This document shows positions 1 to 64,000 of a stretch of 64,000 bases of DNA, in pieces. The notes beneath the pieces were generated by a model. The model did not search any database. It saw nothing but the letters and a program-made list of their open reading frames with translations, and was not told where the DNA came from. Position 1 is the first letter of the stretch. The number at the start of each line of letters is the position of its first letter. The DNA lies in the NCBI GenBank assembly GCA_964607415.1, contig CAZSKK010000002.1, forward strand, positions 158,380 through 222,379, written 5' to 3'. Both the position numbers and the translations under genes were made by a program. This DNA is from an uncultured Candidatus Saccharibacteria bacterium. Its GTDB lineage: Bacteria; Patescibacteriota; Dojkabacteria; J137.

Positions 1-426
1 AGCCCACATATCTTCTGGGTTTCTAATAGAAAGCCCTCTTATGGTGATATAGCTTCTTCCGACAATGTTTAAAATATTTGTTGCAACATTGTTTCCATTG
101 ATATCAGGTATCTCTGCTGGATAAGCCTCGACGATAATTGGATTTGCTACCGTCCCGGATGTAGGGAAGTTTATACTTGATGTTAATGTGTATGTTCCAC
201 CTCTTATAATTAATGTATCACCTTCACCAACAGCATTGTCTAGCGCATATTGAATCGTAGCGAACGGTTCAGCAAGTGTTCCGGGATTTGCATTACTTCC
301 AGTTGTAGCAACATAGTAAGTATTACCCAAAGATTGAACTTTTTCTATGGAGAAAAGTGTAATAGCAGCAAGTTCAAACACAACAAAAGCCACAGCAAAT
401 AGCTGCAAGAGTACTTTATTCTTCAT
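1..426 (-). CDS. Secreted right-handed beta-helix (pectin-lyase-fold) protein; 3' end truncated by the window edge
   Basis: Minus-strand frame is open from ATG at 426-424 to position 1. Translation MKNKVLLQLFAVAFVVFELAAITLFS... gives a signal peptide, then YYVATTGSNANPGT...TLIIRGGTYTL...ITIRGLSIRN, which are typical beta-helix repeats. Confidence 0.5.
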   Translation of the reverse strand, partial: MKNKVLLQLFAVAFVVFELAAITLFSIEKVQSLGNTYYVATTGSNANPGTLAEPFATIQYALDNAVGEGDTLIIRGGTYTLTSSINFPTSGTVANPIIVEAYPAEIPDINGNNVATNILNIVGRSYITIRGLSIRNPEDMWA

Positions 427-606
427 TCTTATTGGCAGTAAAAATAGTTAAGTAAAGTGCTTAACTTTATACTACAATTTTCAAAATCAGAATGCAACCC
501 TATAGTTGAAGTGACTCCACCACCTAATGAATCCTAATTTGAACTAAGGGAAATAAGTTAATAAACCGCGTTATTTAGTGGTTAATGGATCTAGATTAAT
601 TACGCT

Positions 607-1047
607 TTAACGTTTTAGCATTTGTTTACGTATCTCCATCCAAATTTTGCCCATTTCATTTCTACCATTTCCATCAGGTCCGGTCCCCCAAAAACTATCA
701 AATGGATTATCTTCAATAATTTCAGCATCTCCCGATTTTATTAATGCATCACTTACTTCTTTATGTTGCTTGGCCTTTATCGAATTAAGATTCCTCATGA
801 TTTGTACCTTATCCTTTTGGGTTAATTGCTTTTGCAAATGTGAAAAATCATTGGCAACTTTTTTTGCCATAAGAGGACTATTGGCACCTATAATTTTTAA
901 TTTTATTTTTGGGTCATCAAACTTTGCCGCATGGTAAGCATGATCTACAGTTTTATACTCCTCTCCATTAACAATTATCGAATGCGCTGACCAGTTTGAA
1001 AGCATATAATATTCTTTTTCAAAAAAAGTTATCTGTTCTGTTTTCAA
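607..1047 (-). CDS. NADAR-domain protein (YbiA/DUF1768-like N-glycosidase)
   Basis: Motifs EYKTVDHAYHAAKF and FWGTGPDGNGRNEMGKIWMEIR match the NADAR family. Confidence 0.7.
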   Translation of the reverse strand: MKTEQITFFEKEYYMLSNWSAHSIIVNGEEYKTVDHAYHAAKFDDPKIKLKIIGANSPLMAKKVANDFSHLQKQLTQKDKVQIMRNLNSIKAKQHKEVSDALIKSGDAEIIEDNPFDSFWGTGPDGNGRNEMGKIWMEIRKQMLKR

Positions 1048-1146
1048 AATTTAAAAATTAATTTTGGTAAATTAAGGCACTTAGAGTACTTATAATATTT
1101 AGAACTTTGGGAACAAATTTAAAATTTTGGATTTATTTTTAGGATT

Positions 1147-1578
1147 TTAGTAGTTTTTCTCTCTAAAAACTAATATAAAACCATCCGGATCCTTAACCAC
1201 AATCTCTTTTGTCCCCCAAGGAAAATCAGTGATTTCTTTTGCTATTTCAAAATTATTTTTTTCACAAATTTCTAGAACTTCTTCTACTGAATTAACATCT
1301 ATCATTGCTGAAACTTTTGAACTCTTTATTAATTCTCTAAACACTTCCGGTTTAATTGCAATATGATCTTCACCTATTTCCAGCATTGCATTACCAAGAT
1401 TAAAAGTTACCCCTCTATATTTTTCTATTGCTTTAGGAAAATTAAATTTCTTAATAAAATCTTGCGGGCCATATGCAAATTCTTCCTCAAAACCAAATGA
1501 CTTGTAGAATCTATATGACTTTTCAAAGTCTTTTACTTTAATATGTATTCCTAATCTTGATAGTTTTAGTTTTCCCAT
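1147..1578 (-). CDS. VOC/glyoxalase-bleomycin-resistance family protein
   Basis: 143 aa. N-terminal LGIHIKVKDFEKSYRFYKSFGF and C-terminal DPDGFILVF are VOC-fold signatures. Confidence 0.55.
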   Translation of the reverse strand: MGKLKLSRLGIHIKVKDFEKSYRFYKSFGFEEEFAYGPQDFIKKFNFPKAIEKYRGVTFNLGNAMLEIGEDHIAIKPEVFRELIKSSKVSAMIDVNSVEEVLEICEKNNFEIAKEITDFPWGTKEIVVKDPDGFILVFREKNY

Positions 1579-1788
1579 ATAGTTGTAAATTAAAAATATT
1601 TTAGGTTAATTTAGAGCTTTGGATTTCAGACTTCTGGCTTCTGACTTCTTCTAGGCTCTCAGAACTTCAAGGTTTTAATCAGCTTTTTAATTACATACAT
1701 ACTTGCAAACATAATACAGTTTAGTGTAATATAAAGTAAATATGCAGATATACGTATATATGTAAGATTAAGTTGATTGGCCAAGATG

Positions 1789-1825
1789 CTTCTTGAATCA
1801 TGAATCTTAATTCTTGAATCTAATT
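1789..1825 (+). promoter_or_regulatory. TGAATC heptad motif (family copy 1)
   Basis: cttcttgaatcatgaatcttaattcttgaatctaatt has four heptad-spaced TGAATC/TAATTC units. It lies 24 bp upstream of the NDT-like-RHH paralog 1 ATG. Confidence 0.4.
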
Positions 1826-1848
1826 GCTACCAACTTACCGCTAATTAT

Positions 1849-2403
1849 ATGAAAGTATTTTTTACCGCCTCCTACTCAGGAAAGCAAAAGTATCAAAAGT
1901 ACTACGACCTTGTTCTAAAAGCTATTCAATCAACAGGCGCAGATATCATTTCCCCTGAACTTAACAATTATAAAAAGATTTTGACTCAAGTTGAAATGAA
2001 TAGTCTAAAAACAGACAAGGAAATTCATTATGAAGCGATAAGAAAAGGGATTATTTGGGCCGACGTTGTAATAATAGAGATTAGTAATCCCGATTTTCAA
2101 CTAGGATATGAAGCAAACCTTGCCATCCAATCTAAAAAACCAGTTTTATGCCTTTCTACAATCGAAGATTTTAGCTTAAAAATACACCACCGTTTTTTTT
2201 ATGGTGCAAAATATACAAAGTTTAATGTAAAAGACTTTGTGGTTGATTTTATTGTAAAGCACAGAAAAGAATTACTTTCAGAAAGATTTAATTTTTTTAT
2301 TTCAAAATCACAACTTCAACATTTGACAATTCAGTCAGAGAAAAATGGAATTAATATGTCTGAATATCTAAGAAAACTAATAGAAGATGATATGATTAAT
2401 TAG
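1849..2403 (+). CDS. Nucleoside 2-deoxyribosyltransferase-like (NDT/SLOG-type) domain fused to C-terminal ribbon-helix-helix (paralog 1 of 3)
   Basis: KVFFTASYSG...ADVVIIEISNPDFQLGYEANLAIQSKKPVLCL matches the NDT-like core, with a conserved Glu in the GYE motif. The C-terminal FNFFISKSQLQHLTIQSEKNGINMSEYLRKLIEDDM has a strand-helix-turn-helix RHH pattern. Confidence 0.55.
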   Translation: MKVFFTASYSGKQKYQKYYDLVLKAIQSTGADIISPELNNYKKILTQVEMNSLKTDKEIHYEAIRKGIIWADVVIIEISNPDFQLGYEANLAIQSKKPVLCLSTIEDFSLKIHHRFFYGAKYTKFNVKDFVVDFIVKHRKELLSERFNFFISKSQLQHLTIQSEKNGINMSEYLRKLIEDDMIN

Positions 2404-3784
2404 TTTTAGCTTTGTGAAGTAATGTTAAGGAAATTAATGGAAAGAGATTTAAATACATATAGTTCCATGTAACAGCATTAAATTGTATAAATACAAAAAA
2501 TACAACGCTCAAAAAGAAAAGTAAACCGCTAAAAGTTTTCATGTGCTTCAAAGAAAGCAAACCAACAATAGCACTTAAACCTATTTGAAAAGGATAAATC
2601 AAGTTCTTAAGTTTAAAAACTTGCATTATTGGTGTTAAATGAATTGCTGTTTCTGACCACCAGCCATCCTTTATTGTCTGGCTATAGAATTCAATTGTAT
2701 GAATCCTATACGATTCAAAATCAGGAAGAACAAACGCCAGAAGCAACCCGATGCCAAGGATAAGTGAGCTAATACATACAAATATCGCTTGTTTTATTTG
2801 GTATTTTTTTAAAATATAAACAAAAACAAACGGAGTAAAAATCCATGCCCACACCTGTGTAAATATTCCAATCCCCCATGCAATTGCAAAGTGATTAAGC
2901 TTATTTCTTGATAAATAATAAAGACTTGAAATTAATAAAAACCAAAACGGAGGATCGTATAGATCCGATCTGGTTATTTTATAAGGAGTCAATAAAAATA
3001 TGGTTATAATCAATATAAAAAAGATCGCTCGTAAGTCAAAAGTTATTTTTTGCCTTGACTTATAAAAGAACTTATACAAAACAGTAACAACTCCCAAATT
3101 ATATAAAATGCTTAAAAATCTAGGATCAAATCCCAAAATTACACTTGGAATATAAAATAAAAAAGTACCTGGCTGCCTTACTGCCTGAGTAAAACTTCCG
3201 TTATCAAGTAAAAAAAACTGATAAATACTCTCTCCTTTTAAAAAAGCATCTCCTTGTTTAAGAATGATAGGCATAAGATCTGTAACTTTTGCCGTAATTG
3301 GAAAGTAATAAATTTGGAGTAATGAGAAAGCGATAAATGTTAGTAGTATTATAAAAAAAGCTTCCTTTACTTTTTTAGCAAATAGAAATAAACAAAAACT
3401 TATTAGGCAAGCTATCCAAACTAACCACACAATACCCTTCTGCTTTTCTATGCCCAAAGAATCTATGTTTTTGATAGTCAAAACTGAAATGGCAAGTAAA
3501 TTAAATGCAAAAATCAGTACAACTACATATAAAAAATAATGCATTGTAATAGTTTGTTTACCCAATGTGAAATTGTATTTTCTGAAGATTAAAATAATGT
3601 TAAAAAAAACTATAGAACTTAACACCCCAAGAATCAAACTTAAAAGCTTTCTATCAATGTCCGAATCAAGCGGGAAGAAGCCATCACCTTTAATTGTTAG
3701 GATTGTAGCCAACGCAAAAAAAAGTGATCCATTTATAAATAAACTTATTTGGAACTTTTTTAAATTATTATTTTTAATTCTCAT
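2396..3784 (-). CDS. Polytopic membrane protein, putative GT-C-type glycosyltransferase
   Basis: 462 aa with more than 10 predicted TM helices. No soluble domain recognised. Assignment is by architecture only. Confidence 0.35.
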   Translation of the reverse strand: MRIKNNNLKKFQISLFINGSLFFALATILTIKGDGFFPLDSDIDRKLLSLILGVLSSIVFFNIILIFRKYNFTLGKQTITMHYFLYVVVLIFAFNLLAISVLTIKNIDSLGIEKQKGIVWLVWIACLISFCLFLFAKKVKEAFFIILLTFIAFSLLQIYYFPITAKVTDLMPIILKQGDAFLKGESIYQFFLLDNGSFTQAVRQPGTFLFYIPSVILGFDPRFLSILYNLGVVTVLYKFFYKSRQKITFDLRAIFFILIITIFLLTPYKITRSDLYDPPFWFLLISSLYYLSRNKLNHFAIAWGIGIFTQVWAWIFTPFVFVYILKKYQIKQAIFVCISSLILGIGLLLAFVLPDFESYRIHTIEFYSQTIKDGWWSETAIHLTPIMQVFKLKNLIYPFQIGLSAIVGLLSLKHMKTFSGLLFFLSVVFFVFIQFNAVTWNYMYLNLFPLISLTLLHKAKTN

Positions 3785-3814
3785 AAACTTTAACTTCCTG
3801 TAAAATCAATTACC

Positions 3815-4468
3815 ATGATTTCGAAAGAACTAAACAAAAAAATATTAGCATTTTTTCTTTCTATTGTTTTTACAATAATATTTCTGCACATTACATTAAG
3901 CCAAGTTAGAGTTTTTGGTAAACACGACAGCATTTTTTATATGGATAGCCCTATCAGCCTTGCTAACCATTATGTTACAGTTATAAGTTTTATTGCTGCG
4001 TCCATTTTTTTATTATTTTTAACTACCTCAAAGCTGCAAATAAAAGAAAAAATAATTTATGCCATATTTTCATTATTTCTTTTTGCCCTTTCCTTTGATG
4101 AATACATAGAAATTCATGAAGCCAGTATTGATTTAGTAAAAAAATACTTTCCTGATAGCGATTTCGCAAGCGTTCTAGAACTGAGTTGGGTTTTGGTTCT
4201 GCTTGTCCCAATAATTGGTTTTATTGTGTTTGTAATTTTTTCAACTTTCAAAGAACGAAACAGTACTGTAAGAAAGCTATTGATAACTGGAATTATTCTT
4301 TTTTCTTTAATTCTTATTTCCGAAGTAGTTGGAGTTAATAGCTATAGCCATTCAAACCTATACTTTTCATTAGTTACGATTGAAGAATCGTCTGAAATGC
4401 TTTGTGTTACAATATTTTTATATGCAGCTCTAGAGAAACTACTTGAAAGCAGTAATATAAAAAGTTAA
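3815..4468 (+). CDS. Integral membrane protein (unknown function)
   Basis: 217 aa with multiple hydrophobic helices. Confidence 0.4.
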   Translation: MISKELNKKILAFFLSIVFTIIFLHITLSQVRVFGKHDSIFYMDSPISLANHYVTVISFIAASIFLLFLTTSKLQIKEKIIYAIFSLFLFALSFDEYIEIHEASIDLVKKYFPDSDFASVLELSWVLVLLVPIIGFIVFVIFSTFKERNSTVRKLLITGIILFSLILISEVVGVNSYSHSNLYFSLVTIEESSEMLCVTIFLYAALEKLLESSNIKS

Positions 4469-4500
4469 ATTTAAAGTATTAAAAATTTAAAATATACCTT

Positions 4501-4986
4501 ATGGGGAAAAAAACAGCGAGTTCTCAAAAACCTTTTGTCTCTAGTCAAGAACTTGTTCGAGGGTTTTTAATATTTTCAACCGTGTACTTCCCAGTCTCTG
4601 TTCTTTTTTTAAATAACGGAAAGCTTGAAGAACTAATCCTTGGTATTTTCACTTTTTTGCTAGCTTCAACCGGAATTATTTTAATTGCAAAATATCTTTG
4701 GATTGTTGGCGAATTTTTAAATGGCGCAAGAAGCAAACTAGGCGATCTTTTCAGATCATACTTTACTATGGTATTTTTACCTTTATGCATGTTTAAAGTC
4801 TTTGCATATAATATTTTGCAATTGATTCCAACATCCAATACTAATGAACTTTACTGCGACATAAGACATTTTGTATTAGGTATTTACCAAGTTACGGATC
4901 CACAATTTATTTTAAACTACTTAATTTTAGGTAGTTTAGTATTTATAGGATTACTAACAATTAGAAAGCTTACGCCCGTTGAATAA
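4501..4986 (+). CDS. Integral membrane protein (unknown function)
   Basis: 161 aa hydrophobic ORF. Confidence 0.35.
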   Translation: MGKKTASSQKPFVSSQELVRGFLIFSTVYFPVSVLFLNNGKLEELILGIFTFLLASTGIILIAKYLWIVGEFLNGARSKLGDLFRSYFTMVFLPLCMFKVFAYNILQLIPTSNTNELYCDIRHFVLGIYQVTDPQFILNYLILGSLVFIGLLTIRKLTPVE

Positions 4987-5440
4987 AAAGATTTAAACCC
5001 TTTTGCCTTAAGATAATAGTTAAGACCATCGTTATATTTACAAGAAAAATGTAGCCTGGGAATCCAATGTCGCGCATACTGTATGTTTCTAGCGAAAGCA
5101 GCACTAAAACTGAGGCTACAACATCACAAAAATAAAATTTTGCCACCTCTGTAAATGGCTGTCTATAAGCCTTGATAATCGATGGGCTTGTTCCAATAAA
5201 ATCAGTAAGTATAGATAGATAAAGTGCTATTATAGGATTTGAAGTTGAATACCATATTAACAAAGTTATACCTGCAGTAATTAATACAGAAATATCTAGC
5301 TTACTTTTCCCTCCCATTCCATACCTAAGTGACAACAAAAAAAGTATTATACATGCGCCCAATTGAACTATTGCTACAAAAAGCCCTTTTCTTTCACCCG
5401 ATAAAAACAAAGTCGCTACATATAATGAAACAATTATCAC
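4970..5440 (-). CDS. Integral membrane protein (unknown function)
   Basis: 156 aa with about 4 TM helices. Confidence 0.4.
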   Translation of the reverse strand: MIIVSLYVATLFLSGERKGLFVAIVQLGACIILFLLSLRYGMGGKSKLDISVLITAGITLLIWYSTSNPIIALYLSILTDFIGTSPSIIKAYRQPFTEVAKFYFCDVVASVLVLLSLETYSMRDIGFPGYIFLVNITMVLTIILRQKGLNLFIQRA

Positions 5441-5549
5441 ATAAATAAACCAGTTCTTTGAGGCTTATACTCTCCTTTGAAAATAGACACAATGGCGATT
5501 ACAGGACCTACAAGTGAGACCAAAATTGATGTAAAAAGAAAAACTTCTT

Positions 5550-5951
5550 TCATGAATTAGATTCTAAAAATGTAGTATATAAATTTTTAAAATATGGCGG
5601 GAAATCTTCTATGTTTGAATCAAAAACCGATTGAAACCAGAAGCAGTTTCTAAGATATGCCCTTAAACCTATTGGATGAACACCTTGTGTAAAACCATTG
5701 TCTTTTAACTCATCTATTTCATCGATATCTATATAGACTTTTACAAATATCTTACCTGCTTGTACAGCAAATAAAAAACCGCTTACAACAGCACAAGTAC
5801 CATCCAAATTATCGACATTTCTTTGCCAATCATCAGGCAATGCTTCCATTCCCAGCATTTCTAGTGGGACAGGCACGTTATAGTTAAGACTTTCCATAAA
5901 CTTTCCACGCAATAAATTATTTGTTATGATTTTAAAGTATTTATCTGTCAA
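5550..5951 (-). CDS. Hypothetical protein
   Basis: 133 aa ORF divergent from the TrmB regulator. No recognisable motif. Confidence 0.35.
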   Translation of the reverse strand: MTDKYFKIITNNLLRGKFMESLNYNVPVPLEMLGMEALPDDWQRNVDNLDGTCAVVSGFLFAVQAGKIFVKVYIDIDEIDELKDNGFTQGVHPIGLRAYLRNCFWFQSVFDSNIEDFPPYFKNLYTTFLESNS

Positions 5952-5961
5952 CCTAAATCAG

Positions 5962-6786
5962 ATGTCCGGAATGCCAGACAACTTAATTAATAATTTGAAG
6001 GTTTTTGGTTTATCTACCGAAGAGGCCGAACTTTATATCTTATTAATTAAAAAGGGGGCACTTACAGCTTTAAATATAAGTCGAGACCTAAAAATTGCCC
6101 GAACGAAAGTATACCGTCTCCTAGAAAAATTAAAGGAAAAGGGATTTGTAGTAGAAGAAATACAAAGCTATGGTTCAAAATTTAAGGCTGAATCATACGA
6201 AAGATTTAATGCAATAATTAAGGACAAAGAGGAAGAGCTTAAGCACATAAAAAATCACTCCGCCGAGCTTTTTAATACACTCGCCTCTCTTCAATCAGTG
6301 GATAATCAAAACTCTAAAATCTTGTACTACAAAGGAGTTGAAGGGCTTAAGCAAGTAACTTGGAACAGTTTAAAAGCAAAAAACATTCTAAGAATATTCG
6401 AAATAAAAGATATGTCAGGGTTCTTGAGCTTTGATTTTGCTGAAAAAGTAAGACAAGAGCTTGTAGAAAGGAAAATAATGACCCATCAACTTACCAATTT
6501 ACCCAAAATTGAGGGGTATTCAGAAAACACTACCCATGTAACAAAATTTTGGACTCCACGATATATCAATCCTGAATTCCTAAATATTGATTTTGAAATT
6601 TTAATTTATAACGATGTTTACTGCATGTATAACTATAAAGATGATGACATTTTTATCGTTGAGATTTATAATGAAAAGCTAGCTAGAATGCAAAAAAAGA
6701 TTTTTGATTTTGTATGGAGCCAGTCACTACCAATGCAGATATTAAACAATAAAGGTGAAGCAGCAATAAAAAGCGTCCGTGCTTAG
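5962..6786 (+). CDS. TrmB-family transcriptional regulator
   Basis: N-terminal LSTEEAELYILLIKKGALTALNISRDLKIARTKVYRLLEKLKEKGFV is a TrmB wHTH. Length is about 275 aa, full-length with effector domain. Start placed at the internal ATG (5962) to avoid overlap with the upstream divergent ORF. Confidence 0.65.
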   Translation: MSGMPDNLINNLKVFGLSTEEAELYILLIKKGALTALNISRDLKIARTKVYRLLEKLKEKGFVVEEIQSYGSKFKAESYERFNAIIKDKEEELKHIKNHSAELFNTLASLQSVDNQNSKILYYKGVEGLKQVTWNSLKAKNILRIFEIKDMSGFLSFDFAEKVRQELVERKIMTHQLTNLPKIEGYSENTTHVTKFWTPRYINPEFLNIDFEILIYNDVYCMYNYKDDDIFIVEIYNEKLARMQKKIFDFVWSQSLPMQILNNKGEAAIKSVRA

Positions 6787-6834
6787 GACAAAATAATTAA
6801 AAAAGTATAAATAAATAAGATTGTTTTTAAAATC

Positions 6835-7482
6835 ATGGTTTTAAAATTCTTGAAACAATTGATTGATGGGTTTAGAAAATACTCCTTTGAGCTGTTCATA
6901 GGCTTTGCAATTTTTTTGTCTGGACTAACCTCTGCATATATAGCTGGCCAGTTTTTGGACACCAATTATCCAAATCCTGCACGCCCAGACGATTTGATTT
7001 TAGATAGCATAGACGAAATTAAAGTTCTTGTTTTAGTTGCAGAAATTACTTCAACTACGGTATCACTGTTTATTGTGCATAAAGCTTTAGCAACCAGACT
7101 CAAAGAATTGCCAGAATACTTCACAAAAATAGGAATTTTATACATCTTAAGATCCATTTCCATAGTTGTTACCCCTCTGGCGCAAATTCAGGATGCGGCA
7201 ACAAACGGTAGCAACCCTTTACTTGCAAGTTTATTCTATAAAGGTATGTTTTTTTCTGGCCATACCGGCCTGGCTTTTCTAATTTACTTTTTAGAAAAGA
7301 AGAACAAAAAACTTAAAATTGCCAAACTTTTTGTAGCTACAGTAACTGCAGTTTCTGTTGTACTTTCCCACTCGCACTATACTATTGATGTAATTGGCGG
7401 ATTCTTGGCAGCTTACTTTGTTGCCAATTTAAATGTAAGCTTAATTAACAAAAAGAACTTCAAAATATTTGATGATAAGTAG
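6835..7482 (+). CDS. PAP2-superfamily membrane phosphatase/phosphotransferase
   Basis: SGHTGLAF and LSHSHYTIDVIGG match PAP2 motifs 2 and 3. Multiple TM helices. Confidence 0.55.
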   Translation: MVLKFLKQLIDGFRKYSFELFIGFAIFLSGLTSAYIAGQFLDTNYPNPARPDDLILDSIDEIKVLVLVAEITSTTVSLFIVHKALATRLKELPEYFTKIGILYILRSISIVVTPLAQIQDAATNGSNPLLASLFYKGMFFSGHTGLAFLIYFLEKKNKKLKIAKLFVATVTAVSVVLSHSHYTIDVIGGFLAAYFVANLNVSLINKKNFKIFDDK

Positions 7483-8125
7483 CATCTTTACCATAAAGAA
7501 GTTTTTCTTATTATCACTAGCAGCTTTTCTGTTAGCCTTTTTGTTCATATTTTTACATTTTTACCTCTATTTCGATTTAATCCGCTTTGATAAAGACAGA
7601 TCCTTGCAAGAATTAGTTGAAATAACATTACTTATAGCTTCTAGTCTCATTTGCAATGAAATTATTTTTAAAACCACAAAAAACTTTGTTTTCAAAATTT
7701 TGAGCTTTATTCTCCTTTTTGCAGCTTTCGACGACCTATTCGGTGTTCATGAAATTTTTGGCGCGCTATTTTCGTACATGATGCTTACAAAATCAATTGC
7801 TGAGTCTTTAGGCTCGGAACCGCAAGATATCGGAGAAATGTTTTACTTTGGGAGCCAGGGTATATTTTTTTCTTGGTTATTGATAAAAGATTATAGAAGC
7901 ATAAAATTCGGAATGGCCCCAATACTAATTAGTTCTTTATTCATTTTTACAGGTGGAGTTTTAATTGATTTTTTCAGATCGTTCAGCTTTTTTCCTGAAA
8001 TAAAAAACATCGGGTTTTTTGAAGATTTTATTGAATATCTAGGAATAAATCTTATTTTCCTTTCAACTTTCTACTATACTGTAGGTGTATTTAAAAAAGT
8101 GAAAAATGTCCCAACCTCTAAATGA
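7469..8125 (+). CDS. Integral membrane protein (unknown function)
   Basis: 218 aa hydrophobic ORF. Confidence 0.4.
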   Translation: MMISSIFTIKKFFLLSLAAFLLAFLFIFLHFYLYFDLIRFDKDRSLQELVEITLLIASSLICNEIIFKTTKNFVFKILSFILLFAAFDDLFGVHEIFGALFSYMMLTKSIAESLGSEPQDIGEMFYFGSQGIFFSWLLIKDYRSIKFGMAPILISSLFIFTGGVLIDFFRSFSFFPEIKNIGFFEDFIEYLGINLIFLSTFYYTVGVFKKVKNVPTSK

Positions 8126-10229
8126 ACTTTTTAACCCAAAATCTATAGCTGTAGTTGGTGTTTCCTCTGACAGAAGCAAACTCTCATCGGTTATCTTCCA
8201 AAATATATTAAATGCTGGCTTTCCTGGCAATTTATATCCTGTAAACCCTAACTATAACGAAGTGCTTGGAGTTGAGTGTTATAAGAAAGTGAGTAAACTG
8301 CCCGAAAAAGTAGATCTTGGGGTAATTGTAACAAAAGCTTCAACAGTTTTAGAGATAGTGAAAGATTGTGCCAAAGCACATACCAAAAATTTAATTATAA
8401 TTTCAGCTGGATTTAAAGATGCAGGTCACGAAGGAAAAATTCTTGAGGAGGAAATTTTAAAAGTTGCCAAAAGTGCCGGCATAAGAATTTTAGGGCCAAA
8501 TTGCTTAGGAGTAATTCGTCCAAAATCATCTTTAAACGCATCCTTTGCAGCTCAATTCCCAAAAGCAGGTAGTATAAGTTTTTTTTCTCAATCTGGTGCT
8601 TTTAATACAGCATTACTAGATATGGCTGAAGATACTGGCTTAGGCTTTAACCACTTTGTTTCCATTGGAAATAAATCTGATCTTAACGAGATGGATTTTA
8701 TACGTAACTGGCTACTAGACCCCGAAGTTAAAGTGATAGGGGCATACATAGAAGACTTTGTCGATGGAAAGGATTTTTTAGATCTAATTAATAAATCAGA
8801 ACGAAAGCCTATTGTACTTTTACACTCTGGTGAATCTGAAGTTGGACAAAAAGCAGCAGTTTCACATACTGGGGCAATAGCCGGATCCGCACTAACTATT
8901 AATACAGCTTTTAACAACTCGCACGTAATTAAGGTAAAAAGTTTAGAAAAACTGTTTACAAATATCATGGCTTTTGATCGATTAAAAATCCCAACTGGTA
9001 ATAAAGTAGCAATAGTAACTAACGCCGGAGGTCCAGCAATAATGTTAACTGATATGCTATCCGAAGCTGGATTAAGAATGGCTGAAATATCACAAGAAGT
9101 AAAAAATTCTTTAAGAAAAGCTCTCCCTGAAATCTCTTCTGTAGGTAACCCAATTGATGTTTTAGGTGATGCTGCCAGCGAAAGGTATAAGCTAGCACTC
9201 GAATGTCTGGAAAATGATCCTGATATAGATTCGATCATTGTAGTGCTTACACCTCAATACATAACAGAAATTGAAAATACTGCCAAGATCGTTATAGAAA
9301 GAGTAAAGTCATCAAACAAAACAATAATTCCATTATTTATTGGCGGGAAGTATGTAAGTGATGGATTACAAAGAATGTTTGATGCAAACATTGCAGGGTT
9401 TCAACAGGCTGAGCTTGCTGTAGACGTATTAAAAAATCTTACACACTATGGAGTTATGCTAAAACACTCAGAAGAAAATAAACAGTTACACATGAGTTTT
9501 CCTAAGTATAGAAAAGAAGTCAGTAGTATAGTAAAGAACACTAACGTTCAAACAAGCATTTCAGAAGACTTAAAAAAATTATTAATGCAGGAAGCTGATA
9601 TCCTGGTTCCAGAGGAAAAAACAGTAAGAAACTTTACAGAAACTTTAGATTTTGCAAACCTAATAAAATTCCCGGTAGTTTTAAAAGCAACTTCAAAAGA
9701 TTTAATACACAAAACTGATTTTAAGGGTGTCTTTTTAAATATTTATACTGAAGAACAATTAAAAAGAGATTTCTTTGATTTAAGAAGAAACCTTCAAGCC
9801 AAAACAGGAATTATAGAACCTGATATTTTAATTCAAAAACAAATAAAGGGCGATTTGGAACTTTTTATAGGAATACAAAGAGATGGCAGTAGTGATGTAT
9901 ACAAAAAGGAAGGGAGCGGTTTCGGACATTTATTAGTTTTCGGCCATGGAGGCATTTATACCGAAGTCTATCAAGATTTTTCTCAGGCTCTACTCCCAGC
10001 GTCTAGAGATACCTTAATAAACACAATAAACTCTACAAAAGTTTCTTTAATTATAAACGGATATAGAACTGGTAAAAAACTAAATTTTGATAAGCTTTTA
10101 CAAACGATTAATAAAATACAGAAGCTTGTTTTAAGTTACCCTGAAATTGAAAGCATTGATTTTAACCCTGTGCTGCTCACAAAAGATAAATGTTATTGTG
10201 TTGACGTGAAGATATTTTTAAAGAGATGA
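8106..10229 (+). CDS. acd: Acetyl-CoA synthetase (ADP-forming), fused alpha/beta (acetate--CoA ligase, NDP-forming)
   Basis: N-terminal CoA-binding IAVVGVSSDRSK. Succinyl-CoA-synthetase-like flavodoxin and ATP-grasp regions. 707 aa. Confidence 0.8.
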   Translation: MSQPLNELFNPKSIAVVGVSSDRSKLSSVIFQNILNAGFPGNLYPVNPNYNEVLGVECYKKVSKLPEKVDLGVIVTKASTVLEIVKDCAKAHTKNLIIISAGFKDAGHEGKILEEEILKVAKSAGIRILGPNCLGVIRPKSSLNASFAAQFPKAGSISFFSQSGAFNTALLDMAEDTGLGFNHFVSIGNKSDLNEMDFIRNWLLDPEVKVIGAYIEDFVDGKDFLDLINKSERKPIVLLHSGESEVGQKAAVSHTGAIAGSALTINTAFNNSHVIKVKSLEKLFTNIMAFDRLKIPTGNKVAIVTNAGGPAIMLTDMLSEAGLRMAEISQEVKNSLRKALPEISSVGNPIDVLGDAASERYKLALECLENDPDIDSIIVVLTPQYITEIENTAKIVIERVKSSNKTIIPLFIGGKYVSDGLQRMFDANIAGFQQAELAVDVLKNLTHYGVMLKHSEENKQLHMSFPKYRKEVSSIVKNTNVQTSISEDLKKLLMQEADILVPEEKTVRNFTETLDFANLIKFPVVLKATSKDLIHKTDFKGVFLNIYTEEQLKRDFFDLRRNLQAKTGIIEPDILIQKQIKGDLELFIGIQRDGSSDVYKKEGSGFGHLLVFGHGGIYTEVYQDFSQALLPASRDTLINTINSTKVSLIINGYRTGKKLNFDKLLQTINKIQKLVLSYPEIESIDFNPVLLTKDKCYCVDVKIFLKR

Positions 10230-10233
10230 TAAT

Positions 10234-10261
10234 GAAGCCGTGACGTCGACGTCGCGGCTTC
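10234..10261. terminator. Bidirectional hairpin between convergent acd and porB
   Basis: Near-perfect 28-nt GC-rich palindrome gaagccgtgacgtcgacgtcgcggcttc, standing out against the AT-rich background. Confidence 0.5.
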
Positions 10262-10278
10262 ATTGTAATCATTTAAAT

Positions 10279-11163
10279 TTAAACGAAGTCAGTTACCAAT
10301 TCCGAAATATCATAAATTTTAACCTCGTCTACAAGTTCCGTTTGCATCCCTACCCTATTATGCAGTTTTGATTTTAAGTCTTTCAAATTATCATTTTTAT
10401 ACAAAACTCCAACGGCAATTTTTTCAGAAAGATCAGCTGCAACTCTTCTTGTTTCTTCAATTTTATTAGCATTATAACCTTCTAACATTTCAACCTTAAA
10501 ACAATGCTTTAAGTACCATTCGTGAGGAGTAGCTTCGTTATAGGTTGGGCAAGATTGGAGTATTTCTATAAAACTAAAACCTTTATGATTTAATCCCGCA
10601 CTAATAACTTCAGTCATATGCTTAACATCCCCAGAAAAAGTTCTAGCTAAAAAAGATGGGTTCAGATCTAAAAGTAAATTTATAATATTGATAGGTTCTG
10701 ATTCCACTCCATCAGGAGATGTATCCATAGGTGTTTCTTTTGGTGTTGAAGGAGAAGCCTGACCTTTAGTTAAACCATAATTAGAATTATTATGCAGAAT
10801 AAAAGTAATGTCATAATTTGCCCTAACAGCATGAATAAGGTGATTTATGCCTTCCCCCAAGGTTCCCCCATCACCACCAAAGGCAAGTACTTTAATTTTA
10901 CCGTTTGCAAGGTGAGCTCCAGTAGCCAATGGAATTACTCTACCGTGAAGCGCATGAAATTTATATCCGCCTATCTTATCGGATCCATTTCCATGACAAC
11001 CAATATCGAAACATAAAACAGTTTTTTTAGGTTCAATTTGGTTTGCAACTAATGCTCTTTTTACTGCAGCATGGATCGCATAGTTCCCACAGTTTGTACA
11101 CCAAGTATATATATTTGGTGAATTATAGTCAGCATATTTTACAGTACAGTTATCACAAGACAT
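10279..11163 (-). CDS. porB: 2-oxoacid (pyruvate):ferredoxin oxidoreductase beta subunit (TPP-binding)
   Basis: GCHGNGS...GGDGG TPP-binding motifs and cysteine-rich N-terminus. Confidence 0.8.
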   Translation of the reverse strand: MSCDNCTVKYADYNSPNIYTWCTNCGNYAIHAAVKRALVANQIEPKKTVLCFDIGCHGNGSDKIGGYKFHALHGRVIPLATGAHLANGKIKVLAFGGDGGTLGEGINHLIHAVRANYDITFILHNNSNYGLTKGQASPSTPKETPMDTSPDGVESEPINIINLLLDLNPSFLARTFSGDVKHMTEVISAGLNHKGFSFIEILQSCPTYNEATPHEWYLKHCFKVEMLEGYNANKIEETRRVAADLSEKIAVGVLYKNDNLKDLKSKLHNRVGMQTELVDEVKIYDISELVTDFV

Positions 11164-11227
11164 ATTTTTATTAAGTTCAATGATTAAATGTTCGAATTCC
11201 GAATTTTAGGTATTAAAATTTAAGCTT

Positions 11228-11255
11228 ATTTTGATAGCTTTGATCTTTATTATTA
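11228..11255. repeat. 28-mer repeat, copy 1 (porB-porA intergenic)
   Basis: attttgatagctttgatctttattatta matches 27 of 28 positions with 28498-28525. Confidence 0.5.
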
Positions 11256-13010
11256 TATTAAGTCATTTATTTTATCTCTGATTTCGTCCACAAAGAAAGG
11301 TCTTCCATCAAATCTTAAAATTTTCTGTTCAAATACATATCCAGTTTGCTGAGTAATCAACTTTCCTAGTTGACCTTCATAGTTATTTTCAATCAAAATA
11401 AGCTTATTCCCTTTTTTTATTAACTCATTTAGTTTTTCGGTTTTTAAAGGCCAAATGTATTCGTAATGAAGATAGTTTACTATCTTCCCTCTTGAGAGGG
11501 GATTAAGGGATGTGTTTTTGAGTTCATTTAATGTATCCAACACAGCATTCTTTACACTACCCCATCCTATCAAAGTAATATTTGCATCATCAGAGCCAAA
11601 AAGTTCCGGTTCAGGAAGAATTTGCAAAAGCGCGGCCTCCTTTTTCATTCTTTTTTCAAACATATCAATTACAAGCTTAGATTCTTCTACACTTGTTCCA
11701 TCTTCAGAATGCTCATCAGTATTTGCATCATAAGCTGCAACCGATTGCCCTGGAAACCATCTTGGGGAAACCCCCGATTCTGTTAGCTTGAATCTATCTG
11801 TTGGTTTTAAAGTTTCTAATTCTGAGTTTGAAACTAACCCTCTTTTTATTTCTATTGCATCCGGCAAACGTTCTACTTGGAAATAAGACTCTGCAATTTG
11901 TTTTTCAGTTAAAACAATTACTGGAATTTGAAATTCTTCGGAAATGTTTAAAGCTTCTTGAATTTTTATAAAACAAGATTCAATATCACTTACTGCAATA
12001 ACACACTTTACATATTCTCCATGCGAAGGCGTTACTGCAAGTAGCAAATCTGAAGCCGAAGTCCATGTTGGAAGTCCTGTTGCAGGCCCTGGCCTTTGAG
12101 CCAAAATACAAACAAAAGGAGTTTCTGTAATGGCACTTGCGGAAATCGTCTCAGACATTAAATCGAAACCTCCCCCCGAGGTTCCAGTTAAAGCTCTGGT
12201 TCCCATAAACATACTCCCCAAAGTCATTTGTGCGGCACTAATTTCATCTTCAACTTGTCTTACAATCATTCCAGTTTTTTTATACTGATTAGCAAGATAG
12301 CTTAAAATGGAAGAAGCTGGAGTCATTGGATAAGCATAGTATGCTCTTACCCCAGCAGCAATTGCTCCAAGGGCCAGTGCATGATTTCCAGTTATTAATA
12401 AATCTTTTGTGTTTTTATTCATTTTCTCAAAATCTGTTACATCAACTTTATAAACTTCTTGCTCCGAAAGATCGAAACCTTTTTTAATACATTTAAGATC
12501 AATTTCTAAAAACTTTGGTTTGTCTGCAAATTGTTCTTTAATAAATTCTTCTAATCTGGTTGGCTCAAATCTAAGAAGTTTCCATGTGTAAGAAAGAGCT
12601 ACAATATTTGCAAAAAGATTATCCCCTCCGATTTCAATTGAATATTTAGTAGCGTCTATAAAAAGTACTTTAATATTGTTTTGAATAATAAAATCTTGCT
12701 CTTCTTTTGAAAAATGCATGTGAGGCATTATATGAATAAGTGTTCCATTTTTATTAAGTGATTTTAGATATTTATGTGTAGAAATCCTGCTTAGACATAA
12801 AAGAACATTGCAAGTACTGCTAGATGATCTTATTTCTTTTTCAGAAAAATCAATTTGAAAGCTTGCATAGCCACCTTTAATTAATGATGGATATTCTCTA
12901 TATCCAAAGGTTTTATATCCTAAAGATTTAAGAGCTTTAACTAAAATCTCACCAGTAGAATTGACTCCTTGTCCGGATTCACCACCTATTTTTATTACGT
13001 AACGGCTCAT
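11253..13010 (-). CDS. porA: 2-oxoacid:ferredoxin oxidoreductase fused gamma-alpha subunit
   Basis: N-terminal IKIGGESGQGV is the gamma domain. GNHALALGAIAAGVRAYYAYPMTPAS is the alpha domain. Confidence 0.8.
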   Translation of the reverse strand: MSRYVIKIGGESGQGVNSTGEILVKALKSLGYKTFGYREYPSLIKGGYASFQIDFSEKEIRSSSSTCNVLLCLSRISTHKYLKSLNKNGTLIHIMPHMHFSKEEQDFIIQNNIKVLFIDATKYSIEIGGDNLFANIVALSYTWKLLRFEPTRLEEFIKEQFADKPKFLEIDLKCIKKGFDLSEQEVYKVDVTDFEKMNKNTKDLLITGNHALALGAIAAGVRAYYAYPMTPASSILSYLANQYKKTGMIVRQVEDEISAAQMTLGSMFMGTRALTGTSGGGFDLMSETISASAITETPFVCILAQRPGPATGLPTWTSASDLLLAVTPSHGEYVKCVIAVSDIESCFIKIQEALNISEEFQIPVIVLTEKQIAESYFQVERLPDAIEIKRGLVSNSELETLKPTDRFKLTESGVSPRWFPGQSVAAYDANTDEHSEDGTSVEESKLVIDMFEKRMKKEAALLQILPEPELFGSDDANITLIGWGSVKNAVLDTLNELKNTSLNPLSRGKIVNYLHYEYIWPLKTEKLNELIKKGNKLILIENNYEGQLGKLITQQTGYVFEQKILRFDGRPFFVDEIRDKINDLI

Positions 13011-13286
13011 GCTTTCAAATCTAGATAATATACATTAAGTCTGTAACAAAAAATCTCTGTGTCACATCGAGCAAATTTACAGAATTTGACGAGATGCGGA
13101 CACTAAAACTTCCGAACGGTTAATTAGCTCTATTGATTCCCAATATAACTTACAGCGACTTTGCCTAAAATTTGCTTTTATATTTGTTAGATTCCGCATA
13201 TTTCGCTTTGCTCAATTCCGGAATGACATCTTTTATGGCTCAGGCCTAAAACCTCAAACCTTATTTGCTCTATTGCTCTAACCTCT

Positions 13287-13742
13287 CTAGCTGTCCTTCT
13301 TACCTAACGCATCCATAAACCCATTTATCCAAGGTTTCACATGGTTTTCAATTTGATCATGCGGATCTCCATTTATCCTTAATGCGTGAAACAACTCAGT
13401 TCCTCCCTTTTCTATAAAACTTCTTCTTAAAATATTCATCCCTTCACAGAATTGGACAGGTTCGTATCTGATATCTCCTAATCCTACAAAAGCCGCAATT
13501 TTTCCAGTTAAATCAAGTCCTTTCATTTCATTGTAAAGTCTTGCAAAAAATGGATTAATTTCGCCATGCTCCCAGGTAGATGTCGCAAGAATAAACATAT
13601 TGTTTTCTGTTATTAAATCAATAGGGGCTACTTCTGATCTGTGCAGTTGATTTTCTACCGAATTTGAACTTAATATTTTCGAAATTTCTTCACAAACCAG
13701 CTCAACATTCCCTGAAGTGGATGCATAAACGATTTGAATCAT
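13287..13742 (-). CDS. Flavodoxin
   Basis: MIQIVYASTSGNVE is the flavodoxin FMN-loop signature. 151 aa. Confidence 0.7.
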   Translation of the reverse strand: MIQIVYASTSGNVELVCEEISKILSSNSVENQLHRSEVAPIDLITENNMFILATSTWEHGEINPFFARLYNEMKGLDLTGKIAAFVGLGDIRYEPVQFCEGMNILRRSFIEKGGTELFHALRINGDPHDQIENHVKPWINGFMDALGKKDS

Positions 13743-13982
13743 GTTTATTATGTAAGAATTCTAACTCATTCTAACTCAAACAAAGGTGCTTTTGAAACAA
13801 CCTTGAATTAAAATATTTACTAGAAACTAATCGTAAATCCACCAACTTTATTTCGTACTTTAGAAATTAGTGATTAGGACTTCGTATATGATTTCGCGAA
13901 ATTATAATAAGGTTTTCACATTAACTAAAAAATATCATCAGATTTTAGTTCGTGGTATTAGATTTTATAGTAAAATTTATCC

Positions 13983-14390
13983 ATGAAAAAACTAATTAAC
14001 CAAAAAACCTCATACTACTTACTAATTTTAAGCTTATCTTTTGTATATATTGTCTTTGGGATTTTAAAAGTAATAGACAAGAGCCCTATAAAAGACCTTG
14101 TTGTGGAAGCTTTGCCATTTATGGAGAATTCTTTTTTATTTGCTTTATTTGGACTTGGTGAAATCGTTTTAGGAGCTTCACTTATAATTAAAAAACTTAG
14201 GCTTTTAGGAAGTACAGGAATCATACTACATTTAATATCGACTTTTATAGCAATACCGCTAGCTTGGGGGATGATTTATGATTCCAATACAATCCTTACA
14301 CTTCATGGGGAATTTGTTGCGAAAAATCTGGTGTTAGTAGCAGCAGCAATAAATATAGCAAACTTCGAGGTCAAGCAAAAGAATACTTAA
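13983..14390 (+). CDS. Small membrane protein (DoxX/YkgB-like)
   Basis: 135 aa with about 4 TM helices. Confidence 0.35.
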   Translation: MKKLINQKTSYYLLILSLSFVYIVFGILKVIDKSPIKDLVVEALPFMENSFLFALFGLGEIVLGASLIIKKLRLLGSTGIILHLISTFIAIPLAWGMIYDSNTILTLHGEFVAKNLVLVAAAINIANFEVKQKNT

Positions 14391-15397
14391 TCGATCTTAA
14401 GAACAGGTATCGTTTGTAAATTTTTAAATGAAGGATCAAAAAGATTTATCGTTTTAAAATTTAAATTTTGCTCTTCTTGCTTTAACTGACTATATGTAAG
14501 AATCGAGGAGATCAGATCATTATCCTTTTCCAGCAGAACACCAAAACCCACCCAAAACTGAACAGCTGAGCTTTGAGAAGATTTGATTGGCAGTCCCCAT
14601 GTTTTTGTATATCTAAAGCCTACAGGAATCATATCTTTATCAAATGCCCAAGGCACATCTTTTTCCCAATTAGGATCAAATATAAAAGCATCGTGAATTA
14701 AAGTGGATTCTAAAAGTTCACTATATTTTTCTTCTTTTGGAAAATCATTAAAATCTTTTTTATAATTTCTTTCTGATTTTTGAAGTCTTTCCTTTTGAAC
14801 TGATTCTGGCAAGTCTTCCCATTCATCACGTAGTTTAATTATAGCCAGATCAAATCTTTTTAATAACTCTTCTTGTGATATCTGATCCCTAATTTTTGAG
14901 AATTTTAATTTGAAGTTACCAGGCAAAGTTTTGCTAAACAATTTCAAAATAGCCTCAAACTGATTGTTATAAATATCCAAGTCAACTTGCGGAATATTAT
15001 TCATTCTACTAATAAAAATTTCATCCGAATAATAATCAAGAATTACACCTTTATTGTATCCGCTCGCAATGGGTAGAAGCCAATTTATAAGTAATACAAT
15101 GTTAAATAGTTCTGCCCAATCAACTTCAGGGTAAGAAGGTAATTGCCATTTTTTAAAACCTCCAAAAGGCACAGATATATGAATAGGTAAAAAATTCTCA
15201 ATGCTATAGTCTATTATATCTTCTATTCTTTTTTGCAAAATATCGGCTACTTTACTTGTTCTAAACTTTGAAGATAGAAGTTTTTTAAGAATATACTTAT
15301 CAATACCCTCATACCTAATAGTCTTTTCGTCTTCATTTGTTAAATTATATTCTTTATTTGAAAAAATTAAGTCTTGGAGATGCTTTTCGTAGTTCAT
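14387..15397 (-). CDS. Hypothetical protein (336 aa)
   Basis: Long ORF adjacent to the second TrmB regulator. No recognised motif. Confidence 0.45.
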   Translation of the reverse strand: MNYEKHLQDLIFSNKEYNLTNEDEKTIRYEGIDKYILKKLLSSKFRTSKVADILQKRIEDIIDYSIENFLPIHISVPFGGFKKWQLPSYPEVDWAELFNIVLLINWLLPIASGYNKGVILDYYSDEIFISRMNNIPQVDLDIYNNQFEAILKLFSKTLPGNFKLKFSKIRDQISQEELLKRFDLAIIKLRDEWEDLPESVQKERLQKSERNYKKDFNDFPKEEKYSELLESTLIHDAFIFDPNWEKDVPWAFDKDMIPVGFRYTKTWGLPIKSSQSSAVQFWVGFGVLLEKDNDLISSILTYSQLKQEEQNLNFKTINLFDPSFKNLQTIPVLKID

Positions 15398-15565
15398 TTA
15401 AATTGGAGCCGGCAAGCTTTGAGCTTACTTCTTTCTCTTGCGAGAACATTTTACAAATTAAACTACGGCCCCTTAAGCTAAAAATTATAATACCAGAATT
15501 TTAGAAAAATAAAAACATGTCGTCAAACTTGACGGTGAGTGTCGACACATAATACAATCGTATAT

Positions 15566-16444
15566 ATGAATCAATATCTAAAGGTTTTAAAAAAATTCGG
15601 TCTAACTGAAAACGAAGCAAAGGTTTACTTAGAATCATTAAAAGAAAATGAACTATCCCCTTTTCAAATTTCAAAATTAACTGGAATACCAAGAACAACT
15701 GTTTATGATATTTTAATGAATCTTGCTCTTAAAGGCCTTGTTGAACTTGATCAAAGTGATGGGCTTCAAAAACAACAAACAAAAGTACGCGCAAAAAATC
15801 CATCTGTACTAAGAAAAATCCTTCAAAAAAGACGTGATGACTCTTTTAAAATTGAAGCTGAGATTGCAGAAATACTTCCAAGTCTTAAAGAAATTTTTCA
15901 CAAAGATGAATCTAATGCTGATTTTCAATTTTTCCCAGGGATCGAAGGAATTCGTCGTGTTTATTTAAATATCGAATCACAAAACCTAGACCAGAACAAT
16001 GTTTCATGGACTCAATTGATGCCTTTAGATGTCTTTGGAAGCAAAAATATAAACGAGGACGTTCATACTTGGAACGAAATTCGTAAACGAAACAAAATAA
16101 CTGCTAAGGAATTAATCCCTTTAAATGACTGGACTAAACATGTTCTAACCTATCAATACCAGCTTGATAAGCGTTACTTAGATAACAGAGAGTTTAGATA
16201 TATTGAATCACCTATGTTTGAAATGCTTTTAGATTTAGTTGTTCAAGGCAATTACATAAAAATTGCCTGCTGTGAAGGAGATGAAGTTTGGGGAATAATT
16301 ATAAAAAGTGAAGCTCTAGCCAAAAGCTTTAAGTCAATGTTTAGCGTGATGTGGAATATGGCGACACCAATAACAAAAGAATTTATCGAAGCGCTTGGGG
16401 ATAACAAACTGTTAACAGAACAAAAGCTTAAAAGATCACTTTAA
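15566..16444 (+). CDS. TrmB-family transcriptional regulator (second paralog)
   Basis: LTENEAKVYLESLKENELSPFQISKLTGIPRTTVYDILMNLALKGLVE is a TrmB wHTH. Start placed at ATG 15566. A GTG at 15539 is an alternative. Confidence 0.65.
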   Translation: MNQYLKVLKKFGLTENEAKVYLESLKENELSPFQISKLTGIPRTTVYDILMNLALKGLVELDQSDGLQKQQTKVRAKNPSVLRKILQKRRDDSFKIEAEIAEILPSLKEIFHKDESNADFQFFPGIEGIRRVYLNIESQNLDQNNVSWTQLMPLDVFGSKNINEDVHTWNEIRKRNKITAKELIPLNDWTKHVLTYQYQLDKRYLDNREFRYIESPMFEMLLDLVVQGNYIKIACCEGDEVWGIIIKSEALAKSFKSMFSVMWNMATPITKEFIEALGDNKLLTEQKLKRSL

Positions 16445-16772
16445 AATCAACATAAAGTATTTCTCCTGTAGGATGATTAAATTTATACAAATTTTTCGGT
16501 TCAATTGTAATTGGGAGCATCTTGGATTCACAAGCTTTTTGCAGATCGTAAGTAAGCAAAACCATATAATCTCTATATGTGAAATTCAGAACATTATTTT
16601 TTGAAACTAGTGAACTTGGATATAAACCAACACGAACCATAACATGATTCTTTTCAAGATTAGAACTATCTTTAGGAAGAACCTCTAAAGAAAACCCTTT
16701 TTCTTGAACGATTTCAAGAAGTGCATCGTGATAAACATTAACTTGATTTTGATACGTTTCTTGAGCATTCAT
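16428..16772 (-). CDS. Hypothetical protein (114 aa), tightly coupled to the upstream ORF
   Basis: ORF begins 4 nt after the stop of 16776-17339, so the two are likely co-transcribed. Confidence 0.4.
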   Translation of the reverse strand: MNAQETYQNQVNVYHDALLEIVQEKGFSLEVLPKDSSNLEKNHVMVRVGLYPSSLVSKNNVLNFTYRDYMVLLTYDLQKACESKMLPITIEPKNLYKFNHPTGEILYVDFKVIF

Positions 16773-16775
16773 AAT

Positions 16776-17339
16776 TTAGTGTTTAAAACTCGGTGTAAGG
16801 TAAAAAACGAATGTTTGGTAAATTTTTCCATCATCAACTTGCCTTGTCTCTTTAACTCTAAAAAGTATCCCAAAGTTAGTGTACAAGGCGCAATTTTGTA
16901 TTATTTCTTTGAAAGAATTTAGCTCTGTTTCGAAGCTCTCGCTTGTTAATCCCTCTTCCAAAATACTTGCTAAGTCGACAGTTACCTGTACAGATTCATA
17001 AAGTCTTCGTAACTCCTCCTGCTTTTGCGCTATAATTTCTTCTTGCACATCCTTCTGCATTGCTAGATATGAAAACCCTATTCTTTTAAAATCATTAATC
17101 TCTTGCCTTGTAAACATCGAACTTAATATTTCTTCAGACTCGTAATTTTGTATTAAATAGTCAAATTTTAATAATTCTTCCAAAAGAAATTGAAGTTCAT
17201 CACCCTTGTTTTTCCTTTCAGATTCAAGCAAAGACATGTTACGTGAGACCCAGCTTCCTACCGGGACGTTCTCACCTAGTATATCTAAAAATTCCTGTAC
17301 ACTTTGTTCTAGTTGTGGATACTCTGTTTGTTCATTCAT
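16776..17339 (-). CDS. Hypothetical protein (187 aa), acidic/coiled-coil rich
   Basis: ORF only. No motif recognised. Confidence 0.4.
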   Translation of the reverse strand: MNEQTEYPQLEQSVQEFLDILGENVPVGSWVSRNMSLLESERKNKGDELQFLLEELLKFDYLIQNYESEEILSSMFTRQEINDFKRIGFSYLAMQKDVQEEIIAQKQEELRRLYESVQVTVDLASILEEGLTSESFETELNSFKEIIQNCALYTNFGILFRVKETRQVDDGKIYQTFVFYLTPSFKH

Positions 17340-17414
17340 AGTTTCTTAATTATATCATCGCTGCCGCATTTTGGCGACCACAAAACACTATTGCAAAAGT
17401 TGTATAATCAATCT

Positions 17415-18134
17415 ATGTCAACAACAAAAGTTTACAAAAAAAATTTTGAATACAGCTACACAATTGGCATTTACCCTACTCTGGAGCTTTTAAAAGCAAA
17501 ACCCGAAAGAGTTTTAGAAATTATTTTGTCCAGCAATACGCAAGAAAGTCAGAAGATTGCAGAAATAAAATTAATTTGTGATAAAGAAAACATTCAAATT
17601 AGCTTTAATAATAAATTTGTAAATAGAATTTCAAATTCAGAAAATGCTCACGTAATTTGTGTTTTTGAAAAGTTTGAATCTCAAATTGAGAGAAATAAAA
17701 ATCATCTCGTTTTAGTAAATCCATCCGACATGGGAAATCTTGGAACGATAATTAGAACGATGTGTGGATTTGGTTTAAAAAATCTAGCAATTATAAAACC
17801 TGCATGCGACATTTTTAATCCTAAGGTTATACGAGGCAGTATGGGAAGCATATTTAATATTAATTTTCAGTATTTTGAAAATTTTCACGAATATAAAAAG
17901 ATAAATGAAAGTACTTTATATGCTTTCGCTTTAAATGCCCAAACTAGATTAGATGAATTGTCATTTCAAAAACCTTATTCTTTAGTATTTGGTAACGAAG
18001 GTTCAGGACTACCAGAGGAGATTGTAAAATCCTGTTTGGGAATTAAAATCAACCAATCAAATGAAATTGATAGCCTAAATTTATCCATTGCGGTAGGAGT
18101 TGCTCTAAATAAATGCTTCAACGAACAGTCCTAG
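17415..18134 (+). CDS. TrmH/SpoU-family RNA 2'-O-methyltransferase
   Basis: LVNPSDMGNLGTIIRTMCGFG and LVFGNEGSGLPEE...NLSIAVGVAL are SPOUT motifs. Start trimmed to the internal ATG. Confidence 0.7.
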   Translation: MSTTKVYKKNFEYSYTIGIYPTLELLKAKPERVLEIILSSNTQESQKIAEIKLICDKENIQISFNNKFVNRISNSENAHVICVFEKFESQIERNKNHLVLVNPSDMGNLGTIIRTMCGFGLKNLAIIKPACDIFNPKVIRGSMGSIFNINFQYFENFHEYKKINESTLYAFALNAQTRLDELSFQKPYSLVFGNEGSGLPEEIVKSCLGIKINQSNEIDSLNLSIAVGVALNKCFNEQS

Positions 18135-18673
18135 GATATGTCAATATTTTGATTTGTTGAAACTGTTAAAGTGATTTCATAGATATAATTTGAATCCTGG
18201 CCGTTATAGGTTCTGATTGAATTTTTATAAAAAACTGAACCAGCAAGATCACTTTCTAACCCTACTGTATTAATTGTATTTTCAAACTCAAGCAGACACT
18301 GCTCCTCTGAGAAATAATCGTAACTACTTGTAATAATTGTAATGATTCTAACGGATTTACTAATTTCTTCTATTCTTGCAGATAAAGATCTGATCTGTGA
18401 TTTTATACTAACTAAAGACTTTTTCGCATACTCTTTCTCCTCAGCATTTGAATACTCCGACTTAATTACACTCTTATAGATATCCAAATCTAAATATCTG
18501 CTATTTATTTCGTCAATAAGTTTACCTATTCCCGCATTAGCTGTAGTTATTTTTATTTCAAATCTAGGTTTGGGGAAAACCACTTGTATGAGATTACAGA
18601 AGTCCTGAAGTAAAATTTCATTTTTAAAATTTTCAACACTCATAGATGTGAATAAAATTATACCATGATGCAA
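18131..18673 (-). CDS. Hypothetical protein (180 aa)
   Basis: ORF only. Confidence 0.35.
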   Translation of the reverse strand: MHHGIILFTSMSVENFKNEILLQDFCNLIQVVFPKPRFEIKITTANAGIGKLIDEINSRYLDLDIYKSVIKSEYSNAEEKEYAKKSLVSIKSQIRSLSARIEEISKSVRIITIITSSYDYFSEEQCLLEFENTINTVGLESDLAGSVFYKNSIRTYNGQDSNYIYEITLTVSTNQNIDIS

Positions 18674-18730
18674 TAATCTTTTCGTCTTGAAAACCTTTAA
18701 CTAATTGGTATAATTAACAAGAATTTTTAT

Positions 18731-18802
18731 TCCTCCTTAGCTCAATGGTGGAGCTGCCCGCTGTTAACGGGAAGGTTGTAGGTTCGAGTCCTACAGGAGG
18801 AG
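18731..18802 (+). tRNA. tRNA-Asn (anticodon GTT)
   Basis: Folded by hand into a cloverleaf. Acceptor TCCTCCT/AGGAGGA, D-arm GCTC/GAGC, anticodon loop CTGTTAA, T-arm GTAGG-TTCGAGT-CCTAC, discriminator G. No CCA is encoded. Confidence 0.8.
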
Positions 18803-18889
18803 ATTTATTTTATTCTCAATCTTCGATTCTCCAATCCACAAATTTACTATCCAGAGTTATAATCAGTTTGCAACATTAATTATTTATTT

Positions 18890-20137
18890 ATGAAAACTTT
18901 ACACATAGAAATTTTAGCTCCAGCGGGATCATTTGAATCACTTGTTACAGCAATTAAAGCTGGCTGCAATGCAGTTTACTTTGGCATTTCTGATATGAAT
19001 ATGCGAGCAACTGCTGCCGCAAATTTTGGATTGAAAGATCTTACAAAAGTTGTTGAGCTTTGCCATAAAGAAAACATTAAAACATATCTAACATTGAATA
19101 CCCTTGTTTATGATTCTGAAATAGAAGAAATGAAATCAATTGTAAAAGCAGCATTTGACGCAAATATCGATGCAGTAATTGCAGCAGACATGGCAACAAT
19201 CTCGTATGCAAAACGTGTTGGGCTTGAAGTTCATATTTCAACACAGCTTTCAGTTTCAAACATTGAAGCGGTTAAATTCTATGCACAATTTTCAGATAGA
19301 ATTGTCCTTGCAAGGGAATTAACTTTGGAGCAAGTAAAGCAAATTTGCACCGAAATTAAAGAACAAAATATTAAAGGCCCTAAAGGGAATTTGATTGAAA
19401 TTGAAGTATTTGCCCACGGAGCACTTTGTGTTGCTGTTAGTGGAAGATGTTCAATGAGCCTTTATTGCTACAACACGTCAGCAAACAAAGGCAGATGTAC
19501 TCAAATTTGTAGAAGAAAATATAAAGTAACTGATATGGATACAGGAAACGAACTAGTGGTAGACAATAATTATATTATGAGTTCTGCTGATCTTTGTACG
19601 ATAGGAATGTTAGATAAGTTAGTTGATTCTGGAGTTTCCGTTTTAAAGTTTGAAGGCCGGGGAAGATCCCCTGAATATGTTGATACAGTGATTAGAACTT
19701 ATAAAAACGCGCTTAAATCCATTGAAGATGAGACTTACACAAAGGAAAAGATTCAGAACTGGAATAAAGATTTAAATACAGTATTTAATAGAGGATTAAC
19801 GCAAGGGTTCTACATGGGAAGACACATGAATGAATGGGCTGGTGTACACGGCAGCAAAGCAACAAAAGAAAAATATCAGATTGGAGTTGTGGAACATTAT
19901 TACAAAAAAGCTGGCATTGCCCAGGTCTTATTTCAAGCAAAAGATACTGTTAAAAAAGATGAAGAATTTATGATTATTGGGCCTAAAACTGGAATTATTA
20001 AAGGCAACCTTTCCGAAATGTGGGTTGATGATAAGTCAGTAGATGAAGTAAAACAAGGTGATGTTGTAACCTTTAAGCTAGATGATGTAGTAAGAGAAAA
20101 CGATAAGTTTTACGTTTGGCGAGACAGGATAGCGTAA
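18890..20137 (+). CDS. Peptidase U32 family protein
   Basis: N-terminal LAPAGSFESLVTAIKAGCNAVYFG and the Cys-rich CxxxxC region match U32. Confidence 0.7.
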   Translation: MKTLHIEILAPAGSFESLVTAIKAGCNAVYFGISDMNMRATAAANFGLKDLTKVVELCHKENIKTYLTLNTLVYDSEIEEMKSIVKAAFDANIDAVIAADMATISYAKRVGLEVHISTQLSVSNIEAVKFYAQFSDRIVLARELTLEQVKQICTEIKEQNIKGPKGNLIEIEVFAHGALCVAVSGRCSMSLYCYNTSANKGRCTQICRRKYKVTDMDTGNELVVDNNYIMSSADLCTIGMLDKLVDSGVSVLKFEGRGRSPEYVDTVIRTYKNALKSIEDETYTKEKIQNWNKDLNTVFNRGLTQGFYMGRHMNEWAGVHGSKATKEKYQIGVVEHYYKKAGIAQVLFQAKDTVKKDEEFMIIGPKTGIIKGNLSEMWVDDKSVDEVKQGDVVTFKLDDVVRENDKFYVWRDRIA

Positions 20138-20337
20138 AATGTAAGACGCCTACTACCCTTGCCTATGCCGTAGGATCTGTAACCTTTTCAGACATTGGCA
20201 GGTTTGATAACTGGCTTAGAAAATTTAAGTATATAGTTATTGAAACATTTAAAAATACTGATGTACAAGTTACCGAAATTTACGTTAACGGCTGGGAATA
20301 TATAATTGATCCTAAGGCCTGAGTTTCAATTCCTGAG

Positions 20338-20360
20338 CTTGATTCATAATTCTTGATTCC
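20338..20360 (+). promoter_or_regulatory. TGATTC/TAATTC heptad motif (family copy 2), upstream of heliorhodopsin
   Basis: cttgattcataattcttgattcc lies 66 bp upstream of the heliorhodopsin ATG. Confidence 0.4.
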
Positions 20361-20425
20361 TCTTTCATATTTAGGTACATTATACTTAAGTTAGCTATCT
20401 TTTTTACTTTTTACACACCTAATCT

Positions 20426-21220
20426 ATGGAAGCAAAAGCTTCAGCAAACGATCCGAAGGTTTTTTCCAATCTTAGGATTTTTAACCTTATAATGGGTGTT
20501 CTACACTTACTTCAAGGAACCTTAATGCTAGCATTAAGTAATGATACAAAGTATACATTAACAACTAGTTTTTTAAGATTTAATCCAAATGCCGCAGAAC
20601 CAGTCCGATCAGTTACTGAAGAGTTAGTTAAAATTCCTCTTGGCCCTGCAATTGCTGCTTTTCTTTTTATTTCGGCAATGGCTCACTTTACAATAGCTGC
20701 GCCTGGAGTATATGAATGGTATGTTAAAAATCTTAAAAAAGGAGCAAACTATGCTAGATGGTATGAATACTCAATTAGCTCATCTTTAATGATAGGAGTA
20801 ATTGGCATTCTTTGCGGAATATTTGATGCACCAAGCTTGATTCTATTAATGGCGTTAAACGCTTGTATGATTTTTTTTGGTCTTGTGATGGAGCTTCATA
20901 ATCAAACAACTAAAAAAACCGATTGGACTTCATTTATTTATGGTTGTTTTGCTGGAATTGTACCTTGGCTAATCTTAGGCTGGTATTTTTTTGATGCAAT
21001 TGCAAATGTAGAGACAACAAATCCTGTTCCTAAATTTGTTTATGGAATACTAATTTCGCTATTCATATTCTTTAATATTTTTGCTGTAAATATGTTTTTG
21101 CAGTACAAAAAAGTTGGGCCCTGGAAGAATTATATATTTGGTGAAAAAATGTACATAGTTTTGAGTTTACTTGCAAAGTCAGCTCTTGCTTGGCAAGTAT
21201 TTTCTGGAACATTGAGATAA
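20426..21220 (+). CDS. Heliorhodopsin (7TM microbial rhodopsin, inverted topology)
   Basis: 264 aa with 7 TM helices. Diagnostic blocks WYEYSISSSLMI, CFAGIVPW, FVYGILISLFIFFN and YIVLSLLAKSALAWQVFSG match heliorhodopsin family signatures. The last block contains the retinal Schiff-base Lys. Confidence 0.8.
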   Translation: MEAKASANDPKVFSNLRIFNLIMGVLHLLQGTLMLALSNDTKYTLTTSFLRFNPNAAEPVRSVTEELVKIPLGPAIAAFLFISAMAHFTIAAPGVYEWYVKNLKKGANYARWYEYSISSSLMIGVIGILCGIFDAPSLILLMALNACMIFFGLVMELHNQTTKKTDWTSFIYGCFAGIVPWLILGWYFFDAIANVETTNPVPKFVYGILISLFIFFNIFAVNMFLQYKKVGPWKNYIFGEKMYIVLSLLAKSALAWQVFSGTLR

Positions 21221-21256
21221 AAAAATAAATTTTATAAAACGAATTAAAGTTGCAAT

Positions 21257-21283
21257 CCCCTTCTTGAATGTGGCAAGAGGGGG
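21257..21283 (+). terminator. GC-rich hairpin after heliorhodopsin
   Basis: ccccttcttg-aatgtgg-caagaggggg is a 10-bp stem with one G-U pair. No strong U-tract follows. Confidence 0.35.
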
Positions 21284-21486
21284 GGAGAAGTTCATTGTTC
21301 TTAAACTTGCAGCATTAATTAGCATCTGGGACATAAAGATGTAAGTTTTTATAAATTACTTTAAACTTTTTTACTTGTAACTTTCAACTTTTCTAGTACA
21401 CCTGTTTATACAAAAATATTAAAATGAATAAACTTAAATTAAATAGCTTTGCACTTACTGATTTTTGCTTCTAGAACGACCATCCA

Positions 21487-24400
21487 ATGGTCTTTAAAGC
21501 CAATTTTTGCTATAATTTAAAATCTATGGAAGTAATAACAAGTCCTAACAATGCAAATTCAGAAGTAAAGTTTAGTACTCGACCTAGACCAACTCATTTA
21601 ATTGATAGAAGAGAAATAGTAATAGATTATCTTAGAGGTTTTGCAGTGGCTTTGATGATTATTACCCATGTAATTGCCATTACTTTCAACGGTAGTTCTG
21701 GAAATGAATTAGTAAAAAATATTGGGCTTATTGGAGGAATAGGATCTTTCACTTCATTTTTATTTATATCTGGTATAAGTTCTTTTTTAAGTTTTGTTAA
21801 GAATGATGATAGTGAAGCCGAAAAAATAAAACAAAAGGGAAGAAGAATAATTGCCAAAAATTTACAACTGTTGGGCATTTATTACATTTTGGCTACTTTT
21901 TCGATTTTTGTTAATACTTCGCTTTATTCCTTTCCACCTAATACGGGCTGGATAGAGACAATTACAAAAACGGTATTTTTTATTATAGTTCCTCCCTTTA
22001 CTGAGTTTCTACTTGCACTTTTAGCTTTCAGCTTAAGTACAGTATTTTTAAGAAAACTTTATAGATTTCTACTAAATAATCCTCTAATTGGGCTTCCTTT
22101 TATGGGAGCTAGTTTCGCGATTGGATCATTAATATACAAAGTTGATTTTGGAGCGACGGAACTAAATTCTATTAAAGCCTTGTTTGGGGGACACCTTGAA
22201 TACCATACATTCCCGCTATTTCAATATCTGCCTATCTTTTTGCTTGGATTGTATTTTGGGAAATTTTTATACAATAATGCTGATGTACTAAAAAGATTAA
22301 AGTTAAATTTTATTTGGTTAATTATCTTTGGCACGTTCACAATTCAAAGCTACTTCGTCTTTAATTATTTTGATTACCAGATTTTTGATGCACTTCCCGA
22401 TTCAGGTAGATTTCCACCGTCATTAGCATTCATTGCCCTTAGCTTAACCATTACTTTGAGTGCCATGTTTATAATAACGGCACTATTCAAAGCAATCCCT
22501 AGTTTGATAAAAGCCCCTCTACATTTTATGGGAGTGAATGCTTTAGACATGTTCTTTTTTCATACAGCAATTTTGTTTTTGTACAAATACTTAACATCAA
22601 GCAGCGTTAATCCTAATGGCAAACTTTACTCTGGTACAATAACAATTTTATTTCTATATTTTGTTGTCATTGCATTAAGTATAATCTTTACTAATGTTCG
22701 GAGAAGTTTTAAAGATTGGAGTACACAAGAAAACGGAGGAGATCTGTGGTGGTTCTTTACCGAAAGAGCCGTATCATCAATTATATTTGTAATTATTTTT
22801 GGTATTGTAGGGACAACTTTTTATAGAGACGTTTTTGCAAACCCTGCAAGTTTAGATACAGCTAACATTCAATTTAAAAAAAGATTAATTAGAGAAGAAG
22901 AATGGCCAATATGGTGGGATAATGGTTTTGAAGCATTTAGGCAATTAATGATTACCGCACCTGCTTCTGATAATCTATTTAAAAATAGTTGGGTGAGTGC
23001 AAGCTTTAATCACAGAGAAGCATTAAACAATGGCAGAGCTTACTACGAAAATGGATCTGATGTGCGGGTAGTATTTTATGATTCAGTTTTGGGAGAGTTT
23101 AAAGAGCTTCCTTTTAAATTTGAATCTATAGGTACTGAATCTGCTTCAGTCACATTCAAACTTGTTGAAGATATTCCTTCAGCAACGCAGCTGGATCGAT
23201 ACTTTATTTACTACGGAAATGAATTTATAAGAGATTTTACAGATACTAAAGATACGCCTAGTGGATCGGTTTTTGCAAGTGGGGTATCTGTAAATCCTGA
23301 AACTATCCATTCAATAGATGCCTCCGTAAATAGAAGATGGTACCTTAAAAAGAAAGAAACTGCTTACCAAGCAGCCTCTTTGGTTGTGAGTGCTAGGTTG
23401 AACAACGAAAATATAGCCGATGGAAGTATAGTGACATACTCTATCCCAGGAACTGATAAATTTGGAAGGATGAAGCAGGTTAACGGAAGAGATTATCAAG
23501 CATCAATTGTTGTTTCTGACTTAGAACCAGGTATTTATTCTGTTGTTGCGAATGTAACAGAATCTAAAGATGATTTAAAAATATTTAGAAGCCAGGAAAT
23601 CCCGTTCTATATAACTTATCCTATATATGTTACCTGGACTCAGGACTGGGAAGGCTTTGATGTTAACCAAGTTGATCTCGACAGTATGGCATCAATTGCT
23701 GATCAACATGGAATGCCCATGGTTCACCTTTTTAACCCTAGAATTTACATAAGAAATCAATATTCTTATGCCAATATTAGTGAATCTAGAGCTAAATACA
23801 TCTCAGACTGGGTTAAAGAAAGACAGCAAGAGAGATTTGAAGAAATAGGAATGCATATGCATATGTTTCCAGATATGGTTTCAGAAGCAGGAGTTGCACC
23901 AAAATACGATGTAGTTGTAGGAGCAGCGTATGGAGATACCAAAACAAATGCCTACACCGAAGAAGAGTTAACAAAAATCTTCTCGTGGGGTAGACAAAAA
24001 TTTTCAGAAAATGCGTTAGGCGCCCCAATTAGCTACAGAACTGGCGCATGGATGTCAGGACCAAATGTTCTTAAAGCCGCCCAGAATACTGGCTTTCTTA
24101 TTGATACAACCGGAAGAACTGGAGGACCAATTAACCCAGCCCAACCTTCTAGTTCCCAAGTTCCTTGGAGCTTATCTGTAACAACATATCCATACCTTCC
24201 TAGTGTAAGCGATATTAATAAATGGGAAGGTGATAGATTAAACATATGGGAATTTCCTAATAACGGCGCCGACTCCTTCTGGTTTAGCTTGCAAGAATTG
24301 ATAAGTAGATTTGATCAAAACTATCCAAATAAAGGTTCTATTGTAACAAGACCTCAGGTAGTTACGTACTTATCTCACCCTCACTGGTTTGCAGGTGTAG

Positions 24401-24537
24401 ATAGTCCAAAAATTAGAGGCTTGTTTAGCTATACCGATCAGTTTTTATTTAAAAATGACGCAGGACCAGTTATTTACGCAACCCTTGAAGACATCTATTC
24501 TCAATGGGATAGGGATAAATTTATCAATGGAAATTAA
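21487..24537 (+). CDS. Large envelope protein: N-terminal acyltransferase-3 (OatA-like) membrane domain fused to a ~600-aa extracytoplasmic domain
   Basis: IDYLRGFAVALMIITHV is the AT3 motif, followed by about 10 TM helices. The C-terminal soluble region has a His-rich patch (IGMHMHMF) suggestive of a hydrolase/deacetylase fold. 1016 aa. Confidence 0.5.
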   Translation: MVFKANFCYNLKSMEVITSPNNANSEVKFSTRPRPTHLIDRREIVIDYLRGFAVALMIITHVIAITFNGSSGNELVKNIGLIGGIGSFTSFLFISGISSFLSFVKNDDSEAEKIKQKGRRIIAKNLQLLGIYYILATFSIFVNTSLYSFPPNTGWIETITKTVFFIIVPPFTEFLLALLAFSLSTVFLRKLYRFLLNNPLIGLPFMGASFAIGSLIYKVDFGATELNSIKALFGGHLEYHTFPLFQYLPIFLLGLYFGKFLYNNADVLKRLKLNFIWLIIFGTFTIQSYFVFNYFDYQIFDALPDSGRFPPSLAFIALSLTITLSAMFIITALFKAIPSLIKAPLHFMGVNALDMFFFHTAILFLYKYLTSSSVNPNGKLYSGTITILFLYFVVIALSIIFTNVRRSFKDWSTQENGGDLWWFFTERAVSSIIFVIIFGIVGTTFYRDVFANPASLDTANIQFKKRLIREEEWPIWWDNGFEAFRQLMITAPASDNLFKNSWVSASFNHREALNNGRAYYENGSDVRVVFYDSVLGEFKELPFKFESIGTESASVTFKLVEDIPSATQLDRYFIYYGNEFIRDFTDTKDTPSGSVFASGVSVNPETIHSIDASVNRRWYLKKKETAYQAASLVVSARLNNENIADGSIVTYSIPGTDKFGRMKQVNGRDYQASIVVSDLEPGIYSVVANVTESKDDLKIFRSQEIPFYITYPIYVTWTQDWEGFDVNQVDLDSMASIADQHGMPMVHLFNPRIYIRNQYSYANISESRAKYISDWVKERQQERFEEIGMHMHMFPDMVSEAGVAPKYDVVVGAAYGDTKTNAYTEEELTKIFSWGRQKFSENALGAPISYRTGAWMSGPNVLKAAQNTGFLIDTTGRTGGPINPAQPSSSQVPWSLSVTTYPYLPSVSDINKWEGDRLNIWEFPNNGADSFWFSLQELISRFDQNYPNKGSIVTRPQVVTYLSHPHWFAGVDSPKIRGLFSYTDQFLFKNDAGPVIYATLEDIYSQWDRDKFINGN

Positions 24538-24540
24538 GTT

Positions 24541-26565
24541 ATGACTAATTTAGAATTTTCAACCTATATAACCTTCTTTATAGCTTTTGCTCTACTGGCT
24601 TTAGCTTTCGACTTACTATTTATTGGAAAGTTCCTTTACAAAGTGGTCAAAAAACGACACTTTAAAATTAGCTTCAAAAGCAAAAAATTATGGTTGAAGA
24701 TTTTGGTTTTCCTGTTATTTAACATTGCAATTCCAGGTGCAATTACTTATGTAGCATATCAAAAATACGAAAAGACAACTCCAACAATTACAAAATCAAC
24801 GCCATCAGGTGAAGGAGTTTGGTCCAGTTATTCAAAGCCTTTAGAAGTTGAATTCAATGTGCCTGTAAGCACTGTGAGGCTTTCTCCTAAAATAAATCCT
24901 ACTCTTGCCGGTGAATGGAAATGGGAACCTTACTATGGAACGCATGCACTAACAACTAAGGGTAAGTTCTACCCAAATGAAAGTTTATTCCCTGGGCAAA
25001 GAGTTGTTGTTTACATAACAGGAATCAGGCGAGCAAAGCATAATGAAAATCATGAAGCTGGGTTTGTATTTGATTCAGTTAAACTACCTGAAATTAATGT
25101 CTCAGACCCATTTAATAAATCTAAGGATGTTTCTTTAGAAACAAACATAGATTTGTTTTTAAATAAAAAAGATGAAAACTTACAAAACTGGAAATTTGAA
25201 TTTTCGCCAAAAATCGACTTCGAGGTCAGAACAATAAGCGAAACGCAATTTCAAATAGACCCAGCACTACCGTTTAATCAAAGTGAGAAGTACACACTTT
25301 ATGTTTCAAGACAAGCTAAAAGAGTTAACCTTGAAAACAAAGAGACAATAGAAGAGGATGGATACGAAGTTGTTAATAGGATTGAATTTGAAACACCTAA
25401 AGAGCCGCTTGTTAAAAGTTTTTCTCCAAAAGGTACTGGCGTAAAACAAGATGCTAAGATTAGAATTCGTTTTGAAGTACCAATGATTAGAGAGAACGTG
25501 GAGACATTATTTAAAATCACTCCAAGCGTTGAAGGTACTTTTGGATGGGAGGATGATAGAATCCTTAATTTTACACCCAATACCCTACTTCCAAAGGAAA
25601 CTTCTTATAAAGTTTCATTTCCTGAAGGTCTAGAAAGCCAAGGTGGTGGTGTTTCTGCCAAAGAAATTAGTTTTGAATTTGTAACAATTGGCGCAATACA
25701 ATTGCAATCATCTAGTCCTGCAAATGCTGCAACTAGAGTTAATGAATCTACAGAAATTAAAATAACTTTTGACCAAGAAGTTGATCAAACTTCCGCTCAA
25801 TCAAATTTTACGATATCTCCAAATATTGGAGGTAATTTTAGATGGGAAGGCAATACAATGATTTTTGACCCAAATAACAATTTGAATTTCAGCACAACCT
25901 ATACTGTTTCTCTTCAACCTGGAATTAAGTCGATTTATGGAATTGATAGCAGGGACAAATTTAACTTTAGTTTTACAACCAGATCAAACCAGGTGACTAT
26001 TTCTCTACCTATTTTTTATCAACCTCAGCCTTCATTCTCTTGTAATATTTATGCAACCAGAATGGGACTTGCATGGAAAGGTTACAACCTGGATGCAACA
26101 GCTATTATCGCTGAATTAGGCTATAACGATCAAAATATTAATGGGCAATGGCAAGGAAACCCAAACACACAATATGTTGGAACATATGATGGAAGTTGGG
26201 GATACGGTGTACACTGGAATCCAGTAAAAAGATTATTTGATAACAGAGGCCTAACGACCACCTTAAACGTAGGTTGGAACACGAGAGATCTTGCAAGAAC
26301 AATAGAAAACGGCAATCCCGTTATCATTTGGCGATATAATGGTGTTAGTGCAGATTATAACCTGAATTGGGTTGCGGCTGATGGTACCTATGTAAATGCA
26401 ATTAATGGACAACACGGTGGAGTTATTACAGGGTACAGAGGTACAAGTGACAATCCTACACAATTTCAAATTAATGATCCTTGGTATGGAATAATCTGGA
26501 TGGATGCCGGGGTATTTGATTACTATTGGTCTCGCTTAAATCGAGTTGGGTTGGTAATATATTAG
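24541..26565 (+). CDS. Surface protein: TM anchor, tandem bacterial Ig-like domains and C-terminal C39-like cysteine peptidase domain
   Basis: Repeated Ig-like blocks (NFTISPNIGGNFRWEGNTMIFDP...TYTVSL). The C-terminus has CNIYATRMGLAWKGY...HGGVITGY...NDPWYG, which resembles the Peptidase_C39_2 Cys/His/Asp arrangement. Confidence 0.5.
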   Translation: MTNLEFSTYITFFIAFALLALAFDLLFIGKFLYKVVKKRHFKISFKSKKLWLKILVFLLFNIAIPGAITYVAYQKYEKTTPTITKSTPSGEGVWSSYSKPLEVEFNVPVSTVRLSPKINPTLAGEWKWEPYYGTHALTTKGKFYPNESLFPGQRVVVYITGIRRAKHNENHEAGFVFDSVKLPEINVSDPFNKSKDVSLETNIDLFLNKKDENLQNWKFEFSPKIDFEVRTISETQFQIDPALPFNQSEKYTLYVSRQAKRVNLENKETIEEDGYEVVNRIEFETPKEPLVKSFSPKGTGVKQDAKIRIRFEVPMIRENVETLFKITPSVEGTFGWEDDRILNFTPNTLLPKETSYKVSFPEGLESQGGGVSAKEISFEFVTIGAIQLQSSSPANAATRVNESTEIKITFDQEVDQTSAQSNFTISPNIGGNFRWEGNTMIFDPNNNLNFSTTYTVSLQPGIKSIYGIDSRDKFNFSFTTRSNQVTISLPIFYQPQPSFSCNIYATRMGLAWKGYNLDATAIIAELGYNDQNINGQWQGNPNTQYVGTYDGSWGYGVHWNPVKRLFDNRGLTTTLNVGWNTRDLARTIENGNPVIIWRYNGVSADYNLNWVAADGTYVNAINGQHGGVITGYRGTSDNPTQFQINDPWYGIIWMDAGVFDYYWSRLNRVGLVIY

Positions 26566-26761
26566 AGCATATTAAATAGATTTCCTCTCCCCGAGAATGC
26601 ACGTTGTGCATTCGAGTGCAGCTGATTAGCTCCATTCGACAGCATAATATGCTGTCTCAGGATTAAGGTGAGGGTTTATACCGAGTTGGTGCATAACCTC
26701 ACCCTCCCCTCTCCTAATAGGAGAGGGATTTTGGAGATAATCTTAAATCATTTTTTTAATC

Positions 26762-26992
26762 ATGTTAAAACAGCTAGTCTACTCTCTAACAATTTCACTT
26801 ATGGTAGCCGGAGGATTCCTAGCGTACATGTTTTTAATCGGAATTCCCAAAACTAAAGCCAGAAACTATTACAATCAAGGTATGATTGCAAGGGAGGAAG
26901 GAAATGAAGCCGAAGCTCAAAAAGATTTTGAAAAAGCTCTTACTTATTGGGACGAAGAATATATTAAAAAGGAAATGAAGAAAAGTGAATAA
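26762..26992 (+). CDS. Small membrane-anchored protein (76 aa)
   Basis: One N-terminal TM helix followed by a charged helical tail. Confidence 0.3.
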   Translation: MLKQLVYSLTISLMVAGGFLAYMFLIGIPKTKARNYYNQGMIAREEGNEAEAQKDFEKALTYWDEEYIKKEMKKSE

Positions 26993-26995
26993 GTG

Positions 26996-27056
26996 TTAAT
27001 TGGTTATTAGTTGATTGGTTAATTGGCTCTTGTACTAATTAACCATTATACTAATT
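26996..27056. repeat. ~60-bp intergenic repeat, copy A (3' flank of fmt)
   Basis: ttaattggttattagttgattggttaattggctcttgtactaattaaccattatactaatt is about 85% identical to copy B. It has 10-bp terminal inverted repeats GTTAATTRGT...ACTAATTAAC. Confidence 0.6.
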
Positions 27057-28063
27057 TACTCATTAACTTTGTTCTCGCTAGCCAGCCAGAGGTACTCATG
27101 CCCACTACCCTTTTTCTTCCCTTCAATTTGAACTTCTAAGAGCTCTAATACACCGTTAGAAAGTTGAAGGTAAAGTTTTTTGTTTTGTTTAAATATGAAA
27201 GCATTGTCAGAAGCCTTACGCTCTAAGCCATACGCTTCTGACCTCTGACCACTAACCTCAGACCTAACTGCCTTATATATCTTCAATACCTTTGTATCCC
27301 TTTCTCGTAATTCATTTTTCGTAATTGGGAGTCTAGTCCACGCTATGGGCCACGGGTTAAATGCTCTAATCATTCTTTCTGAAACATTTATATCCGTTTC
27401 AAACTTAATCTCAGCTTTATCTTTAGAAATATCTGTTTTATAACAATATGTAGCCTTAGAATCATCTTGAGGGAATTCTTCTAATTCTCCTGAAATCCAA
27501 TTTTCAAGATTTTCAGATAAAATTTCTTTCGCAACAAGTGATAATTCATTCATTAACTCTCCTGCCGTTTTGCCCTCTACCTCTAAACCTCTCGACCTTG
27601 CGATTACGGGACCTTTATCCATTTCAGAAACCATTCTTTGAATAGTAACACCAGTTTCTTTAAATCCTTGTAAAACTGCCATTTGAACAGGAACAGCTCC
27701 TCTTAATAAAGGTAAAAATGATCCATGAATATTTAAACATTTGTGTTTAGGATACTCCAAAATATCATCAGGAATTATTTGTCCATAAGCTGCAACAATT
27801 ATAAGTTCAGGTTTAAATTTTTCTAAAATTACTTTAGATTCCAGCCTTAATTTTATAGGAGTAATAATTTTGTCCGAATCAAAGCCTTTTGATTGTGCAT
27901 ATGTTTTTATTTCAGTTGGTGTTAACACTTGCTTTCGACCAACAGGTTTATCTGGTTGAGTTACAATTCCAACTAGATCTATAAAATCACAACTCATCAG
28001 AAACTCCAATGAAGGGGTTCCAAAATCACTTGAACCGATAAAAAGAGTTCTTACTTTGTTCAT
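27056..28063 (-). CDS. fmt: Methionyl-tRNA formyltransferase
   Basis: Formyl-transferase N-domain FIGSSDFGTPSLEFL...VGIVTQPDKPVGRK and a C-terminal Fmt domain. Confidence 0.8.
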   Translation of the reverse strand: MNKVRTLFIGSSDFGTPSLEFLMSCDFIDLVGIVTQPDKPVGRKQVLTPTEIKTYAQSKGFDSDKIITPIKLRLESKVILEKFKPELIIVAAYGQIIPDDILEYPKHKCLNIHGSFLPLLRGAVPVQMAVLQGFKETGVTIQRMVSEMDKGPVIARSRGLEVEGKTAGELMNELSLVAKEILSENLENWISGELEEFPQDDSKATYCYKTDISKDKAEIKFETDINVSERMIRAFNPWPIAWTRLPITKNELRERDTKVLKIYKAVRSEVSGQRSEAYGLERKASDNAFIFKQNKKLYLQLSNGVLELLEVQIEGKKKGSGHEYLWLASENKVNE

Positions 28064-28071
28064 AGAAATAG

Positions 28072-28132
28072 TTAATTAGTTGTTAGTTGATTTGTTAATC
28101 GGTTGTTTTACTAATTAACTATTATACCAATT
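28072..28132. repeat. ~60-bp intergenic repeat, copy B (5' flank of fmt)
   Basis: ttaattagttgttagttgatttgttaatcggttgttttactaattaactattataccaatt. The inverted 10-mers gttaattagt/actaattaac are perfect. Confidence 0.6.
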
Positions 28133-28150
28133 GACGAATTAACTTCCTAT

Positions 28151-28183
28151 ATTCTTTATTCTTGATTCATAATTCTGAATTTG
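28151..28183 (+). promoter_or_regulatory. TGATTC/TAATTC heptad motif (family copy 3), upstream of the ileS leader
   Basis: attctttattcttgattcataattctgaatttg shares a 16-bp identical core cttgattcataattct with the copy at 20338. Confidence 0.4.
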
Positions 28184-28189
28184 TGCTAA

Positions 28190-28410
28190 AATCAGTTAAC
28201 GCATTGAAGGAGCAATCACTCCGGAGCAAAGAGCAGAACAGCCAAAGAGCAATAGAGATGAAGAGCAAGCTTAATAGCTCTAAAACTCTCAACCTCTTAA
28301 GCTTATTAGACCTCTTCGGGTAGCCCGAAATAGCTATAAAATTAAGTGCTTGGCAACTTCGCCAGGAATTAGGGTGGTAACACGGTAAACTTCATATCGT
28401 CCCTTCTATA
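28190..28410 (+). promoter_or_regulatory. T-box-like leader RNA upstream of ileS (Ile specifier candidate AUCA)
   Basis: AATTAGGGTGGTAACACGG at 28367-28385 closely resembles the T-box consensus AAUUAGGGUGGNACCGCGG. AUCA lies in a hairpin loop about 150 nt upstream, and an AGAGA element sits at 28251. It is located 5' of an aminoacyl-tRNA synthetase gene. Confidence 0.5.
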
Positions 28411-28497
28411 AATTTAAGATCAAAGTTTCAAAGAGTTCAAAATAGTTTCAAAACTTAAAAATAAATCTGAAAATTTTCATTTTGATGTTTTTTATTA

Positions 28498-28525
28498 TTT
28501 TGATAGCTTTGATCTTTGTTATTAA
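28498..28525. repeat. 28-mer repeat, copy 2 (ileS 5' UTR)
   Basis: attttgatagctttgatctttgttatta. Confidence 0.5.
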
Positions 28526-28563
28526 CTTAAAGTATTTATAATTTAGAATTTATTACTAAAACC

Positions 28564-31542
28564 ATGTTCAGCAAACCAAACCCAAAGCAGAATTTCTTTG
28601 ATCTAGAGCAACAAATTTTAAACTGGTGGAAGGAGCAACAGATTCTAGAAAAATCGATTAACCAACGACCAGACGATCAGTCTAAAACATTCTACGATGG
28701 TCCTATTACTGCCAATGGTGAGCCTCATCACGGGCATATGCTTACGTTTGCAATGAAAGATATTATTCCAAGATACTGGACAATGAAAGGCTATAAGGTC
28801 AGTAGAAGTTTAGGATGGGACTGTCAAGGTATTCCTGTTGAATATGAAGTTGAAAAAAAATTGGGTTTTACTGAAAAAAAAGATATTGAAAAGTACGGCG
28901 TTGCAGCTTTTAATCAACTTTGTAGAGAATCAGTTGAAAAATATAGAGGAAATATCATTGAACTTGAAGAACTGATGGGTAGACTTACAAACTCTGATGA
29001 AGAGTTTGCAACAATGGATAGGGATTATATTGAATCAGTATGGTGGTCGTTGAGTGAACTTTATAAAAAAGGCCTCCTTTACGAAGGATTTAAAGTTGTT
29101 CCATACTCAACAAGAGCTGGAACTACGCTCTCAAACGCAGAAGTTGCTTTAGGAGGATATAAGCCTTTTGTTGATCCCGCAATCACTGTTGAATTTCCTT
29201 TAAAGGATGATCCTAAAACAATATTACTTGCTTGGACAACAACACCCTGGACAATACCTTCAAACCTAGGGCTTGCTGTCGGTAAAGATATTAAATATGT
29301 GAAAGTGAAAAGCCAGGTGCCTGATAATACTTACATTGTTGCAAAAGATTTGATAAAACAAGTATTTAAAGATGATCCAGTAGAAATTATTGGAGAAGTG
29401 GCAGTGGGTGAACTGGTAGGTAAGGAATATACTCCACCTTTCGATTTTTATGCTGGAAGAAAAAATGTCCATAAAATTTACGAAGGTTTCCATGTAACTA
29501 CTGATTCGGGTACAGGAATAGTTCATCTTGCGCCATATGGTGCTGAAGATAATGAAATATTTCAAAAAGTCGGCATTGAAAGCTTCGATTATTTAGATGA
29601 GCAAGGTGATTTTATTTCTACAGTTCCAATGTATGCTGGAATTAATTATAGAGATGCTAATCCAAAAATAATTGAAGATCTAAAAGCCAAAGATGCATTA
29701 TTTAGAAATGAAGAATATGAGCACGAAATGCCTATGTGTTGGAGAACAAACACTCCACTTATTTATAAACCAATAACCTCTTGGTTTATTGCAATGAGCA
29801 GCTTAAGAAAAGAACTGGTTGATAATAATAATAAAATCAACTGGATACCATCTCATGTAAAAGACGGTAGATTTGGAAACTGGCTTTCTGAAATTAAAGA
29901 TTGGGGAATATCCAGATTAAGATACTGGGGCACCCCTTTACCAGTCTGGAAATCAGCAAGCGGAAAAATAATCTTCATAGGTTCATTTGAAGAAATTGAA
30001 AAATATACTGGCAAAAAAGTAGAAGACCCCCATAAGCCGTTTATTGATGATTTTGTGTTCGAGTATGAAGGAGAAACTTACAAAAGAATTCCAGATGTAA
30101 TTGATGTTTGGTACGATTCAGGTGCTATGCCATTTGCAAGATTTCACTATCCTTTTGAAAACGAAGAAAAATTTAAGAAAAAATTCCCTGCACAATACAT
30201 TGCCGAAGGGGTTGACCAAACAAGAGGCTGGTTCTACTCTCTTCATGCTATAGGAACTGCACTTATGGATAGCCCAGCATTTGAAAATGTTGTTATGAAC
30301 GGATTTGTATTGGACGACAAAGGTGCTAAATTAAGTAAGAGCAAGAAAAATTATACAGCACCAAAACCGCTAATTGAAAAATTTGGAGCCGACACAATTA
30401 GACTAAACTTCTTTTCAACCGCAATCTCTGCAGGAGAAGATACAACTGTTAGTGAAAAAACTCTAAATATTCAAAAGCAAGAAACTATCCTTCCACTTTG
30501 GAACATCTATTCTTTCTTTACAACCTATGCAAACTTGCATAACTGGGAACCCCGCTCTGAGCTTTGTTACAACAATCGTGAAAACAAAGCCGATGAATTT
30601 CCTTGGGATCACATGCCCTTTAATGATTTGGAAAATAATTTAGACGCATGGATTTTATTACTCCTTCAAGAAACAATAAAAGAAGTAACCAGTGCTTTGG
30701 ACAAATACGAAATACCAAGGGCAACAAGAAGCGCAAAATCATTTATAGACGATCTTTCTAAATGGTATATAAGAAGAAATAGAGATAGATTTGCAAGTGG
30801 TGATACTGATGCCCTAGATACACTTTATTATGTACTTGTAGAGTGCTTAAAGCTATTTGCACCAATAACACCATTTATAACTGAATACATTTACAAAGAG
30901 CTTGTAGCTAGTCAATTAAGCGATATGCCTGAATCAGTGCATTTAACAAACTACCCTACTTCAGACACACAATTTATTGAACAGTACTCAGCTTTACTTG
31001 AAGAGATGAGAATTATTAGAGAAGTTTGTGAAATGGGCCACTCTTTAAGAACTACAAATCAACTTAAAGTAAGACAACCACTTGCGAAAGTTGAGTTAAT
31101 TAATACTAATGTTGCAGTTCCTGCTTTCTCAGATTGGATGAAAAAGATATTAATGGATGAACTTAACGTAAAAGATGTTGTAGAAGTCATGCAATTTTCA
31201 TCAAAAAAAGTTATAAATACAGAAAATGCTGCCTTAAGCATAAAAGTAGGATTAGACACGGAAATCACACAGGATCTTTTAGATGAAGGCCTTGTGAGGG
31301 ATATAACTAGAGAAATTCAAAGCATTAGAAAGAACATGAGTCTTGATATTGGTGATAAAATAACTTTGAGCTATCAAACAAATGATGTAGACTTAAATAG
31401 AATTCTTGAGAATTTTAAGGAAACTATTTTGAATAGTATTAATGCAGCTGAAATTTTGAATGTAGAAAGTATTAAACAAGACACTAAACAGGAAATAGAT
31501 TTAAATGGCAAAAAAGTTACAATTAATTTAGTTAAAAAGTAA
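28564..31542 (+). CDS. ileS: Isoleucyl-tRNA synthetase (type 2)
   Basis: HIGH motif PHHGHML, KMSKS motif KLSKSKKN, editing domain, 992 aa. Confidence 0.9.
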   Translation: MFSKPNPKQNFFDLEQQILNWWKEQQILEKSINQRPDDQSKTFYDGPITANGEPHHGHMLTFAMKDIIPRYWTMKGYKVSRSLGWDCQGIPVEYEVEKKLGFTEKKDIEKYGVAAFNQLCRESVEKYRGNIIELEELMGRLTNSDEEFATMDRDYIESVWWSLSELYKKGLLYEGFKVVPYSTRAGTTLSNAEVALGGYKPFVDPAITVEFPLKDDPKTILLAWTTTPWTIPSNLGLAVGKDIKYVKVKSQVPDNTYIVAKDLIKQVFKDDPVEIIGEVAVGELVGKEYTPPFDFYAGRKNVHKIYEGFHVTTDSGTGIVHLAPYGAEDNEIFQKVGIESFDYLDEQGDFISTVPMYAGINYRDANPKIIEDLKAKDALFRNEEYEHEMPMCWRTNTPLIYKPITSWFIAMSSLRKELVDNNNKINWIPSHVKDGRFGNWLSEIKDWGISRLRYWGTPLPVWKSASGKIIFIGSFEEIEKYTGKKVEDPHKPFIDDFVFEYEGETYKRIPDVIDVWYDSGAMPFARFHYPFENEEKFKKKFPAQYIAEGVDQTRGWFYSLHAIGTALMDSPAFENVVMNGFVLDDKGAKLSKSKKNYTAPKPLIEKFGADTIRLNFFSTAISAGEDTTVSEKTLNIQKQETILPLWNIYSFFTTYANLHNWEPRSELCYNNRENKADEFPWDHMPFNDLENNLDAWILLLLQETIKEVTSALDKYEIPRATRSAKSFIDDLSKWYIRRNRDRFASGDTDALDTLYYVLVECLKLFAPITPFITEYIYKELVASQLSDMPESVHLTNYPTSDTQFIEQYSALLEEMRIIREVCEMGHSLRTTNQLKVRQPLAKVELINTNVAVPAFSDWMKKILMDELNVKDVVEVMQFSSKKVINTENAALSIKVGLDTEITQDLLDEGLVRDITREIQSIRKNMSLDIGDKITLSYQTNDVDLNRILENFKETILNSINAAEILNVESIKQDTKQEIDLNGKKVTINLVKK

Positions 31543-32177
31543 TGGATTTAGTCGAAAACCCTAAACTAGAAGATGAAATCAAAAAAGTAAAGAAAGAGAG
31601 ATTTTCTGGATTTATTGATTTCCTGCAATCAATAGTAATTGCTGTCGTAATCTGTTTAATTGTATATATCGCAATTGCAATGCCAAACCAGGTTGAAGGA
31701 CAATCCATGCAACCAAACTTTTATAATAACGACATTATCCTAACAAACAAGTTAAGTCAGTGGCTTGGTGAAACAAATCTTGGAGATTCTTTGGGCCTAG
31801 ATTATCACAGAGGTGACGTGATTGTATTCCAGAAGCCAGGATACAACGATTTTATAAAAAGACTGATAGGATTACCTGGTGATAGACTTGCGTTAAAGGA
31901 TGGTACAATTTACGTCAACGGCGAAAAACTGGATGAATCAGCCTATTTACCTGAAGATCTGGAGACAATAGGGGGAACCTTATTAGTTGATGGTGGTGAT
32001 GAATTGACAGTTCCTACAGGTCACTACTTTGCAATGGGAGACAATAGGAAGAACAGTCACGATTCCAGGTATATTGATATAGGGTTTATAAAACGAGAAT
32101 GGATGAAGGGCAAAGTAATTTTGAAATACTGGCCAATCAACGAATTTCATGTTGTAAAAGACCCTAGTTATAAATAA
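31542..32177 (+). CDS. lepB: Signal peptidase I
   Basis: GQSMQPNF is the Ser box and GDNRKNSHDSRY is the Lys/box E motif. ATG overlaps the ileS stop (TAATG). Confidence 0.8.
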   Translation: MDLVENPKLEDEIKKVKKERFSGFIDFLQSIVIAVVICLIVYIAIAMPNQVEGQSMQPNFYNNDIILTNKLSQWLGETNLGDSLGLDYHRGDVIVFQKPGYNDFIKRLIGLPGDRLALKDGTIYVNGEKLDESAYLPEDLETIGGTLLVDGGDELTVPTGHYFAMGDNRKNSHDSRYIDIGFIKREWMKGKVILKYWPINEFHVVKDPSYK

Positions 32178-32269
32178 CTAAGCTCAAGGATCCAATGACA
32201 AATGAAATTTTCAAAATTATATTGAAAATTCCTTAGTCATTAGTATATTTTTATTAGTCATTCCATAAG

Positions 32270-33043
32270 GTGATTTTTGCAGTAACAAACCAAAAAGGAG
32301 GTGTTGGAAAGACAACTACAGTGTTGAACATGGGAGCGTATCTATCTAACAAAGGTAAAAAAGTTCTTTTAATTGATATGGATCCTCAAGCAAATTTGAC
32401 CTCAGGACTTGGTTTAAATGAACACACCCGACGTGAAATGAAGACAAAAAGTATTTATGATGTTTTAATTTCAAAAAACACTATAAAAGAAGTTACATTA
32501 AAGACGAAATTTGAAAACCTACACCTGATTTCATCTGGCATAGAACTTGCAGGTGCTGAAGTTGAAATTGTGAGCGCATTTTCCAGAGAAACAATCTTAA
32601 AACGTGCTTTGGACAAAGTAAGCAGTGATTACGATTTTATTTTTATCGATTGTCCTCCCTCCTTAGGACTTTTAACGATCAATGGGCTTGTAGCTGCCGA
32701 TGGAGTCTTAATTCCAGTTCAATCAGAATATTTTGCCCTCGAAGGTCTGGGACAGTTAATAAATACTGTAAAGCTTATCAAAGCAAATCTTAACAATAAT
32801 CTAGAGATTGCCGGTGTAATCATTACAATGTTTGATACCAGAACAAATCTAAGTAAGGATGTAAAAACTGAAATTGAAAACCACTTTAAGGGTAAGTTAT
32901 TTAAATCTGTAATCCCAAGAAACATTAAGCTTTCAGAAGCACCCTCTCATGGGCTTTCGATACTTGAATATGCACCAACTTCTTTAGGTGCCAAAGCATA
33001 CGACGATCTTACGGACGAGATAATAGAAAGGTTTAGGAATTAA
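32270..33043 (+). CDS. parA: Chromosome partitioning ATPase ParA/Soj
   Basis: Deviant Walker A NQKGGVGKTTT. GTG start. Confidence 0.85.
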   Translation: MIFAVTNQKGGVGKTTTVLNMGAYLSNKGKKVLLIDMDPQANLTSGLGLNEHTRREMKTKSIYDVLISKNTIKEVTLKTKFENLHLISSGIELAGAEVEIVSAFSRETILKRALDKVSSDYDFIFIDCPPSLGLLTINGLVAADGVLIPVQSEYFALEGLGQLINTVKLIKANLNNNLEIAGVIITMFDTRTNLSKDVKTEIENHFKGKLFKSVIPRNIKLSEAPSHGLSILEYAPTSLGAKAYDDLTDEIIERFRN

Positions 33044-33249
33044 AGCAGCTTTTAACAATTAGCTATTCGAAGCTAGAACACTAATAGCTAAATCGCAACG
33101 GACTGGGTTAACTGAGAATTCTTTAAATTTGTAAAAATTTAACACTTTCAAAATTTATTATCGTCTTACCTCAAACTTCAAGCTTCTTTTTCTCTTGATT
33201 CTTTATTGATTAACGTATAGCATATAGTAAATAGTTATCAATTTAGCAC

Positions 33250-34104
33250 ATGAAAAAATCTGTTTTAGGTAAAGGCTTATCAGCTCTAATAGACGAAACA
33301 AGTCTTCCGGAGATATCGCAGGGCTTTATTCCTAAACTACCAGTAAAACTTATAGTACCTAACCCTTACCAACCTAGAAGCGAAATCAAACCTGAAGAAC
33401 TTATTGAGCTTGCTGATTCAATAAGACAACACGGTGTAATTGAGCCTTTGTTAGTTACAAAAAAATCAGAAAGCCAATATGAACTAATTGCAGGAGAAAG
33501 AAGGTGGAGAGCTTCTCAACTTGCAGGTATAGAGACTGTACCCGTAGTTGTAAAAGAAGCTTCACCCAAAGAAATGCTGGAACTTGCTATTGTAGAAAAT
33601 ATACAAAGGCGGGACTTAAATCCACTAGAAGAGGCAATGGCATTTGAGCAGCTTACAAAGATGTTTAACATGACTCATGATGAAATTTCCAAAAAAGTGG
33701 CTCTAAGTAGACCTGCAATTGCCAACAAAATAAGGCTTCTTTCACTTCCAGAAGAAATTAAAAAAGGATTACTTGAAGAAAAAATATCCGAAGGTCATGC
33801 AAGAGCTTTGTTGGGATTAAACTCTAAGGAAACAATGATTGCAACCTATAAAATCATTTTAAGAGATAATCTTTCAGTAAGAGCAGTTGAAGAATTAGTT
33901 AGGCGATTAAACAAAGGCAAACAAGTAAAAAAAAGAGCCGATATGAGAATTTTAGACGAAAAAACAGTAAAAATTGAATCTAGCCTCAAAGAAAGATTTG
34001 GCGAAAAAGTAACTCTCGCAAGATCAAAAAAAGGAGGAAAAATAGTTATTCCTTTTTCTAATGATCACGAACTTGATGGGATTGTAAAAAAATTAAGTAT
34101 ATAA
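33250..34104 (+). CDS. parB: Chromosome partitioning protein ParB/Spo0J
   Basis: ParB box LIAGERRWRAS plus an HTH region. Confidence 0.85.
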   Translation: MKKSVLGKGLSALIDETSLPEISQGFIPKLPVKLIVPNPYQPRSEIKPEELIELADSIRQHGVIEPLLVTKKSESQYELIAGERRWRASQLAGIETVPVVVKEASPKEMLELAIVENIQRRDLNPLEEAMAFEQLTKMFNMTHDEISKKVALSRPAIANKIRLLSLPEEIKKGLLEEKISEGHARALLGLNSKETMIATYKIILRDNLSVRAVEELVRRLNKGKQVKKRADMRILDEKTVKIESSLKERFGEKVTLARSKKGGKIVIPFSNDHELDGIVKKLSI

Positions 34105-34165
34105 ATTGCCTTCACACCCTACCCTTAATTTCAATAAGTGATAAAATTATAAAATAGTAAATTAA

Positions 34166-34223
34166 TTAATTAGTTTTTTGTTAATTTGTAAATACTAATT
34201 AACTTTTTACGAATTATCCAATT
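34166..34223. repeat. Intergenic repeat, copy C (diverged), upstream of the amidase gene
   Basis: ttaattagttttttgttaatttgtaaatactaattaactttttacgaattatccaatt shares the blocks ttaattagtt, tgttaat, tactaattaact and ccaattRacgaa with copies A and B. Confidence 0.45.
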
Positions 34224-34231
34224 AACGAAAT

Positions 34232-35347
34232 ATGCCACGAGCCTTAATATCTGCAGCACATACTCTAATGGTCCCTGGACAGATTTTTCAGGATCTTAGA
34301 GAAGCAGATTTAACCAGAAAAATTGTTAACAAAATGGTTCCTCACCTTGAAAAAACAGGTATAACTTTCCAGGCCGTTCCATTGGATCTTATTCTTACTG
34401 ATAGAATTGAATGGATTAATAACTCTGGCTATTCCGAAGATACAGATGATATCCTAGTTGAAATTCATGTTAATGATGGAGGTAAACGCGGAATTGAGGG
34501 TTGGTTTAGCGAAGAAGCAAACCCAGGAAATCGATCCCAAATTCTAGCAGATTACCTTCTAAAAGAAGTATGTACTGCTACAGGATATACTAATCAAACA
34601 GCCAAAAGTGAACTTCAGCATGAATTGACCTCATTGGTTATTCTTAACCAGACTAATACTATTTCTGTAGCACTGGAATGCCTATATATTGATAATCCCG
34701 AAGATATTGCAATTTTGAAAGATGATAAAAAGCTTGATGATCTTGCAAAGGCACTTGCTGAAGCAATTGCAAAATACATTAAATCAGACAGTAGTAAAAA
34801 ACCTGCTAATGCAAAGCCTAAGGCAAAACCTGACCCAGTTTTCAGCCCTAAACCCCCTTTTGGTGGTTTACCTTCATTGGGAGGATTAGGTGGTGGATTT
34901 GGATCACCTAGTGCATCTAGTACTTCCCCTTCATCCGGATCAAGTAATCTTATGATGGATAGGGAACAAAGAAAAAAAATGATAAATGATACTTACACTA
35001 AAATTTTAGGAAAAGAGCCTAATGCTAACGATTTAAATCAGAATTTGAATACAGGTGTTTCCGAAGAACAGTTAATCAAAAAACTTGTTGATTCTAAAGA
35101 TTTTGAAACAATGGTAAAAGATGCAAAAGATGCAAAAGATTTGCGCAATAAATCTACTCAAATGGAAGCAGATGTTGCAAGACTCCAGGCAGAAAGTAAT
35201 GACTTAAAGGCTATTAATGCTAATCTAAATAGACTTCTTCAGCATAAAAATATGACCATCACAAAAATGCAGCAGGAAATGGTTAGCCGTGGTGTTTTAA
35301 AACCTGGTGAATTCTTTGATTTAGGTTCTACACAAACTCAACGTTAG
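34232..35347 (+). CDS. N-acetylmuramoyl-L-alanine amidase (Amidase_3) with low-complexity linker and C-terminal DUF4214-like/coiled-coil region
   Basis: ISAAHT...VEIHVNDGG...LECLYIDNPED are Amidase_3 zinc-ligand blocks. A Pro/Gly/Ser-rich linker is followed by a C-terminal helical domain. Confidence 0.55.
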   Translation: MPRALISAAHTLMVPGQIFQDLREADLTRKIVNKMVPHLEKTGITFQAVPLDLILTDRIEWINNSGYSEDTDDILVEIHVNDGGKRGIEGWFSEEANPGNRSQILADYLLKEVCTATGYTNQTAKSELQHELTSLVILNQTNTISVALECLYIDNPEDIAILKDDKKLDDLAKALAEAIAKYIKSDSSKKPANAKPKAKPDPVFSPKPPFGGLPSLGGLGGGFGSPSASSTSPSSGSSNLMMDREQRKKMINDTYTKILGKEPNANDLNQNLNTGVSEEQLIKKLVDSKDFETMVKDAKDAKDLRNKSTQMEADVARLQAESNDLKAINANLNRLLQHKNMTITKMQQEMVSRGVLKPGEFFDLGSTQTQR

Positions 35348-35737
35348 AAACTAACTGTTTTATGATCATATATGCGAATCAGGAAAGAATTTCTGATTAC
35401 TAAATTTTAAATCTACATGTCGGCTTTCACCGTGATTCCTTTTTCCACACAATACTACCAAAGATAATTTGACGAGGGCATAATATTCAAATTTGGTTAT
35501 TACCACCTAAGTGGTTATGTTATAATAATTGAGATTTAATTTATAGGAAGATTTGCTTTTAAAAATGAAAATTCACTTAAAATATTTAACTGCATTAGCT
35601 TTTAGACCACCGAAAAAAAATAATTAACGGTACTAAGATTACAGGTTGGATAAAAACCTGGCTTTGTTAGATATTCTTCTGGAATTGGGCAATTCTCCTA
35701 TAAGGTAAATACATGTTTAAATTTTTAGATTATTAAG

Positions 35738-37285
35738 ATGGACGGCTTAAGTATTGTACTAATAACCACCTTCGCAATAACTACTGTTGCAGGTGTTGCT
35801 GGTAGTGTCTTTAGCTTTAAGGAACTTAAAAAAGCTAAATTTGATCTATCAAAAAATAAAGGTGTAGTTCTTTCAGAAGAGGAGGCTATAGAAAAAGCAA
35901 GCCAAATTGCTAAATCTAAAATCCTTGAGGCTGAGAAAAAAGTTCTAAGTTTAGAAAAGACTGCTCAAGAACAAGCAGCTTCTGTCAGAGAAAAGTTCAA
36001 GGAACAAGAAATGCTTCTTGCTGAAAGAGAAAGAAATCTCGTTGATAGAAATAAAACTTTGGATAAAAGATTTGATGAAATCGAAGAAAAAGAGAAGAGT
36101 CTAGATCAAGCGAAAAGAGATGTAAAAAATGCAAGACAGCAGTTATCAGAGCAGCTTGAAAAAATAGCTAAATTAACTAGAGCTGAAGCTGAAGCTTTGC
36201 TAAAAGAAGAAGTCGACAAGGATCTTGGCGACTGGAAAGCAAAAAAAATTAAAGAGTCAAAGCAACAAATTGAATTTGAAGCAGATGAGATTGCAAAGAA
36301 AGTTTTAGTTGAAACAATGCATAATGCAGCAACTGACTATGTTGCAGAAACAACTACAACTACACTTACAATTGATGATGAAACTCTAAAGGGTAAAATT
36401 ATTGGTAAGGATGGTAGAAATATCAGAACATTCGAAAAGTTAACTGGAGTTGATGTAATAATCGATGAAGCTCCTAATCAAGTTACTCTTTCATGTTTTG
36501 ATCCAATCAGAAGAGAAGTTGGTGCAATTGCAATGAAAAAGCTTCTTCAAGATGGAAGAGTTCACCCAGGAACTATAGAAGAAACAGTAGAAAAAGTTAA
36601 AAAAGATCTTCTTAAAGAAATTAAAAAAACAGGTGAAGAAATTGCATTTGAAACAGGATTTAACGATTTACCAACTGAAATTATAATGCTTTTGGGTAGA
36701 TTCAAATATAGATTTAGTTACGGACAAAATCTTGTAAAACATACCTTGGAAATGGTTAAGATTGGGGAACAGCTTGCTATGGAAGTTGGAGCTGATGTCC
36801 AAACCGTAAAACTTGCATGTTTGCTACACGACATTGGTAAAGTTGTCCCTCAAGAAGGAAAGCAACACCACCATATTTCTGCAGATATTGCTAGAAAATA
36901 CTACAAAGACGATAGACTAGTAAACGCAATTGAAGCTCATCACTATGATATTGAATCTAAAAGTGTGGAAGCAGAACTTGTAAGAATAGCTGATGCAATT
37001 TCTGGAGCTAGACCTGGAGCAAGAAGAGATAGCTACGAAGACTATGTAAAAAGAATTAGAGCTTTAGAAGATATTGCAAAAAATCAAAAAGGTGTTGAAG
37101 CAGCATTTGCAATCCACGCAGGCCGAGAGGTTAGAGTTTTGGTTAAACCAGATCAAGTTACAGATAAGGATGTTGATACAATGGCATTTGAAATTGCAAA
37201 AGAAATTGAAAAAACTCAAAGCTACCCAGGAGTGATTAAGGTAAACGTAATTAGAGAATATAGGAAGACTGAAGAGGCAAAATAA
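35738..37285 (+). CDS. rny: Ribonuclease Y
   Basis: N-terminal TM, coiled coil, KH domain GKIIGKDGRNIRTFEKLTGVDVIIDE, and HD domain LLHDIGK. Confidence 0.85.
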   Translation: MDGLSIVLITTFAITTVAGVAGSVFSFKELKKAKFDLSKNKGVVLSEEEAIEKASQIAKSKILEAEKKVLSLEKTAQEQAASVREKFKEQEMLLAERERNLVDRNKTLDKRFDEIEEKEKSLDQAKRDVKNARQQLSEQLEKIAKLTRAEAEALLKEEVDKDLGDWKAKKIKESKQQIEFEADEIAKKVLVETMHNAATDYVAETTTTTLTIDDETLKGKIIGKDGRNIRTFEKLTGVDVIIDEAPNQVTLSCFDPIRREVGAIAMKKLLQDGRVHPGTIEETVEKVKKDLLKEIKKTGEEIAFETGFNDLPTEIIMLLGRFKYRFSYGQNLVKHTLEMVKIGEQLAMEVGADVQTVKLACLLHDIGKVVPQEGKQHHHISADIARKYYKDDRLVNAIEAHHYDIESKSVEAELVRIADAISGARPGARRDSYEDYVKRIRALEDIAKNQKGVEAAFAIHAGREVRVLVKPDQVTDKDVDTMAFEIAKEIEKTQSYPGVIKVNVIREYRKTEEAK

Positions 37286-37344
37286 ATAGATATCATGTGA
37301 GCACGAAGAGCGAGCATAGAATAGATATACTTATCCAGCGAAAT

Positions 37345-37378
37345 AAAAAAGCCGCGACATCAATGTCGCGGCTTTTTT
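37345..37378. terminator. Bidirectional rho-independent terminator between rny and the HEPN-nucleotidyltransferase gene
   Basis: aaaaaa-GCCGCGACA-tcaa-TGTCGCGGC-tttttt is a perfect 9-bp GC stem flanked by an A-tract and a T-tract. Confidence 0.8.
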
Positions 37379-37404
37379 ATTTCTCAAAATTCTATATATT
37401 TTGT

Positions 37405-38229
37405 TTAATTTACAATATCCTTAAACCTCTTTTCATAAATAACTCTACCCTCGCCTATTGCTGTTTCCAAATATCCTTCGCCTTCCTCTTTTAAAAGCCA
37501 GTCAAACTCATCTGGTGTATATACTAAAGGCTCAATAATTGGGTCCGTACCTTTTGTTAAATCTCTGACAAATTGAATTCTTTCTATAAATGGTGTTTTA
37601 GTATTTGCTACAATTAAAATATCCATTGTAGAACTTTTTGGTCTTACTTTATCTCTTGCAAATCCTCCGTAAAGAATTATTTTCTCTACATCGAACTCAT
37701 CAATTGCTGTTAAAATCTCCACTATTTTTTGAATTCTGTCTTCAATTTCTGCGCCAGTGTAATAATATTCCTCTAAATCAACAAGCTTTCCATCACCTTT
37801 AGAAATTTTACCTTGTTGAATAAACTCCGAAATTTTTTTATAAATCTCAGTTGAAAGTTCTATACAAGTCTTTGCGTCTTTTTGATCTATAAATTCGTGT
37901 GGGGACTTGTTTTGCCCAGGAATTATGAATGGATATCTAGAGATAAAAGTATAAGCTTCAATTTTTCTGTAATCAAGCTTAACATCAAAAAACAGTTTAT
38001 TAGCTCTGTTTGCAAGCCCCATTAAAACTCCAAGTTTATGAACCTTTGGAGGTGGAAAACCCGCATGTACAATAACTGCTTTTATACTTTTTTCTACACT
38101 TTGCGTGGATTGGTAACAAGCCCATTCGAAGTTTCCTGATTTTAATGAAATTTCTGCAGCTGCCAAATCATATCTGGCCTGCTCCAACCAGACAAGAAAA
38201 CGGGTACGTTGTTTTTCTGCTTGTGTCAC
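37405..38229 (-). CDS. Single-chain HEPN-nucleotidyltransferase (minimal nucleotidyltransferase, MNT) fusion protein
   Basis: N-terminal HEPN-like helical domain (ARYDLAAAEISLKSGNFEWACYQSTQSVEKSIKAVIVHAG ... ISRYP). C-terminal Pol-beta-type NTase motif ILYGGFARDKVRPKSSTMDILIV. Confidence 0.55.
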   Translation of the reverse strand: MTQAEKQRTRFLVWLEQARYDLAAAEISLKSGNFEWACYQSTQSVEKSIKAVIVHAGFPPPKVHKLGVLMGLANRANKLFFDVKLDYRKIEAYTFISRYPFIIPGQNKSPHEFIDQKDAKTCIELSTEIYKKISEFIQQGKISKGDGKLVDLEEYYYTGAEIEDRIQKIVEILTAIDEFDVEKIILYGGFARDKVRPKSSTMDILIVANTKTPFIERIQFVRDLTKGTDPIIEPLVYTPDEFDWLLKEEGEGYLETAIGEGRVIYEKRFKDIVN

Positions 38230-38243
38230 TTTAAAAAGTTTAA

Positions 38244-39515
38244 CTATCTTAAGTAATCTTTTAAAGCCTGGGCAATCTCGTCACTCTTCATTCTCTTTAA
38301 TGCTTTTGCTTCAATTTGTCTAATTCTTTCTCTTGTTACATTAAATTCATGTCCAACCTCTTCTAAGGTTCTTGCCACTCCATCTCTTAAACCAAATCTC
38401 AATTCTAGCACTTTTCTTTCTCTATCTGATAAGCCGTCAAGGATTTCATTAATTTGTTTTTTTAAGAATGACCATGTAGCTAATTCTTCTGGAGGTGCTG
38501 TAAATTCATCAGGAATAATATCTATAAGACTATTTTCTTGTTCCTCGCCAATTGGCATTTCAAGTGATTGCGGTTTTTGAGCTATTTTAACAATCTCCTG
38601 TACTTTATCTACACTTATCTCCATTTTATCAGCAATCTCTTTGGTTGTCGGTTTTCTACCTAAAGTTGATGCTAGCTGTGAAGATACTTTACTTAATTTA
38701 TTAATTGTTTCAATCATGTGAACTGGAACCCTTATTGTTCTAGCTTGATCAGCTATAGCTCTAGTTATCGCCTGTCTAATCCACCATGTAGCATAAGTCG
38801 AAAATTTAAAGCCTTTTCTATACTCGAATTTTTCTACCGCTCTCATCAAACCAAGATTTCCTTCCTGAATTAAATCTAGCAGGTCTAAGCCTCTTTTTAG
38901 GTAATTCTTTGCGATAGATACTACAAGCCTTAAATTTGCAGTAGTTAACAAATGCTGTGCTTCTATGCCATCTCTAATAGCTTTATTAATATATTTTTTA
39001 TCTTTATTAATTATTTGCCTTTTAGCTTTTTTTACCTCAGAAGATTTAACTTCCCCTATCTTAATATTCTCTAATGCTTTAACATAAACATCCTCCTTTG
39101 TTTCCTTTGCTAATTTTTTTATGATTTCGATAAGTTCATTTTCTCCATCTTCAATTCTTTTTGCCAAAATTACTTCTTCTTCTGCACTCAAAAGTGGAAT
39201 TTTTCCTATTTCTTGAAGGTAAGCCCTTATAGGGTCTGTACTTATGTGTGACCTTATCTGTTTTAATATTCTAATCTTATCCTCAAAGGTCATTTTATCT
39301 TTTACACTTTCTAATGAAACTTCAGCTGTATCTAGAGGAGATATAATCTCAACTTCGCTGTCTTGGAGGACATCTATAATATATTCTAAAAGTTGTAAAT
39401 CTTCTTCAATCTCAGGGAAAACGCTCAAAATATCGTCCTGTGAAAGATATCCCTGCTTTTTACCAAGAATCAAAATATTTTCAACCTTCTGTTTATCTTC
39501 TGGATGAATGGCCAT
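38244..39515 (-). CDS. rpoD: RNA polymerase sigma factor (sigma-70/RpoD)
   Basis: Region 2 [37 protein letters not shown]. Region 4 [15 protein letters not shown]. Confidence 0.85.
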
Positions 39516-39715
39516 TTGTGATAAACTAAAAAATAAGAATTATTAAATCAATGTGTTTTTCATCTTGCCAGAATTATAGGCAAATGGTTTACTAAAAGCG
39601 AATCATACAAAAAGAGTTTTGTTTGAAATGCTATGTCTTGAGGTACCAAATATTGTAACACACACCTGATAAATAACTAAGCACTTAATTGATACGAATA
39701 AAAGATTATATCACT

Positions 39716-40606
39716 ATGGCTTTGTATACTTACGAAAAAAACATAAAAAGTTCAGATTTGAAAGATAATGTTTCTTTTGAGCCAAAAGATAAAACTTTCG
39801 AAGTTTCCAATCTTCATGGCGATAACTCAGTAAATGCTCTCCCTTCCATTTGGGAAGTACCTCAAAAAACTTACTCTTTACTTGATACCTTAGGTACAAA
39901 GTCTAAATTAGCTAATATAATGATCCCTGCTTTATTTATTTTAGCTGGTGGATTCTTTATTTTTAAAGAATTTTCGCCAGATTTAAAGCAAACGATTCAG
40001 GAAAGAAACGGTCTATTGGCTCAAGGAACAATTTCACCTGTGTCAGATGAATATATAAACTTATCTGAATATATATCAAACCCCGTAGGCCTTTCGCAAT
40101 TAACATCAGAAGCCTTAAATGAACATGTTCTTCTGGAAGATCAAACCAGTCTTTCTTACGAAGGTACATTTTATATCTCAATACCCGCACTAGAATTTGA
40201 ACGGCTTCCAGTTAAAGCCAATGTTGACAGTACGAGTGAAAGTACATATCAACAAGCTTTGAATCAAAGCCTAGGTCACTTTAAAGGAACCAGTTTGCCT
40301 GTGTCTGATGTTGAGAACAATATGGTAATTTACGGTCACAGTGCGGGAAGTAACTATAACCCACAAAGGAACGATCCTGTTGTGGCTTTTTCATTTTTAC
40401 ATGAATTAAAAGTTGGAGATGATATATTTATTGAGATTGAGGGTAAACGATACCACTATAAAATGTATAGAAGTAAAATTGTCGAACCTACAGATGTTTC
40501 TATTATTACTGGTACTCCTGGAAAAAAAACATTAACTTTGTTTACTTGCTGGCCTCAAGGAAATAACTCAAGCAGGTATGTAGCAATAGCAAGAGAAGCA
40601 GATTAG
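39716..40606 (+). CDS. Sortase family transpeptidase
   Basis: N-terminal TM. Catalytic His MVIYGHSAG and Cys motif TLTLFTCWP. Confidence 0.65.
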   Translation: MALYTYEKNIKSSDLKDNVSFEPKDKTFEVSNLHGDNSVNALPSIWEVPQKTYSLLDTLGTKSKLANIMIPALFILAGGFFIFKEFSPDLKQTIQERNGLLAQGTISPVSDEYINLSEYISNPVGLSQLTSEALNEHVLLEDQTSLSYEGTFYISIPALEFERLPVKANVDSTSESTYQQALNQSLGHFKGTSLPVSDVENNMVIYGHSAGSNYNPQRNDPVVAFSFLHELKVGDDIFIEIEGKRYHYKMYRSKIVEPTDVSIITGTPGKKTLTLFTCWPQGNNSSRYVAIAREAD

Positions 40607-40693
40607 AACTGTAAAGGTTAAGAGGTTGAGTGCTTATTCAGATAAAATTCCCAAACACTTTACTGTTCTTTACCTCTATTGCTGGTAAGCTTT

Positions 40694-41860
40694 CTAGCTG
40701 TTCTCTTCGTCTTCGTTCTTTCTTCTTCTCAGAAAACTTGGAAGGTTATCCATTACATCATCGTATTTACCTTCATTTGATGATAAAGTTCCCAAAGTAC
40801 CCACTTGCCTTGTAGTTTCTTTTGGCACTTGCACTTGAGGTTTTTGGGTATAGCTAGGTTGTTCTGAAACAGCTCCTGACCTAGTATTTGGATTCGCAAA
40901 TATAGCAGCATCTGATTCAAATCCTGTTGCCAAAACAGTAATTTCAATACCTTTTTTATTCTCATCAATACTAGCTCCAAAGATAAATATAGCATCTGGA
41001 GAAACTCTATTTCGGATAATTTCAGCAGCTTCATTGATTTCGGACATACCCATATCTCTGCCGCCAACAACATTAAATAGGATTCCTTTTGCGCCATCTA
41101 TTGTAATTTCAAGTAAAGGACTTTCTATCGCCATTTTTGCAGCTTCTTGCGCTCTATTTTCACCATCAGCAGCTCCCATTCCCATCAATGCGGTCCCGCC
41201 ATTATCCATAACACTTCTTACATCAGCAAAATCCACATTAATTATTCCTGGTTGCGTAATTAAGTTAGATATACTTTTTACAGCTTGAGATAAAACATCA
41301 TCAGCCTTTTTCATAGCATCTAAAAATGATGCATTTTTGTCCATTATATCTAAAAGCCTTTGGTTAGGAACAACAATAAGGGTATCTACTTTATCTCTCA
41401 ATTCTTCTATTCCTTTCAAGGCTAAATCCATTCTTCTTTTCATTTCAAACTGAAAAGGTTTTGTTACCACCCCAACAGTCAAAGCACCTAGATTTTTTGC
41501 AATTCCAGCTACAATCGGCGCAGCACCAGTACCAGTACCGCCACCCATTCCGGCAGTTATAAATACCATATCTGCTCCTGCCAGATTTTCATGAAGCACA
41601 TCTACTGTTTCCTCAGCAGCTTTTCTCCCAATTACAGGATTTCCACCGCTTCCTAAACCTCTAGTTATTTGTTCACCTATTCTTAATTTAATATCTGCTT
41701 TTGAATTCAACAAAGCTTGAGAATCGGTATTAACAGCTATAAATTCTACATCTTCGATATTATGATCCGTGATCATAGTATTTAAAGCATTTCCACCACC
41801 ACCACCCACACCGACTACTTTAATCTTTGCTGTTAATGGCGCCTGAGGTTTAACTAACAT
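40694..41860 (-). CDS. ftsZ: Cell division GTPase FtsZ
   Basis: GGGTGTG tubulin signature and [13 protein letters not shown]. Confidence 0.9.
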
Positions 41861-42199
41861 ATTCTTAAATTTAAAATCTACAGATAAAAATTAATCAACA
41901 AAATAATTATTGCTTGATTAAATACTAATTCACATTACCAAAAAATTCAAGTATTAAAGCATACAAAATACCCTTTTTTGTGCAAGATTTTTACTCTATA
42001 GTTAAAAATCTATACTGCTTAGCCCTAAATTGGACAAAATTTTTATTCAAACATCGATCTTATCCAGAAAGTTTACTTAAATCGATTGGAATTTTTTAGC
42101 TTGAAATTTACAAAATTTAAAGAAGACTGATTTTCACTATATATAGGCTCATTTACCTTAAGCTACGTAAGAAAAAATTATTTTGAAGATAAAATGTGT

Positions 42200-43504
42200 T
42201 TATGGTAAAAGATTTTTGAAGAAACCCCGAGCTTTTCCTACTATACTGTCACCCGATTTCTTGATTGAATTGCCAGCAGCAAACCCAGTATTGCCAACTC
42301 GATATCCGTCATCATTCATACCATAAAGAATCAGACCCTGGCTTGCAGAGTAACTACTATCAGAAATACCGTCAATTAGACCTTCCAACCCTCTTGGCTT
42401 GCCTACTCTTGCTGGAACACCAAATACTTCTTTTGCAAGTGCTGTTATTCCTGGAAGATTAGCAGAGCCACCAGTAATAACAATACCCGCAGGAAGTTTG
42501 TATTCATTTCCAGACATTTCAATATTTTCCTTAACTAAATCAAAGACCTCTTTCACTCTGTCTTCAACGATCAAATTAAAGAATTTCCTGGAAATAGTTT
42601 TAACACCCTCAATATTAAGATCAGAAATATCCAAGATATCTATTTTTCGTTCACTTTTCTCTTCTTTTTCTTTATCATCTTTTTTATCATCCGATTTTCT
42701 TACTTGCTTTCTCTCTGAATTTTTAATTATATCCTCAATATTTACTTTTATTTTTTCAGCATCATCAATAGAAAGCCTTAAACCCGCCGCTAAATCTCGC
42801 GTTACATTGCTCCCTCCAAAAGGAACACAAGTACTATAAGTTACAGCATCTTCAACAAAAGTAGACACAGAAACCGTTCCTCCACCAAAGTCCATCAATA
42901 GTACACCAAGCTCCTTTTCTGTTTGAGTTAAAACAGATTGAGCAGAAGCCCAGCCACTAAACACTGTTCCGTCTATTCTTAAGCCGATGCTTTGAATACA
43001 TTTCTCCAAATTATGAATTGCTGTGCTTGGTGCTGAAATAATGTGAGCATCGACCTCAAGCCTTAAACCAGTCATACCTATAGGAACCTTTATTCCACTT
43101 TGCTGATCCACAACAAACTCTCTTGGAATCAAATGAATTATCTCTCTTCCAGGTGGAATTGCAACAGTTCTCGCCTGCTCTAAAGATCTAAAAACATCAT
43201 CATCGGTTATTTCAGATTCATTGATCGCAACTACACCTTTATTATTATTTGAAACAATATTTTTACCGTTTATAGAAACATATGCCGAAGAAACCGTAAG
43301 ACCGGCCATTCTTTCTGCTCCATTTAACGCCGATGCAATACTATTTATCGCCTCATCAATTCCGGTTATTTCACCTTTTCTAATACCATAAGATGGATAA
43401 GAAGCCTCTCCTATGACCTTAGCTTTACCATTTTCATCAACCAGCGCGATTATTGCGCAAACTTTACTTGAACCAATGTCTATTGCTGTTATTATATTGG
43501 ACAT
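42200..43504 (-). CDS. ftsA: Cell division protein FtsA
   Basis: Actin-fold ITAIDIGSSKVCAII...DFGGGTV motifs. Contains a Lys/Asp/Glu-rich low-complexity insertion. Confidence 0.8.
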   Translation of the reverse strand: MSNIITAIDIGSSKVCAIIALVDENGKAKVIGEASYPSYGIRKGEITGIDEAINSIASALNGAERMAGLTVSSAYVSINGKNIVSNNNKGVVAINESEITDDDVFRSLEQARTVAIPPGREIIHLIPREFVVDQQSGIKVPIGMTGLRLEVDAHIISAPSTAIHNLEKCIQSIGLRIDGTVFSGWASAQSVLTQTEKELGVLLMDFGGGTVSVSTFVEDAVTYSTCVPFGGSNVTRDLAAGLRLSIDDAEKIKVNIEDIIKNSERKQVRKSDDKKDDKEKEEKSERKIDILDISDLNIEGVKTISRKFFNLIVEDRVKEVFDLVKENIEMSGNEYKLPAGIVITGGSANLPGITALAKEVFGVPARVGKPRGLEGLIDGISDSSYSASQGLILYGMNDDGYRVGNTGFAAGNSIKKSGDSIVGKARGFFKNLLP

Positions 43505-43717
43505 AAAAGTAATATCACTTAAGTATAATTAATCAAATTTTTGAATTTTATGATTTATTATATGGCAAGCTAAATGAAATATAGTATTCATTTTAGACGA
43601 ACCATAATTTAGTTTACAACATTAAGAATATCATTTTCAAGTTAACTTTACTACAACAGCAACTAATTATCAATTTGCAATTAAAAAAATTTTGAACTTT
43701 ACTAATGTTTAATTTAT

Positions 43718-44428
43718 TCAAAAAGCCTTTTCGGCAATTCCAAATGCACATAAAACGACCCCTACCACGTACCCTCCTATAGCAAAGTATTTTACTGTAT
43801 TTTGAGATACATAATGTGCAGTGTTTTTTATATTTGTTTTTTGATCTACTTCAAAATCTCTATACTGATTGTAAAAACATCCTCCTGCAGAAAAAAATCC
43901 TACCCCAATAAAAATCAGATATGATCCTAATGTTACTTTGCTTGATGGTAGACTAAGAAAGTAAAGCACTTCTACCATGGCTAACGCATATACATGGCTT
44001 AAAACATCCAAAACAGGTATACTTTTAAACCTTACCACCCTCCACGAGTACAAGTGTCCTGCCAATAGCCCTGAAAGAGCTATTATGATTGGAATGAGCG
44101 AACCCGAAACCAAACTTATAAGAACGCTTAAAAGTGCTGTAAGTCGTAATAGCCAAACCGCTTCTTTATAACTAATAAACTTTGCCGAAATAGGATTTCT
44201 TAAAGCTTTCTTGGGATCTTTTGCATCATCAGCATAGTCTTCACAATCATTAACAACAAACGCATAAGCTAAAATTGCAAAATTAACCAATAGACCTAGG
44301 ATTATTTCAAACGTAAAGTTCCATGCCGCAATAATACCGACAATCATTAATGGGAAGTAAAAATCTTTAAGAATCACGTCAACTCTAGAAAGTCGATAAT
44401 AACCTATTAAATATTTTTTTAATTTCAT
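43718..44428 (-). CDS. UbiA-family membrane prenyltransferase
   Basis: First Asp-rich motif VNDCEDYADDAKD (NDxxDxxxD), second motif YRDFEVDQ, multiple TM helices. 236 aa, short for the family. Confidence 0.5.
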   Translation of the reverse strand: MKLKKYLIGYYRLSRVDVILKDFYFPLMIVGIIAAWNFTFEIILGLLVNFAILAYAFVVNDCEDYADDAKDPKKALRNPISAKFISYKEAVWLLRLTALLSVLISLVSGSLIPIIIALSGLLAGHLYSWRVVRFKSIPVLDVLSHVYALAMVEVLYFLSLPSSKVTLGSYLIFIGVGFFSAGGCFYNQYRDFEVDQKTNIKNTAHYVSQNTVKYFAIGGYVVGVVLCAFGIAEKAF

Positions 44429-44551
44429 AAATTAGCTACAGTAAGATATTTACAGTAATGCAATGGTAACATATAGTAATTAATTGTAATACACTTGATC
44501 ATCAAGAAATTACTATTCTGTTCCAAATTTTTGAATCCTAAATATTAATTC

Positions 44552-45697
44552 TCACTTAACCGAATAAGTATCGGACCTCAAATCAAATACAGAACCTTGG
44601 TTTATAACGTCCGAATAAATTATTGTTTCCAAATCGGCCATTTGATCTTCTATTGTGCGTTTATTCGTAAATAAAAATGTTTTATTATCCTGCAATTTCA
44701 GTTGAAGAGTATATTCAGAGATCCATTTTATCTCAAGTACAACTATATTTTGTTCTTTGATTCTACCATAAAGCCTAATTACAAAGTCATTTTTATCAAA
44801 CTCTATCTGATCATTTTTTTTATAATCAACTCTTGAATTACTTGTAACTACAACCAGCTGTGGAAACTCACTATCTTTTACCGACATAATAAGCTCATTT
44901 TGAATCGAAAATATCAAATCATTAGCTTCTTTTTTCAATTTATCTAAAAGTTCGGTCTTTTTTGTTTGATCAACTTCCTCCCACTTTATGGTTGACCGTT
45001 CTTCAGAATCCTCTATTGTTAACAAATACCTTTCTTTTAGATAAGTTGAGTTTACATCAATCTCATTTGATACAAGTTTCAAATCATCGTCAGTGACAGG
45101 TTTCACGTTTGTTGCTCTAATTGACACAACTGTATAATTTTTATCCAATAGATAAGCACCCTTCAAATTCACATAGGCCATTACGGGAAATTTTTCTACA
45201 ACTTCCAATTGCAACGTATCAGGCATGATTTTTCTTACATATACTTCCTGTATAAAATCATATTGTTGTTTAATATTAGTTTTTATTTCTTGAGTATTTG
45301 CATTAATTAAACTTTTCCCTCTGTATTGCTCTACGCTTTGATTAAAAACTTCTTGGTTAACCTGTTCCAGCCCTAAGATTTCAATTTTTTTTATTTTAAA
45401 AAAAGGTAAATCTGAATATCTTGGCAGTACTTGCCAGAAGAATGCAAAAATAACTAAAATAAAAAGTAAAATCCTAAAGTTTCTACTTTTTAAGGGATTT
45501 TTCAGCCTATATTCACTGTTTGCTTTTTTTACTTTATTCATTTTTGTATTTCTTTTTCTCAGCTCCTTCAATTCTTTCGAACTCATTTGGTTTGGTTTAT
45601 TCCAAACAATTCCACCGGTTGGTTTTTTGTATACAACCGAAGCTTCTTTTTTCTTTTTATTTCTTGGCAATTTAAACTTCATAAAACTATTATACAA
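44552..45697 (-). CDS. FtsQ/DivIB-like division protein (POTRA domain) with basic N-terminal extension
   Basis: Single TM followed by POTRA-like FFKIKKIEILGLEQVNQEVF...LINANTQEIKTNI. Sits in the division cluster. Confidence 0.55.
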   Translation of the reverse strand: MYNSFMKFKLPRNKKKKEASVVYKKPTGGIVWNKPNQMSSKELKELRKRNTKMNKVKKANSEYRLKNPLKSRNFRILLFILVIFAFFWQVLPRYSDLPFFKIKKIEILGLEQVNQEVFNQSVEQYRGKSLINANTQEIKTNIKQQYDFIQEVYVRKIMPDTLQLEVVEKFPVMAYVNLKGAYLLDKNYTVVSIRATNVKPVTDDDLKLVSNEIDVNSTYLKERYLLTIEDSEERSTIKWEEVDQTKKTELLDKLKKEANDLIFSIQNELIMSVKDSEFPQLVVVTSNSRVDYKKNDQIEFDKNDFVIRLYGRIKEQNIVVLEIKWISEYTLQLKLQDNKTFLFTNKRTIEDQMADLETIIYSDVINQGSVFDLRSDTYSVK

Positions 45698-45775
45698 ATT
45701 TTAAAGCTACAAAAAATGGCCATGAAGAAAATACTTTCTTCATGGCCATAATTTACTATTATTCCTATTTATAAA

Positions 45776-46066
45776 CTAGGCTCCAATTTGCTTTACAAAT
45801 TTAGCTACATCTTCTTTGTTTTCCGCTGTCCTTTCCAAATACTTTATTAACCTTCTTCTTTCACCAACGATTTTCAACAAACCTCTTCTTGAATGTTTAT
45901 CTTTTTTATGAGTCTTTAAATGACCCGTTAAATACTTAATCCTTTCTGTTAGTAAAGCGATCTGAACCATTGGAGAACCTGTATCACCTTCATGCTCTCC
46001 ATACTTTTTAATTAGATCTTGTTTAATTTGCTTATCTTTTGCAAATCTGTTTTTCTTGCTAGACAT
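45776..46066 (-). CDS. rpsO: 30S ribosomal protein S15
   Basis: [51 protein letters not shown]. Confidence 0.8.
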
Positions 46067-46128
46067 ATTTTCCTTTAATAAAATTTACCTAGTTATTATA
46101 TAATATTAATAACCCTTATGCAACAATG

Positions 46129-46452
46129 TTAGGAGCTTTTCCGCGAAGATTTATTTTTACTTCTGGAGAAAAAACCAAAAACCTTCTTTAGCATATACAA
46201 AATATCTGTTACTGACAATAGCTTTTGCAAAGAATCTAATGAAGAAATTGCCTTTTCACGTATAGCCTTATAATCCTCTTCTACCCCTTGAACAAGATTA
46301 GTTACATGACTTGTTGCTACTCTTAAATCTTTAAGCCCGAGAATTAATTGGCCAAAAAGCCTTATTATCTGGATTGCGATACCTAGAATTGCGAAACTTA
46401 TAGACAAGACGAGAATAACTTTTGCTATATCATAAGCAGTTTGAGTGTCCAC
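46129..46452 (-). CDS. Small membrane protein (107 aa)
   Basis: One TM helix with a basic C-terminus. Confidence 0.3.
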   Translation of the reverse strand: MDTQTAYDIAKVILVLSISFAILGIAIQIIRLFGQLILGLKDLRVATSHVTNLVQGVEEDYKAIREKAISSLDSLQKLLSVTDILYMLKKVFGFFSRSKNKSSRKSS

Positions 46453-46539
46453 GTGTAATAAAGATAATTGCGAATAAAATAAGAGTATTCTTGTAATCTA
46501 ATTTAGTATATATTCATTTAAGTTTCAAATCAAACCTAT

Positions 46540-46571
46540 AATTCTTGAATCATGAATCTTGAATCTGTAAT
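46540..46571 (+). promoter_or_regulatory. TGAATC heptad motif (family copy 4)
   Basis: aattcttgaatcatgaatcttgaatctgtaat contains three direct TGAATC heptads. It shares 19 identical bp with the copy at 1789 and lies 36 bp upstream of the ATG. Confidence 0.4.
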
Positions 46572-46606
46572 ATATAAATATAACAAACATTAATAGTTGC
46601 AAATTT

Positions 46607-47320
46607 ATGTCAACCGAGAACATTGTACTTCTTCATGGATGGGGAGGAAGCAAAAAAAGTTTAAAATCATTGGGAAAAAAACTCGAAGATTTTAACTATA
46701 AAGTTCATATTTTAGAAATGCCAGGACATGGGGAGACGCCAGAAATGAATACTCCATGGACCATGAATGATTTTAGCAGTTGGTTAAGCAAGCACCTAAC
46801 GGAAAATAGCCTGCAAAACCCTATACTAATAGGACATTCATTTGGCGGAAGAATAATAATCGATACACTAATCAAGAAAAAAGCTGACCCTTCAAAGGTA
46901 GTTTTGATTGATGCTAGCGGAATCAAACCCAAAAATTCAGTTAAGCGATTTTTTTGGAAAAGAATCTCCAATTTATCAAAAAAAGTTTTGAATGAAAATA
47001 AAGCTTACTCCCGCACGATCAGAAAAATCGCTTACAAGACCCTTATCCGTGAATCTGATTATGTAAAGTTAAATAGCAACATGCGAAAAACATTTGAAAA
47101 CATTAATAATGAATTCTACAATGATCTTGTATGGAAAATTAAAACAAAAACTCTAATAATCTGGGGAAACAAAGATAAAACTACCCCTTTATGGATGGGA
47201 ATTTTTTTGAACAAAAAAATCAAAAATTCCAGATTAGAGGTTTTAAATGGCTCTCACTCGCTACCTTTGAAGCACCCGGAAGAGGTAGCCAAATTAATTA
47301 ACGACTTCTTAAAACAATGA
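46607..47320 (+). CDS. Alpha/beta-fold hydrolase
   Basis: LLHGWGGS oxyanion region and GHSFGG nucleophile elbow. Confidence 0.65.
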   Translation: MSTENIVLLHGWGGSKKSLKSLGKKLEDFNYKVHILEMPGHGETPEMNTPWTMNDFSSWLSKHLTENSLQNPILIGHSFGGRIIIDTLIKKKADPSKVVLIDASGIKPKNSVKRFFWKRISNLSKKVLNENKAYSRTIRKIAYKTLIRESDYVKLNSNMRKTFENINNEFYNDLVWKIKTKTLIIWGNKDKTTPLWMGIFLNKKIKNSRLEVLNGSHSLPLKHPEEVAKLINDFLKQ

Positions 47321-49062
47321 AGGATTTTTTAAGTTTAGCAGTATTATTTTGGATTCCACCACTAATTTCCATTTTGAAGTATGTCCTATGGGATCTATAC
47401 TTCTGGCAAGTTAAAGAATTTCGATTCGATAGATTCTGGGTACATATAAGATGGGATCAAGAACCAGCAAATAGAAACTTAAATAAAATTATAATAAAGT
47501 TTATTCTTTTTTCTTTGATAAGTATTGTACTTGCAAGTCCTTTAGGTGCCAGTGCAGGAATAGCAATTGCATACGCTATTTGGTTTAACGATGGGATAAA
47601 GTTTATAGAAGAAATTATAAATAACAAGCTCAAAAGGCCTTCAATATCTTTTAGGAACTTACTAATCCTTTTTTTAATAATTATTTGTTTAATCACTTTA
47701 ATCTGTTTAGTTACTATTCCTTTTGCAATCTTAGACAGAAAAACAGATTCCGGAATATTTTTAGATTATTTTTCCAACTCAAGTGTTGAAAATATAAACA
47801 ACGCTTTATATCCCGATGTTTTGATTTATCTTGCCCTATCTTCTCTAACAGCATTACTAATAGAGATGAGCTCACCTTTTATTGTAAGTTTTTTTGTATT
47901 GCTAACCTACCCTATCGCAAAGATTAGAAGACAATTAATTATAAGAAAAGCACGTAAAAAAATTTCGGCCCTGAAAAAAAAGCCATATATTATTGCAATA
48001 ACAGGTAGCCAAGGGAAAACAACAACTAAAGAAATCCTTTTTGAAATTCTAAAAGATAAATTTAATGTTGGCAAAACCTTAGAAAATCAAAATACAGATG
48101 TTGGACTAGCTTTGAGCATTTTAAGTCAGTTAAAAAGCAATACCAACATTTTCATCGCTGAAATGGGAGCTATCAGATCTTCAGAGATAAAAAATATGTG
48201 TAGAATTTTGAAACCAGATTCTTCTATAGTTACGGATATTGGCACCCAGCATATTGCAATTTTTGGATCTCAAGAAAAACTATTTAAAGCTAAAGGTGAA
48301 ATTATCGAAAGTCTACAAGAAAACGGAAATGCAATTTTGAATGGCGATAACGAATTCTGCTTAAAAATGATCCGAAAAGACTGCAATAATTACGTTTATT
48401 ACACCAATGAGAATATTAGTGCAAAGCTCAATGAAAGCTATATTATTCCAGTAAAAATTCATGCAGTTAAGGAATTAACAAATAAAATAACGTTTAAACT
48501 GAATTACAATAAAAAGGACTATGACTTTGAATTTAACGCGACAGGGCTTCATTTAGTTAATAACATTACAGCGAGTATCATTGCTAGTTTATGCGCAGGA
48601 TTAACTATTGATGAAGTTCAAAGTAGTTTAAAAAAGGTAGAAATTAAACTTCCAAGACTTTCCTTAAGTAAAGGCGACAATGAGACAATTGTTATTGAAG
48701 ATACCTATAGCTCAAATGAAAAAGGATTTGAAGCTGCAGTTAAATTTATGAATTCTCAAAAAATCTCTGGCAAAAGGATTGTTGTAACTAGAGGTATAAT
48801 TGAATTAGGAAGACATAAAGAACATATATACAAAAATTTAGTTTCTGCAATTAGAAACGATATTGATATTTTAATAACCTCAGATGCTACTTTACATAAG
48901 CTAATGCTAAAAGATAATACAAAAGTTCAGTCTTTACTAGTGCACTCTAACGATGATTTTAAATATACTATAAGGACTGTTGTTGAGCCAAAAGACCTAA
49001 TTCTTTTGGAGGGAAGACTTCACCCTTCTATAATTTCAGAAATAATAAGCGAAGATAATTAA
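47317..49062 (+). CDS. Mur ligase family protein (MurF-like) with N-terminal polytopic membrane domain
   Basis: Residues 1-200 have about 5 TM helices. The central Mur-ligase domain has IIAITGSQGKTTTKEIL, and a C-terminal Mur ligase domain is present. Confidence 0.6.
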   Translation: MKDFLSLAVLFWIPPLISILKYVLWDLYFWQVKEFRFDRFWVHIRWDQEPANRNLNKIIIKFILFSLISIVLASPLGASAGIAIAYAIWFNDGIKFIEEIINNKLKRPSISFRNLLILFLIIICLITLICLVTIPFAILDRKTDSGIFLDYFSNSSVENINNALYPDVLIYLALSSLTALLIEMSSPFIVSFFVLLTYPIAKIRRQLIIRKARKKISALKKKPYIIAITGSQGKTTTKEILFEILKDKFNVGKTLENQNTDVGLALSILSQLKSNTNIFIAEMGAIRSSEIKNMCRILKPDSSIVTDIGTQHIAIFGSQEKLFKAKGEIIESLQENGNAILNGDNEFCLKMIRKDCNNYVYYTNENISAKLNESYIIPVKIHAVKELTNKITFKLNYNKKDYDFEFNATGLHLVNNITASIIASLCAGLTIDEVQSSLKKVEIKLPRLSLSKGDNETIVIEDTYSSNEKGFEAAVKFMNSQKISGKRIVVTRGIIELGRHKEHIYKNLVSAIRNDIDILITSDATLHKLMLKDNTKVQSLLVHSNDDFKYTIRTVVEPKDLILLEGRLHPSIISEIISEDN

Positions 49063-49063
49063 T

Positions 49064-50101
49064 ATGGCATACGAATTTAGAGAAAACCTCGATTCAAAAA
49101 TTCTGGATAGTTTTATGGAGGAATGGTCAAAAAAAACCAATCCTCCTGGCGTTACTTTTATACAATCAAGCAATTGGGCAGCTTTTCAGAAGGCTTTAAA
49201 TCGAGAAGTGTTGCAAGTAGGAATCTATCATAACAATGAGCTTGTTGGTGCTTTTGTTGGAATTGTTAATCTAGCAAAAAGAGGTAAATATCTCTATGTC
49301 CGAAATGGTCCTGTTTTGGATTGGTCAAATAAAGAACTTGTTGACAAGACCATAACCTTTTTGAAAACCTGGGCACAGAAAAAGCATTTGTGGTTTATCC
49401 GAATAAGCCCTCTGATCAAATTTGTAGACGCTAAAAACTTAAATAGCTACCGCTTTCCTGACTTTCAAATGAACGATGTAGATGCCTTAGACACTTGGAT
49501 TAGCCCTATTGCAGGCAAATCTGAAAACGAGCTGCTTGCTAGTTTCGATAAAAAAACAAGGTACTCTGTAAATAAAACTTATAAAGACGGCATTACCTCA
49601 ACTATTTCGAAGAATCCTAAGGACCTTGAATTATTCTATCCTATTTATCTTGATACAATAAATCGCCATAAATGGGTAGGATACCCTCTTTCTTTTATAC
49701 AAAAAGAATTTGAAGCCTTTAGTGAAGACAACCGAGCAAGTTTAGTTATTTGTAAGCTTAAGGATGAGCTAATTGCCGCGGGAATTTTTATACATTATGC
49801 AGATCAAACTTATTATCACTTTGGTGCTACTTCATCAGAGTACTCAAAGTTTTCTCCCGCATATCAAATGATCTGGGAAGCCATGAAAGAAACAATAAGA
49901 AGAGATATTAAATTCTTCAATTTTTGGGGAATAGCTCCTACTAACAAGCCTAAGCATCCGTGGCAAGGACTGTCTTCATTTAAGAAAAAATTTCCTGGAA
50001 TGGAAGTAAACTGGAATGGTGCTAAAGATATTCCTGTTTCAAAAAAATATTGGCTTACTCACTTCTACGACAAGTTTAATAAGATCAGAAAAGGATATTG
50101 A
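49064..50101 (+). CDS. FemAB-family peptidoglycan branch peptidyltransferase
   Basis: 345 aa. FemAB-like N-terminal GNAT-fold region (WAAFQKALNREVLQVGIYHNNELVGAFVG) and a C-terminal HYADQTYYHFGATS block. Confidence 0.65.
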   Translation: MAYEFRENLDSKILDSFMEEWSKKTNPPGVTFIQSSNWAAFQKALNREVLQVGIYHNNELVGAFVGIVNLAKRGKYLYVRNGPVLDWSNKELVDKTITFLKTWAQKKHLWFIRISPLIKFVDAKNLNSYRFPDFQMNDVDALDTWISPIAGKSENELLASFDKKTRYSVNKTYKDGITSTISKNPKDLELFYPIYLDTINRHKWVGYPLSFIQKEFEAFSEDNRASLVICKLKDELIAAGIFIHYADQTYYHFGATSSEYSKFSPAYQMIWEAMKETIRRDIKFFNFWGIAPTNKPKHPWQGLSSFKKKFPGMEVNWNGAKDIPVSKKYWLTHFYDKFNKIRKGY

Positions 50102-50148
50102 CATTGTATACAATTTAGCTAAAATATACATAATTACAAATTATTTTT

Positions 50149-50538
50149 ATGTATAAAACTAAAGAAGGCAAAGTTTGCGCATCTCTAACAGAGGTAAAAA
50201 ACAGAACTGGTGATATTTTTGACATGGTAGATGAATTTGGCGAAGTAATTTTAACTTCTTACAATAAGGAAAGGTATAAAATTACCAAAATTGATCTTTC
50301 CTCTACACTTGAAATTAAGAGCGAGAGTAAGACTAAGGATGAAAACAGGATCCAAGCCGAAAACACTCCTAAGTACGAACCTACAACTTTTGTAGACAAT
50401 AGCAAAGAAGAAATAAGCTCAGAAGATACCAACGAAATCAATGACGAAAACCTGATCTCTAATGATTTTAAGCTTTGGGATAGAGAAAACAAGCTTGAAA
50501 AAGAGTTTGCTGAAAACGCAAAAAAAGCTCTGCAGTAA
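50149..50538 (+). CDS. Phd/YefM-like antitoxin with long acidic C-terminal tail
   Basis: N-terminal SLTEVKNRTGDIFDMVDEFGEVILTSYNKERYKI is the Phd/YefM fold pattern. Positioned 34 bp upstream of the PIN gene. Confidence 0.4.
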   Translation: MYKTKEGKVCASLTEVKNRTGDIFDMVDEFGEVILTSYNKERYKITKIDLSSTLEIKSESKTKDENRIQAENTPKYEPTTFVDNSKEEISSEDTNEINDENLISNDFKLWDRENKLEKEFAENAKKALQ

Positions 50539-50572
50539 ATCAAACTAATATTATTTTATATTAACTCAAAAA

Positions 50573-50947
50573 ATGAAAGACACAATAATGGTTGACACAG
50601 ACATAATTGTTGAATACTTAAAAACAGGTAAGGGACTATTACCAACAGCGTACGAAAAATATAAAATGGTAATTAGCTCTGTGAACTATATTGAATTACT
50701 TGCCAGCAAGACTTTTACCGATAGCGACCTTGAAAAAGAAGTTTTAGAATTTGTTGAAAAGTATTTTGAAGTTTTGGATGTTAATCAAGAAGTTTCTGAT
50801 TTAGCTGGAAAGCTTTTAAGAGAGAACGATTTAACTCTATCTACAGCCATAATTGCAGCTTCTGCAATAACAAATAAGGTATCACTACTTACAGAATCTA
50901 AGGATAAATATAAAGGGATTGAAAATCTTGAATTTGTGAGTTTGTAG
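50573..50947 (+). CDS. PIN-domain ribonuclease (VapC-like toxin)
   Basis: N-terminal MVDTDIIVEYL (acidic D4-type residue) and later TAIIAASA...SLLTESKD are PIN-fold conserved acidic positions. 124 aa. Confidence 0.55.
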   Translation: MKDTIMVDTDIIVEYLKTGKGLLPTAYEKYKMVISSVNYIELLASKTFTDSDLEKEVLEFVEKYFEVLDVNQEVSDLAGKLLRENDLTLSTAIIAASAITNKVSLLTESKDKYKGIENLEFVSL

Positions 50948-50954
50948 AAAGAAT

Positions 50955-51028
50955 TTCGGAGAGACAGGACTCGAACCTGCAACCCCACGCTCCCAAAGCG
51001 TGTATTCTAGCCAATTGAACTACTCTCC
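50955..51028 (-). tRNA. tRNA-Pro (anticodon TGG)
   Basis: Reverse complement folds as CGGAGAG-TA-GTTC-AATTGGCTA-GAAT-A-CACGC-TTTGGGA-GCGTG-GGGTT-GCAGG-TTCGAGT-CCTGT-CTCTCCG-A. C1:G72 is typical of bacterial tRNA-Pro. Confidence 0.75.
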
Positions 51029-51553
51029 GCTTAGTTGTTCGAAAAGATTTTACCACATAAATACCTATTCTTGTATATATCTTTTAGGTTCAACACTTAC
51101 AAAGATTGCATAAATCATTTTTTTTGGCATTCTTGCAATCATAATTATTTGAATAGCTTGACTAAACTGTGAAACATTTCTCATTATTATATTTAGACTA
51201 AGAAATCCTATAAATAATACGTGATTTTGTTGTTTCCTTTAAACTTATTCCAGAGGCATGACTTGGACTGCCAGCTACCATGCGCTTTGGAGCTAACCCC
51301 TTCTTATCATTTGTCCGAATCGCTGCCAGTAAGTAATCGGACGCAGTTAGTTCTAATGTAACCAACAATATACCTTCTTTTAATCTCAAGCTTTTTAAAC
51401 AAATTGCCACTTCCCCACTTTGAAAATTTAGGCGCCTAAAATCTCAATCCAAAGGCTATCAAGTATAACTAACATTTGCAAGAAAAGGTTTGAGATTAAA
51501 AGCGACAATTTATCATAAAGTATTAAAAATAAGCACAGGCCGAAAATTACTAC

Positions 51554-51583
51554 TTGCGCATTGTATGCATACATGTGTATAAT
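51554..51583 (+). promoter_or_regulatory. Sigma-70-like promoter (TTGCGC-18-TATAAT) with embedded 12-bp perfect palindrome TGTATGCATACA
   Basis: The -35 and -10 hexamers are 18 bp apart. The palindrome at 51562-51573 lies in the spacer, about 40 bp upstream of the NDT-like-RHH paralog 2 start. Confidence 0.4.
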
Positions 51584-51615
51584 ATACACAATTAAGTTAT
51601 TATACCCAACTACAA

Positions 51616-52200
51616 ATGAAAATACTTTACATTTGCTCTATTGACCAATTTAAAACAAACAGAGAAAGGTACAACCTTATTCGCAGAATATTGCTAGCCA
51701 CCGGGCACGAGCTTACCTTTGATTGGCTTACAAAAATAGAAAATAACCTTGGGCAGTACTCTAAACTAAACCTTTCCAGACTTTTCGACAGCACTATAGC
51801 AGCCATAAAAGAATCTGATGCAGTTGTCATAGAAGGCACTATACCAAGCTTTGAGGCAGGATTCATTGCTAATTTCGCAGCTAAAAATCGTAAGTCAGTG
51901 TTGATTTTAATAGAAGGAAATGAAGGGGTTGATTTTTCAAGCTTAAATATAATTGAAACCGAACACATTTTTATAAAAAACTATAACAAGGAAAATATTG
52001 AAAACCTACTTTCAGAATTTTTAAAAGATAACGCTGGAGAACCTTCTTATAGATTTAATATAATCCTTGGCAGAAGGCAGAAGAACTACTTAAACTGGGC
52101 TGATAGATTTTACAGAAAAAGCAAATCGGAACTGATCAGGGAGATAATTGATGATAAGGCAAATAATGACGTGAACTATCTACGTATTGGAGGTAAATGA
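51616..52200 (+). CDS. NDT-like (SLOG-type) domain fused to C-terminal ribbon-helix-helix (paralog 2 of 3)
   Basis: KILYICSID...DAVVIEGTIPSFEAGFIANFAAKNRKSVLIL is the NDT-like core. C-terminal RFNIILGRRQKNYLNWADRFYRKSKSELIREIIDD is the RHH. Confidence 0.5.
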   Translation: MKILYICSIDQFKTNRERYNLIRRILLATGHELTFDWLTKIENNLGQYSKLNLSRLFDSTIAAIKESDAVVIEGTIPSFEAGFIANFAAKNRKSVLILIEGNEGVDFSSLNIIETEHIFIKNYNKENIENLLSEFLKDNAGEPSYRFNIILGRRQKNYLNWADRFYRKSKSELIREIIDDKANNDVNYLRIGGK

Positions 52201-52425
52201 TACGATTTGAAAGGGAATTTTCGTAACAATATATAAGCTTAGTTGATTATTTGTGCAGTTTACAAGGTCATTCTTTTGTCATCCTGAGGGAAATCGAAGG
52301 ATAGACAAAATACTTAGCAGATGTATGGTTCGAGTTCCCTCACCATGACATCTGATGATAAATCCCGAGCTCCCATAAAATTCTCAGCAACTAGCTATTA
52401 GCTCTTCACCAGCATGCTTTTTTGC

Positions 52426-53100
52426 TCACTTCCTGTTCTCAGCTTTCCACTTTTTAACTTCTGCATGATCACCCGAAAGAAGAATTTCAGGTATTCCCCA
52501 CTCTTCTCCTTCATCCGTTTTGAATACTGCAGGTCTTGTGTATTGGGGATATTCAAAAAGTGTATGATCTTCATTAAAACTAGTTTCTTCTATTAATGAT
52601 TCTTCGTTTCCAAGAACACCTGGAATTAATCTTGTGATTGAATCTACAAGTATCATGGAAGCTAGTTCGCCTCCTGACAAAATATATTCCCCTACGCTAA
52701 CTTCACTATCAATCAAGTGCTCTACAACTCTATGATCTATCCCTTCGTATCTACCACATATGATTACTATACGTTCTAAATCCTGTGATGAATTTTGAGC
52801 AATAGTTTGATTCCACTTAATACCTTTAGCACTAGTTAAATACACTTTTGTTTTGGGATCTCTGCTTGGATAAACTCCTAATTCTTTTAGAGCTTTATAA
52901 ATAGGCTCAATCTTAATCAACATCCCAGCTCCACCACTGAAAGGCTTATCATCAACTGTACGTCTTTTGTCTGTTGTCCACCTTCTTAAATCATGAATAT
53001 GGATGTCAATCTTTTTTGCATCAGCGGCTCTTTTAATAATACTATGGTTTAAGTATTCAAAAGAATCTGGAAGTACTGTTATAATATCAAACTTAATCAT
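52426..53100 (-). CDS. trmD: tRNA (guanine37-N1)-methyltransferase
   Basis: MIKFDIITVLPDSFEYLNHSIIKRA plus the SPOUT knot region. Confidence 0.85.
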   Translation of the reverse strand: MIKFDIITVLPDSFEYLNHSIIKRAADAKKIDIHIHDLRRWTTDKRRTVDDKPFSGGAGMLIKIEPIYKALKELGVYPSRDPKTKVYLTSAKGIKWNQTIAQNSSQDLERIVIICGRYEGIDHRVVEHLIDSEVSVGEYILSGGELASMILVDSITRLIPGVLGNEESLIEETSFNEDHTLFEYPQYTRPAVFKTDEGEEWGIPEILLSGDHAEVKKWKAENRK

Positions 53101-53117
53101 AGGCTAATTATATAACA

Positions 53118-53534
53118 ATGCAGTTATTTCCAGAACAACAAAATTCAACTACATGGGAAGGTGATAACTTCGATCACTTTACAGAAGTTATGACAGGAAA
53201 CAATACCATTGTCAGAGAAAATATTGGCATACAAAGAAACGTAGAAGAAGTCCCCATTGATTCTTCATTTATACCTTCACATATTAAGCGCTACTTAGGG
53301 TTTAATGAAATCTACCTGACTTATATTGGTAACTCAAATTTGTGCGCTAGAGTCACATTTGACAGATCTGAAAGGATAGAAAAATTTAACGTTAAAGTTG
53401 GCCAAATACTCCAGATGGAAATACCGATAATTGACGAGGTTGAAATAAATGTTAGCAAAATAATGCTATTTAGAATTCACGAGGTCTTTGATAATTTTAT
53501 AATAATCGGTCCTTTGAATGGCATGGGTTTTTAA
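53118..53534 (+). CDS. Hypothetical protein (138 aa)
   Basis: ORF only. Confidence 0.35.
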   Translation: MQLFPEQQNSTTWEGDNFDHFTEVMTGNNTIVRENIGIQRNVEEVPIDSSFIPSHIKRYLGFNEIYLTYIGNSNLCARVTFDRSERIEKFNVKVGQILQMEIPIIDEVEINVSKIMLFRIHEVFDNFIIIGPLNGMGF

Positions 53535-54229
53535 TTTAAGAGTTTGTTTTTCCATCCATTCTCAACCAAGAATTTATTGCCTGGACATGAAGTACTTTCT
53601 TTGATTTCCCCATGACCTAAAACCTGTGTGGGATTATACTTAGAAATTAGCTTTTTTGCAGACACCATAGCATGTGCGGAGGGCTCTGAATTTTCGAGAT
53701 CAGCTAGAAAACAAATTGCAATACTTTTTTTATTGTATTGCCAATTCCCGCAATGCCAGCCTATATATTCATCTTTTAAAAGCTGTTCATATCTACCATC
53801 GGGCCAAATTAAATAATGGTAGCCAAAAAATACCAACCTGTTTTTCCAAAAATGATTAGACCATAAAGCTTGACCATAATACTCTCTTTTTTCATTCCTA
53901 AACTCTGGTACATAAAGCCTTAGTAAATGTAGCGCATTTAAATAGCTAATTGGATTAGCTGCTGCTGCAGTTGAATCACCGGTATGATGAATTACAATGG
54001 TATCGATAACTTCTCTTTCTTCGTCAAAATTAGGCCCTTCTTGCGATAGTGACACATTGTCATCCTCCAATAGATCCCCAATCTTACTAATAAATTGCCT
54101 TCTTTTATTTTTGATTTCTTCAGAATCATGATCTGGATTCACAAATAGTTCCTGCTTAATCGCATTGAATTCATCACTTAAATACCATATAGGATCGGCT
54201 TTGATTTTTGTGAAAAAAGATTCAAACAT
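53531..54229 (-). CDS. N-acetylmuramoyl-L-alanine amidase (Amidase_2/PGRP-like)
   Basis: VIHHTG...YHYLIWPDG...WHCGNW...SIAICFLAD...VLGHGEI...TSCPG are the conserved zinc-ligand and catalytic blocks. Confidence 0.7.
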   Translation of the reverse strand: MFESFFTKIKADPIWYLSDEFNAIKQELFVNPDHDSEEIKNKRRQFISKIGDLLEDDNVSLSQEGPNFDEEREVIDTIVIHHTGDSTAAAANPISYLNALHLLRLYVPEFRNEKREYYGQALWSNHFWKNRLVFFGYHYLIWPDGRYEQLLKDEYIGWHCGNWQYNKKSIAICFLADLENSEPSAHAMVSAKKLISKYNPTQVLGHGEIKESTSCPGNKFLVENGWKNKLLN

Positions 54230-54331
54230 GGATTAAGAATCAAGAATTAAGTTAATGTCCGTTAAAGATTTTTTTCTAAAACAATTTCATGTATAGAAAA
54301 ACCTTTTGATTTATAAAACTCAATCGCTTTT

Positions 54332-54721
54332 TCATTTTGATATAGCACCAACTCTTAATATTTTGGCACCTATATCTTTTGCCCATTTTTCAAATTCTTT
54401 AACTAGCTGCGATCCTAATTGTATACCTCTAAAACCTTCTTCAACGTACATATTATCAAGCTCCGCAACAAGTTTTCCCTCTCTTGCAGAGTTGCTATAG
54501 CTAACCCCAGCAAGATAACCAACTATTTCACTTTCTTCTTCTGCAACAAAACAGATCCCATTATTTTTATTGATTACTCTTTTAAAGTAGTTCGTTCCTA
54601 TTTCTGAAAAGCTCCATTCTAATGAGTAAGAATCGCCAAACAGCTTTTCAAACTCAAAGAGTTTTAAGTTTAGTCTTTGAATTGATTCCAAATCTTTTAC
54701 TGTGGCTTGTCTTATGCCCAT
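54332..54721 (-). CDS. GNAT-family N-acetyltransferase
   Basis: Acetyl-CoA-binding motif A: EGFRGIQLGSQLV. Confidence 0.6.
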   Translation of the reverse strand: MGIRQATVKDLESIQRLNLKLFEFEKLFGDSYSLEWSFSEIGTNYFKRVINKNNGICFVAEEESEIVGYLAGVSYSNSAREGKLVAELDNMYVEEGFRGIQLGSQLVKEFEKWAKDIGAKILRVGAISK

Positions 54722-54786
54722 ACTTTAAGATGCTGCTTTTACGGATATTTCTTTTGAAAATTATTTAGATTGTTAACTGTAAATTA

Positions 54787-54807
54787 GATCCTGAATCAAG
54801 TTCAGGA
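54787..54807 (-). terminator. Hairpin downstream of the uvrD/pcrA gene
   Basis: ATCCTGAA-tcaag-TTCAGGAT is a perfect 8-bp stem. The U-tract is weak. Confidence 0.3.
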
Positions 54808-54855
54808 TGACGCCTAACCGACACATACCTCTTTGTGCGTCGTGTGTCGAACTTC

Positions 54856-57030
54856 CTACGTCAAGCGCTCTAATTTAGCATATTCAAGCATAAGTTCTTT
54901 AACACCATAAACTGCTCCAAAATCAATTTCTACAAACTCATCGTCCATTCGAATTATTTTTCCTATTCCAAAGTAGTTGTGCTTAACTCTGTCTCCTACA
55001 GATAAATCTAAATCATTTTTCCATTCTGATACAACTTCATCCCAGTTGTTATCGAAGTAATTACTGGATGCACTCGTTCCTTCAAACTCAAGAAATTTAT
55101 CCTCAATATCGTTTATAAATCTGGAGACAGGGTTTGACTGTATGCTTCCAAAATAAAGCCGTGTTGTTGCATGGGTTAAAAATAACTTTTCTTTTGCTCT
55201 GGTTATTGCAACGTAAGCAAGCCTTCTTTCCTCTTCTAATTCTTTCTGATCCAAAATAGAGTTAGAATGAGGAAATAGATTTTCTTCAACACCAACAACA
55301 AATACATATTTAAACTCAAGTCCTTTTGCTGCATGAATTGTCATTAGCGTTACAGTTTCTTTTACCTGTTCTGTTCTTTCTTCCGCCTCTTGAAGTAATG
55401 ATACTTCATCTAAAAACATTTCCAAGCCAATCAAAGGTTCCTCCCCTTCATACCTTGATGCCACACTAACAAGCTCTTTTAAGTTTTCAATTCTAGACTC
55501 ATTTTCTAACGTTCCGTCACTTAAAAATTTTATATATCCGGTTCTCTCAAGTACGTAGTTTATAAGTTCAACTACATTTAAAGTTTTAGATTTATTAATT
55601 AAATCATTAACAATTGCCGCAAACTCTTTTATGCCCGAGTTTAACAAATCTGCCTGATAAGCTTTCAGCAAAAACTCCATTGGACTTAATGAACTTTCAG
55701 TGGCCTTAGCATTCAAATCAGCTAAAGTTTTGTCTCCAATTCCTCGCTTGGGAACGTTAATTATCCTTTCTAAATTTTTGTTGTCCCTAGGATTGTATAT
55801 CAATCTTAAATAAGAGATTATGTCTTTAATTTCTTTACGTTCATAAAACTTAAAACCTCCAACAATTTTGTATGGGATTGCAGATTGTAAAAAAGCCTCT
55901 TCTAAACTTCTGGATTGTGCATTAGTTCTATATAAAATTGCAATATCAGAAAGAGGGCAGTTTTTTGATATTTCAGTAATTTTGTCTGTAACCCACTTTG
56001 CTTCGTCTACTTCGTTTCTTGCAGTGTAAACGGTAATATTCTCGCCTTCAAGATTGTCTGTCCATAATTTCTTATCTTTCCTACTTTTATTTTTACTAAT
56101 AACGTTATACGAAGCTTCTAAGATTTTCTTTGTGGATCTGTAATTTTGTTCTAATTTTATAATTTCACAATCGGGATAATCTTTTTCGAAGTTTAGAATG
56201 TTTTTAATTGTAGCCCCCCTAAATGCGTAAATGCTCTGGTCGTCATCTCCAACACAGCAAATATTTTTATGTAGGTTTGCCAACATACTAATTAAAATAT
56301 ACTGTGCATGATTTGTGTCCTGGTACTCATCCACCAGAATATATTTAAATCTTTCCTGATATTTTTTCAGAACTTCGGGATTTTCTTTAAAGAGTTTTAC
56401 TGTGAACATTATCAAGTCGTCAAAGTCACAAGCATTATTTTGCTTTAAAATTTTTTGATACTCCGGGTAAACTTGTGCAACAATTCCTTGAAAATATCCA
56501 GACGCAAAACTTTCGTAAGCTTCAGAATCAATCAGTTCATTTTTGGCAGAAGAAATATAGTTTTTAATTGCCCTCGGATTAAATTCTTTTGTTGAGATAT
56601 TTAAATTTTTCATTGCCTCTTTTATTGCAACATCTTGATCTGAAGAATCATATATCGAAAAATTCCTTCCTAGCCCAATCAACTCTCCTTCTCGCTTTAA
56701 AATTTTTACACAAATGGAATGAAACGTTCCCATCCATAAGAAGCCTCCAGTTACCTGCTTTCTGCTATCTGCTTGACCTTCAGCTGATAGCTGATGGCTG
56801 TCAGGTGTTAACTTTTCTATTCGTTCTCGCATTTCTGCTGCCGCTTTATTAGTAAAAGTCATTGCTAAAATATTTTGTGGAGATGCAAGACCTGTATCAA
56901 CAATATATGCGATTCTATATGTTAAAGCCTTGGTTTTTCCCGAACCTGCTCCTGCAAGAACCAAAACTGCACCTTCAGTGGTTTCAACTGCTTTTCTTTG
57001 TTGTATATTTAGTACCGAAAGATCCAACAT
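54856..57030 (-). CDS. pcrA: ATP-dependent DNA helicase UvrD/PcrA family
   Basis: Walker A AGAGSGKTKALTYRI. Helicase motifs II (DEYQDTN) through VI. 724 aa. Confidence 0.85.
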   Translation of the reverse strand: MLDLSVLNIQQRKAVETTEGAVLVLAGAGSGKTKALTYRIAYIVDTGLASPQNILAMTFTNKAAAEMRERIEKLTPDSHQLSAEGQADSRKQVTGGFLWMGTFHSICVKILKREGELIGLGRNFSIYDSSDQDVAIKEAMKNLNISTKEFNPRAIKNYISSAKNELIDSEAYESFASGYFQGIVAQVYPEYQKILKQNNACDFDDLIMFTVKLFKENPEVLKKYQERFKYILVDEYQDTNHAQYILISMLANLHKNICCVGDDDQSIYAFRGATIKNILNFEKDYPDCEIIKLEQNYRSTKKILEASYNVISKNKSRKDKKLWTDNLEGENITVYTARNEVDEAKWVTDKITEISKNCPLSDIAILYRTNAQSRSLEEAFLQSAIPYKIVGGFKFYERKEIKDIISYLRLIYNPRDNKNLERIINVPKRGIGDKTLADLNAKATESSLSPMEFLLKAYQADLLNSGIKEFAAIVNDLINKSKTLNVVELINYVLERTGYIKFLSDGTLENESRIENLKELVSVASRYEGEEPLIGLEMFLDEVSLLQEAEERTEQVKETVTLMTIHAAKGLEFKYVFVVGVEENLFPHSNSILDQKELEEERRLAYVAITRAKEKLFLTHATTRLYFGSIQSNPVSRFINDIEDKFLEFEGTSASSNYFDNNWDEVVSEWKNDLDLSVGDRVKHNYFGIGKIIRMDDEFVEIDFGAVYGVKELMLEYAKLERLT

Positions 57031-57136
57031 AATAGTAAGTAGCTTATGGAAAATGATTTTGCAATTTTCGCAACTATTTGCGATCGCCTTTCAACGGTCA
57101 ACTAATATTTTAACAGGTTTAGCTGGGGGATTTATA

Positions 57137-57514
57137 TCACAATTTTTTTATTGCAGCATTGTATTTGGATACAAAATTTAGAGATTCTGCAAAAAATTCT
57201 CTGTTCCACTCTGTAAGTCTTTTTTGATCCCTAAACTCCACAAAAACTACAAACTCCTTTAAATATTTTACAAGCTTGTCTGTACAACTAGAATATCTAT
57301 TAGGAACAAATTGAAAAGGAGAAACTCCAGTTATTTTAAATTTATTTGGCGATTGCTCTTCCAAATTTATAAATGAAGATTGAATTTCTGAGCTTAATGA
57401 ATCTGGAGCATTGCTCATGATATCCATCCAAAAAAGCCAAACCCTATTCTCCTTATCTCGTCTTATTTTAAAGTCATTATATTCATCTTCTATAACAAAG
57501 ATCATTTTTTGCAT
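57137..57514 (-). CDS. Hypothetical protein (125 aa)
   Basis: ORF only. Confidence 0.35.
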   Translation of the reverse strand: MQKMIFVIEDEYNDFKIRRDKENRVWLFWMDIMSNAPDSLSSEIQSSFINLEEQSPNKFKITGVSPFQFVPNRYSSCTDKLVKYLKEFVVFVEFRDQKRLTEWNREFFAESLNFVSKYNAAIKKL

Positions 57515-57645
57515 AATTTTTCAATAACTATGATAGATTATATATCACGATTATAAAATTTACAAGACAAGAATAGTCCAAAACCCTTAGCAGGATTAAT
57601 TTAGACAGCAAAATTTGGCAGCAAATTTTATATTTATTAGAATTT

Positions 57646-58236
57646 TTACAAAGATCGCGTGATATCTTCGTTGATAATTCCCCTAACAGTGGCATTAAAA
57701 GAAGATTTTTTATCAATTCGTTGTCGTTTTTGAATATGGTCCACCTGCTCTTGAGTAAATTCTATAGGAATCCTTTTCACGAAAATGCCTTTCTGAGCTT
57801 TTTTCAAAAAACTTTCAATTCTTTCTTTTAAATTATATTTATTATACTTATAAATAGTTAGTAGTTTTGACGGATTGCCTCTAAGGGGAGCTCCGGGGAC
57901 AGTTTTTACTTTATCGGACCTCAAAACTAGCACTGGCTTATCATTAGCAACTGCATAACCTATCTCATACCCAACAGCTGAGCTCGGATGACTTAGTTCT
58001 GCAATAAATATATCTGCTTCTTTTATTTTTTTTTGAACTGAAACATAGTAATCTGTAATCTTTTCCTTGCTAAATCCGTGTGCTTCCTCAATACCTATAT
58101 TATTGACATCATCCCAAACGATAAAACCTAAGTCTCTTAGGATTGAAGCAATTTGTTCAAAGTATTTACCATATTGCTCTTTAGCTGCCAGCGAAGCTAC
58201 AAAGTATACCTTTTTTTTGTTAAAGCTCTTTTCCAT
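57646..58236 (-). CDS. NDT-like (SLOG-type) domain fused to C-terminal ribbon-helix-helix (paralog 3 of 3)
   Basis: KKVYFVASLAAKEQ...ADIFIAELSHPSSAVGYEIGYAVANDKPVLVL is the NDT-like core. C-terminal RIPIEFTQEQVDHIQKRQRIDKKSSFNATVRGIINEDI is the RHH. Overlaps the upstream methyltransferase gene by 17 nt, so an operon is likely. Confidence 0.55.
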   Translation of the reverse strand: MEKSFNKKKVYFVASLAAKEQYGKYFEQIASILRDLGFIVWDDVNNIGIEEAHGFSKEKITDYYVSVQKKIKEADIFIAELSHPSSAVGYEIGYAVANDKPVLVLRSDKVKTVPGAPLRGNPSKLLTIYKYNKYNLKERIESFLKKAQKGIFVKRIPIEFTQEQVDHIQKRQRIDKKSSFNATVRGIINEDITRSL

Positions 58237-59182
58237 ATCTTGATTTTAACGCCTGATCACTTAATTTTACAAATTTTAAAACTGCAAACATAGTATTAAA
58301 AATATTCTGCAAGAAAATATGCGGCTTTGCTGCAAAAGCCTCCTCAGTATTTTCTATGCTAGGTTCCCACATTCCGATCAAACCAAAACCTTCTCTGGCA
58401 AATGAGTTTACATAAAACTGGAATGGTCGAACAAAGAAATCTGTAGTTTCCAAGACTTCTCCTTTTTGATCTTTCCAGTCATATTGCAACTTTTTATGTA
58501 ACAAATACTGCTCCCCTCCTTCTATCTGCGAAAGGTTTCTAAATCTGCTTATCGATGAAAGGTTTGGGTGAGGAATAACCACATAACAATCGCCACCTGA
58601 TCTAAGTAATCTTCTTGTCTCTTTAATTACAGCAACCACTTCTTCATCGTTAATTGACTGCAAAAGCATTACTTGTAAAACAATGCTGAAGCTACTATCT
58701 TCTATACTTAATCTTTGTGCATCCCCTTTTACAAAAGAAACTTCTGCGCCGTCACCTGGTTTTATAAATCTATAAACATTAGATCGTGCTTTAGAAAGCA
58801 TTTCGTTCGAGTTATCTACCCCTACTATTTGTAGGCCGGGAAATTCTTGAGCCAAACTACACATTAGCAAGCCATTTCCACACCCTAAATCTAGCACAGG
58901 TTTTTCTTTTATTTCATTTGCCCATACGAAATCTTCAGTTAACTCCCGTATTAAAGTTGGAAGAATAACAAATTGATGAGCGTAATCTATTTGCTCTTTA
59001 ATTGAGTGGTAATAATTAGCTGCTACTGTATCCCACGGATTGTAACCTTCTAGACCTTCTGACATTTTTACAAAATTTTCTCTAAATTTTTTCTCAAGGC
59101 ATGAATAATTATAACAGATGGAAATATTTTTGTCTGTTGCAATTTTCAATTGCCTTTTTTTCCAATCTAATACTATAATCAC
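58220..59182 (-). CDS. Class I SAM-dependent methyltransferase
   Basis: Motif I VLDLGCGNGLL. Acidic motif II VGVDNS. Confidence 0.65.
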   Translation of the reverse strand: MIIVLDWKKRQLKIATDKNISICYNYSCLEKKFRENFVKMSEGLEGYNPWDTVAANYYHSIKEQIDYAHQFVILPTLIRELTEDFVWANEIKEKPVLDLGCGNGLLMCSLAQEFPGLQIVGVDNSNEMLSKARSNVYRFIKPGDGAEVSFVKGDAQRLSIEDSSFSIVLQVMLLQSINDEEVVAVIKETRRLLRSGGDCYVVIPHPNLSSISRFRNLSQIEGGEQYLLHKKLQYDWKDQKGEVLETTDFFVRPFQFYVNSFAREGFGLIGMWEPSIENTEEAFAAKPHIFLQNIFNTMFAVLKFVKLSDQALKSRYGKEL

Positions 59183-59185
59183 ATT

Positions 59186-60994
59186 ATGCGTAAAATCATT
59201 CTAAGCCTAATCTTTACTCCTATTTTCTTTATTGCTTTAAAGCATAATGTCAGTGCTTTTATTATTGACAAAGATTACACCAGAAGTTACGAGCTTAAAG
59301 AAGAATTTGTTCAAATTAATGAAACAAAAACTATAAAAGTTGTTCAAAAAGACTGGTACATTTCTCAAGGTTCTCAAGAAGGTTTTACAATTTTTTATCC
59401 CATAGAAAAAGACCCTGATAAAGAAGCAAAGATACAAAAGACTATCGAATCGATACGGATAACGGACAGATTTGGCAACTCTCTCGATTTCCAAACCGAG
59501 GAACTTCAAAGTGGAAACATTTTTATTAAAGTGACATTTCCAGAAAGAATAGATTTTAATGAAAACTACATTATAAATTTAAACTATCGTTCTTACGGAC
59601 TTTCAGTAAAAAGTGGCAAGATTTATGATCTTTACATCCCGGCTTTTTCTACTTCGTACGAATTTGAAAATTCAGAATTCAGGGAAAACGTTAAAACAAC
59701 TATCAAAATTAATAAGTTGTTTGGCGATGTAAATTTTGTTTCACCAGAAACTCATGTAGGTGACGATGGAACAAGCTGGGTTATTGATATTCCGAGAGAG
59801 AATTTAATAGGTGAAACCAACTGGATTCAAATTGGAACAACTCAATACTACTCTTTTTCCATAAAACAACCTTATGTTGCAACAAGTGAATTTCCTTTTT
59901 ACTTCAATACATTTAAGATTCCAATTCCAAGAGATATTGAAAGTGGCCCAATTTCACAAAAAGTGTTTTTTACAAATATTTCACCAAAACCGGAGAGTAT
60001 AACAACTGATATTGATGGTAACCTTATTGCTGAATTTAAAGTTCCAGCAACTGAGGCCGGTGAGATTTCAATTACAGGTTATGGAATCTTGACACAGGAT
60101 AAGAATTTCAAAATTGAAAATGCTGGATTAATAAACGACTTTAAACCTGAGTTAATCGCCCGCAATACCGCATCTGCACAATTCTGGGAGTCCGATGTTC
60201 CTGAATTAAAAAATGTTGCTTTAGAATTAAAAGGTGATAAAACTGATGTATTTAAAATTGTACAAGATACATACAAATATGTTGTAGACAAAATCGATTA
60301 CAGTAATGTTAAACGCTTTGGAATAAACGAAAGACAAGGAGCTTTAAAAACTCTACAAGGGGGAGCTGCAGTTTGCATGGAATACTCAGATTTATTCATT
60401 GCCCTAATGCGAGCTCAAGGTATTCCTGCAAGGGCAGGATTTGGATATGGATATTCAGCACTTGACTATGATGCTAATGAAGAGAAAACAGTAAATCATC
60501 AATGGGCTGAGGTTTATCTACCAGCTTTAAATAAATGGATAAATGTTGATACAACATGGGGGGAAGAAGGTCCTGAATTGATTGGGGGGGACCTAAACCA
60601 CTTTTACTTTTATGTTGCATCTCTCGGCCCAGAGCAACCCAGCTCAACAGAAGTTCAATTTTTTGGAAATTTATCAGAAATTCCTAAAAAAGTAGTAACC
60701 GTGGATACAGTCGAAGAGCTGCCGGCAGGAGGTAAAGATCAGAATACAATATTAGAAGAAAACAAACCCATAAGCGGCAACAGCTATCTTCACAAACTTG
60801 AACAAGTGCTTGACCAAATATATAAATTCATTAATACAAAAGTAAATGACTTTATTAATAAAGTCTTCCCTGAAATCAGTAATAATCAAAGAACAGCAGT
60901 TAAGATTGGTTTTATAACATTTCTTATTGTAGTAGTTTTTAGTCCGCTAGCATTAAGATTTTTATTTAGAAGAAACAAGGACAAAACTAATTAA
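59186..60994 (+). CDS. Transglutaminase-like domain membrane-anchored protein
   Basis: Signal peptide. Transglutaminase core GGAAVCMEYSDLFIALMRAQGIPARAGFGY with Cys/His/Asp. C-terminal TM helix. Confidence 0.65.
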   Translation: MRKIILSLIFTPIFFIALKHNVSAFIIDKDYTRSYELKEEFVQINETKTIKVVQKDWYISQGSQEGFTIFYPIEKDPDKEAKIQKTIESIRITDRFGNSLDFQTEELQSGNIFIKVTFPERIDFNENYIINLNYRSYGLSVKSGKIYDLYIPAFSTSYEFENSEFRENVKTTIKINKLFGDVNFVSPETHVGDDGTSWVIDIPRENLIGETNWIQIGTTQYYSFSIKQPYVATSEFPFYFNTFKIPIPRDIESGPISQKVFFTNISPKPESITTDIDGNLIAEFKVPATEAGEISITGYGILTQDKNFKIENAGLINDFKPELIARNTASAQFWESDVPELKNVALELKGDKTDVFKIVQDTYKYVVDKIDYSNVKRFGINERQGALKTLQGGAAVCMEYSDLFIALMRAQGIPARAGFGYGYSALDYDANEEKTVNHQWAEVYLPALNKWINVDTTWGEEGPELIGGDLNHFYFYVASLGPEQPSSTEVQFFGNLSEIPKKVVTVDTVEELPAGGKDQNTILEENKPISGNSYLHKLEQVLDQIYKFINTKVNDFINKVFPEISNNQRTAVKIGFITFLIVVVFSPLALRFLFRRNKDKTN

Positions 60995-61038
60995 CAACCT
61001 GCTTTGACTTTTGAGTTTTTCTTACCTATACTGAAAAT

Positions 61039-61713
61039 ATGGAATCTTCAAGTGATAAAAAAATCAAGTTAAATACATCGCTGCCACTATTTACTAAGCT
61101 TTTTTCGTGGAGTTCTCCAGAGCGAGAATGGTCTGAAAAAACCAGAGCTTGGTATGTGGTTTACTCTGCTTTTTTTGTGTTTATAATTGCAATAGCTGCA
61201 ATCCTTGGTCAATACCTTTTAATAATGGCAATAATAGCTTTTGTTTTTCTCTGGTTTACACAGGCTGCTATTCCACCTCAGGTTTCTGAGCACATAATAA
61301 CAACTATTGGAATTAAGTCATTTGATAAACTTTTTAAATGGAAAGATATTAAGCAATTCTGGTTTGCAATTAAAAATGAAACTAAGTTTTTAATTATCGA
61401 TGTAATTGAAGATCCGGAAAAACCAAACACCTATAAACGAATATCAATTATCGTAAATAAAAATGACGATAAGGAAATATTTTTTATTTTGCTTAACTAC
61501 ATTGATTATGGTGACAGAAAGGAAGTTGGATATAATTTTCTAACTCAAATTATTCACGGACAAATTATTGATATTTCATATTATCTGCCAGAAGAAATTT
61601 ATACCCAGGAACAATATTTAGAAGCTGAAAAACTTTTACCTGTTGGAAAAAAGAAAGCGTCTTTTAAAAAGCCAGATTTGAAAAGCAAAAAAGCTAAACA
61701 GCACAAGAGTTAA
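61039..61713 (+). CDS. Membrane protein (unknown function)
   Basis: Two TM helices, soluble C-terminal domain, basic tail. Confidence 0.4.
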   Translation: MESSSDKKIKLNTSLPLFTKLFSWSSPEREWSEKTRAWYVVYSAFFVFIIAIAAILGQYLLIMAIIAFVFLWFTQAAIPPQVSEHIITTIGIKSFDKLFKWKDIKQFWFAIKNETKFLIIDVIEDPEKPNTYKRISIIVNKNDDKEIFFILLNYIDYGDRKEVGYNFLTQIIHGQIIDISYYLPEEIYTQEQYLEAEKLLPVGKKKASFKKPDLKSKKAKQHKS

Positions 61714-61815
61714 TGAGGTAAAAAGTACTTTCCTCTCCTTTTAGTAGAGGTTGGGCTTGCGCAGTAAAACCGGGTGAGGTATTAACCCAAAGACTTAGGA
61801 TTTAAGTAATAAACT

Positions 61816-62250
61816 ATGAAAAAATTTTTAAAAGAATTTAGAGAATTTGCAGCTAGAGGTAATGTTATTGACTTAGCAGTTGGAGTAATTATGGGTGGAG
61901 CATTTGGGAAAATTGTAACTTCGCTAGTTGAAGATCTAATCATGCCTCCAATTGGAGTCCTGATTGGCGGTGTGAACTTTGCTGATTTAAGCGTTACTTT
62001 AAAAAATGCACGTGTTGATTCTAACGGATCAGTTATCGAAGCTGTAACTTGGAACTATGGAAACTTTATTCAAGTTACTTTCAACTTCTTAATTGTTGCC
62101 CTTTCAATATTTTTGCTAATAAAAGCTATAAATAAATTAAAAAGAGAAGACGAAAAGAAAAAAGAAATCAAGGAAGAAAAGAAAGTTGAAAAAAGTACTC
62201 AGGTAAAGTTGCTTGAGGAGATCAGAGATTTGCTGAAAGATGGTAAATAG
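61816..62250 (+). CDS. mscL: Large-conductance mechanosensitive channel
   Basis: [27 protein letters not shown]. Confidence 0.85.
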
Positions 62251-62303
62251 TGAATTTGTAAAATGTTAATTAGCATTATCACAAATTAACCTAAAAACCA
62301 AAA

Positions 62304-62915
62304 CTACTTACTAATATTAAGACTTCGCCATAATACTCTACAAGCAAGAGTTCTGTTAGGAGCCCAATTTGTAGAAAGCTCTAAAAGTTCTTTAGGTTTT
62401 ATATCCTCTGATACTTTATATTCTCGAATTATTGCCCTTTTTAGACCATAATCCCCTACTGAAAAGACATCAGGCCTTGCCATACTGAACATTAAAAACA
62501 TTTCAGAAGTCCACCTTCCAATACCTTTAATTTTTGTAAGTTCAGTAATTATGTCTTCATTTTCCATATCTTTAAACTTTCTATAATGCACACTTCCATC
62601 TTGCCAAGCTGTTGCAACATTTTTCATGTATGCAATTTTGGAATTAGAAGGCCCTGCTATTCTTAAAACTTCATGGCTAGCATTTAAAATGTTAGCTGGA
62701 GTTATTTCTCCATTTGGCAGTACAGATCTGACTTTATCTACAATTTTTGGTGCTACTTTTTCCGATAATTGCTGGCCAATAATTGATTGACATAAATCAG
62801 AAAAATACTCCGAAGGATCCAAAGGCGTTGGAACAGGAAGTTCGCCATAGTGAGCTACTACTTTCTGATAAAGCTTTTGCATTATTTTATCTTTTGGGAA
62901 TTTTGCCTTAATCAT
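62304..62915 (-). CDS. HhH-GPD family DNA glycosylase (AlkA/3-methyladenine glycosylase II-like)
   Basis: HhH motif LTKIKGIGRWTSEMF and catalytic Asp in VGDYGLKRAI. Confidence 0.6.
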   Translation of the reverse strand: MIKAKFPKDKIMQKLYQKVVAHYGELPVPTPLDPSEYFSDLCQSIIGQQLSEKVAPKIVDKVRSVLPNGEITPANILNASHEVLRIAGPSNSKIAYMKNVATAWQDGSVHYRKFKDMENEDIITELTKIKGIGRWTSEMFLMFSMARPDVFSVGDYGLKRAIIREYKVSEDIKPKELLELSTNWAPNRTLACRVLWRSLNISK

Positions 62916-62916
62916 T

Positions 62917-63465
62917 TTATTTCTTAGTTAAAATTAACTTCATATTTAATAGGTTCAAAAAGTTTATAATACCTCCAGCTAATTTCACAGCTACAAAGTC
63001 ATTAATAGCCCCATCTAATCTGCTTTTCGCAATTCCTAGGAGAAAATCATTTTTTGTTAGATATGGTATATTCAACCTGTTAAGCAATGAATCAATTTCA
63101 TCTTTTCTTATTTTTGAAAGATCTATGCTTTTCCAATCAAAATTGTTTTGCATTAGAACTTTATACGCATTAAGTATCTCTGGAGCGTTAATACCAAGCA
63201 CTTCGAATAAGCCCTCCGTAAACTTCATTTTTAAACCTTCGTCTTGATTTGTTATCTCCTGTTTATAATCATTAACAAAATTAATAAGGAAATTAAAAAC
63301 TGGTTCCGACTCTTTAAACACAGGTGGATTTAAAGCTGCAAATTCACTAACTACTTTCTTTACCAGCGCCTCAGAAGCTTGATCTAATCCTAAAGTGCTA
63401 ATTGCAGAATCATAATTGTGATAAACATCTTCTGTTATTTGTGACTCTAAAGAAGGGCTACTCAT
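62917..63465 (-). CDS. Hypothetical protein (182 aa), likely co-transcribed with the glycosylase
   Basis: The next gene starts 2 nt downstream. No motif recognised. Confidence 0.4.
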   Translation of the reverse strand: MSSPSLESQITEDVYHNYDSAISTLGLDQASEALVKKVVSEFAALNPPVFKESEPVFNFLINFVNDYKQEITNQDEGLKMKFTEGLFEVLGINAPEILNAYKVLMQNNFDWKSIDLSKIRKDEIDSLLNRLNIPYLTKNDFLLGIAKSRLDGAINDFVAVKLAGGIINFLNLLNMKLILTKK

Positions 63466-63507
63466 AGTTAAAAATAATATTTAAACTTTTTCATTATACA
63501 ACTAAAC

Positions 63508-63732
63508 CTACTTTCGTTTTAGAAGATTAACTTTATGTTTTCTGCCTAAAACATCGGATACAAAATCTTCAATTTGAATTTTCATTGATTGAGTTAATTT
63601 TCGTTTACCTTTTTTGATTTTGTACCTTCCCTTAAAGTAGTCTACTTCAAGCGTTGCAACATTACCTTCTACTCCAATATAATATTCACCTTTGGAAATA
63701 TATAACACTGAAAGTTTTTCGGAATTATTCAT
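63508..63732 (-). CDS. Small basic hypothetical protein (74 aa)
   Basis: ORF only. Confidence 0.3.
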   Translation of the reverse strand: MNNSEKLSVLYISKGEYYIGVEGNVATLEVDYFKGRYKIKKGKRKLTQSMKIQIEDFVSDVLGRKHKVNLLKRK

Positions 63733-64000
63733 GAACTTAAAATTAAAAGGTAAAATAGGCCAAAAAAGTTAAAGTAATTGGCTTACTTTTACATTTCTAA
63801 TTTAAGGAATACGAAACAGAAAGGTAAGCCATCTACTTTTTTGGCCTACAACAACAAGTATGTGAAGAAGAATTAATTTTCATTAAAAGAAGTATACCAC
63901 TAAATGTTTAAACGTTGTATGGTTTTAAAGTTAAAACGTTACAGTTTGCAAGTTAGTGTGGAAACTATATAATTTTGTATATTTTTTATTCTAAAAAAAT

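Follow-up and report, generated by a model that had tools for sequence, protein, structure and literature searches.

Heptad arrays upstream of heliorhodopsin and unrelated genes: probable solo copies of a dispersed, STRR-like tandem-repeat family

The heptad motifs that precede the heliorhodopsin gene and several other genes in the 64-kb window (the whole stretch of DNA analysed) are probably not operators, but solo copies of a dispersed, STRR-like family of heptanucleotide tandem repeats. This family is common to many Patescibacteria/CPR lineages and to Chloroflexota, and its arrays persist wherever they are tolerated, that is, between genes in either orientation and within genes in antisense orientation only, at poorly conserved residues. 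The window arrays would then be repeat copies that came to lie in promoter or leader regions by chance, and any effects on expression would be secondary.

A preliminary description had reported four near-identical motifs in two subtypes, all on the + strand and upstream of four unrelated genes. We indeed found tandem heptads on the + strand at all four sites, each comprising three to four units of the form WTRAWTC with the core TTGAWTC (Table 1, s1 to s4), and the downstream genes are as named there. The two subtypes can be given exactly, as CTTGAATCATGAATCTT is present in s1 and s4 and CTTGATTCATAATTCT in s2 and s3, and exact 16-17-mers are common to s1/s4 and to s2/s3. At s2, degenerate units run on to about position 20373. 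In addition, we observed two further arrays, the weak s6, whose geometry matches that of external arrays beside convergent genes, and s5. The latter is located on the - strand, and therefore the restriction to the + strand does not hold. Moreover, TRF indicates that several heptad families are present side by side in the window.

Table 1. Heptad arrays, promoter-like elements and neighbouring genes in the window.
Feature	Position	Strand	Description
Second heptad family, TTCTGAC-type	1625-1649	+	about 3.6 units (TRF); same intergenic region as s1
Array s1	1793-1820	+	TTGAATC ATGAATC TTAATTC TTGAATC; 4 heptads; divergent intergenic region
NDT-like protein gene with RHH-like tail (NDT-RHH)	1849-2403		s1 ends 28 nt before start codon
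Array s2	20339-20359	+	TTGATTC ATAATTC TTGATTC; 3 heptads
Putative heliorhodopsin promoter	20353-20381	+	-35 TTGATT (20353-20358, last heptad), 17-bp spacer, -10 TACATT (20376-20381)
Heliorhodopsin gene	20426-21220		Pfam E 2e-98; s2 ends 66 nt before start codon
Second heptad family, TCTGACC-type	27237-27265	+	about 4 units (TRF); antisense within fmt (27056-28063, -)
Array s3	28148-28175	+	TATATTC TTTATTC TTGATTC ATAATTC; 4 heptads
Extended -10-like TGcTAAAAT	28184-28192	+	between s3 and T-box leader; sequence reading
ileS T-box leader	28195-28407	+	Rfam RF00230, 50.7 bits, E 3e-10; below the gathering score of 93
ileS	28564-31542		downstream of T-box leader
rpoD	38244-39515		primary sigma factor with region 4
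Array s6	44531-44551	+	TTGAATC CTAAATA TTAATTC; newly found; weak/degenerate, 15.5 bits
ftsQ-like gene	44552-45697	-	stop codon (TCA on + strand) touches 3' edge of s6
Array s4	46538-46565	+	ATAATTC TTGAATC ATGAATC TTGAATC; 4 heptads
Possible promoter at s4	46545-46550, 46568-46573	+	TTGAAT, 17 bp, TAATAT; read from the sequence only; below scanner threshold
Alpha/beta hydrolase gene	46607-47320		s4 ends 41 nt before start codon
Amidase_2 gene	53531-54229		ATG at 54229, adjoined by s5
Array s5	54230-54250	-	TTAATTC TTGATTC TTAATCC; newly found; outside matrix-building set

The 15-mer TTGAWTCATRAWTCT has four exact matches in the window, and 14 matches with at most two mismatches as compared to 4.4 expected. 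A tri-heptad matrix yielded five matches of at least 20 bits, all of them intergenic (P = 3e-5; the intergenic share of the window is 12.7%). The heptad unit is 71-86% AT and intergenic DNA has 30% GC, as a low-complexity artefact of an AT-rich genome (33% GC) would have it. However, not a single matrix match was obtained in 300 intergenic and 40 coding first-order Markov simulations matched in composition, exact 16-17-mers recur between separate sites, and like arrays are present in genomes with 60-64% GC. Chance is thereby practically ruled out, and the uniform spread by AT bias, which the preliminary description had named as the opposing case, is not what we found.

The five strong arrays of the window are all intergenic, upstream of a gene and co-oriented with it. 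Array s3 ends 19 nt before the T-box leader, and s5 takes up all of the DNA that separates a GNAT gene from the Amidase_2 start codon. Only s2 and s5 are telling with regard to orientation, because the other three occupy divergent intergenic regions and would face a gene whichever way they pointed.

The exact 21-mer is present in at least 119 stretches in species-representative genomes. The matches listed stem mostly from Patescibacteria/CPR of many classes, including Saccharibacteria and Parcubacteria, and from Anaerolineae/Thermoflexus at 60-64% GC, in proportions that are not to be taken as quantitative. These external arrays comprise 3-12 units, where the search pattern demanded just three, and one unit sequence is kept across phyla. 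Among the 121 external arrays listed, 34 (28%) are located inside genes, all of them antisense and none sense, as judged from crude ORF maps (longest ORFs of at least 100 aa) in which GC-rich contexts may be miscalled. Since every unit carries a TGA and the sense strand of an array consequently contains stops in all three frames, in-gene arrays occur in antisense orientation only. In IleRS, a gap-free alignment pairs the array-coded segments LRIKNHESRI and IDSRFKIHDSR with ordinary residues of the orthologues; the arrays swap variable residues and the protein length is unchanged. With respect to the downstream gene, the intergenic arrays among those listed are found 37 times in the same and 38 times in the opposite orientation, and we observed no recurrent downstream gene family beside the 121 arrays. 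Given that no strong array of the window lies in a gene, as compared to 28% elsewhere, local selection or function of the window arrays is possible.

Arrays gain and lose whole units, the outcome expected of slippage or tandem duplication, and they are internally homogenised. When compared to the 95%-identical sister lineage L203, s2 differs by a 7-nt indel, L203 being exactly one heptad shorter; position 5 of the unit is homogeneous within arrays (all-T in 68 and all-A in 14 of the 121 listed). Within the strain, we observed no copy-number variation in 5-6 independent samples: s2 is identical in 5 samples and the s4 intergenic region in 6, including a strain at 99.75% identity. Array s1 is conserved less than its own flanks, as it is degenerate between conserved flanks in the sister lineage L209, while in L211 the entire segment is missing. 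Likewise, arrays are missing from heliorhodopsin orthologues at 70-78% identity, and no s3-like array precedes ileS in 77 related loci, where the relatives contain 1 array in 1 Mb as opposed to 5 per 64 kb in the window. Related genomes contain between 0 and about 80 arrays per Mb; the family is abundant in some genomes and missing from their relatives. The presence of the same unit across phyla suggests horizontal spread or a trans-acting factor common to the hosts, neutral slippage alone being insufficient.

The RHH protein omega of inc18 plasmids has operators made of tandem heptads. The preliminary description had assigned the motifs to a dedicated RHH, response-regulator or AbrB-type factor and had proposed a candidate regulon that includes the heliorhodopsin; a protein such as the NDT-RHH paralogs would bind the heptads cooperatively and co-regulate the downstream genes. 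The contiguous 7-bp units upstream of genes resemble the omega sites, the location of s1 beside an RHH-tailed protein gene could suggest autoregulation, the two subtypes stand alongside two paralogs, and the arrays are invariant within the strain. However, the unit is unlike the WATCACW of omega, no omega homologue is present, and we found no NDT-RHH homologue within 845 kb around the 121 listed external arrays. Whereas the arrays are found in Saccharibacteria, Parcubacteria and Anaerolineae, NDT-RHH is a family conserved in Microgenomates-type CPR, and its orthologues at 80-91% identity have no clean array upstream. Operator arrays are thus very unlikely, as the repeat is dispersed across phyla with unrelated neighbours and also occurs inside genes. 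The regulon is likewise unsupported, because the arrays are not conserved together with the genes and are randomly oriented elsewhere.

Alternatively, the heptads might be selected as repeated -35 (TTGAWT) or UP-like elements that create or strengthen sigma-70 promoters of the downstream genes, as had been proposed together with TATA-like -10 candidates behind all four motifs. This notion applies narrowly to a single case: the last s2 heptad appears to double as the -35 box of the heliorhodopsin gene, 17 bp from TACATT, because it occupies the position of the -35 box in orthologues without arrays (L206, TTGACG-17-TAATAT; L208, TTGATC-17-TAATAT; 35-40 nt before the ATG). The candidate scores below the scanner threshold of 9/12. 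The elements at s4 and behind s3 (Table 1), the rpoD gene in the window and the fact that five of five arrays face a downstream gene are consistent with such a module as well. In contrast, the consensus promoter scanner called no promoter with an array hexamer at s1 to s4, did not call TGcTAAAAT, and returned counts equal to the shuffle expectation, which renders the claim of -10 candidates weak. At s3 the nearest array TTGATT lies 19 bp upstream of TGcTAAAAT, which is a poor spacing. Array s5 touches the start codon and therefore leaves no space for a -10 element or a leader; at s1, there is no usable -10 element within the 28 nt, and a conserved TTGCAA-18-TAATAT further upstream would place the array in the 5' UTR. 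Moreover, a general promoter module is difficult to reconcile with the random orientation and the in-gene copies elsewhere and with the many external arrays that end 0-15 nt ahead of the SD/ATG, and, as a single unit can serve as -35 box, the remaining units are left unexplained. As a general explanation, it is unlikely.

In other genomes, arrays also occur as neighbouring pairs. Among 38 neighbouring external pairs, 29 are arranged '-+', one '+-', five '--' and three '++', with gaps of either 11-30 nt or 350-550 nt, and inverted pairs form long hairpins of 21-35 bp. Five of the large-gap pairs enclose genes of the family PF05635 ("23S-rRNA-IVS / four-helix-bundle", E 1e-35), the start and stop codons of which fall inside the arrays. 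Correspondingly, each of the 13 PF05635 genes inspected lies between heptad arrays, the unit of which varies (7/7 in the CPR DNA examined and 6/6 in plasmids of Calothrix, Nostoc, Pseudanabaena and Riemerella). The TCTGACC-type unit of the window also flanks a PF05635 gene of Nostoc punctiforme, and in 50 kb of the Riemerella replicon the only period-7 arrays with at least three copies are the two bracketing the PF05635 gene. No rRNA was found at the cassette loci; the pairs around PF05635 genes have the architecture of an rRNA intervening sequence (IVS), but outside rRNA. The window contains neither a PF05635 gene nor an inverted partner for any of its arrays, and hence the link to the cassettes rests on other genomes. 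Folding of the solo window arrays does not exceed that of shuffled controls (z -0.3 to -1.5).

These features also bear on the notion of a functional word, which would act post-transcriptionally or label the chromosome for recognition by a conserved factor. At the RNA level, it might form an AU-rich leader free of structure, enhance translation, insulate cistrons from each other by stops in three frames, or supply RNase III substrates paired in cis or in trans; on the chromosome, it might be a site of GANTC methylation, a target of a nucleoid protein, or a signal of the uptake or recombination type, with the in-gene copies accommodated by codon choice. The proximity of many arrays to the SD/ATG, the stops in three frames and the unit conserved across phyla are compatible with this idea, as are the substitution of residues at constant length, which uptake-type words likewise show, and the hairpins, which resemble the RNase III stems of IVSs (PMC4990558). 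In addition, transcript stabilisation or translational coupling has been suggested as a role of STRRs (PMC2670836). However, the random intergenic orientation speaks against a role of the sense-strand RNA, the solo window arrays do not fold better than shuffles, roughly one unit in three has A in place of the G of GANTC, and the uneven density among related genomes is unlike that of an essential genome-wide signal. We therefore regard such a word as quite unlikely.

For the dispersed repeat family that we favour, the nearest known kind is the cyanobacterial STRR (short tandemly repeated repetitive) sequence, that is, 7-bp repeats with hairpins in promoter and intergenic regions, the function of which is unexplained (PMC2670836); a secondary source places one in the RNase P RNA gene (Vioque 1997 as cited in PMC2858038). 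Both share a 7-bp unit in a few to about a dozen tandem copies, many dispersed copies per genome, the coexistence of several unit families, promoter, intergenic and in-gene sites (RNase P RNA gene) as well as inverted copies that form hairpins. Moreover, on plasmids of Calothrix and Nostoc our analysis revealed STRR-type arrays to either side of PF05635 genes, the arrangement also seen in CPR. In contrast, STRR hosts are heterocystous cyanobacteria, whereas these arrays are found in Patescibacteria, Chloroflexota and others, and their AT-rich, -35-like unit TTGAWTC is common to several phyla. To our knowledge, descriptions of STRRs include neither antisense-only, residue-replacing in-gene copies nor the bracketing of PF05635 genes, and our literature search for these two features returned no paper.

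With Rickettsia palindromic elements and the uptake sequences of Haemophilus and Neisseria, the arrays share in-gene copies in permissive frames and orientations at poorly conserved positions. Rickettsia palindromic elements add 30-50 residues, whereas the heptad arrays replace residues at constant length; uptake sequences are single words of one bacterial family, whereas here we observe tandem arrays. The 23S rRNA IVSs of Leptospira and Coxiella are reminiscent of the cassettes in relatives only, where inverted arrays of 21-35 bp surround a PF05635 gene of ~130 aa and the whole element measures about 400-550 bp; relatives also have versions without an ORF and with loops of 11-30 nt. IVSs, which RNase III cleaves, have an S23p ORF between terminal inverted repeats of about 28 bp, the Coxiella IVS comprising 428 nt with 28-bp repeats (PMC4990558). 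The cassettes differ in their location outside rRNA and in terminal repeats built of tandem heptads; the window has solo arrays without a PF05635 gene. Finally, contingency loci, such as the heptanucleotide repeats upstream of hmw1A of Haemophilus influenzae (PMC8262952), likewise have heptads between promoter elements and gene, and copy number shifts by whole units between lineages, as at s2. Unlike these loci, the present arrays are short (3-4 units), constant within the strain, and dispersed genome-wide and across phyla.

Taken together, the heptad repeat is real and dispersed, and we infer that the heliorhodopsin gene and its neighbours would not be tied together by the sites of a regulator.

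As shown in the table, each of the four sites named in the preliminary description comprises three to four head-to-tail heptads with the consensus WTRAWTC and the core TTGAWTC. The downstream genes are likewise those it had named, and encode an NDT-like protein with a C-terminal RHH-like tail (NDT-RHH), heliorhodopsin, IleS behind a T-box leader, and an alpha/beta hydrolase. The observation is confirmed, and it is extended by further arrays, including s5 and s6. The exact 17-mer CTTGAATCATGAATCTT is common to s1 and s4, and the exact 16-mer CTTGATTCATAATTCT to s2 and s3. A tri-heptad weight matrix, built from s1-s4 without s5, yielded five matches of at least 20 bits, all in the intergenic 12.7% of the window, and zero such matches in 300 intergenic and 40 coding runs of simulated sequence. 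All strong window copies sit upstream of genes. Chance as the origin of these matches has a virtually negligible probability.

Heptad arrays and associated features (positions without a locus name refer to the window)
Feature	Position or locus	Strand	Unit	Description
s1	1793-1820			heptad array
s2	20339-20359			heptad array
s3	28148-28175			heptad array
s4	46538-46565			heptad array
s5	54230-54250	minus		matrix match of at least 20 bits; occupies the spacer from the GNAT gene to the amidase ATG
s6	44531-44551			weaker array adjoining the stop codon of an ftsQ-like gene
Second heptad family	1625-1649		TTCTGAC/CTCTGAC	intergenic, beside s1
Second heptad family	27237-27265		TTCTGAC/CTCTGAC	antisense inside fmt
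TTGATTGGCCAAGATGCTTC	1771-1792			22 nt, directly 5' of s1
CTAATTGCTACCAACTTACCGCTAATTAT	1820-1848			3' of s1
TTGATT of the last s2 unit	20353-20358		TTGATT	predicted -35 box of heliorhodopsin
TACATT	20376-20381			44 nt before the heliorhodopsin ATG
ileS T-box leader	28195-28407			sub-threshold Rfam match
Third RHH-like tail	51616-52200			
GNAT ORF	54262-54721	minus		
CPR PF05635 loci	L013, L020, L067, L073, L079, L101, L105			
Further PF05635 flanking loci	L212-L217; L229 48265-48833			
Calothrix			GGTGTAG / CTACACC	PF05635 flanks
Nostoc edaphicum	L213		AGTAGGG / CCCTACT	PF05635 flanks
Nostoc punctiforme	L214		AGTCAGG / CTCCTGA	PF05635 flanks
Nostoc PCC 7120			CCCTCTG	one side of the PF05635 gene only
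Riemerella			GGTTYAA / TTGAACC	PF05635 flanks
Pseudanabaena	L217		AAAAGCT / AAAAGCC	PF05635 flanks, direct orientation
Array pair around HD-domain gene	L016 4753-5347			inverted

With the second heptad family, the repeat content per 64 kb of the window amounts to five to six TTGAWTC arrays and two TTCTGAC-type arrays, of which the fmt copy would encode approximately RSEVSGQRSEA in an inter-domain linker. An Rfam search of the window returned two tRNAs and a sub-threshold T-box only. The latter, the ileS leader, scores 50.7 bits (E 3e-10) as compared to the Rfam gathering score of 93, and standard annotation would therefore miss it; its stem I is shortened and it contains a long insertion. Next to s5, the GNAT ORF ends early near position 54335 at an A-run, and the remainder of a typical GNAT C-terminus (KAIEFYKSKGFSIHEIVLEKNL*) runs on in another frame to approximately 54262, which could reflect a frameshift, a pseudogene or an assembly error.

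Scanning one genome per species for the pattern TTGAWTCATRAWTCTTRAWTC yielded at least 119 stretches, where a rough hand estimate of the chance expectation amounts to a few tens of matches. Among the matches listed, whose taxon proportions are qualitative, most are found in Patescibacteria of numerous classes (Saccharibacteria, Roizman-, Moran-, Taylor-, Levy-, Kaiser-, Campbell-, Doudna-, Uhr- and Peribacteria, and Parcubacteria), and further ones in Anaerolineae/Thermoflexus contigs (60-64% GC), Pyrinomonadaceae and a few other groups. These external arrays, i.e. those outside the window, contain 3-12 units and mostly exceed the three units of the pattern. Since they extend this far and occur in hosts with 60-64% GC, AT-richness as the sole cause of the motif, which had been considered beforehand, cannot explain the arrays. 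Moreover, loci with one array often carry more: 181 non-overlapping arrays are present in 845 kb of external loci, and array-bearing loci contain approximately 89 extra array calls per Mb, with two-strand overlaps still counted. Beside a TTGAWTC array, five loci from CPR bacteria and others (L073, L099, L064, L085 and L053) contain long period-7 or period-8 runs with other units, suggesting the presence of many heptad families side by side.

Position 5 of the unit is uniform within arrays (all-T in 68 of 121, all-A in 14 of 121), far above the expectation for independent units. Several other identities were rejected. The 42-nt flanks on both sides of 119 arrays contain no conserved sequence, which shows that the array is not the end of a longer conserved repeat; only five matches were obtained in 2.9 million viral contigs, which speaks against a phage origin; and GANTC methylation sites do not agree with a G that is not conserved, approximately one third of the units having an A.

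According to heuristic ORF maps, which are crude, all 34 in-gene external arrays are antisense and none is sense. This bias is explained by the TGA in every unit, three units closing all three reading frames. For intergenic external arrays, the downstream neighbour lies on the same strand in 37 cases and on the opposite strand in 38. For many external arrays, only 0-15 nt separate the array end from an SD/ATG, or the end falls right at a convergent gene's stop codon. In the IleRS of three distant CPR bacteria, the array peptides LRIKNHESRI and IDSRFKIHDSR align gap-free to poorly conserved residues of orthologues, the window's own enzyme included, indicating that in-gene copies replace sequence and add none. 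In-frame insertion in the style of the Rickettsia RPE was rejected on the same alignment, which reveals replacement and no extra length. The IleRS arrays (L008, L042 and L095, from distantly related CPR hosts) recur at two variable spots, after HLxxWP and after KVRQPLA, and in L095 the C-terminal 142 residues of the enzyme lie between one array within the gene and an inverted one behind it.

The arrays differ between related loci. Next to heliorhodopsin, the array of a sister lineage (protein identity 95%, gene order unchanged) is one heptad shorter than s2, and this 7-nt gap is the sole indel of the collinear alignment; in heliorhodopsin orthologues of 70-78% identity the array is lacking altogether. 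An orthologous locus at 91% identity retains both flanks of s1, the array itself being present only as a degenerate AT-rich version, and in an 80% orthologue the whole segment is missing. The 77 metagenomic ileS loci (1.0 Mb; closest 65-67% identity) contained one array in total, which does not precede ileS. As these loci are nearly empty and array-bearing loci often hold several copies, the repeat is common in certain genomes and lacking in their relatives. Within the strain the arrays are constant: five samples agree in s2 and six in s4. A phase-variable contingency repeat was rejected, given that length does not change within the strain and the one-unit difference is seen only between lineages whose adjacent protein is 95% identical. 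Taken together, the indel, the absence from orthologues, the fixity within the strain and the homogeneity of the units indicate that arrays grow through slippage or tandem duplication over evolutionary time, and point to neither a conserved binding site nor rapid phase variation.

Upstream of s2, comparison of window positions 20138-20425 with L203 (1421-1961) reveals that the window has lost approximately 260 nt, comprising the 5' two-thirds of a 134-aa gene. In the 95%-identical sister this gene is still complete, with the U32 peptidase gene on one side and heliorhodopsin on the other; the window remnant ends 16 nt before s2.

The preliminary description had proposed that the arrays define a candidate regulon including heliorhodopsin, possibly under a factor of the RHH, response-regulator or AbrB type. 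This proposal was not borne out, as we found no array-linked RHH protein, no shared family, random orientation and no conservation of the sites. Using tblastn, homologues of the two NDT-RHH paralogs and of a protein with a third RHH-like tail were not detected in 845 kb around 121 external arrays; the taxonomic ranges of NDT-RHH and of the heptad arrays differ; and an all-against-all BLAST of 73 proteins encoded just downstream of external arrays revealed no common family and one unrelated pair. Correspondingly, the NDT-RHH paralogs were rejected as array binders for want of a homologue near external arrays, and an omega-type operator regulon was rejected, since both co-occurrence with a cognate protein and site conservation upstream of orthologues failed. 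An operator for an RHH protein or another transcription factor, suggested by the position of s1 in front of an NDT-RHH gene, is therefore very improbable. The fusion of an NDT-like domain with an RHH tail represents a well-conserved CPR family of approximately 185 aa (281 hits with 52-66% identity in Dojka-, Ames-, Levy- and Doudnabacteria and WWE3), which lacks an NCBIfam model and whose Pfam match to NDT stays below threshold. It is an attractive guess that the protein is a putative nucleoside- or nucleotide-sensing DNA-binding protein. Downstream of s1, CTAATTGCTACCAACTTACCGCTAATTAT contains two CTAATT copies 21 bp apart and, unlike s1, is kept in L209, the locus of the 91% orthologue. An operator for autoregulation of NDT-RHH would more plausibly lie here than in the heptads. 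On the other side of s1, TTGATTGGCCAAGATGCTTC contains a small palindrome and is missing in the sister locus L209.

Of the alternative that the heptads serve as a promoter module, only a narrow version survives. At heliorhodopsin, the last s2 unit and the TACATT hexamer are separated by 17 bp, and array-less orthologues show TTGACG-17-TAATAT and TTGATC-17-TAATAT in the corresponding place. As judged from these elements, one s2 unit is probably the -35 box of heliorhodopsin; the array either grew out of this box or supplied it. For s4, TTGAAT-17-TAATAT was assigned by eye, and s3 is followed by an extended -10 element (TGcTAAAAT) with a spacing of 19 bp. Judged by a spacing of 16-18 bp between the hexamers, an orientation towards the gene and space for a transcription start, s2 fits, backed by orthologue positions, and s4 fits by eye; s1 and s5 cannot act in this manner, and the orientation of external arrays is random. 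A consensus promoter scanner found no array-based promoter reaching threshold. Selection as a promoter module is thus unlikely. In more general terms, neither an operator nor a promoter module fits the lack of NDT-RHH and of a shared family, the random orientation, the antisense in-gene copies and the replacement in IleRS.

Neighbouring external arrays are predominantly paired with their 5' ends facing (29 "-+" pairs, as compared to one "+-", five "--" and three "++"), with gaps of either 11-30 nt or 350-550 nt. Read on a single strand, a "-+" pair corresponds to (GAWTCAW)n-loop-(WTGAWTC)n, a hairpin of 21-35 bp. In the window, a search for inverted repeats gave no inverted partner for the arrays, and nothing stood out when the five sites were folded. 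A function at the RNA level, or as a genome-wide "word", is regarded as quite unlikely. Among the eight large-gap pairs, five surround a gene of approximately 130 aa belonging to PF05635/TIGR02436, whose product is termed "23S rRNA intervening sequence protein", a four-helix bundle with weak similarity to Avd. The left array encodes the start of the product (MNQE/MNHES), whose end (..HDS*) extends into the right array. The fetched DNA contained seven PF05635 genes, all in array-selected loci and none in the ileS set; every one is bracketed by inverted heptad arrays, two of them with the other units CTAACAA and GCGTTTA, and none of the seven loci contains rRNA. In L016, an inverted array pair surrounds an HD-domain (PF13328) gene instead, whose start MNQE... 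again lies within the array.

As a check outside this array-biased sample, plasmid records were searched for PF05635 genes, most of which there belong to Nostoc and Calothrix, and flanking heptad arrays were found at all six loci inspected. In 50 kb of the Riemerella replicon, no period-7 arrays of three or more copies occur apart from the two next to the PF05635 gene. Altogether, and against a clean negative control, heptad arrays flank 13 of 13 inspected PF05635 genes, the number on which the association rests, in CPR bacteria, Nostocales, Pseudanabaena and Riemerella; they are usually inverted, and the unit varies by cassette. The TTCTGAC unit type of the window also flanks the cassette of N. 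punctiforme, and the window itself has no PF05635 gene. Of the plasmid cassettes in L217 and L213, one lies between cas6 and cas4 and the other between the genes for the ribonucleotide reductase beta and alpha subunits, on the opposite strand.

The closest described kind of repeat is the cyanobacterial STRR, which consists of tandem 7-bp units, is dispersed in promoter and intergenic regions and forms hairpins (PMC2670836). STRRs also occur within the gene for RNase P RNA, and no function is known for them (PMC2670836; Vioque 1997, as cited in PMC2858038). The arrays share with them the head-to-tail 7-bp unit (three to four units per site in the window, 3-12 elsewhere), the many dispersed copies with several unit families together, and the location in intergenic or promoter regions and inside genes; the inverted hairpins are seen in other genomes, whereas the TTGAWTC arrays of the window are solo. 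In contrast to STRRs, the host is CPR-like, with heliorhodopsin and NDT-RHH relatives named Dojkabacteria or Patescibacteria, and no heterocystous cyanobacterium; the unit is TTGAWTC and not that of STRR1-3, for which reason we use the term "STRR-like" only. In addition, one TTGAWTC unit is common to several phyla, and the antisense-only in-gene copies and the bracketing of PF05635 are features not found in the STRR description. Classical rRNA IVSs comprise terminal inverted repeats of approximately 28 bp around the S23p ORF and are cut by RNase III (PMC4990558). The cassettes of relatives and plasmids resemble them in their stem-forming inverted repeats around a PF05635 ORF, and differ in being located outside rRNA and in having ends built of heptads; the window contains solo arrays, no PF05635 gene and no rRNA. 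A literature search returned nothing on the repeat sequence or on a link between PF05635 and STRRs.

We consider it probable that the arrays are dispersed copies of an STRR-like heptad repeat. The comparisons demonstrate gain and loss of arrays unit by unit, tolerance in genes only in stop-free contexts, and, in other genomes, hairpin pairing and cassette bracketing. The window arrays would represent solo copies, and their presence beside heliorhodopsin, ileS, NDT-RHH, the hydrolase and the amidase would mark where copies persist and not common regulation; any effect on expression would be secondary. A further-reaching proposal is put forward tentatively and is rather doubtful: heptad arrays of the STRR type, including TTGAWTC, might be the termini of widespread small PF05635 ("IVS / four-helix-bundle, Avd-like") cassettes, of which the classical rRNA IVS would be a special case. 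Solo arrays and ORF-less hairpins in CPR bacteria, Chloroflexota, cyanobacteria and Bacteroidota would then be footprints or non-autonomous derivatives, and the PF05635 protein would recognise or propagate its own heptad.

These results remove a tempting inference, namely that heliorhodopsin, ileS and the other genes have a common regulator, which they are not shown to have. STRR-type heptads are not confined to cyanobacteria, the TTGAWTC unit being common to many CPR lineages and Chloroflexota; this repeat invades genes only in stop-free orientation and forms hairpins, and the bracketing of PF05635 by heptad arrays spans four phyla. For the annotation of CPR genomes it is relevant that the arrays mimic -35 boxes and create ATG/TTG-TGA mini-frames, and can thereby mislead start-codon and motif predictions. 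If true, the cassette reading would unite two old puzzles, the STRRs and the IVS ORF, and account for the arrays in the window promoters. Should the link to PF05635 be mechanistic, it would provide a testable handle on the origin and function of STRRs and on the role of the IVS-encoded protein.

What the first reader, a model, noticed from the sequence alone, without database searches (positions are those of the whole stretch)
1849..2403. Novel architecture: NDT-like/SLOG-type nucleotide-binding domain fused to a C-terminal ribbon-helix-helix DNA-binding module (3 paralogs)
Three dispersed genes (1849-2403 +, 51616-52200 +, 57646-58236 -) share the same two-domain layout. The N-terminal domain has the flavodoxin-like NDT/LOG/SLOG-type core, with the Gly-rich start and the conserved PSFEAG / GYEIGYA / GYEANLA Glu motif. 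The C-terminal ~40-aa segment has an unmistakable strand-helixA-turn-helixB RHH pattern (MSEYLRKLIEDD, SELIREIIDD, ATVRGIINEDI). Such domains bind or cleave nucleosides and nucleotides, and related SLOG domains act as second-messenger sensors. Fusing one to an RHH suggests a family of nucleotide- or nucleoside-responsive transcription factors, or toxin/antitoxin-like regulators. To my knowledge this has not been characterised. Paralog 1 has a 12-bp perfect palindrome ATATACGTATAT at 1748-1759 and a TGAATC heptad array immediately upstream. Paralog 2 has TGTATGCATACA inside its promoter spacer. Both are plausible autoregulatory operators.
Basis: partly seen in the sequence, partly recalled or inferred. 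Interest (0 to 1): 0.8.

Follow-up and report, generated by a model that had tools for sequence, protein, structure and literature searches.

The report
Nucleosidase-like proteins with DNA-binding tails
Three genes in this small-genome (CPR/Patescibacteria) bacterium join a nucleoside-cleaving-enzyme fold to a short DNA-binding tail; in dozens of related genomes one of them sits beside a conserved DNA palindrome and a detoxification-type gene, so they are most likely an undescribed family of nucleoside-sensing gene switches.

Summary

The architecture is common: 1,138 clusters at 50% identity match at E<=1e-10. Every informatively named member is Patescibacteria. I found no paper describing it.

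New here: paralog 1's palindrome ATATACGTATAT is a footprinted element. It occurs at 8.6 per kb in the orthologous intergenic regions, against 0.05 per kb in other intergenic DNA. A second site lies 55-57 bp away. The element sits between the gene and a divergent VOC/glyoxalase gene (39 of 58 loci) or EamA transporter gene (8 of 58).

- The TGAATC heptads are not conserved.
- Paralog 2's TGTATGCATACA is not conserved, but the adjacent TGTGTATAATATACACA is.
- Paralog 2 lacks the catalytic Glu.
- The domain is NDT/DNPH1-type, not SLOG.
- There is no toxin-antitoxin context.

Best reading: one-component, nucleoside/nucleotide-responsive RHH repressors. This is a new variant of a known kind.

The parts
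1849..2403 (+). Paralog 1 (subfamily F1), 184 aa, NDT-like domain plus RHH.
   Evidence: ORF found. 309 homologues of 181-210 aa, with informative source names all Patescibacteria. AlphaFold model pLDDT 92.4.
1849..2265 (+). Paralog 1 N-terminal NDT/DNPH1-type domain (residues 1-139). The residues at the catalytic positions are Phe4, Asp72 and Glu88, with Asp82 six residues before the Glu.
2278..2397 (+). Paralog 1 RHH tail (residues 144-183). Predicted strand ERFNFFIS, helix A 153-166, helix B 170-183.
   Evidence: RHH_3 E 0.001. Family-level RHH-clan hits. CopG is the top PDB profile hit. hhalign to CopG 84%. AlphaFold shows an extended segment followed by two helices.
1747..1766 (.). Proximal operator candidate GATATACGTATATATGTAAG. 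The core palindrome ATATACGTATAT is at 1748-1759.
   Evidence: Conserved upstream of F1 in 51 of 57 loci. Density is 8.6 per kb in the F1 intergenic regions against 0.0065 per kb in the rest of the loci and 0.05 per kb in other intergenic regions. It is the only match with at most one mismatch in the window.
1694..1703 (.). Distal, degenerate copy of the operator core (CATACATACT, 3 of 10 mismatches), 55 bp from the proximal core.
   Evidence: Read. The spacing matches the conserved 55-57 bp centre-to-centre distance seen in orthologous loci. This is weak in the window itself.
1147..1578 (-). Divergent VOC (glyoxalase / bleomycin-resistance superfamily) gene. Probable co-regulated target of paralog 1.
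   Evidence: PF00903 E 7e-11. A divergent VOC neighbour is present in 39 of 58 F1 loci.
51616..52200 (+). Paralog 2 (subfamily F2), 194 aa. DNPH1-like fold without the nucleophile Glu (Ile84) or the Tyr (Leu4). Likely non-catalytic.
   Evidence: Eight homologues. AlphaFold pLDDT 89.2. Foldseek to DNPH1 E 9e-6.
52045..52170 (+). Paralog 2 RHH tail (residues 144-185). Strand YRFNIIL, helices 153-166 and 170-184.
   Evidence: Tail-profile hit E 8e-18. AlphaFold secondary structure.
51574..51590 (.). Candidate paralog 2 operator TGTGTATAATATACACA, a 17-bp palindrome that contains a TATAAT -10 box.
   Evidence: Invariant block in the alignment of four F2 upstream regions whose proteins are only 40-85% identical. 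It is the only match in the window, against 0.23 expected.
57646..58236 (-). Paralog 3 (subfamily F3), 196 aa. Complete DNPH1-type triad (Tyr11, Asp75, Glu91) plus Ser85.
   Evidence: PF05014 46.8 bits, above the gathering cut-off. phmmer to Rcl/DNPH1 E 6e-9 with PSSAVGYEIG aligned to PSLGVGYELG. 35 homologues.
57658..57789 (-). Paralog 3 RHH tail (residues 150-193). Strand KRIPIEF, then two helices.
   Evidence: Tail-profile hit E 3e-18. Conserved positions.
58220..59182 (-). Class I SAM methyltransferase, co-directional with paralog 3 and overlapping its start by 17 nt. The real start is probably the ATG whose first base is at 59064.
   Evidence: Pfam methyltransferase families. The same methyltransferase-then-F3 pair occurs in L064, L066 and L105 in otherwise different neighbourhoods.
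607..1047 (-). NADAR-domain gene next to the VOC gene. Possible extra member of the paralog 1 module.
   Evidence: PF08719 E 3e-27. NADAR genes recur beside F1 or VOC in L006 and L107. A minority association.

Best explanation
The three genes belong to a large, apparently Patescibacteria-restricted family of one-component transcription regulators. A nucleoside/nucleotide-binding domain of the NDT/DNPH1 (deoxyribohydrolase) superfamily is fused to a C-terminal ribbon-helix-helix (RHH) DNA-binding module.

Shown:
- The two-domain architecture.
- The size and taxonomic range of the family.
- For subfamily F1 (paralog 1), a conserved regulatory module. A palindrome (consensus GATATAC[A/G]TATATAYRT) overlaps the -10 region and abuts the start codon. 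A second inverted copy lies 55-57 bp away, at the start of a divergent gene. That gene is usually a VOC/glyoxalase-family gene and sometimes an EamA transporter gene.

Inferred:
- The RHH tails pair into a two-stranded ribbon that reads the palindrome.
- Binding occludes the two divergent promoters, so the protein represses itself and the detoxification or export gene.
- Occupancy of the N-domain pocket by a nucleoside-type ligand releases the DNA. In F1 an Asp lies six residues before the Glu, as in NDTs, which points to a nucleoside. In F3 a Ser lies there, as in DNPH1, which points to a nucleotide.

Per paralog:
- Paralog 2 has lost the nucleophile Glu and the Tyr. It is probably a pure sensor that represses its own promoter through the palindrome TGTGTATAATATACACA over its -10 box.
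- Paralog 3 keeps the full DNPH1 triad and is co-transcribed with a SAM methyltransferase. It may both act on and sense a (methylated?) nucleotide.
For: Architecture.

Family size: 2,196 representatives of 50%-identity clusters match at E<=1e-3 and 1,138 at E<=1e-10. Nearly all of the best 150 are 180-210 aa and match over the full length. Stand-alone DNPH1-like relatives of about 140 aa lack the tail.

RHH residues: the strand Arg is kept in 131 of 147 diverse representatives and the helix-B Arg in 136 of 147.

Operator:
- ATATAC[AG]TATAT with at most one mismatch occurs 34 times in 3,969 bp of F1 intergenic DNA. It occurs twice in the remaining 308,593 bp of the loci and twice in 39,783 bp of other intergenic DNA.
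- 51 of 57 loci have at least one site within 140 bp upstream of F1, and 39 of 57 have at least two. The proximal centre is typically at -11, and the two sites are 55-57 bp apart.
- The motif follows F1 even where the divergent gene is EamA or NADAR rather than VOC.
- In several loci TTGACA-N17-TATGTA places the -10 box inside the motif.

Regulator-like gene arrangement: divergent VOC in 39 of 58 loci and divergent EamA in 8 of 58.

Sensor-like evolution: the nucleophile position is Glu in 101, Gln in 22 and Leu in 10 of 147 representatives. The DNPH1 E104Q mutant binds intact substrate without cleaving it (PMC10603095).

Paralog 2: the palindrome is invariant across upstream regions whose proteins are only about 40% identical.

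Shared recognition: F1 and F2 share the strand motif R-F-N, and their sites share TATAC/GTATA half-sites.
Against: - No experiment shows DNA binding, ligand binding or catalysis.
- The RHH strand appears only as an extended segment of lower confidence (pLDDT about 70-76) in the monomer models. No dimer could be modelled.
- Individual Pfam RHH hits are below the gathering thresholds.
- The conserved motif overlaps a -10-like element of what look like leaderless genes. Part of its conservation could be promoter function, or it could be bound by another factor.
- In the window itself the motif lies about 90 nt upstream of the ATG, not next to it, and the distal copy is degenerate.
- No shared operator was found for the F3 operon.
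- Most family members keep the Asp and Glu, so an enzymatic primary role cannot be excluded.
- Taxonomic restriction rests on record names, and many records are unnamed or mislabelled.
Confidence: 0.6

Rival explanations
1. Trigger enzyme. The proteins are first of all active N-glycosidases or deoxyribosyltransferases working in nucleoside salvage or nucleotide-pool sanitation, which matters for CPR bacteria that depend on salvage. The RHH tail only adds feedback autoregulation, as in PutA. The VOC, EamA and methyltransferase neighbours are metabolic partners, not regulated targets.
For: Asp and Glu are conserved in most members: D in 131 and E in 101 of 147 representatives. Paralog 3 has the full Tyr/Asp/Glu triad and Ser85 of DNPH1. 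The tight methyltransferase-F3 operon looks like an enzyme pair. The top structural matches are all enzymes.
Against: About 30% of representatives, and paralog 2, lack the nucleophile. F1 has an invariant Phe where DNPH1 and NDT have the catalytic Tyr. Paralog 3 lacks the second phosphate-binding Ser and the GSIRGG loop. The divergent arrangement with a shared footprinted palindrome is typical of a regulator and its target. This rival overlaps with the best explanation and does not exclude it.
Confidence: 0.22
2. The tail is not a DNA-binding module. It would be an oligomerisation or regulatory extension of the enzyme. The conserved palindrome would be a promoter element of leaderless genes, or the site of another regulator such as the TrmB-like proteins seen in some loci.
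For: The motif contains a TATATA-like hexamer 7-12 nt before the ATG, and other NDT-RHH subfamilies show a plain TATAAT at that position. TrmB-family genes occur in some F1 loci. Pfam RHH hits on single proteins are sub-threshold.
Against: The motif is about 170 times denser here than in other intergenic regions of the same loci, so it is not a generic promoter. It is palindromic and paired at a fixed 55-57 bp spacing. TrmB-like neighbours lie within three genes in only 6 of 58 loci, while the motif accompanies F1 in 51 of 57. Four different RHH-clan Pfam families, CopG, NikA, AvtR and Arc all match in register. The RHH signature Arg residues are conserved in about 90% of representatives.
Confidence: 0.1
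3. Conflict system. The N-domain would be a toxic NADase or nucleotide-depleting effector of the deoxyribohydrolase/TIR class. The RHH would play the part of a fused antitoxin-like autoregulator, making a single-gene toxin-antitoxin or anti-phage module.
For: Deoxyribohydrolase and TIR domains serve as NADase effectors in defence systems (PMC9503650). Some members give weak TIR_2 or ThsB_TIR Pfam hits. RHH domains are common antitoxin DNA-binding modules (my own background knowledge). A PIN pair lies upstream of paralog 2.
Against: There are no significant PADLOC hits; the best is E 0.0035. No partner toxin or immunity gene is conserved next to any subfamily. F2 sits in stable housekeeping synteny beside trmD and a UvrD-type helicase gene, and F1 keeps the same VOC partner across many CPR lineages. 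That is a vertical, core-like pattern. The PIN gene already has its own upstream partner gene.
Confidence: 0.05

Closest known systems
DNPH1/Rcl (2'-deoxynucleoside 5'-phosphate N-hydrolase) and bacterial nucleoside 2-deoxyribosyltransferases (PF05014); MilB/BlsM CMP hydrolases
   Different: The known enzymes are single-domain proteins of about 140-165 aa with no DNA-binding module. Here a 40-aa RHH tail is appended. F1 has Phe in place of the catalytic Tyr. Paralog 2 lacks both Glu and Tyr. Paralog 3 lacks the second phosphate-binding Ser and the GSIRGG loop.
CopG/Arc/MetJ-type ribbon-helix-helix repressors (including NikA, omega and ParG)
   Same: The tail matches CopG in register across strand, helix A and helix B. 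The candidate operators are short palindromes that overlap promoters, and for F1 they come as two sites. This is as in CopG, Arc and MetJ (my own background knowledge).
   Different: Classical members are small stand-alone proteins or carry the RHH at the N-terminus. Here the RHH is C-terminal to a 140-aa nucleoside-enzyme-like domain.
RHH regulators fused to a sensor or an enzyme: NikR (RHH plus a nickel-binding ACT-like domain), PutA (RHH plus proline-catabolic enzyme domains), HicB antitoxins (N-terminal domain plus C-terminal RHH)
   Same: Same logic: one polypeptide joins an RHH DNA-binding module to a small-molecule-binding or catalytic domain and autoregulates from a nearby operator. 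HicB shares the C-terminal placement of the RHH. All of this is from my own background knowledge.
   Different: The sensor domain here comes from the NDT/DNPH1 superfamily. I found no report of that pairing with an RHH. There is no toxin partner, unlike HicB, and no metal-binding domain, unlike NikR.
Non-catalytic nucleotide sensors of the TIR / deoxyribohydrolase / SLOG class (for example the SLOG domain of Thoeris ThsA)
   Same: Same broad Rossmann-like class. That class is already known to switch between catalysis and pure ligand sensing (PMC9503650). The natural Glu-to-Gln and Glu-to-Leu variants in this family fit that theme.
   Different: Those sensors control effectors in defence systems, not DNA-binding domains. 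This domain is closer to NDT/DNPH1 than to SLOG.

Membership tests
NDT/DNPH1 family (Pfam PF05014, deoxyribohydrolase superfamily) | Match to the family HMM above the curated threshold. | tested here: met
   par3 scores 46.8 bits against a gathering cut-off of 28.8. par1 (25.0 bits, E 2e-5) and par2 (14.7 bits, E 0.035) fall below the cut-off on their own. 83 of 139 family members match at E<=0.01.
NDT/DNPH1 family (Pfam PF05014, deoxyribohydrolase superfamily) | Three-layer alpha/beta fold that superposes on solved NDT, DNPH1 and MilB structures. | tested here: met
NDT/DNPH1 family (Pfam PF05014, deoxyribohydrolase superfamily) | Catalytic triad Tyr / Asp / nucleophile Glu (human DNPH1 Y24, D80, E104; PMC10603095). 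| tested here: inconclusive
   par3 has Y11, D75 and E91, so the triad is complete. par1 has F4, D72 and E88, with the Tyr replaced by a Phe that is invariant in F1. par2 has L4, D68 and I84, so both the nucleophile and the Tyr are lost. The result differs between paralogs.
NDT/DNPH1 family (Pfam PF05014, deoxyribohydrolase superfamily) | The residue six positions before the Glu sets 5' specificity. It is Ser in DNPH1 (S98, which binds the phosphate together with S128' of the partner subunit) and Asp in NDT (D92, which binds the 5'-OH; from memory). | tested here: inconclusive
   par3 has S85 and par2 has S78, both DNPH1-like. par3 has Gly where the second Ser would be and lacks the GSIRGG loop. 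par1 has D82, which is nearly invariant in F1 and aligns to NDT D92.
NDT/DNPH1 family (Pfam PF05014, deoxyribohydrolase superfamily) | N-glycosidic bond cleavage or transfer activity. | not testable with these tools
   Needs an enzyme assay.
Ribbon-helix-helix (MetJ/Arc/CopG) superfamily | Sequence-profile match to RHH families, in register across strand, helix A and helix B. | tested here: met
   par1: RHH_3 E 0.001 (19.4 bits against a cut-off of 21.6) and NikA-like E 0.007. Family level: NikA-like in 35 members (best 5e-6), RHH_3 in 7 (1.5e-5), RHH_1 in 2 (1e-4), RepB-RCR_reg in 1. In the PDB profile search CopG ranks first (E 0.02), and AvtR, NikA and Arc are also listed. hhalign to CopG gives 84% probability and E 7e-6 over 37 columns. 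Single-sequence hits are below the Pfam thresholds.
Ribbon-helix-helix (MetJ/Arc/CopG) superfamily | Strand-helix-helix secondary structure of about 40-45 residues. | tested here: met
   The AlphaFold models of par1 and par2 both show an extended segment at 140-152 followed by two helices: 153-166 and 170-183 in par1, 153-166 and 170-184 in par2. The strand is not formed in the monomer, as expected for an RHH.
Ribbon-helix-helix (MetJ/Arc/CopG) superfamily | Obligate dimer whose two strands form an antiparallel ribbon that inserts into the major groove. | not testable with these tools
   The structure tool predicts single chains only.
Ribbon-helix-helix (MetJ/Arc/CopG) superfamily | Binds repeated or palindromic operator sites at its own promoter. 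| tested here: inconclusive
   Binding itself was not tested. Indirect support is strong for F1: the conserved palindrome is enriched about 170-fold over other intergenic DNA and comes as paired sites 55-57 bp apart. Support is fair for F2. Nothing was found for F3.
SLOG superfamily (SMF/DprA-LOG) | Best sequence and structure matches are to LOG, DprA or YpsA-type domains. | tested here: not met
Type II toxin-antitoxin module (RHH antitoxin) | A conserved adjacent toxin gene in the same operon. | tested here: not met
   The neighbours are a divergent VOC or EamA gene (F1), an upstream methyltransferase (F3), and variable genes with trmD convergent (F2). No toxin family is conserved, and no significant PADLOC hit was found.

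The most novel reading that the evidence does not exclude
The family is a CPR-specific class of 'catalytic sensors'. The NDT/DNPH1-like domain would react with a nucleoside-type compound, such as a modified or toxic nucleoside scavenged from the host or the environment. It would form the covalent glycosyl-Glu intermediate typical of this enzyme family. That covalent or bound state would switch the C-terminal RHH off its palindromic operator and turn on detoxification or export genes (VOC, EamA). Glu-less members such as paralog 2 would be the reversible, binding-only derivatives. This would be a new way of coupling nucleoside chemistry directly to transcription in organisms that live on salvaged nucleosides.
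Probability: 0.15. Interest if true: 0.8.

Novelty: new variant of a known kind. Interest (0 to 1): 0.6.

Why it matters
CPR/Patescibacteria have tiny genomes and few recognisable regulators, and they depend on salvaged nucleosides. How they sense their metabolic state is largely unknown.

This family has more than 1,000 clusters at 50% identity, and three copies lie within 64 kb here. It would be a sizeable lineage-specific set of one-component regulators whose input domain is a nucleoside-processing enzyme fold.

The analysis gives a directly testable regulon for one subfamily: a defined 12-bp palindrome, a fixed two-site geometry, and defined targets (VOC, EamA). It also gives natural active-site variants (Glu, Gln, Leu) that separate sensing from catalysis.

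It extends the known trend of TIR, deoxyribohydrolase and SLOG domains switching between enzyme and sensor roles to control of transcription.

Tried and rejected
1. Palindromes as evidence on their own. Rejected: the window holds 30 perfect 12-bp palindromes against 30 +/- 5.5 expected, and the single-site statistics in the window are not significant.
2. TGAATC heptad array as an operator. Rejected: it lies in a segment that is absent or diverged in the 91%-identical relative L106 and absent from all other F1 loci.
3. TGTATGCATACA (51562-51573) as the paralog 2 operator. Rejected: it is not conserved in L067-L069.
4. A shared operator upstream of the methyltransferase-F3 operon. Four loci were compared. 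Each has a different small palindrome and no common motif. Inconclusive.
5. Sigma-70 consensus scans around par1 and par2. Uninformative, with counts at or below the shuffle expectation.
6. A genome-contig scan with the mixed alignment A2 failed because no stretch was conserved enough. It worked with the F1-only alignment A4.
7. A metagenome scan with the F3 alignment returned only one close F3 locus. The other loci were further NDT-RHH subfamilies, tail-less DNPH1-like genes and short partial matches.
8. The afdb50 fold library was unavailable.
9. Rfam search of the 590-bp gap upstream of par2 found only tRNA-Pro.
10. PDB sequence search with the VOC protein found nothing informative; the best E was 0.46.
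11. Literature. Five searches combining NDT, DNPH1 or PF05014 with RHH, Patescibacteria or CPR found no description of the fusion. The 2015 NAR paper on nucleotide-centric systems is not held in the library, so a mention there cannot be excluded.
12. Defence and phage libraries gave no significant hit for any of the three paralogs in PADLOC, and only weak NDT-type hits for par3 in PHROGs.
Full report
**1. Observation**

They align over their whole length at 27-29% identity to paralog 1, with invariant positions in both halves. A profile built from the family finds these three ORFs and no other in the 64-kb window. All three exact sequences are on record on the same 445,499-bp NCBI contig.

**2. 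N-terminal domain**

- Pfam PF05014 (nucleoside 2-deoxyribosyltransferase) scores 46.8 bits for par3, above the gathering cut-off of 28.8. It scores 25.0 bits for par1 (E 2e-5) and 14.7 bits for par2 (E 0.035).
- par3 matches Rcl/DNPH1 in the PDB at E 6e-9, and PSSAVGYEIG aligns to PSLGVGYELG.
- AlphaFold models built on family alignments are confident: par1 pLDDT 92.4 and par2 pLDDT 89.2.
- Foldseek places both models on DNPH1 at E 7e-7 and 9e-6, with target-normalised TM of 0.7-0.8.

So 'NDT-like' is right. 'SLOG-type' holds only at the level of the broad TIR / deoxyribohydrolase / SLOG class (PMC9503650).

**3. Active site**

Human DNPH1 uses the triad Y24/D80/E104. It binds the 5'-phosphate through S98 and S128' of the partner subunit. 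Its E104Q mutant binds substrate without cleaving it (PMC10603095).

| Paralog | Tyr position | Asp | Nucleophile position | Residue six before the Glu |
|---|---|---|---|---|
| par3 | Y11 | D75 | E91 | S85 |
| par1 | F4 | D72 | E88 | D82 |
| par2 | L4 | D68 | I84 | S78 |

- par3 keeps the triad and S85. It lacks the second Ser and the GSIRGG loop.
- In par1 and subfamily F1, Phe4 is invariant and D82 is nearly invariant. D82 aligns with D92 of Lactobacillus NDT, the residue that contacts the 5'-OH. That sequence and its numbering come from my memory. This points to a nucleoside rather than a nucleotide ligand.
- Across 147 diverse family representatives the nucleophile position is Glu in 101, Gln in 22 and Leu in 10. 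The Asp is kept in 131.

This mix of catalytic and non-catalytic members is typical of enzyme folds recruited as sensors.

**4. C-terminal tail**

- The family consensus RFNxFLSxxQxxYLxxxxxxxGxxxSEYxRxLIDxD has the RHH pattern.
- par1 hits RHH_3 (E 0.001) and NikA-like (E 0.007), both below the gathering cut-offs.
- Over 139 members, NikA-like matches 35 (best 5e-6), RHH_3 matches 7 (1.5e-5), RHH_1 matches 2 (1e-4) and RepB-RCR_reg matches 1.
- A profile of the tails alone puts CopG first in the PDB search (E 0.02), in register. AvtR, NikA and Arc are also listed.
- hhalign against CopG gives 84% probability and E 7e-6 over 37 columns.
- Both AlphaFold models show an extended segment at 140-152 followed by two helices. 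That is what an RHH monomer should look like.
- The strand Arg is conserved in 131 of 147 representatives and the helix-B Arg in 136 of 147.

Dimerisation could not be modelled.

**5. Family**

- par1 has 309 homologues of 181-210 aa. The informatively named ones are Dojkabacteria, WS6, WWE3, Doudna-, Ames- and Levybacteria, or are simply labelled 'Patescibacteria group'.
- par3 has 35 homologues and par2 has 8.
- Against 1.84 billion cluster representatives the profile finds 2,196 proteins at E<=1e-3 and 1,138 at E<=1e-10. Nearly all of the best 150 are 180-210 aa and match over the full length.
- At least two further subfamilies carry the tail, and tail-less relatives of about 140 aa exist.
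- Databases label members 'hypothetical', 'nucleoside 2-deoxyribosyltransferase' or 'ribbon-helix-helix domain-containing protein'.
- I found no paper on the fusion. One relevant 2015 paper is not held in the library.

**6. Context and cis-elements of paralog 1 (F1)**

In 59 loci from GTDB genomes the gene just upstream and divergent from F1 is:
- a VOC/glyoxalase-family gene in 39 of 58 loci; the window's copy is 1147-1578(-), PF00903 E 7e-11;
- an EamA transporter gene in 8 of 58;
- a NADAR gene in 1.

The shared intergenic region is usually only 50-90 bp. It ends with GATATAC(A/G)TATATAYRT next to the F1 ATG and begins with an inverted partial copy at the start of the divergent gene.

The pattern ATATAC[AG]TATAT with at most one mismatch occurs:
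- 34 times in 3,969 bp of these intergenic regions;
- twice in the remaining 308,593 bp of the loci;
- twice in 39,783 bp of other intergenic DNA.

Of 57 loci, 51 have at least one site within 140 bp upstream of F1 and 39 have at least two. The proximal centre is typically at -11, and the two sites are 55-57 bp apart. The motif stays with F1 when the partner gene changes. In several loci TTGACA-N17-TATGTA puts the -10 box inside the motif.

A degenerate distal copy lies 55 bp away at 1694-1703. In this lineage about 85-90 bp has been added between the motif and the ATG, and about 110 bp on the VOC side. The TGAATC heptads lie in that added DNA and are not conserved even in the 91%-identical relative.

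**7. Paralog 2 (F2)**

The gene sits in stable synteny between a PIN pair and trmD. Upstream regions from four loci, whose proteins are only 40-85% identical, share an invariant block. The block contains the palindrome TGTGTATAATATACACA (window 51574-51590), which includes a TATAAT box, and a CTTG at about -35. The adjacent TGTATGCATACA is not conserved. F1 and F2 share the strand motif R-F-N, and their sites share TATAC/GTATA half-sites.

**8. Paralog 3 (F3)**

A class I SAM methyltransferase lies immediately upstream on the same strand in the window and in L064, L066 and L105. The two genes overlap or are only 2-4 nt apart, and the surrounding neighbourhoods are otherwise different. L065 has a GNAT gene instead. 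No common operator was found.

**9. Interpretation**

The best-supported reading is a family of one-component RHH repressors with an NDT/DNPH1-type ligand domain.

For F1 the chain of argument is:
- shown: the architecture;
- shown: a conserved paired palindrome overlapping the divergent promoters;
- shown: a divergent VOC or EamA partner gene;
- inferred: the RHH dimer binds the palindrome and represses both genes;
- inferred: a nucleoside-type ligand relieves repression.

Rivals:
- A trigger-enzyme reading, with catalysis first and autoregulation second as in PutA. It overlaps with the best explanation and stays open, especially for par3.
- The tail is not a DNA binder, and the motif is a promoter element or another factor's site. 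This is disfavoured by the motif's specificity and the RHH signatures.
- A toxin-antitoxin or defence module. This is disfavoured by context and by the lack of significant PADLOC hits.

**10. Novelty and score**

Fusing a sensor or enzyme domain to an RHH is a known design; NikR, PutA and HicB are examples from my own background knowledge. Here the input domain, the lineage, the operator and the regulon appear undescribed. I rate it a new variant of a known kind, with interest 0.6. The family is large and CPR-specific, and it comes with a concrete, testable regulatory model. All function remains inferred.

Noticed in passing
window 607-1047 (-); also L006 and L107: A NADAR-domain gene (PF08719, E 3e-27) lies next to the VOC gene of the paralog 1 module. 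NADAR genes recur beside F1 or VOC in L006 (divergent from F1) and in L107 (two copies). They may belong to the same regulon or pathway.
   Followed up: partly
window 50149-50947 (+): A PIN-domain gene (50573-50947, PF01850 E 3e-9) is preceded by a 129-aa gene (50149-50538) with no Pfam hit. This looks like a VapBC-type pair. It is syntenic in the F2 loci L067 and L068.
   Followed up: partly
window 51030-51615: About 590 bp between tRNA-Pro(tgg) (50956-51029, minus strand) and paralog 2 has no convincing ORF and no Rfam hit. Relatives carry a gene there: an NTP_transf_6 gene in L068 and a 231-aa ORF in L067. It may be a decayed gene.
   Followed up: partly
window 58220-59182 (-) and 59186 (+): The methyltransferase ORF as listed starts 3 bp from the divergent transglutaminase-like gene. 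Homologues are 237-258 aa, so the true start is probably the ATG whose first base is at 59064 (MSEGLEG...). That leaves a divergent promoter region of about 120 bp. The protein hits PADLOC mad2 at 1e-16, probably through the generic methyltransferase domain.
   Followed up: partly
F1 loci L005-L063; L075, L077, L078: In F1 orthologues and in another NDT-RHH subfamily, a -10-like TATATA or TATAAT lies about 7-12 nt before the ATG with no Shine-Dalgarno sequence. This suggests leaderless transcripts in these CPR lineages.
   Followed up: no
L084, L085, L092-L094, L097: Metagenomes contain stand-alone DNPH1-like proteins of about 140 aa with the PSLGVGYEI motif and no RHH tail. They are the likely ancestral single-domain form.
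   Followed up: no
Genome contigs record titles: Many records that carry F1 are titled 'uncultured Gammaproteobacteria', 'Pseudomonadales' or 'Candidatus Saccharibacteria' (TPA MAGs), and one is titled 'Nitrospirota'. Their F1 genes group with the Patescibacteria ones, so the labels are probably unreliable.
   Followed up: no
window 2396-3784 (-): A 462-aa multi-pass membrane protein with no Pfam hit converges on paralog 1 and overlaps its 3' end by 8 nt.
   Followed up: no

What the first reader, a model, noticed from the sequence alone, without database searches (positions are those of the whole stretch)
20426..21220. Heliorhodopsin gene in a CPR-like reduced genome, directly upstream of two giant envelope proteins
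The 264-aa 7TM protein carries the heliorhodopsin family blocks WYEYSISSSLMI, CFAGIVPW, FVYGILISLFIFFN and YIVLSLLAKSALAWQVFSG, including the TM7 Schiff-base Lys. Heliorhodopsins are still functionally unresolved, and the window contains no retinal-biosynthesis gene. The gene is preceded by a TGATTC heptad motif and followed, after a GC-rich hairpin, by a 1016-aa AT3-fused envelope protein and a 674-aa Ig-like/C39-peptidase surface protein. This genomic neighbourhood could hint at an envelope-related role.
Basis: partly seen in the sequence, partly recalled or inferred. Interest (0 to 1): 0.75.

Follow-up and report, generated by a model that had tools for sequence, protein, structure and literature searches.

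The report
Ordinary heliorhodopsin gene in a Dojkabacterium
The gene is a textbook heliorhodopsin (a light-sensing retinal membrane protein) in a small-genome CPR bacterium, a combination already published, and its position next to two cell-envelope genes is a species-specific accident of gene order, not a clue to function.

Summary
ORF 20426..21220(+) encodes a 264-aa heliorhodopsin: Pfam PF18761 329 bits, NCBIfam HeR equivalog 341 bits (cutoff 100), TaHeR E 1e-73, and a model that superposes on TaHeR at 1.8 A. The Schiff-base Lys (K251), the counterion (E114), the SxxxK serine, both His, the polar cavity residues and the retinal/carotenoid fenestration residues of 48C12 are all conserved. 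Charge distribution supports an N-terminus-in topology. The host is a Candidatus Dojkabacteria (CPR) bacterium.

None of this is new. More than 7,100 homologues exist, NCBI already names close ones 'heliorhodopsin HeR', and Chiriac et al. 2022 reported 98 CPR HeRs, 7 of them in Dojkabacteria.

The interpretive hint of an envelope-related role is not supported. AT3->Ig/C39 is a conserved two-gene module in four related genomes with no HeR within 10 kb. In one complete chromosome the two lie about 760 kb apart. HeR abuts AT3 only in this species and a 95%-identical relative, separated by 266 bp and a hairpin. The 'TGATTC' repeat is a 7-bp insertion absent from the relative.

Most likely function: a stand-alone, retinal-scavenging light sensor/regulator with an unknown partner. 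Low interest.

The parts
20426..21220 (+). Heliorhodopsin (HeR) gene, 264 aa. Schiff-base Lys K251 in an S247-L-L-A-K251 motif; counterion E114; H27 and H87; fenestration residues F170, C174, G177, F216, N217, A220.
20362..20425 (+). Upstream segment nearly identical in the 95% relative. It probably holds the HeR promoter and 5' UTR. Candidate elements are TTGATT 20353-20358 with TACATT 20376-20381, or TATACT 20381-20386. All fall below the consensus-scan threshold, so this is inference only.
   Evidence: Alignment; scan; sequence.
20338..20359 (+). One copy is a 7-bp insertion relative to the 95% relative. There is no evidence that the repeat has a function.
21256..21284 (+). GC-rich hairpin 36 nt after the HeR stop codon: 11-bp stem, 7-nt loop, no T tract. 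A hairpin is present at the same position in the 95% relative with a different 5' arm. It is a likely terminator or RNA-stability element that ends the HeR transcription unit.
   Evidence: It is not listed by the terminator scan because it has no T run.
20116..20322 (+). 68-aa ORF that is the 3' remnant of a 134-aa gene. That gene is intact between U32 and HeR in the 95% relative (L089 1489-1893). The window has lost the gene's 5' half and the hairpin that follows the U32 stop.
21487..24537 (+). Neighbour, not functionally linked to HeR by any evidence found here. A 1016-aa membrane protein with an AT3 acyltransferase domain (about residues 44-412), one further TM helix, beta-sandwich domains (about 480-720) and a CE4/NodB-like deacetylase-fold domain (about 720-1016).
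24541..26565 (+). Neighbour. A 674-aa membrane-anchored protein with Ig-like Big_5 domains and a C-terminal C39-like cysteine-peptidase domain. It starts 3 bp after the AT3 gene ends and is always paired with it in relatives.

Best explanation
This is a canonical heliorhodopsin of a Candidatus Dojkabacteria (CPR/Patescibacteria) bacterium.

Shown here:
- It belongs to the HeR family by sequence, fold and every defining residue.
- Its closest solved relative is the archaeal TaHeR.
- It is separated from the downstream genes by a long spacer and a hairpin.
- Its genomic position varies among close relatives.

Inferred from the family:
- It inserts with the N-terminus in the cytoplasm.
- It binds all-trans retinal as a protonated Schiff base on K251, with E114 as counterion.
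- It has a slow photocycle and transports no ions. It acts as a light sensor or regulator that changes the activity of a partner protein, as shown for other HeRs with glutamine synthetase, photolyase and an ABC transporter.
- No retinal-synthesis gene is in the window, CPR genomes generally lack them, and the lateral fenestration residues are intact. The chromophore, and possibly a carotenoid antenna, is therefore most likely scavenged from the environment or a host cell.

The partner in this organism is unknown. The adjacent AT3/CE4 and Ig/C39 envelope genes form an independent conserved module that happens to lie next to HeR in this species.
For: Family membership: PF18761 329 bits; NF038020 equivalog 341 bits against cutoff 100; TaHeR 6is6 E 1.4e-73 and 48C12 E 1.3e-60.

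Fold: AlphaFold model pLDDT 87, seven TM helices plus an AB beta-hairpin. The top 10 PDB fold hits are all HeRs (TM 0.87/0.92, 1.8 A). Type-1 rhodopsins appear only from E 1.6e-3 at 8-18% identity.

Residues: of the residues Kovalev et al. list as conserved (PMC7049168), all are retained except three. Q213 is Met here, a variant that paper calls frequent. L227 is Ile. P40, in the variable AB loop, is Thr. All six fenestration/carotenoid-site positions of 10.1101/2025.11.27.691015 are identical to 48C12. 64 columns are invariant among 32 homologues, including K251, E114, H27 and H87.

Topology: 10 K+R in loops on the N-terminal side against 5 on the other side, and 4 of those 5 lie in the 34-residue AB hairpin.

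Retinal genes: none in the window. Precedent for retinal scavenging in CPR and for fast retinal uptake by HeR through the opening: PMC9296517.

Independence from neighbours.

Transcription-unit boundary.

CPR HeRs already catalogued: PMC9166423, PMC8612252.
Against: Nothing contradicts the identification.

The functional part (sensor/regulator with scavenged retinal) is transferred from other HeRs and was not tested here.
- Only 64 kb of the genome was examined, so a blh/crt cluster elsewhere cannot be excluded.
- No known HeR partner type (glutamine synthetase, photolyase, ABC transporter, MerR, TerC, SDR and others; PMC11109279) is encoded next to the gene.
- The hairpin lacks a T tract, so read-through into the AT3 gene is not excluded.
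- A recent preprint argues that HeRs are two-antenna light harvesters rather than sensors.
Confidence: 0.88

Rival explanations
1. One reading: HeR works with the downstream AT3/CE4 acyltransferase-deacetylase and the Ig/C39 surface peptidase, for example as a light-dependent regulator of cell-envelope glycan acylation.
For: The genes are co-directional and adjacent in this species and in the 95% relative. The demonstrated HeR partners are encoded by adjacent genes and are themselves lineage-restricted (PMC11109279). Both HeR and the AT3 protein are integral membrane proteins.
Against: AT3->Ig/C39 is conserved in four relatives with no HeR within 10 kb. In chromosome OZ246402.1, AT3 lies at about 52 kb and HeR at about 817 kb. 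No AT3 or Ig/C39 homologue lies near HeR in the 80 other HeR loci, apart from one weak C39-like match in an Anaerolineae locus. HeRs at 64-73% identity sit next to other genes. A 266-bp spacer holds a hairpin, and a conserved AT-rich segment lies upstream of AT3. Acyltransferases and peptidases are not among the ten recurrent neighbour groups of 448 helR genes.
Confidence: 0.04
2. HeR is functionally tied to the flavodoxin/PFOR fermentative module, for example as a light or oxidative-stress sensor protecting oxygen-sensitive pyruvate:ferredoxin oxidoreductase.
For: In the 64% relative, HeR lies 70 bp upstream of flavodoxin-PFOR on the same strand. In the 73% relative it lies about 0.8 kb upstream. 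The same cluster is 6.7 kb upstream of HeR in the window. Bulzu et al. and Chiriac et al. propose a role for HeR in oxidative-stress mitigation.
Against: Only two contigs of one clade show this adjacency. None of the 80 genome loci does. In relatives without HeR at this site, flavodoxin-PFOR lies 2-4 kb upstream of AT3. The pattern is therefore explained by HeR sitting in a variable stretch between two conserved blocks of the same chromosome region.
Confidence: 0.06
3. HeR here is mainly a light-harvesting 'two-antenna' protein that binds an exogenous xanthophyll at the fenestration, rather than a sensor.
For: All six carotenoid-site positions (aromatic pair F170/F216, small C174/A220, G177, N217) match 48C12. 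The preprint 10.1101/2025.11.27.691015 reports this site in 91% of HeRs. This reading is compatible with a CPR cell that scavenges lipophilic molecules.
Against: Carotenoid binding to HeRs rests on docking and sequence analysis in a preprint. No energy-conserving output such as ion transport is known for this HeR subfamily. It is not exclusive of a sensor role.
Confidence: 0.15
4. HeR is an ion transporter or channel, like the viral V2HeR3.
For: Proton transport has been reported for a viral HeR subfamily (cited in PMC12873467 and PMC11109279).
Against: The protein groups with TaHeR and 48C12, not with viral subfamily 2. It keeps His at both cavity positions, Pro180 (P172 of 48C12) and Leu at the position equivalent to 48C12 L202, where many subfamily-2 members have Glu (mapping; PMC7049168). 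It has the fenestration that the CBS-lacking viral group lacks.
Confidence: 0.03
5. The gene is a decaying or non-functional relic, because the cell cannot make retinal.
For: No retinal genes were found in the window. An adjacent gene has been truncated.
Against: The reading frame is intact and identical on 7 contigs read, four of them shown and from four different sequencing runs. Every functional residue is conserved, and 64 columns are invariant over 32 homologues.
Confidence: 0.02

Closest known systems
TaHeR, heliorhodopsin of Thermoplasmatales archaeon SG8-52-1 (PDB 6IS6, 7U55)
   Same: 52% identity over the full length. The model superposes at 1.8 A (TM 0.87/0.92). It shares the Lys/Glu/Ser/His set and also has Met at the 48C12 Q213 position. 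TaHeR's lateral opening allows fast uptake of external retinal (PMC9296517).
   Different: The host is a bacterium (CPR), not an archaeon. The EF loop is 7 residues longer and the AB loop 1 residue longer. Not characterised experimentally.
Heliorhodopsin 48C12 (PDB 6SU3, 6UH3), the founding member
   Same: About 47% identity. Of the residues listed as conserved in PMC7049168, all are retained except Q213->M, L227->I and P40->T. The six fenestration residues are identical.
   Different: Q213 is Met. P40 in the AB loop aligns to Thr. 48C12 comes from an actinobacterial fosmid.
CPR heliorhodopsins catalogued by Chiriac et al. 2022 (PMC9166423) and Bulzu et al. 2021 (PMC8612252)
   Same: Same family and same phylum-level host group (7 HeRs reported in Dojkabacteria). 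Same SxxxK TM7 motif type: SLLAK here, against SLVAK, SLIAK and SFVAK as the most common.
   Different: This particular orthologue is at most 65% identical to the HeR of any species-representative genome scanned.
HeR-partner pairs with demonstrated regulation: AbHeR-glutamine synthetase (PMC9529153), TfHeR-photolyase (PMC9769723), OcHeR-OmrDE ABC transporter (PMC11109279)
   Same: Probably the same mode of action: light-activated HeR binds and modulates another protein.
   Different: None of these partner genes is adjacent to HeR here or found in the window's scanned ORFs. The gene appears to be a stand-alone unit, like the majority of helR genes (275 of 448 had no co-operonic neighbour in PMC11109279).

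Membership tests
Heliorhodopsin (PF18761 / NF038020) | Full-length match to the curated family models above threshold | tested here: met
   Pfam 329.1 bits (cutoff 26.7), profile positions 1-242 of 242. NCBIfam equivalog 340.8 bits (cutoff 100).
Heliorhodopsin (PF18761 / NF038020) | Seven-TM rhodopsin fold closest to solved HeRs, with a long beta-hairpin AB loop | tested here: met
   AlphaFold pLDDT 87.1; seven long helices plus strands at 42-52 and 60-71. Foldseek top 10 hits are all HeRs, TM 0.81-0.87 (query-normalised).
Heliorhodopsin (PF18761 / NF038020) | Schiff-base Lys in TM7 within an SxxxK motif (type-1 rhodopsins have DxxxK) | tested here: met
   S247-L-L-A-K251 aligns to S237/K241 of 48C12. 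Both are invariant in 32 homologues.
Heliorhodopsin (PF18761 / NF038020) | Single Glu counterion in TM3, with stabilising Ser residues and the two cavity His | tested here: met
   E114, S118, S83, H27 and H87 correspond to E107, S111, S76, H23 and H80 of 48C12.
Heliorhodopsin (PF18761 / NF038020) | Inverted topology: N-terminus cytoplasmic, C-terminus outside | tested here: met
   Positive-inside count is 10 K+R on the N-terminal side against 5, of which 4 lie in the long AB hairpin. This is a prediction only, supported by homology to structures of known orientation. It cannot be tested experimentally here.
Heliorhodopsin (PF18761 / NF038020) | Binds all-trans retinal, absorbs near 550 nm, slow photocycle, no ion transport | not testable with these tools
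   Requires heterologous expression and spectroscopy.
Heliorhodopsin (PF18761 / NF038020) | Host is a monoderm (Flores-Uribe et al., bioRxiv 10.1101/356287) | tested here: met
   Indirect. The window encodes sortase, FemAB, a Mur ligase and amidases, and no outer-membrane or LPS genes. The host is a Dojkabacterium.
Type-1 microbial rhodopsin (PF01036) | Match to the Bac_rhodopsin model, DxxxK motif in TM7, N-terminus outside | tested here: not met
   No PF01036 hit at E <= 0.01. The motif is SxxxK. Type-1 structures match only at E >= 1.6e-3 and 8-18% identity.
HeR-partner operons (GS, photolyase, ABC transporter and the other groups of PMC11109279) | A recurrent partner gene in the same operon as helR | tested here: not met
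   The neighbours are a U32-family gene, a gene remnant and AT3/CE4. None belongs to the ten groups. A hairpin and a 266-bp spacer separate HeR from AT3.
Conserved HeR-AT3-Ig/C39 gene cluster (as implied by the finding) | Co-occurrence of the three genes across related genomes | tested here: not met
   0 of 4 AT3-Ig/C39 loci in relatives carry HeR. Outside the window species and its 95% relative, none of the 80 genome loci or the 3 closer metagenome loci carries AT3, and only one Anaerolineae locus has a weak C39-like match.

The most novel reading that the evidence does not exclude
In this one Dojkabacteria species, HeR has been recruited next to a lineage-specific envelope module and acts as a light switch on it. 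The module is an AT3 acyltransferase fused to a CE4-like deacetylase, plus an Ig/C39 surface peptidase. This would couple light, or host-derived retinal, to remodelling of the cell surface of an episymbiont. The evidence does not strictly exclude it, because demonstrated HeR partnerships are also lineage-restricted and encoded by adjacent genes.
Probability: 0.04. Interest if true: 0.6.

Novelty: new member of a known kind. Interest (0 to 1): 0.15.

Why it matters
It matters little beyond correct annotation. It is one more of thousands of heliorhodopsins, in a phylum where they are already catalogued, and standard pipelines would name it automatically.

The useful result is negative. The attractive 'guilt by association' with two large envelope proteins disappears as soon as related genomes are compared, so this locus should not be used to argue for an envelope role of heliorhodopsins. 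The locus does fit the published picture of CPR rhodopsins that rely on scavenged retinal.

Tried and rejected
1. Conserved HeR-AT3-Ig/C39 cluster. tblastn of both neighbours against 80 species-level HeR loci found nothing, apart from one weak C39-like hit in an Anaerolineae locus (L066). Rejected.

2. HeR-flavodoxin/PFOR association. It is seen in two close relatives but in none of the 80 loci. Treated as local synteny.

3. Unbiased clustering of 748 ORFs within 5 kb of HeR in 83 loci. No family occurs in more than 9 loci. The recurrent ones are clade-specific blocks, for example in a Paceibacteria group, and some are spurious ORFs from high-GC genomes. These families were not followed up with Pfam.

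4. 'TGATTC' as a regulatory repeat. It is not conserved in the 95% relative and the hexamer is common in the window. Rejected.

5. Consensus promoter/terminator scan. It found no convincing sigma-70 promoter directly upstream of HeR. The one 10/12 match (20279-20306) is not conserved in the relative. The hairpin is not called a terminator because it lacks a T run.

6. Sequence searches for the C-terminal 585 aa of the AT3 protein. Pfam, NCBIfam and PDB gave nothing. Only the structure prediction revealed the CE4-like fold.

7. Whole-genome test for blh/crt.

Full report
**1. The observation**

- It matches Pfam PF18761 (Heliorhodopsin) over the whole model at 329 bits, E 1.8e-98.
- It matches NCBI's equivalog model NF038020 'heliorhodopsin HeR' at 340.8 bits against a cutoff of 100.
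- Among solved structures the best matches are TaHeR (6IS6, E 1.4e-73) and 48C12 (6SU3/6UH3, E ~1e-60). Nothing else scores below E 0.1.
- An AlphaFold model built on 32 homologues (pLDDT 87, pTM 0.82) has seven long helices and the characteristic beta-hairpin AB loop.
- Its ten best PDB fold matches are all heliorhodopsins (TaHeR: TM 0.87/0.92, rmsd 1.8 A, 52% identity). Type-1 rhodopsins appear only from E 1.6e-3 at 8-18% identity.

**2. Defining residues**

I mapped the HMMER alignment onto 48C12 numbering and used the residue lists of Kovalev et al. 2020 (PMC7049168).

| Group | Query residues (48C12 equivalent) |
|---|---|
| Schiff base and stabilisers | K251 (K241), S247 (S237), E114 (E107), S118, S83 |
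| Schiff-base cavity | H27, H87, N108, Y115, N20, E240, R111, Y99 |
| Glu149 region | E156, Q226, Y236, W112 |
| Helix-E proline | P180 |

- Three listed positions differ. Q213 is Met, a variant the paper calls frequent and which TaHeR also has. L227 is Ile. P40, in the variable AB loop, aligns to Thr.
- The six positions that define the lateral fenestration/carotenoid site are F170, C174, G177, F216, N217 and A220, identical to 48C12 (bioRxiv 10.1101/2025.11.27.691015).
- In an alignment of 32 homologues at 59-95% identity, 64 columns are invariant, including all of these catalytic positions.
- Using the model's helices, loops on the N-terminal side carry 10 Lys+Arg against 5 on the other side, and four of those five lie in the 34-residue AB hairpin. 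This agrees with the inverted, N-in topology of the family.

**3. Host and window**

- GC content is about 0.33 throughout.
- The window encodes IleRS, Fmt, ParAB, RNase Y, RpoD, FtsQ/A/Z, sortase, FemAB, a Mur ligase, amidases, PFOR + flavodoxin + ADP-forming acetyl-CoA synthetase, two TrmB regulators and many ORFs without a Pfam match.
- Every named best hit of the IleRS is Candidatus Dojkabacteria, so 'CPR-like' is right.
- No ORF scanned matches Blh, phytoene synthase or desaturase, lycopene cyclase, or a type-1 rhodopsin. The only isoprenoid-related hit is a UbiA-family prenyltransferase inside the ftsQ-ftsA-ftsZ cluster.
- Only 64 kb of the genome could be inspected, so absence of retinal synthesis from the whole genome is not shown. 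It would fit Jaffe et al. 2022. They found no blh in rhodopsin-bearing Saccharibacteria and argued for retinal obtained from hosts. They also noted that HeR takes up external retinal rapidly through an opening in the apoprotein (PMC9296517).

**4. How new is it?**

- The homologue search returned 7,105 proteins at E <= 1e-20 among the 8,000 candidates scored. Relatives at 60-63% identity are already named 'heliorhodopsin HeR' by NCBI in Dojkabacteria, a Patescibacteria group bacterium and Dehalococcoidia.
- The genome scan found relatives in Dojkabacteria, 'Saccharibacteria', Nomurabacteria, Paceibacteria, Woykebacteria, many Chloroflexota, Actinomycetota and Thermoplasmatota.
- Chiriac et al. 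2022 screened CPR genomes and reported 98 HeRs (80 in Saccharimonadia, 7 in Dojkabacteria) with the SxxxK motif (PMC9166423).
- Bulzu et al. 2021 analysed HeR neighbourhoods including Patescibacteria (PMC8612252).
- The statement that HeRs are 'functionally unresolved' is only partly current. Light-dependent regulation has been shown for glutamine synthetase (PMC9529153), photolyase (PMC9769723) and an ABC transporter (PMC11109279). Proton transport has been reported for a viral HeR.

**5. The neighbourhood claim**

The exact HeR protein occurs on 7 contigs read. The four shown come from four different sequencing runs, and those that reach downstream have the same HeR-AT3-Ig/C39 order. A 95%-identical HeR also keeps U32 - 134-aa gene - HeR - AT3 - Ig/C39. 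Beyond that, the link disappears.
- (a) tblastn of the AT3 and Ig/C39 proteins against 80 species-representative HeR loci with up to 10 kb of flank found no neighbour. The one exception was a weak C39-like hit in an Anaerolineae locus.
- (b) HeRs at 73%, 70% and 64% identity lie next to DUF2461/flavodoxin-PFOR, TrmB/YceG-RuvX, and malic enzyme/flavodoxin-PFOR respectively.
- (c) The AT3 fusion protein has only 17 full-length homologues. In the four whose contigs I could read (AT3 49-53% identical), AT3 is followed within 2-50 bp by the Ig/C39 gene, then an AI-2E-family permease, Fmt and IleRS. This is the backbone seen in the window, yet there is no HeR within 10 kb, either as a called gene or by tblastn.
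- (d) In the complete 1.19-Mb chromosome OZ246402.1, AT3-Ig/C39 lies at about 52-57 kb and HeR at about 817 kb.
- (e) Unbiased clustering of 748 ORFs within 5 kb of HeR in 83 loci found no family in more than 9 loci, and the recurrent ones are clade-specific blocks.
- (f) Shim et al. 2024 classified the neighbours of 448 helR genes into ten recurrent groups. None is an acyltransferase or peptidase.

AT3-Ig/C39 is therefore an independent conserved two-gene module. HeR sits in a variable stretch between that module and the RuvX-YceG-PFOR-flavodoxin block. This also explains why HeR abuts flavodoxin/PFOR in two relatives.

**6. Flanking non-coding DNA**

- Downstream, a strong 11-bp-stem hairpin (21256-21284, -17 kcal/mol) follows the stop codon. 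The 106-nt region folds far better than shuffles (z -4.5).
- The 95% relative has a hairpin at the same place, sharing the 3' arm but with a different 5' arm, followed by a T run. The last ~110 bp before the AT3 start are well conserved.
- With the 266-bp spacer, this argues for separate transcription units. Without a T tract in the window, read-through cannot be excluded.
- Upstream, the 'TGATTC motif' is two copies of CTTGATTC. The alignment shows that one copy is a 7-bp insertion absent from the relative. The hexamer occurs 64 times in the window against 46 +/- 7 expected.
- The ~65 bp immediately before the ATG are almost identical in the relative and probably hold the promoter and 5' UTR. 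No element reaches the consensus-scan threshold.
- The 68-aa ORF at 20116-20322 is the 3' remnant of a 134-aa gene that is intact in the relative. The deletion also removed the hairpin that follows the U32 gene there.

**7. Mechanism**

- Shown: family membership, an intact chromophore pocket, an intact fenestration, predicted N-in topology, and a position that varies independently of its neighbours.
- Inferred from characterised HeRs: retinal is bound at K251 with E114 as counterion; the photocycle is slow and no ions are transported; the output goes through a protein partner; retinal, and perhaps a xanthophyll, is scavenged through the fenestration.
- The partner is unknown. None of the published partner types is adjacent to HeR or found in the window's scanned ORFs.
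- Rivals are listed with their probabilities: envelope coupling, PFOR/oxidative-stress coupling, antenna-based light harvesting, ion transport, and a relic gene.

**8. Verdict**

The identification is correct and the gene is ordinary. It is a new member of a well-known family in a phylum where the family has already been reported. The contextual inference is not supported. Interest is low.

Noticed in passing
window 21487-24537 (+): The 1016-aa 'AT3' protein is a fusion. It has an AT3/HGSNAT-like acyltransferase membrane domain, one extra TM helix, beta-sandwich domains and a C-terminal domain. That last domain has no Pfam, NCBIfam or PDB sequence hit, but its predicted fold matches CE4/NodB polysaccharide/peptidoglycan deacetylases (HP0310, ArnD; TMt ~0.64). 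Invariant Asp/His residues (D720, H747, H790, H792, D796, H964, H966) suggest a metal site. An acyltransferase fused to a deacetylase fold is unusual. Only 17 full-length homologues were found, all apparently in this Dojkabacteria-like lineage.
   Followed up: partly
window 21487-26565; L095-L098: AT3/CE4 and the Ig-like/C39-peptidase gene form a tightly conserved pair (2-50 bp apart) in every relative examined. Relatives have an AI-2E-family permease next, then Fmt and IleRS. The permease is missing in the window, where a 76-aa TPR-like ORF (26762-26992) takes its place.
   Followed up: partly
window 20116-20322 (+): This 68-aa ORF is the C-terminal remnant of a 134-aa gene of unknown function that is intact between U32 and HeR in the 95% relative (L089 1489-1893). 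The deletion also removed the hairpin after the U32 stop.
   Followed up: yes
window 6835-13742; L085, L087, L097, L098: A fermentative cluster runs PAP2 - hypothetical - ADP-forming acetyl-CoA synthetase - PFOR beta - PFOR alpha/gamma - flavodoxin. HeR lies next to or close upstream of its flavodoxin end in two relatives with 64-73% identical HeRs. In relatives lacking HeR at this site, the cluster lies 2-4 kb upstream of AT3. The stretch between flavodoxin and AT3 looks like a rearrangement hot spot.
   Followed up: partly
window 43718-44428 (-): A 236-aa UbiA-family prenyltransferase sits between ftsQ and ftsA in the division cluster. It scores far below every NCBIfam equivalog cutoff, so its substrate is unknown.
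   Followed up: no
window 18890-20137 (+): The U32 'peptidase' upstream of HeR scores best against the TrhP (tRNA U34 hydroxylase) and UbiU models, below their cutoffs. It lies just downstream of tRNA-Asn (18730-18803). It is more likely an O2-independent hydroxylase than a protease.
   Followed up: no
L024, L031 (Kosmotogaceae MAGs): HeR genes at 53-55% identity occur on 59-kb and 92-kb contigs assigned to Kosmotogaceae (Thermotogota), a lineage with an outer 'toga'. If the binning is correct, this would be an exception to the 'HeRs only in monoderms' rule.
   Followed up: no
L001-L080: HeRs from CPR, Chloroflexota, Actinomycetota and Thermoplasmatota are all 52-65% identical to the query, with phyla interleaved in the ranking. 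This suggests repeated horizontal transfer of this HeR subfamily among uncultivated lineages from several phyla.
   Followed up: no
window 37405-38229 (-); L091-L093: A fused HEPN + nucleotidyltransferase (minimal NT) protein is conserved next to rpoD in all relatives examined, which is an unusually stable position for a toxin-antitoxin-like module. A PIN-domain gene with a small upstream ORF (50149-50947) lies next to tRNA-Pro.
   Followed up: no
L097 17414-20668, L098 18577-21828: IleRS in two relatives is about 1083 aa against 992 aa in the window. It aligns in two blocks, which indicates an insertion of about 90 aa near residue 480.
   Followed up: no
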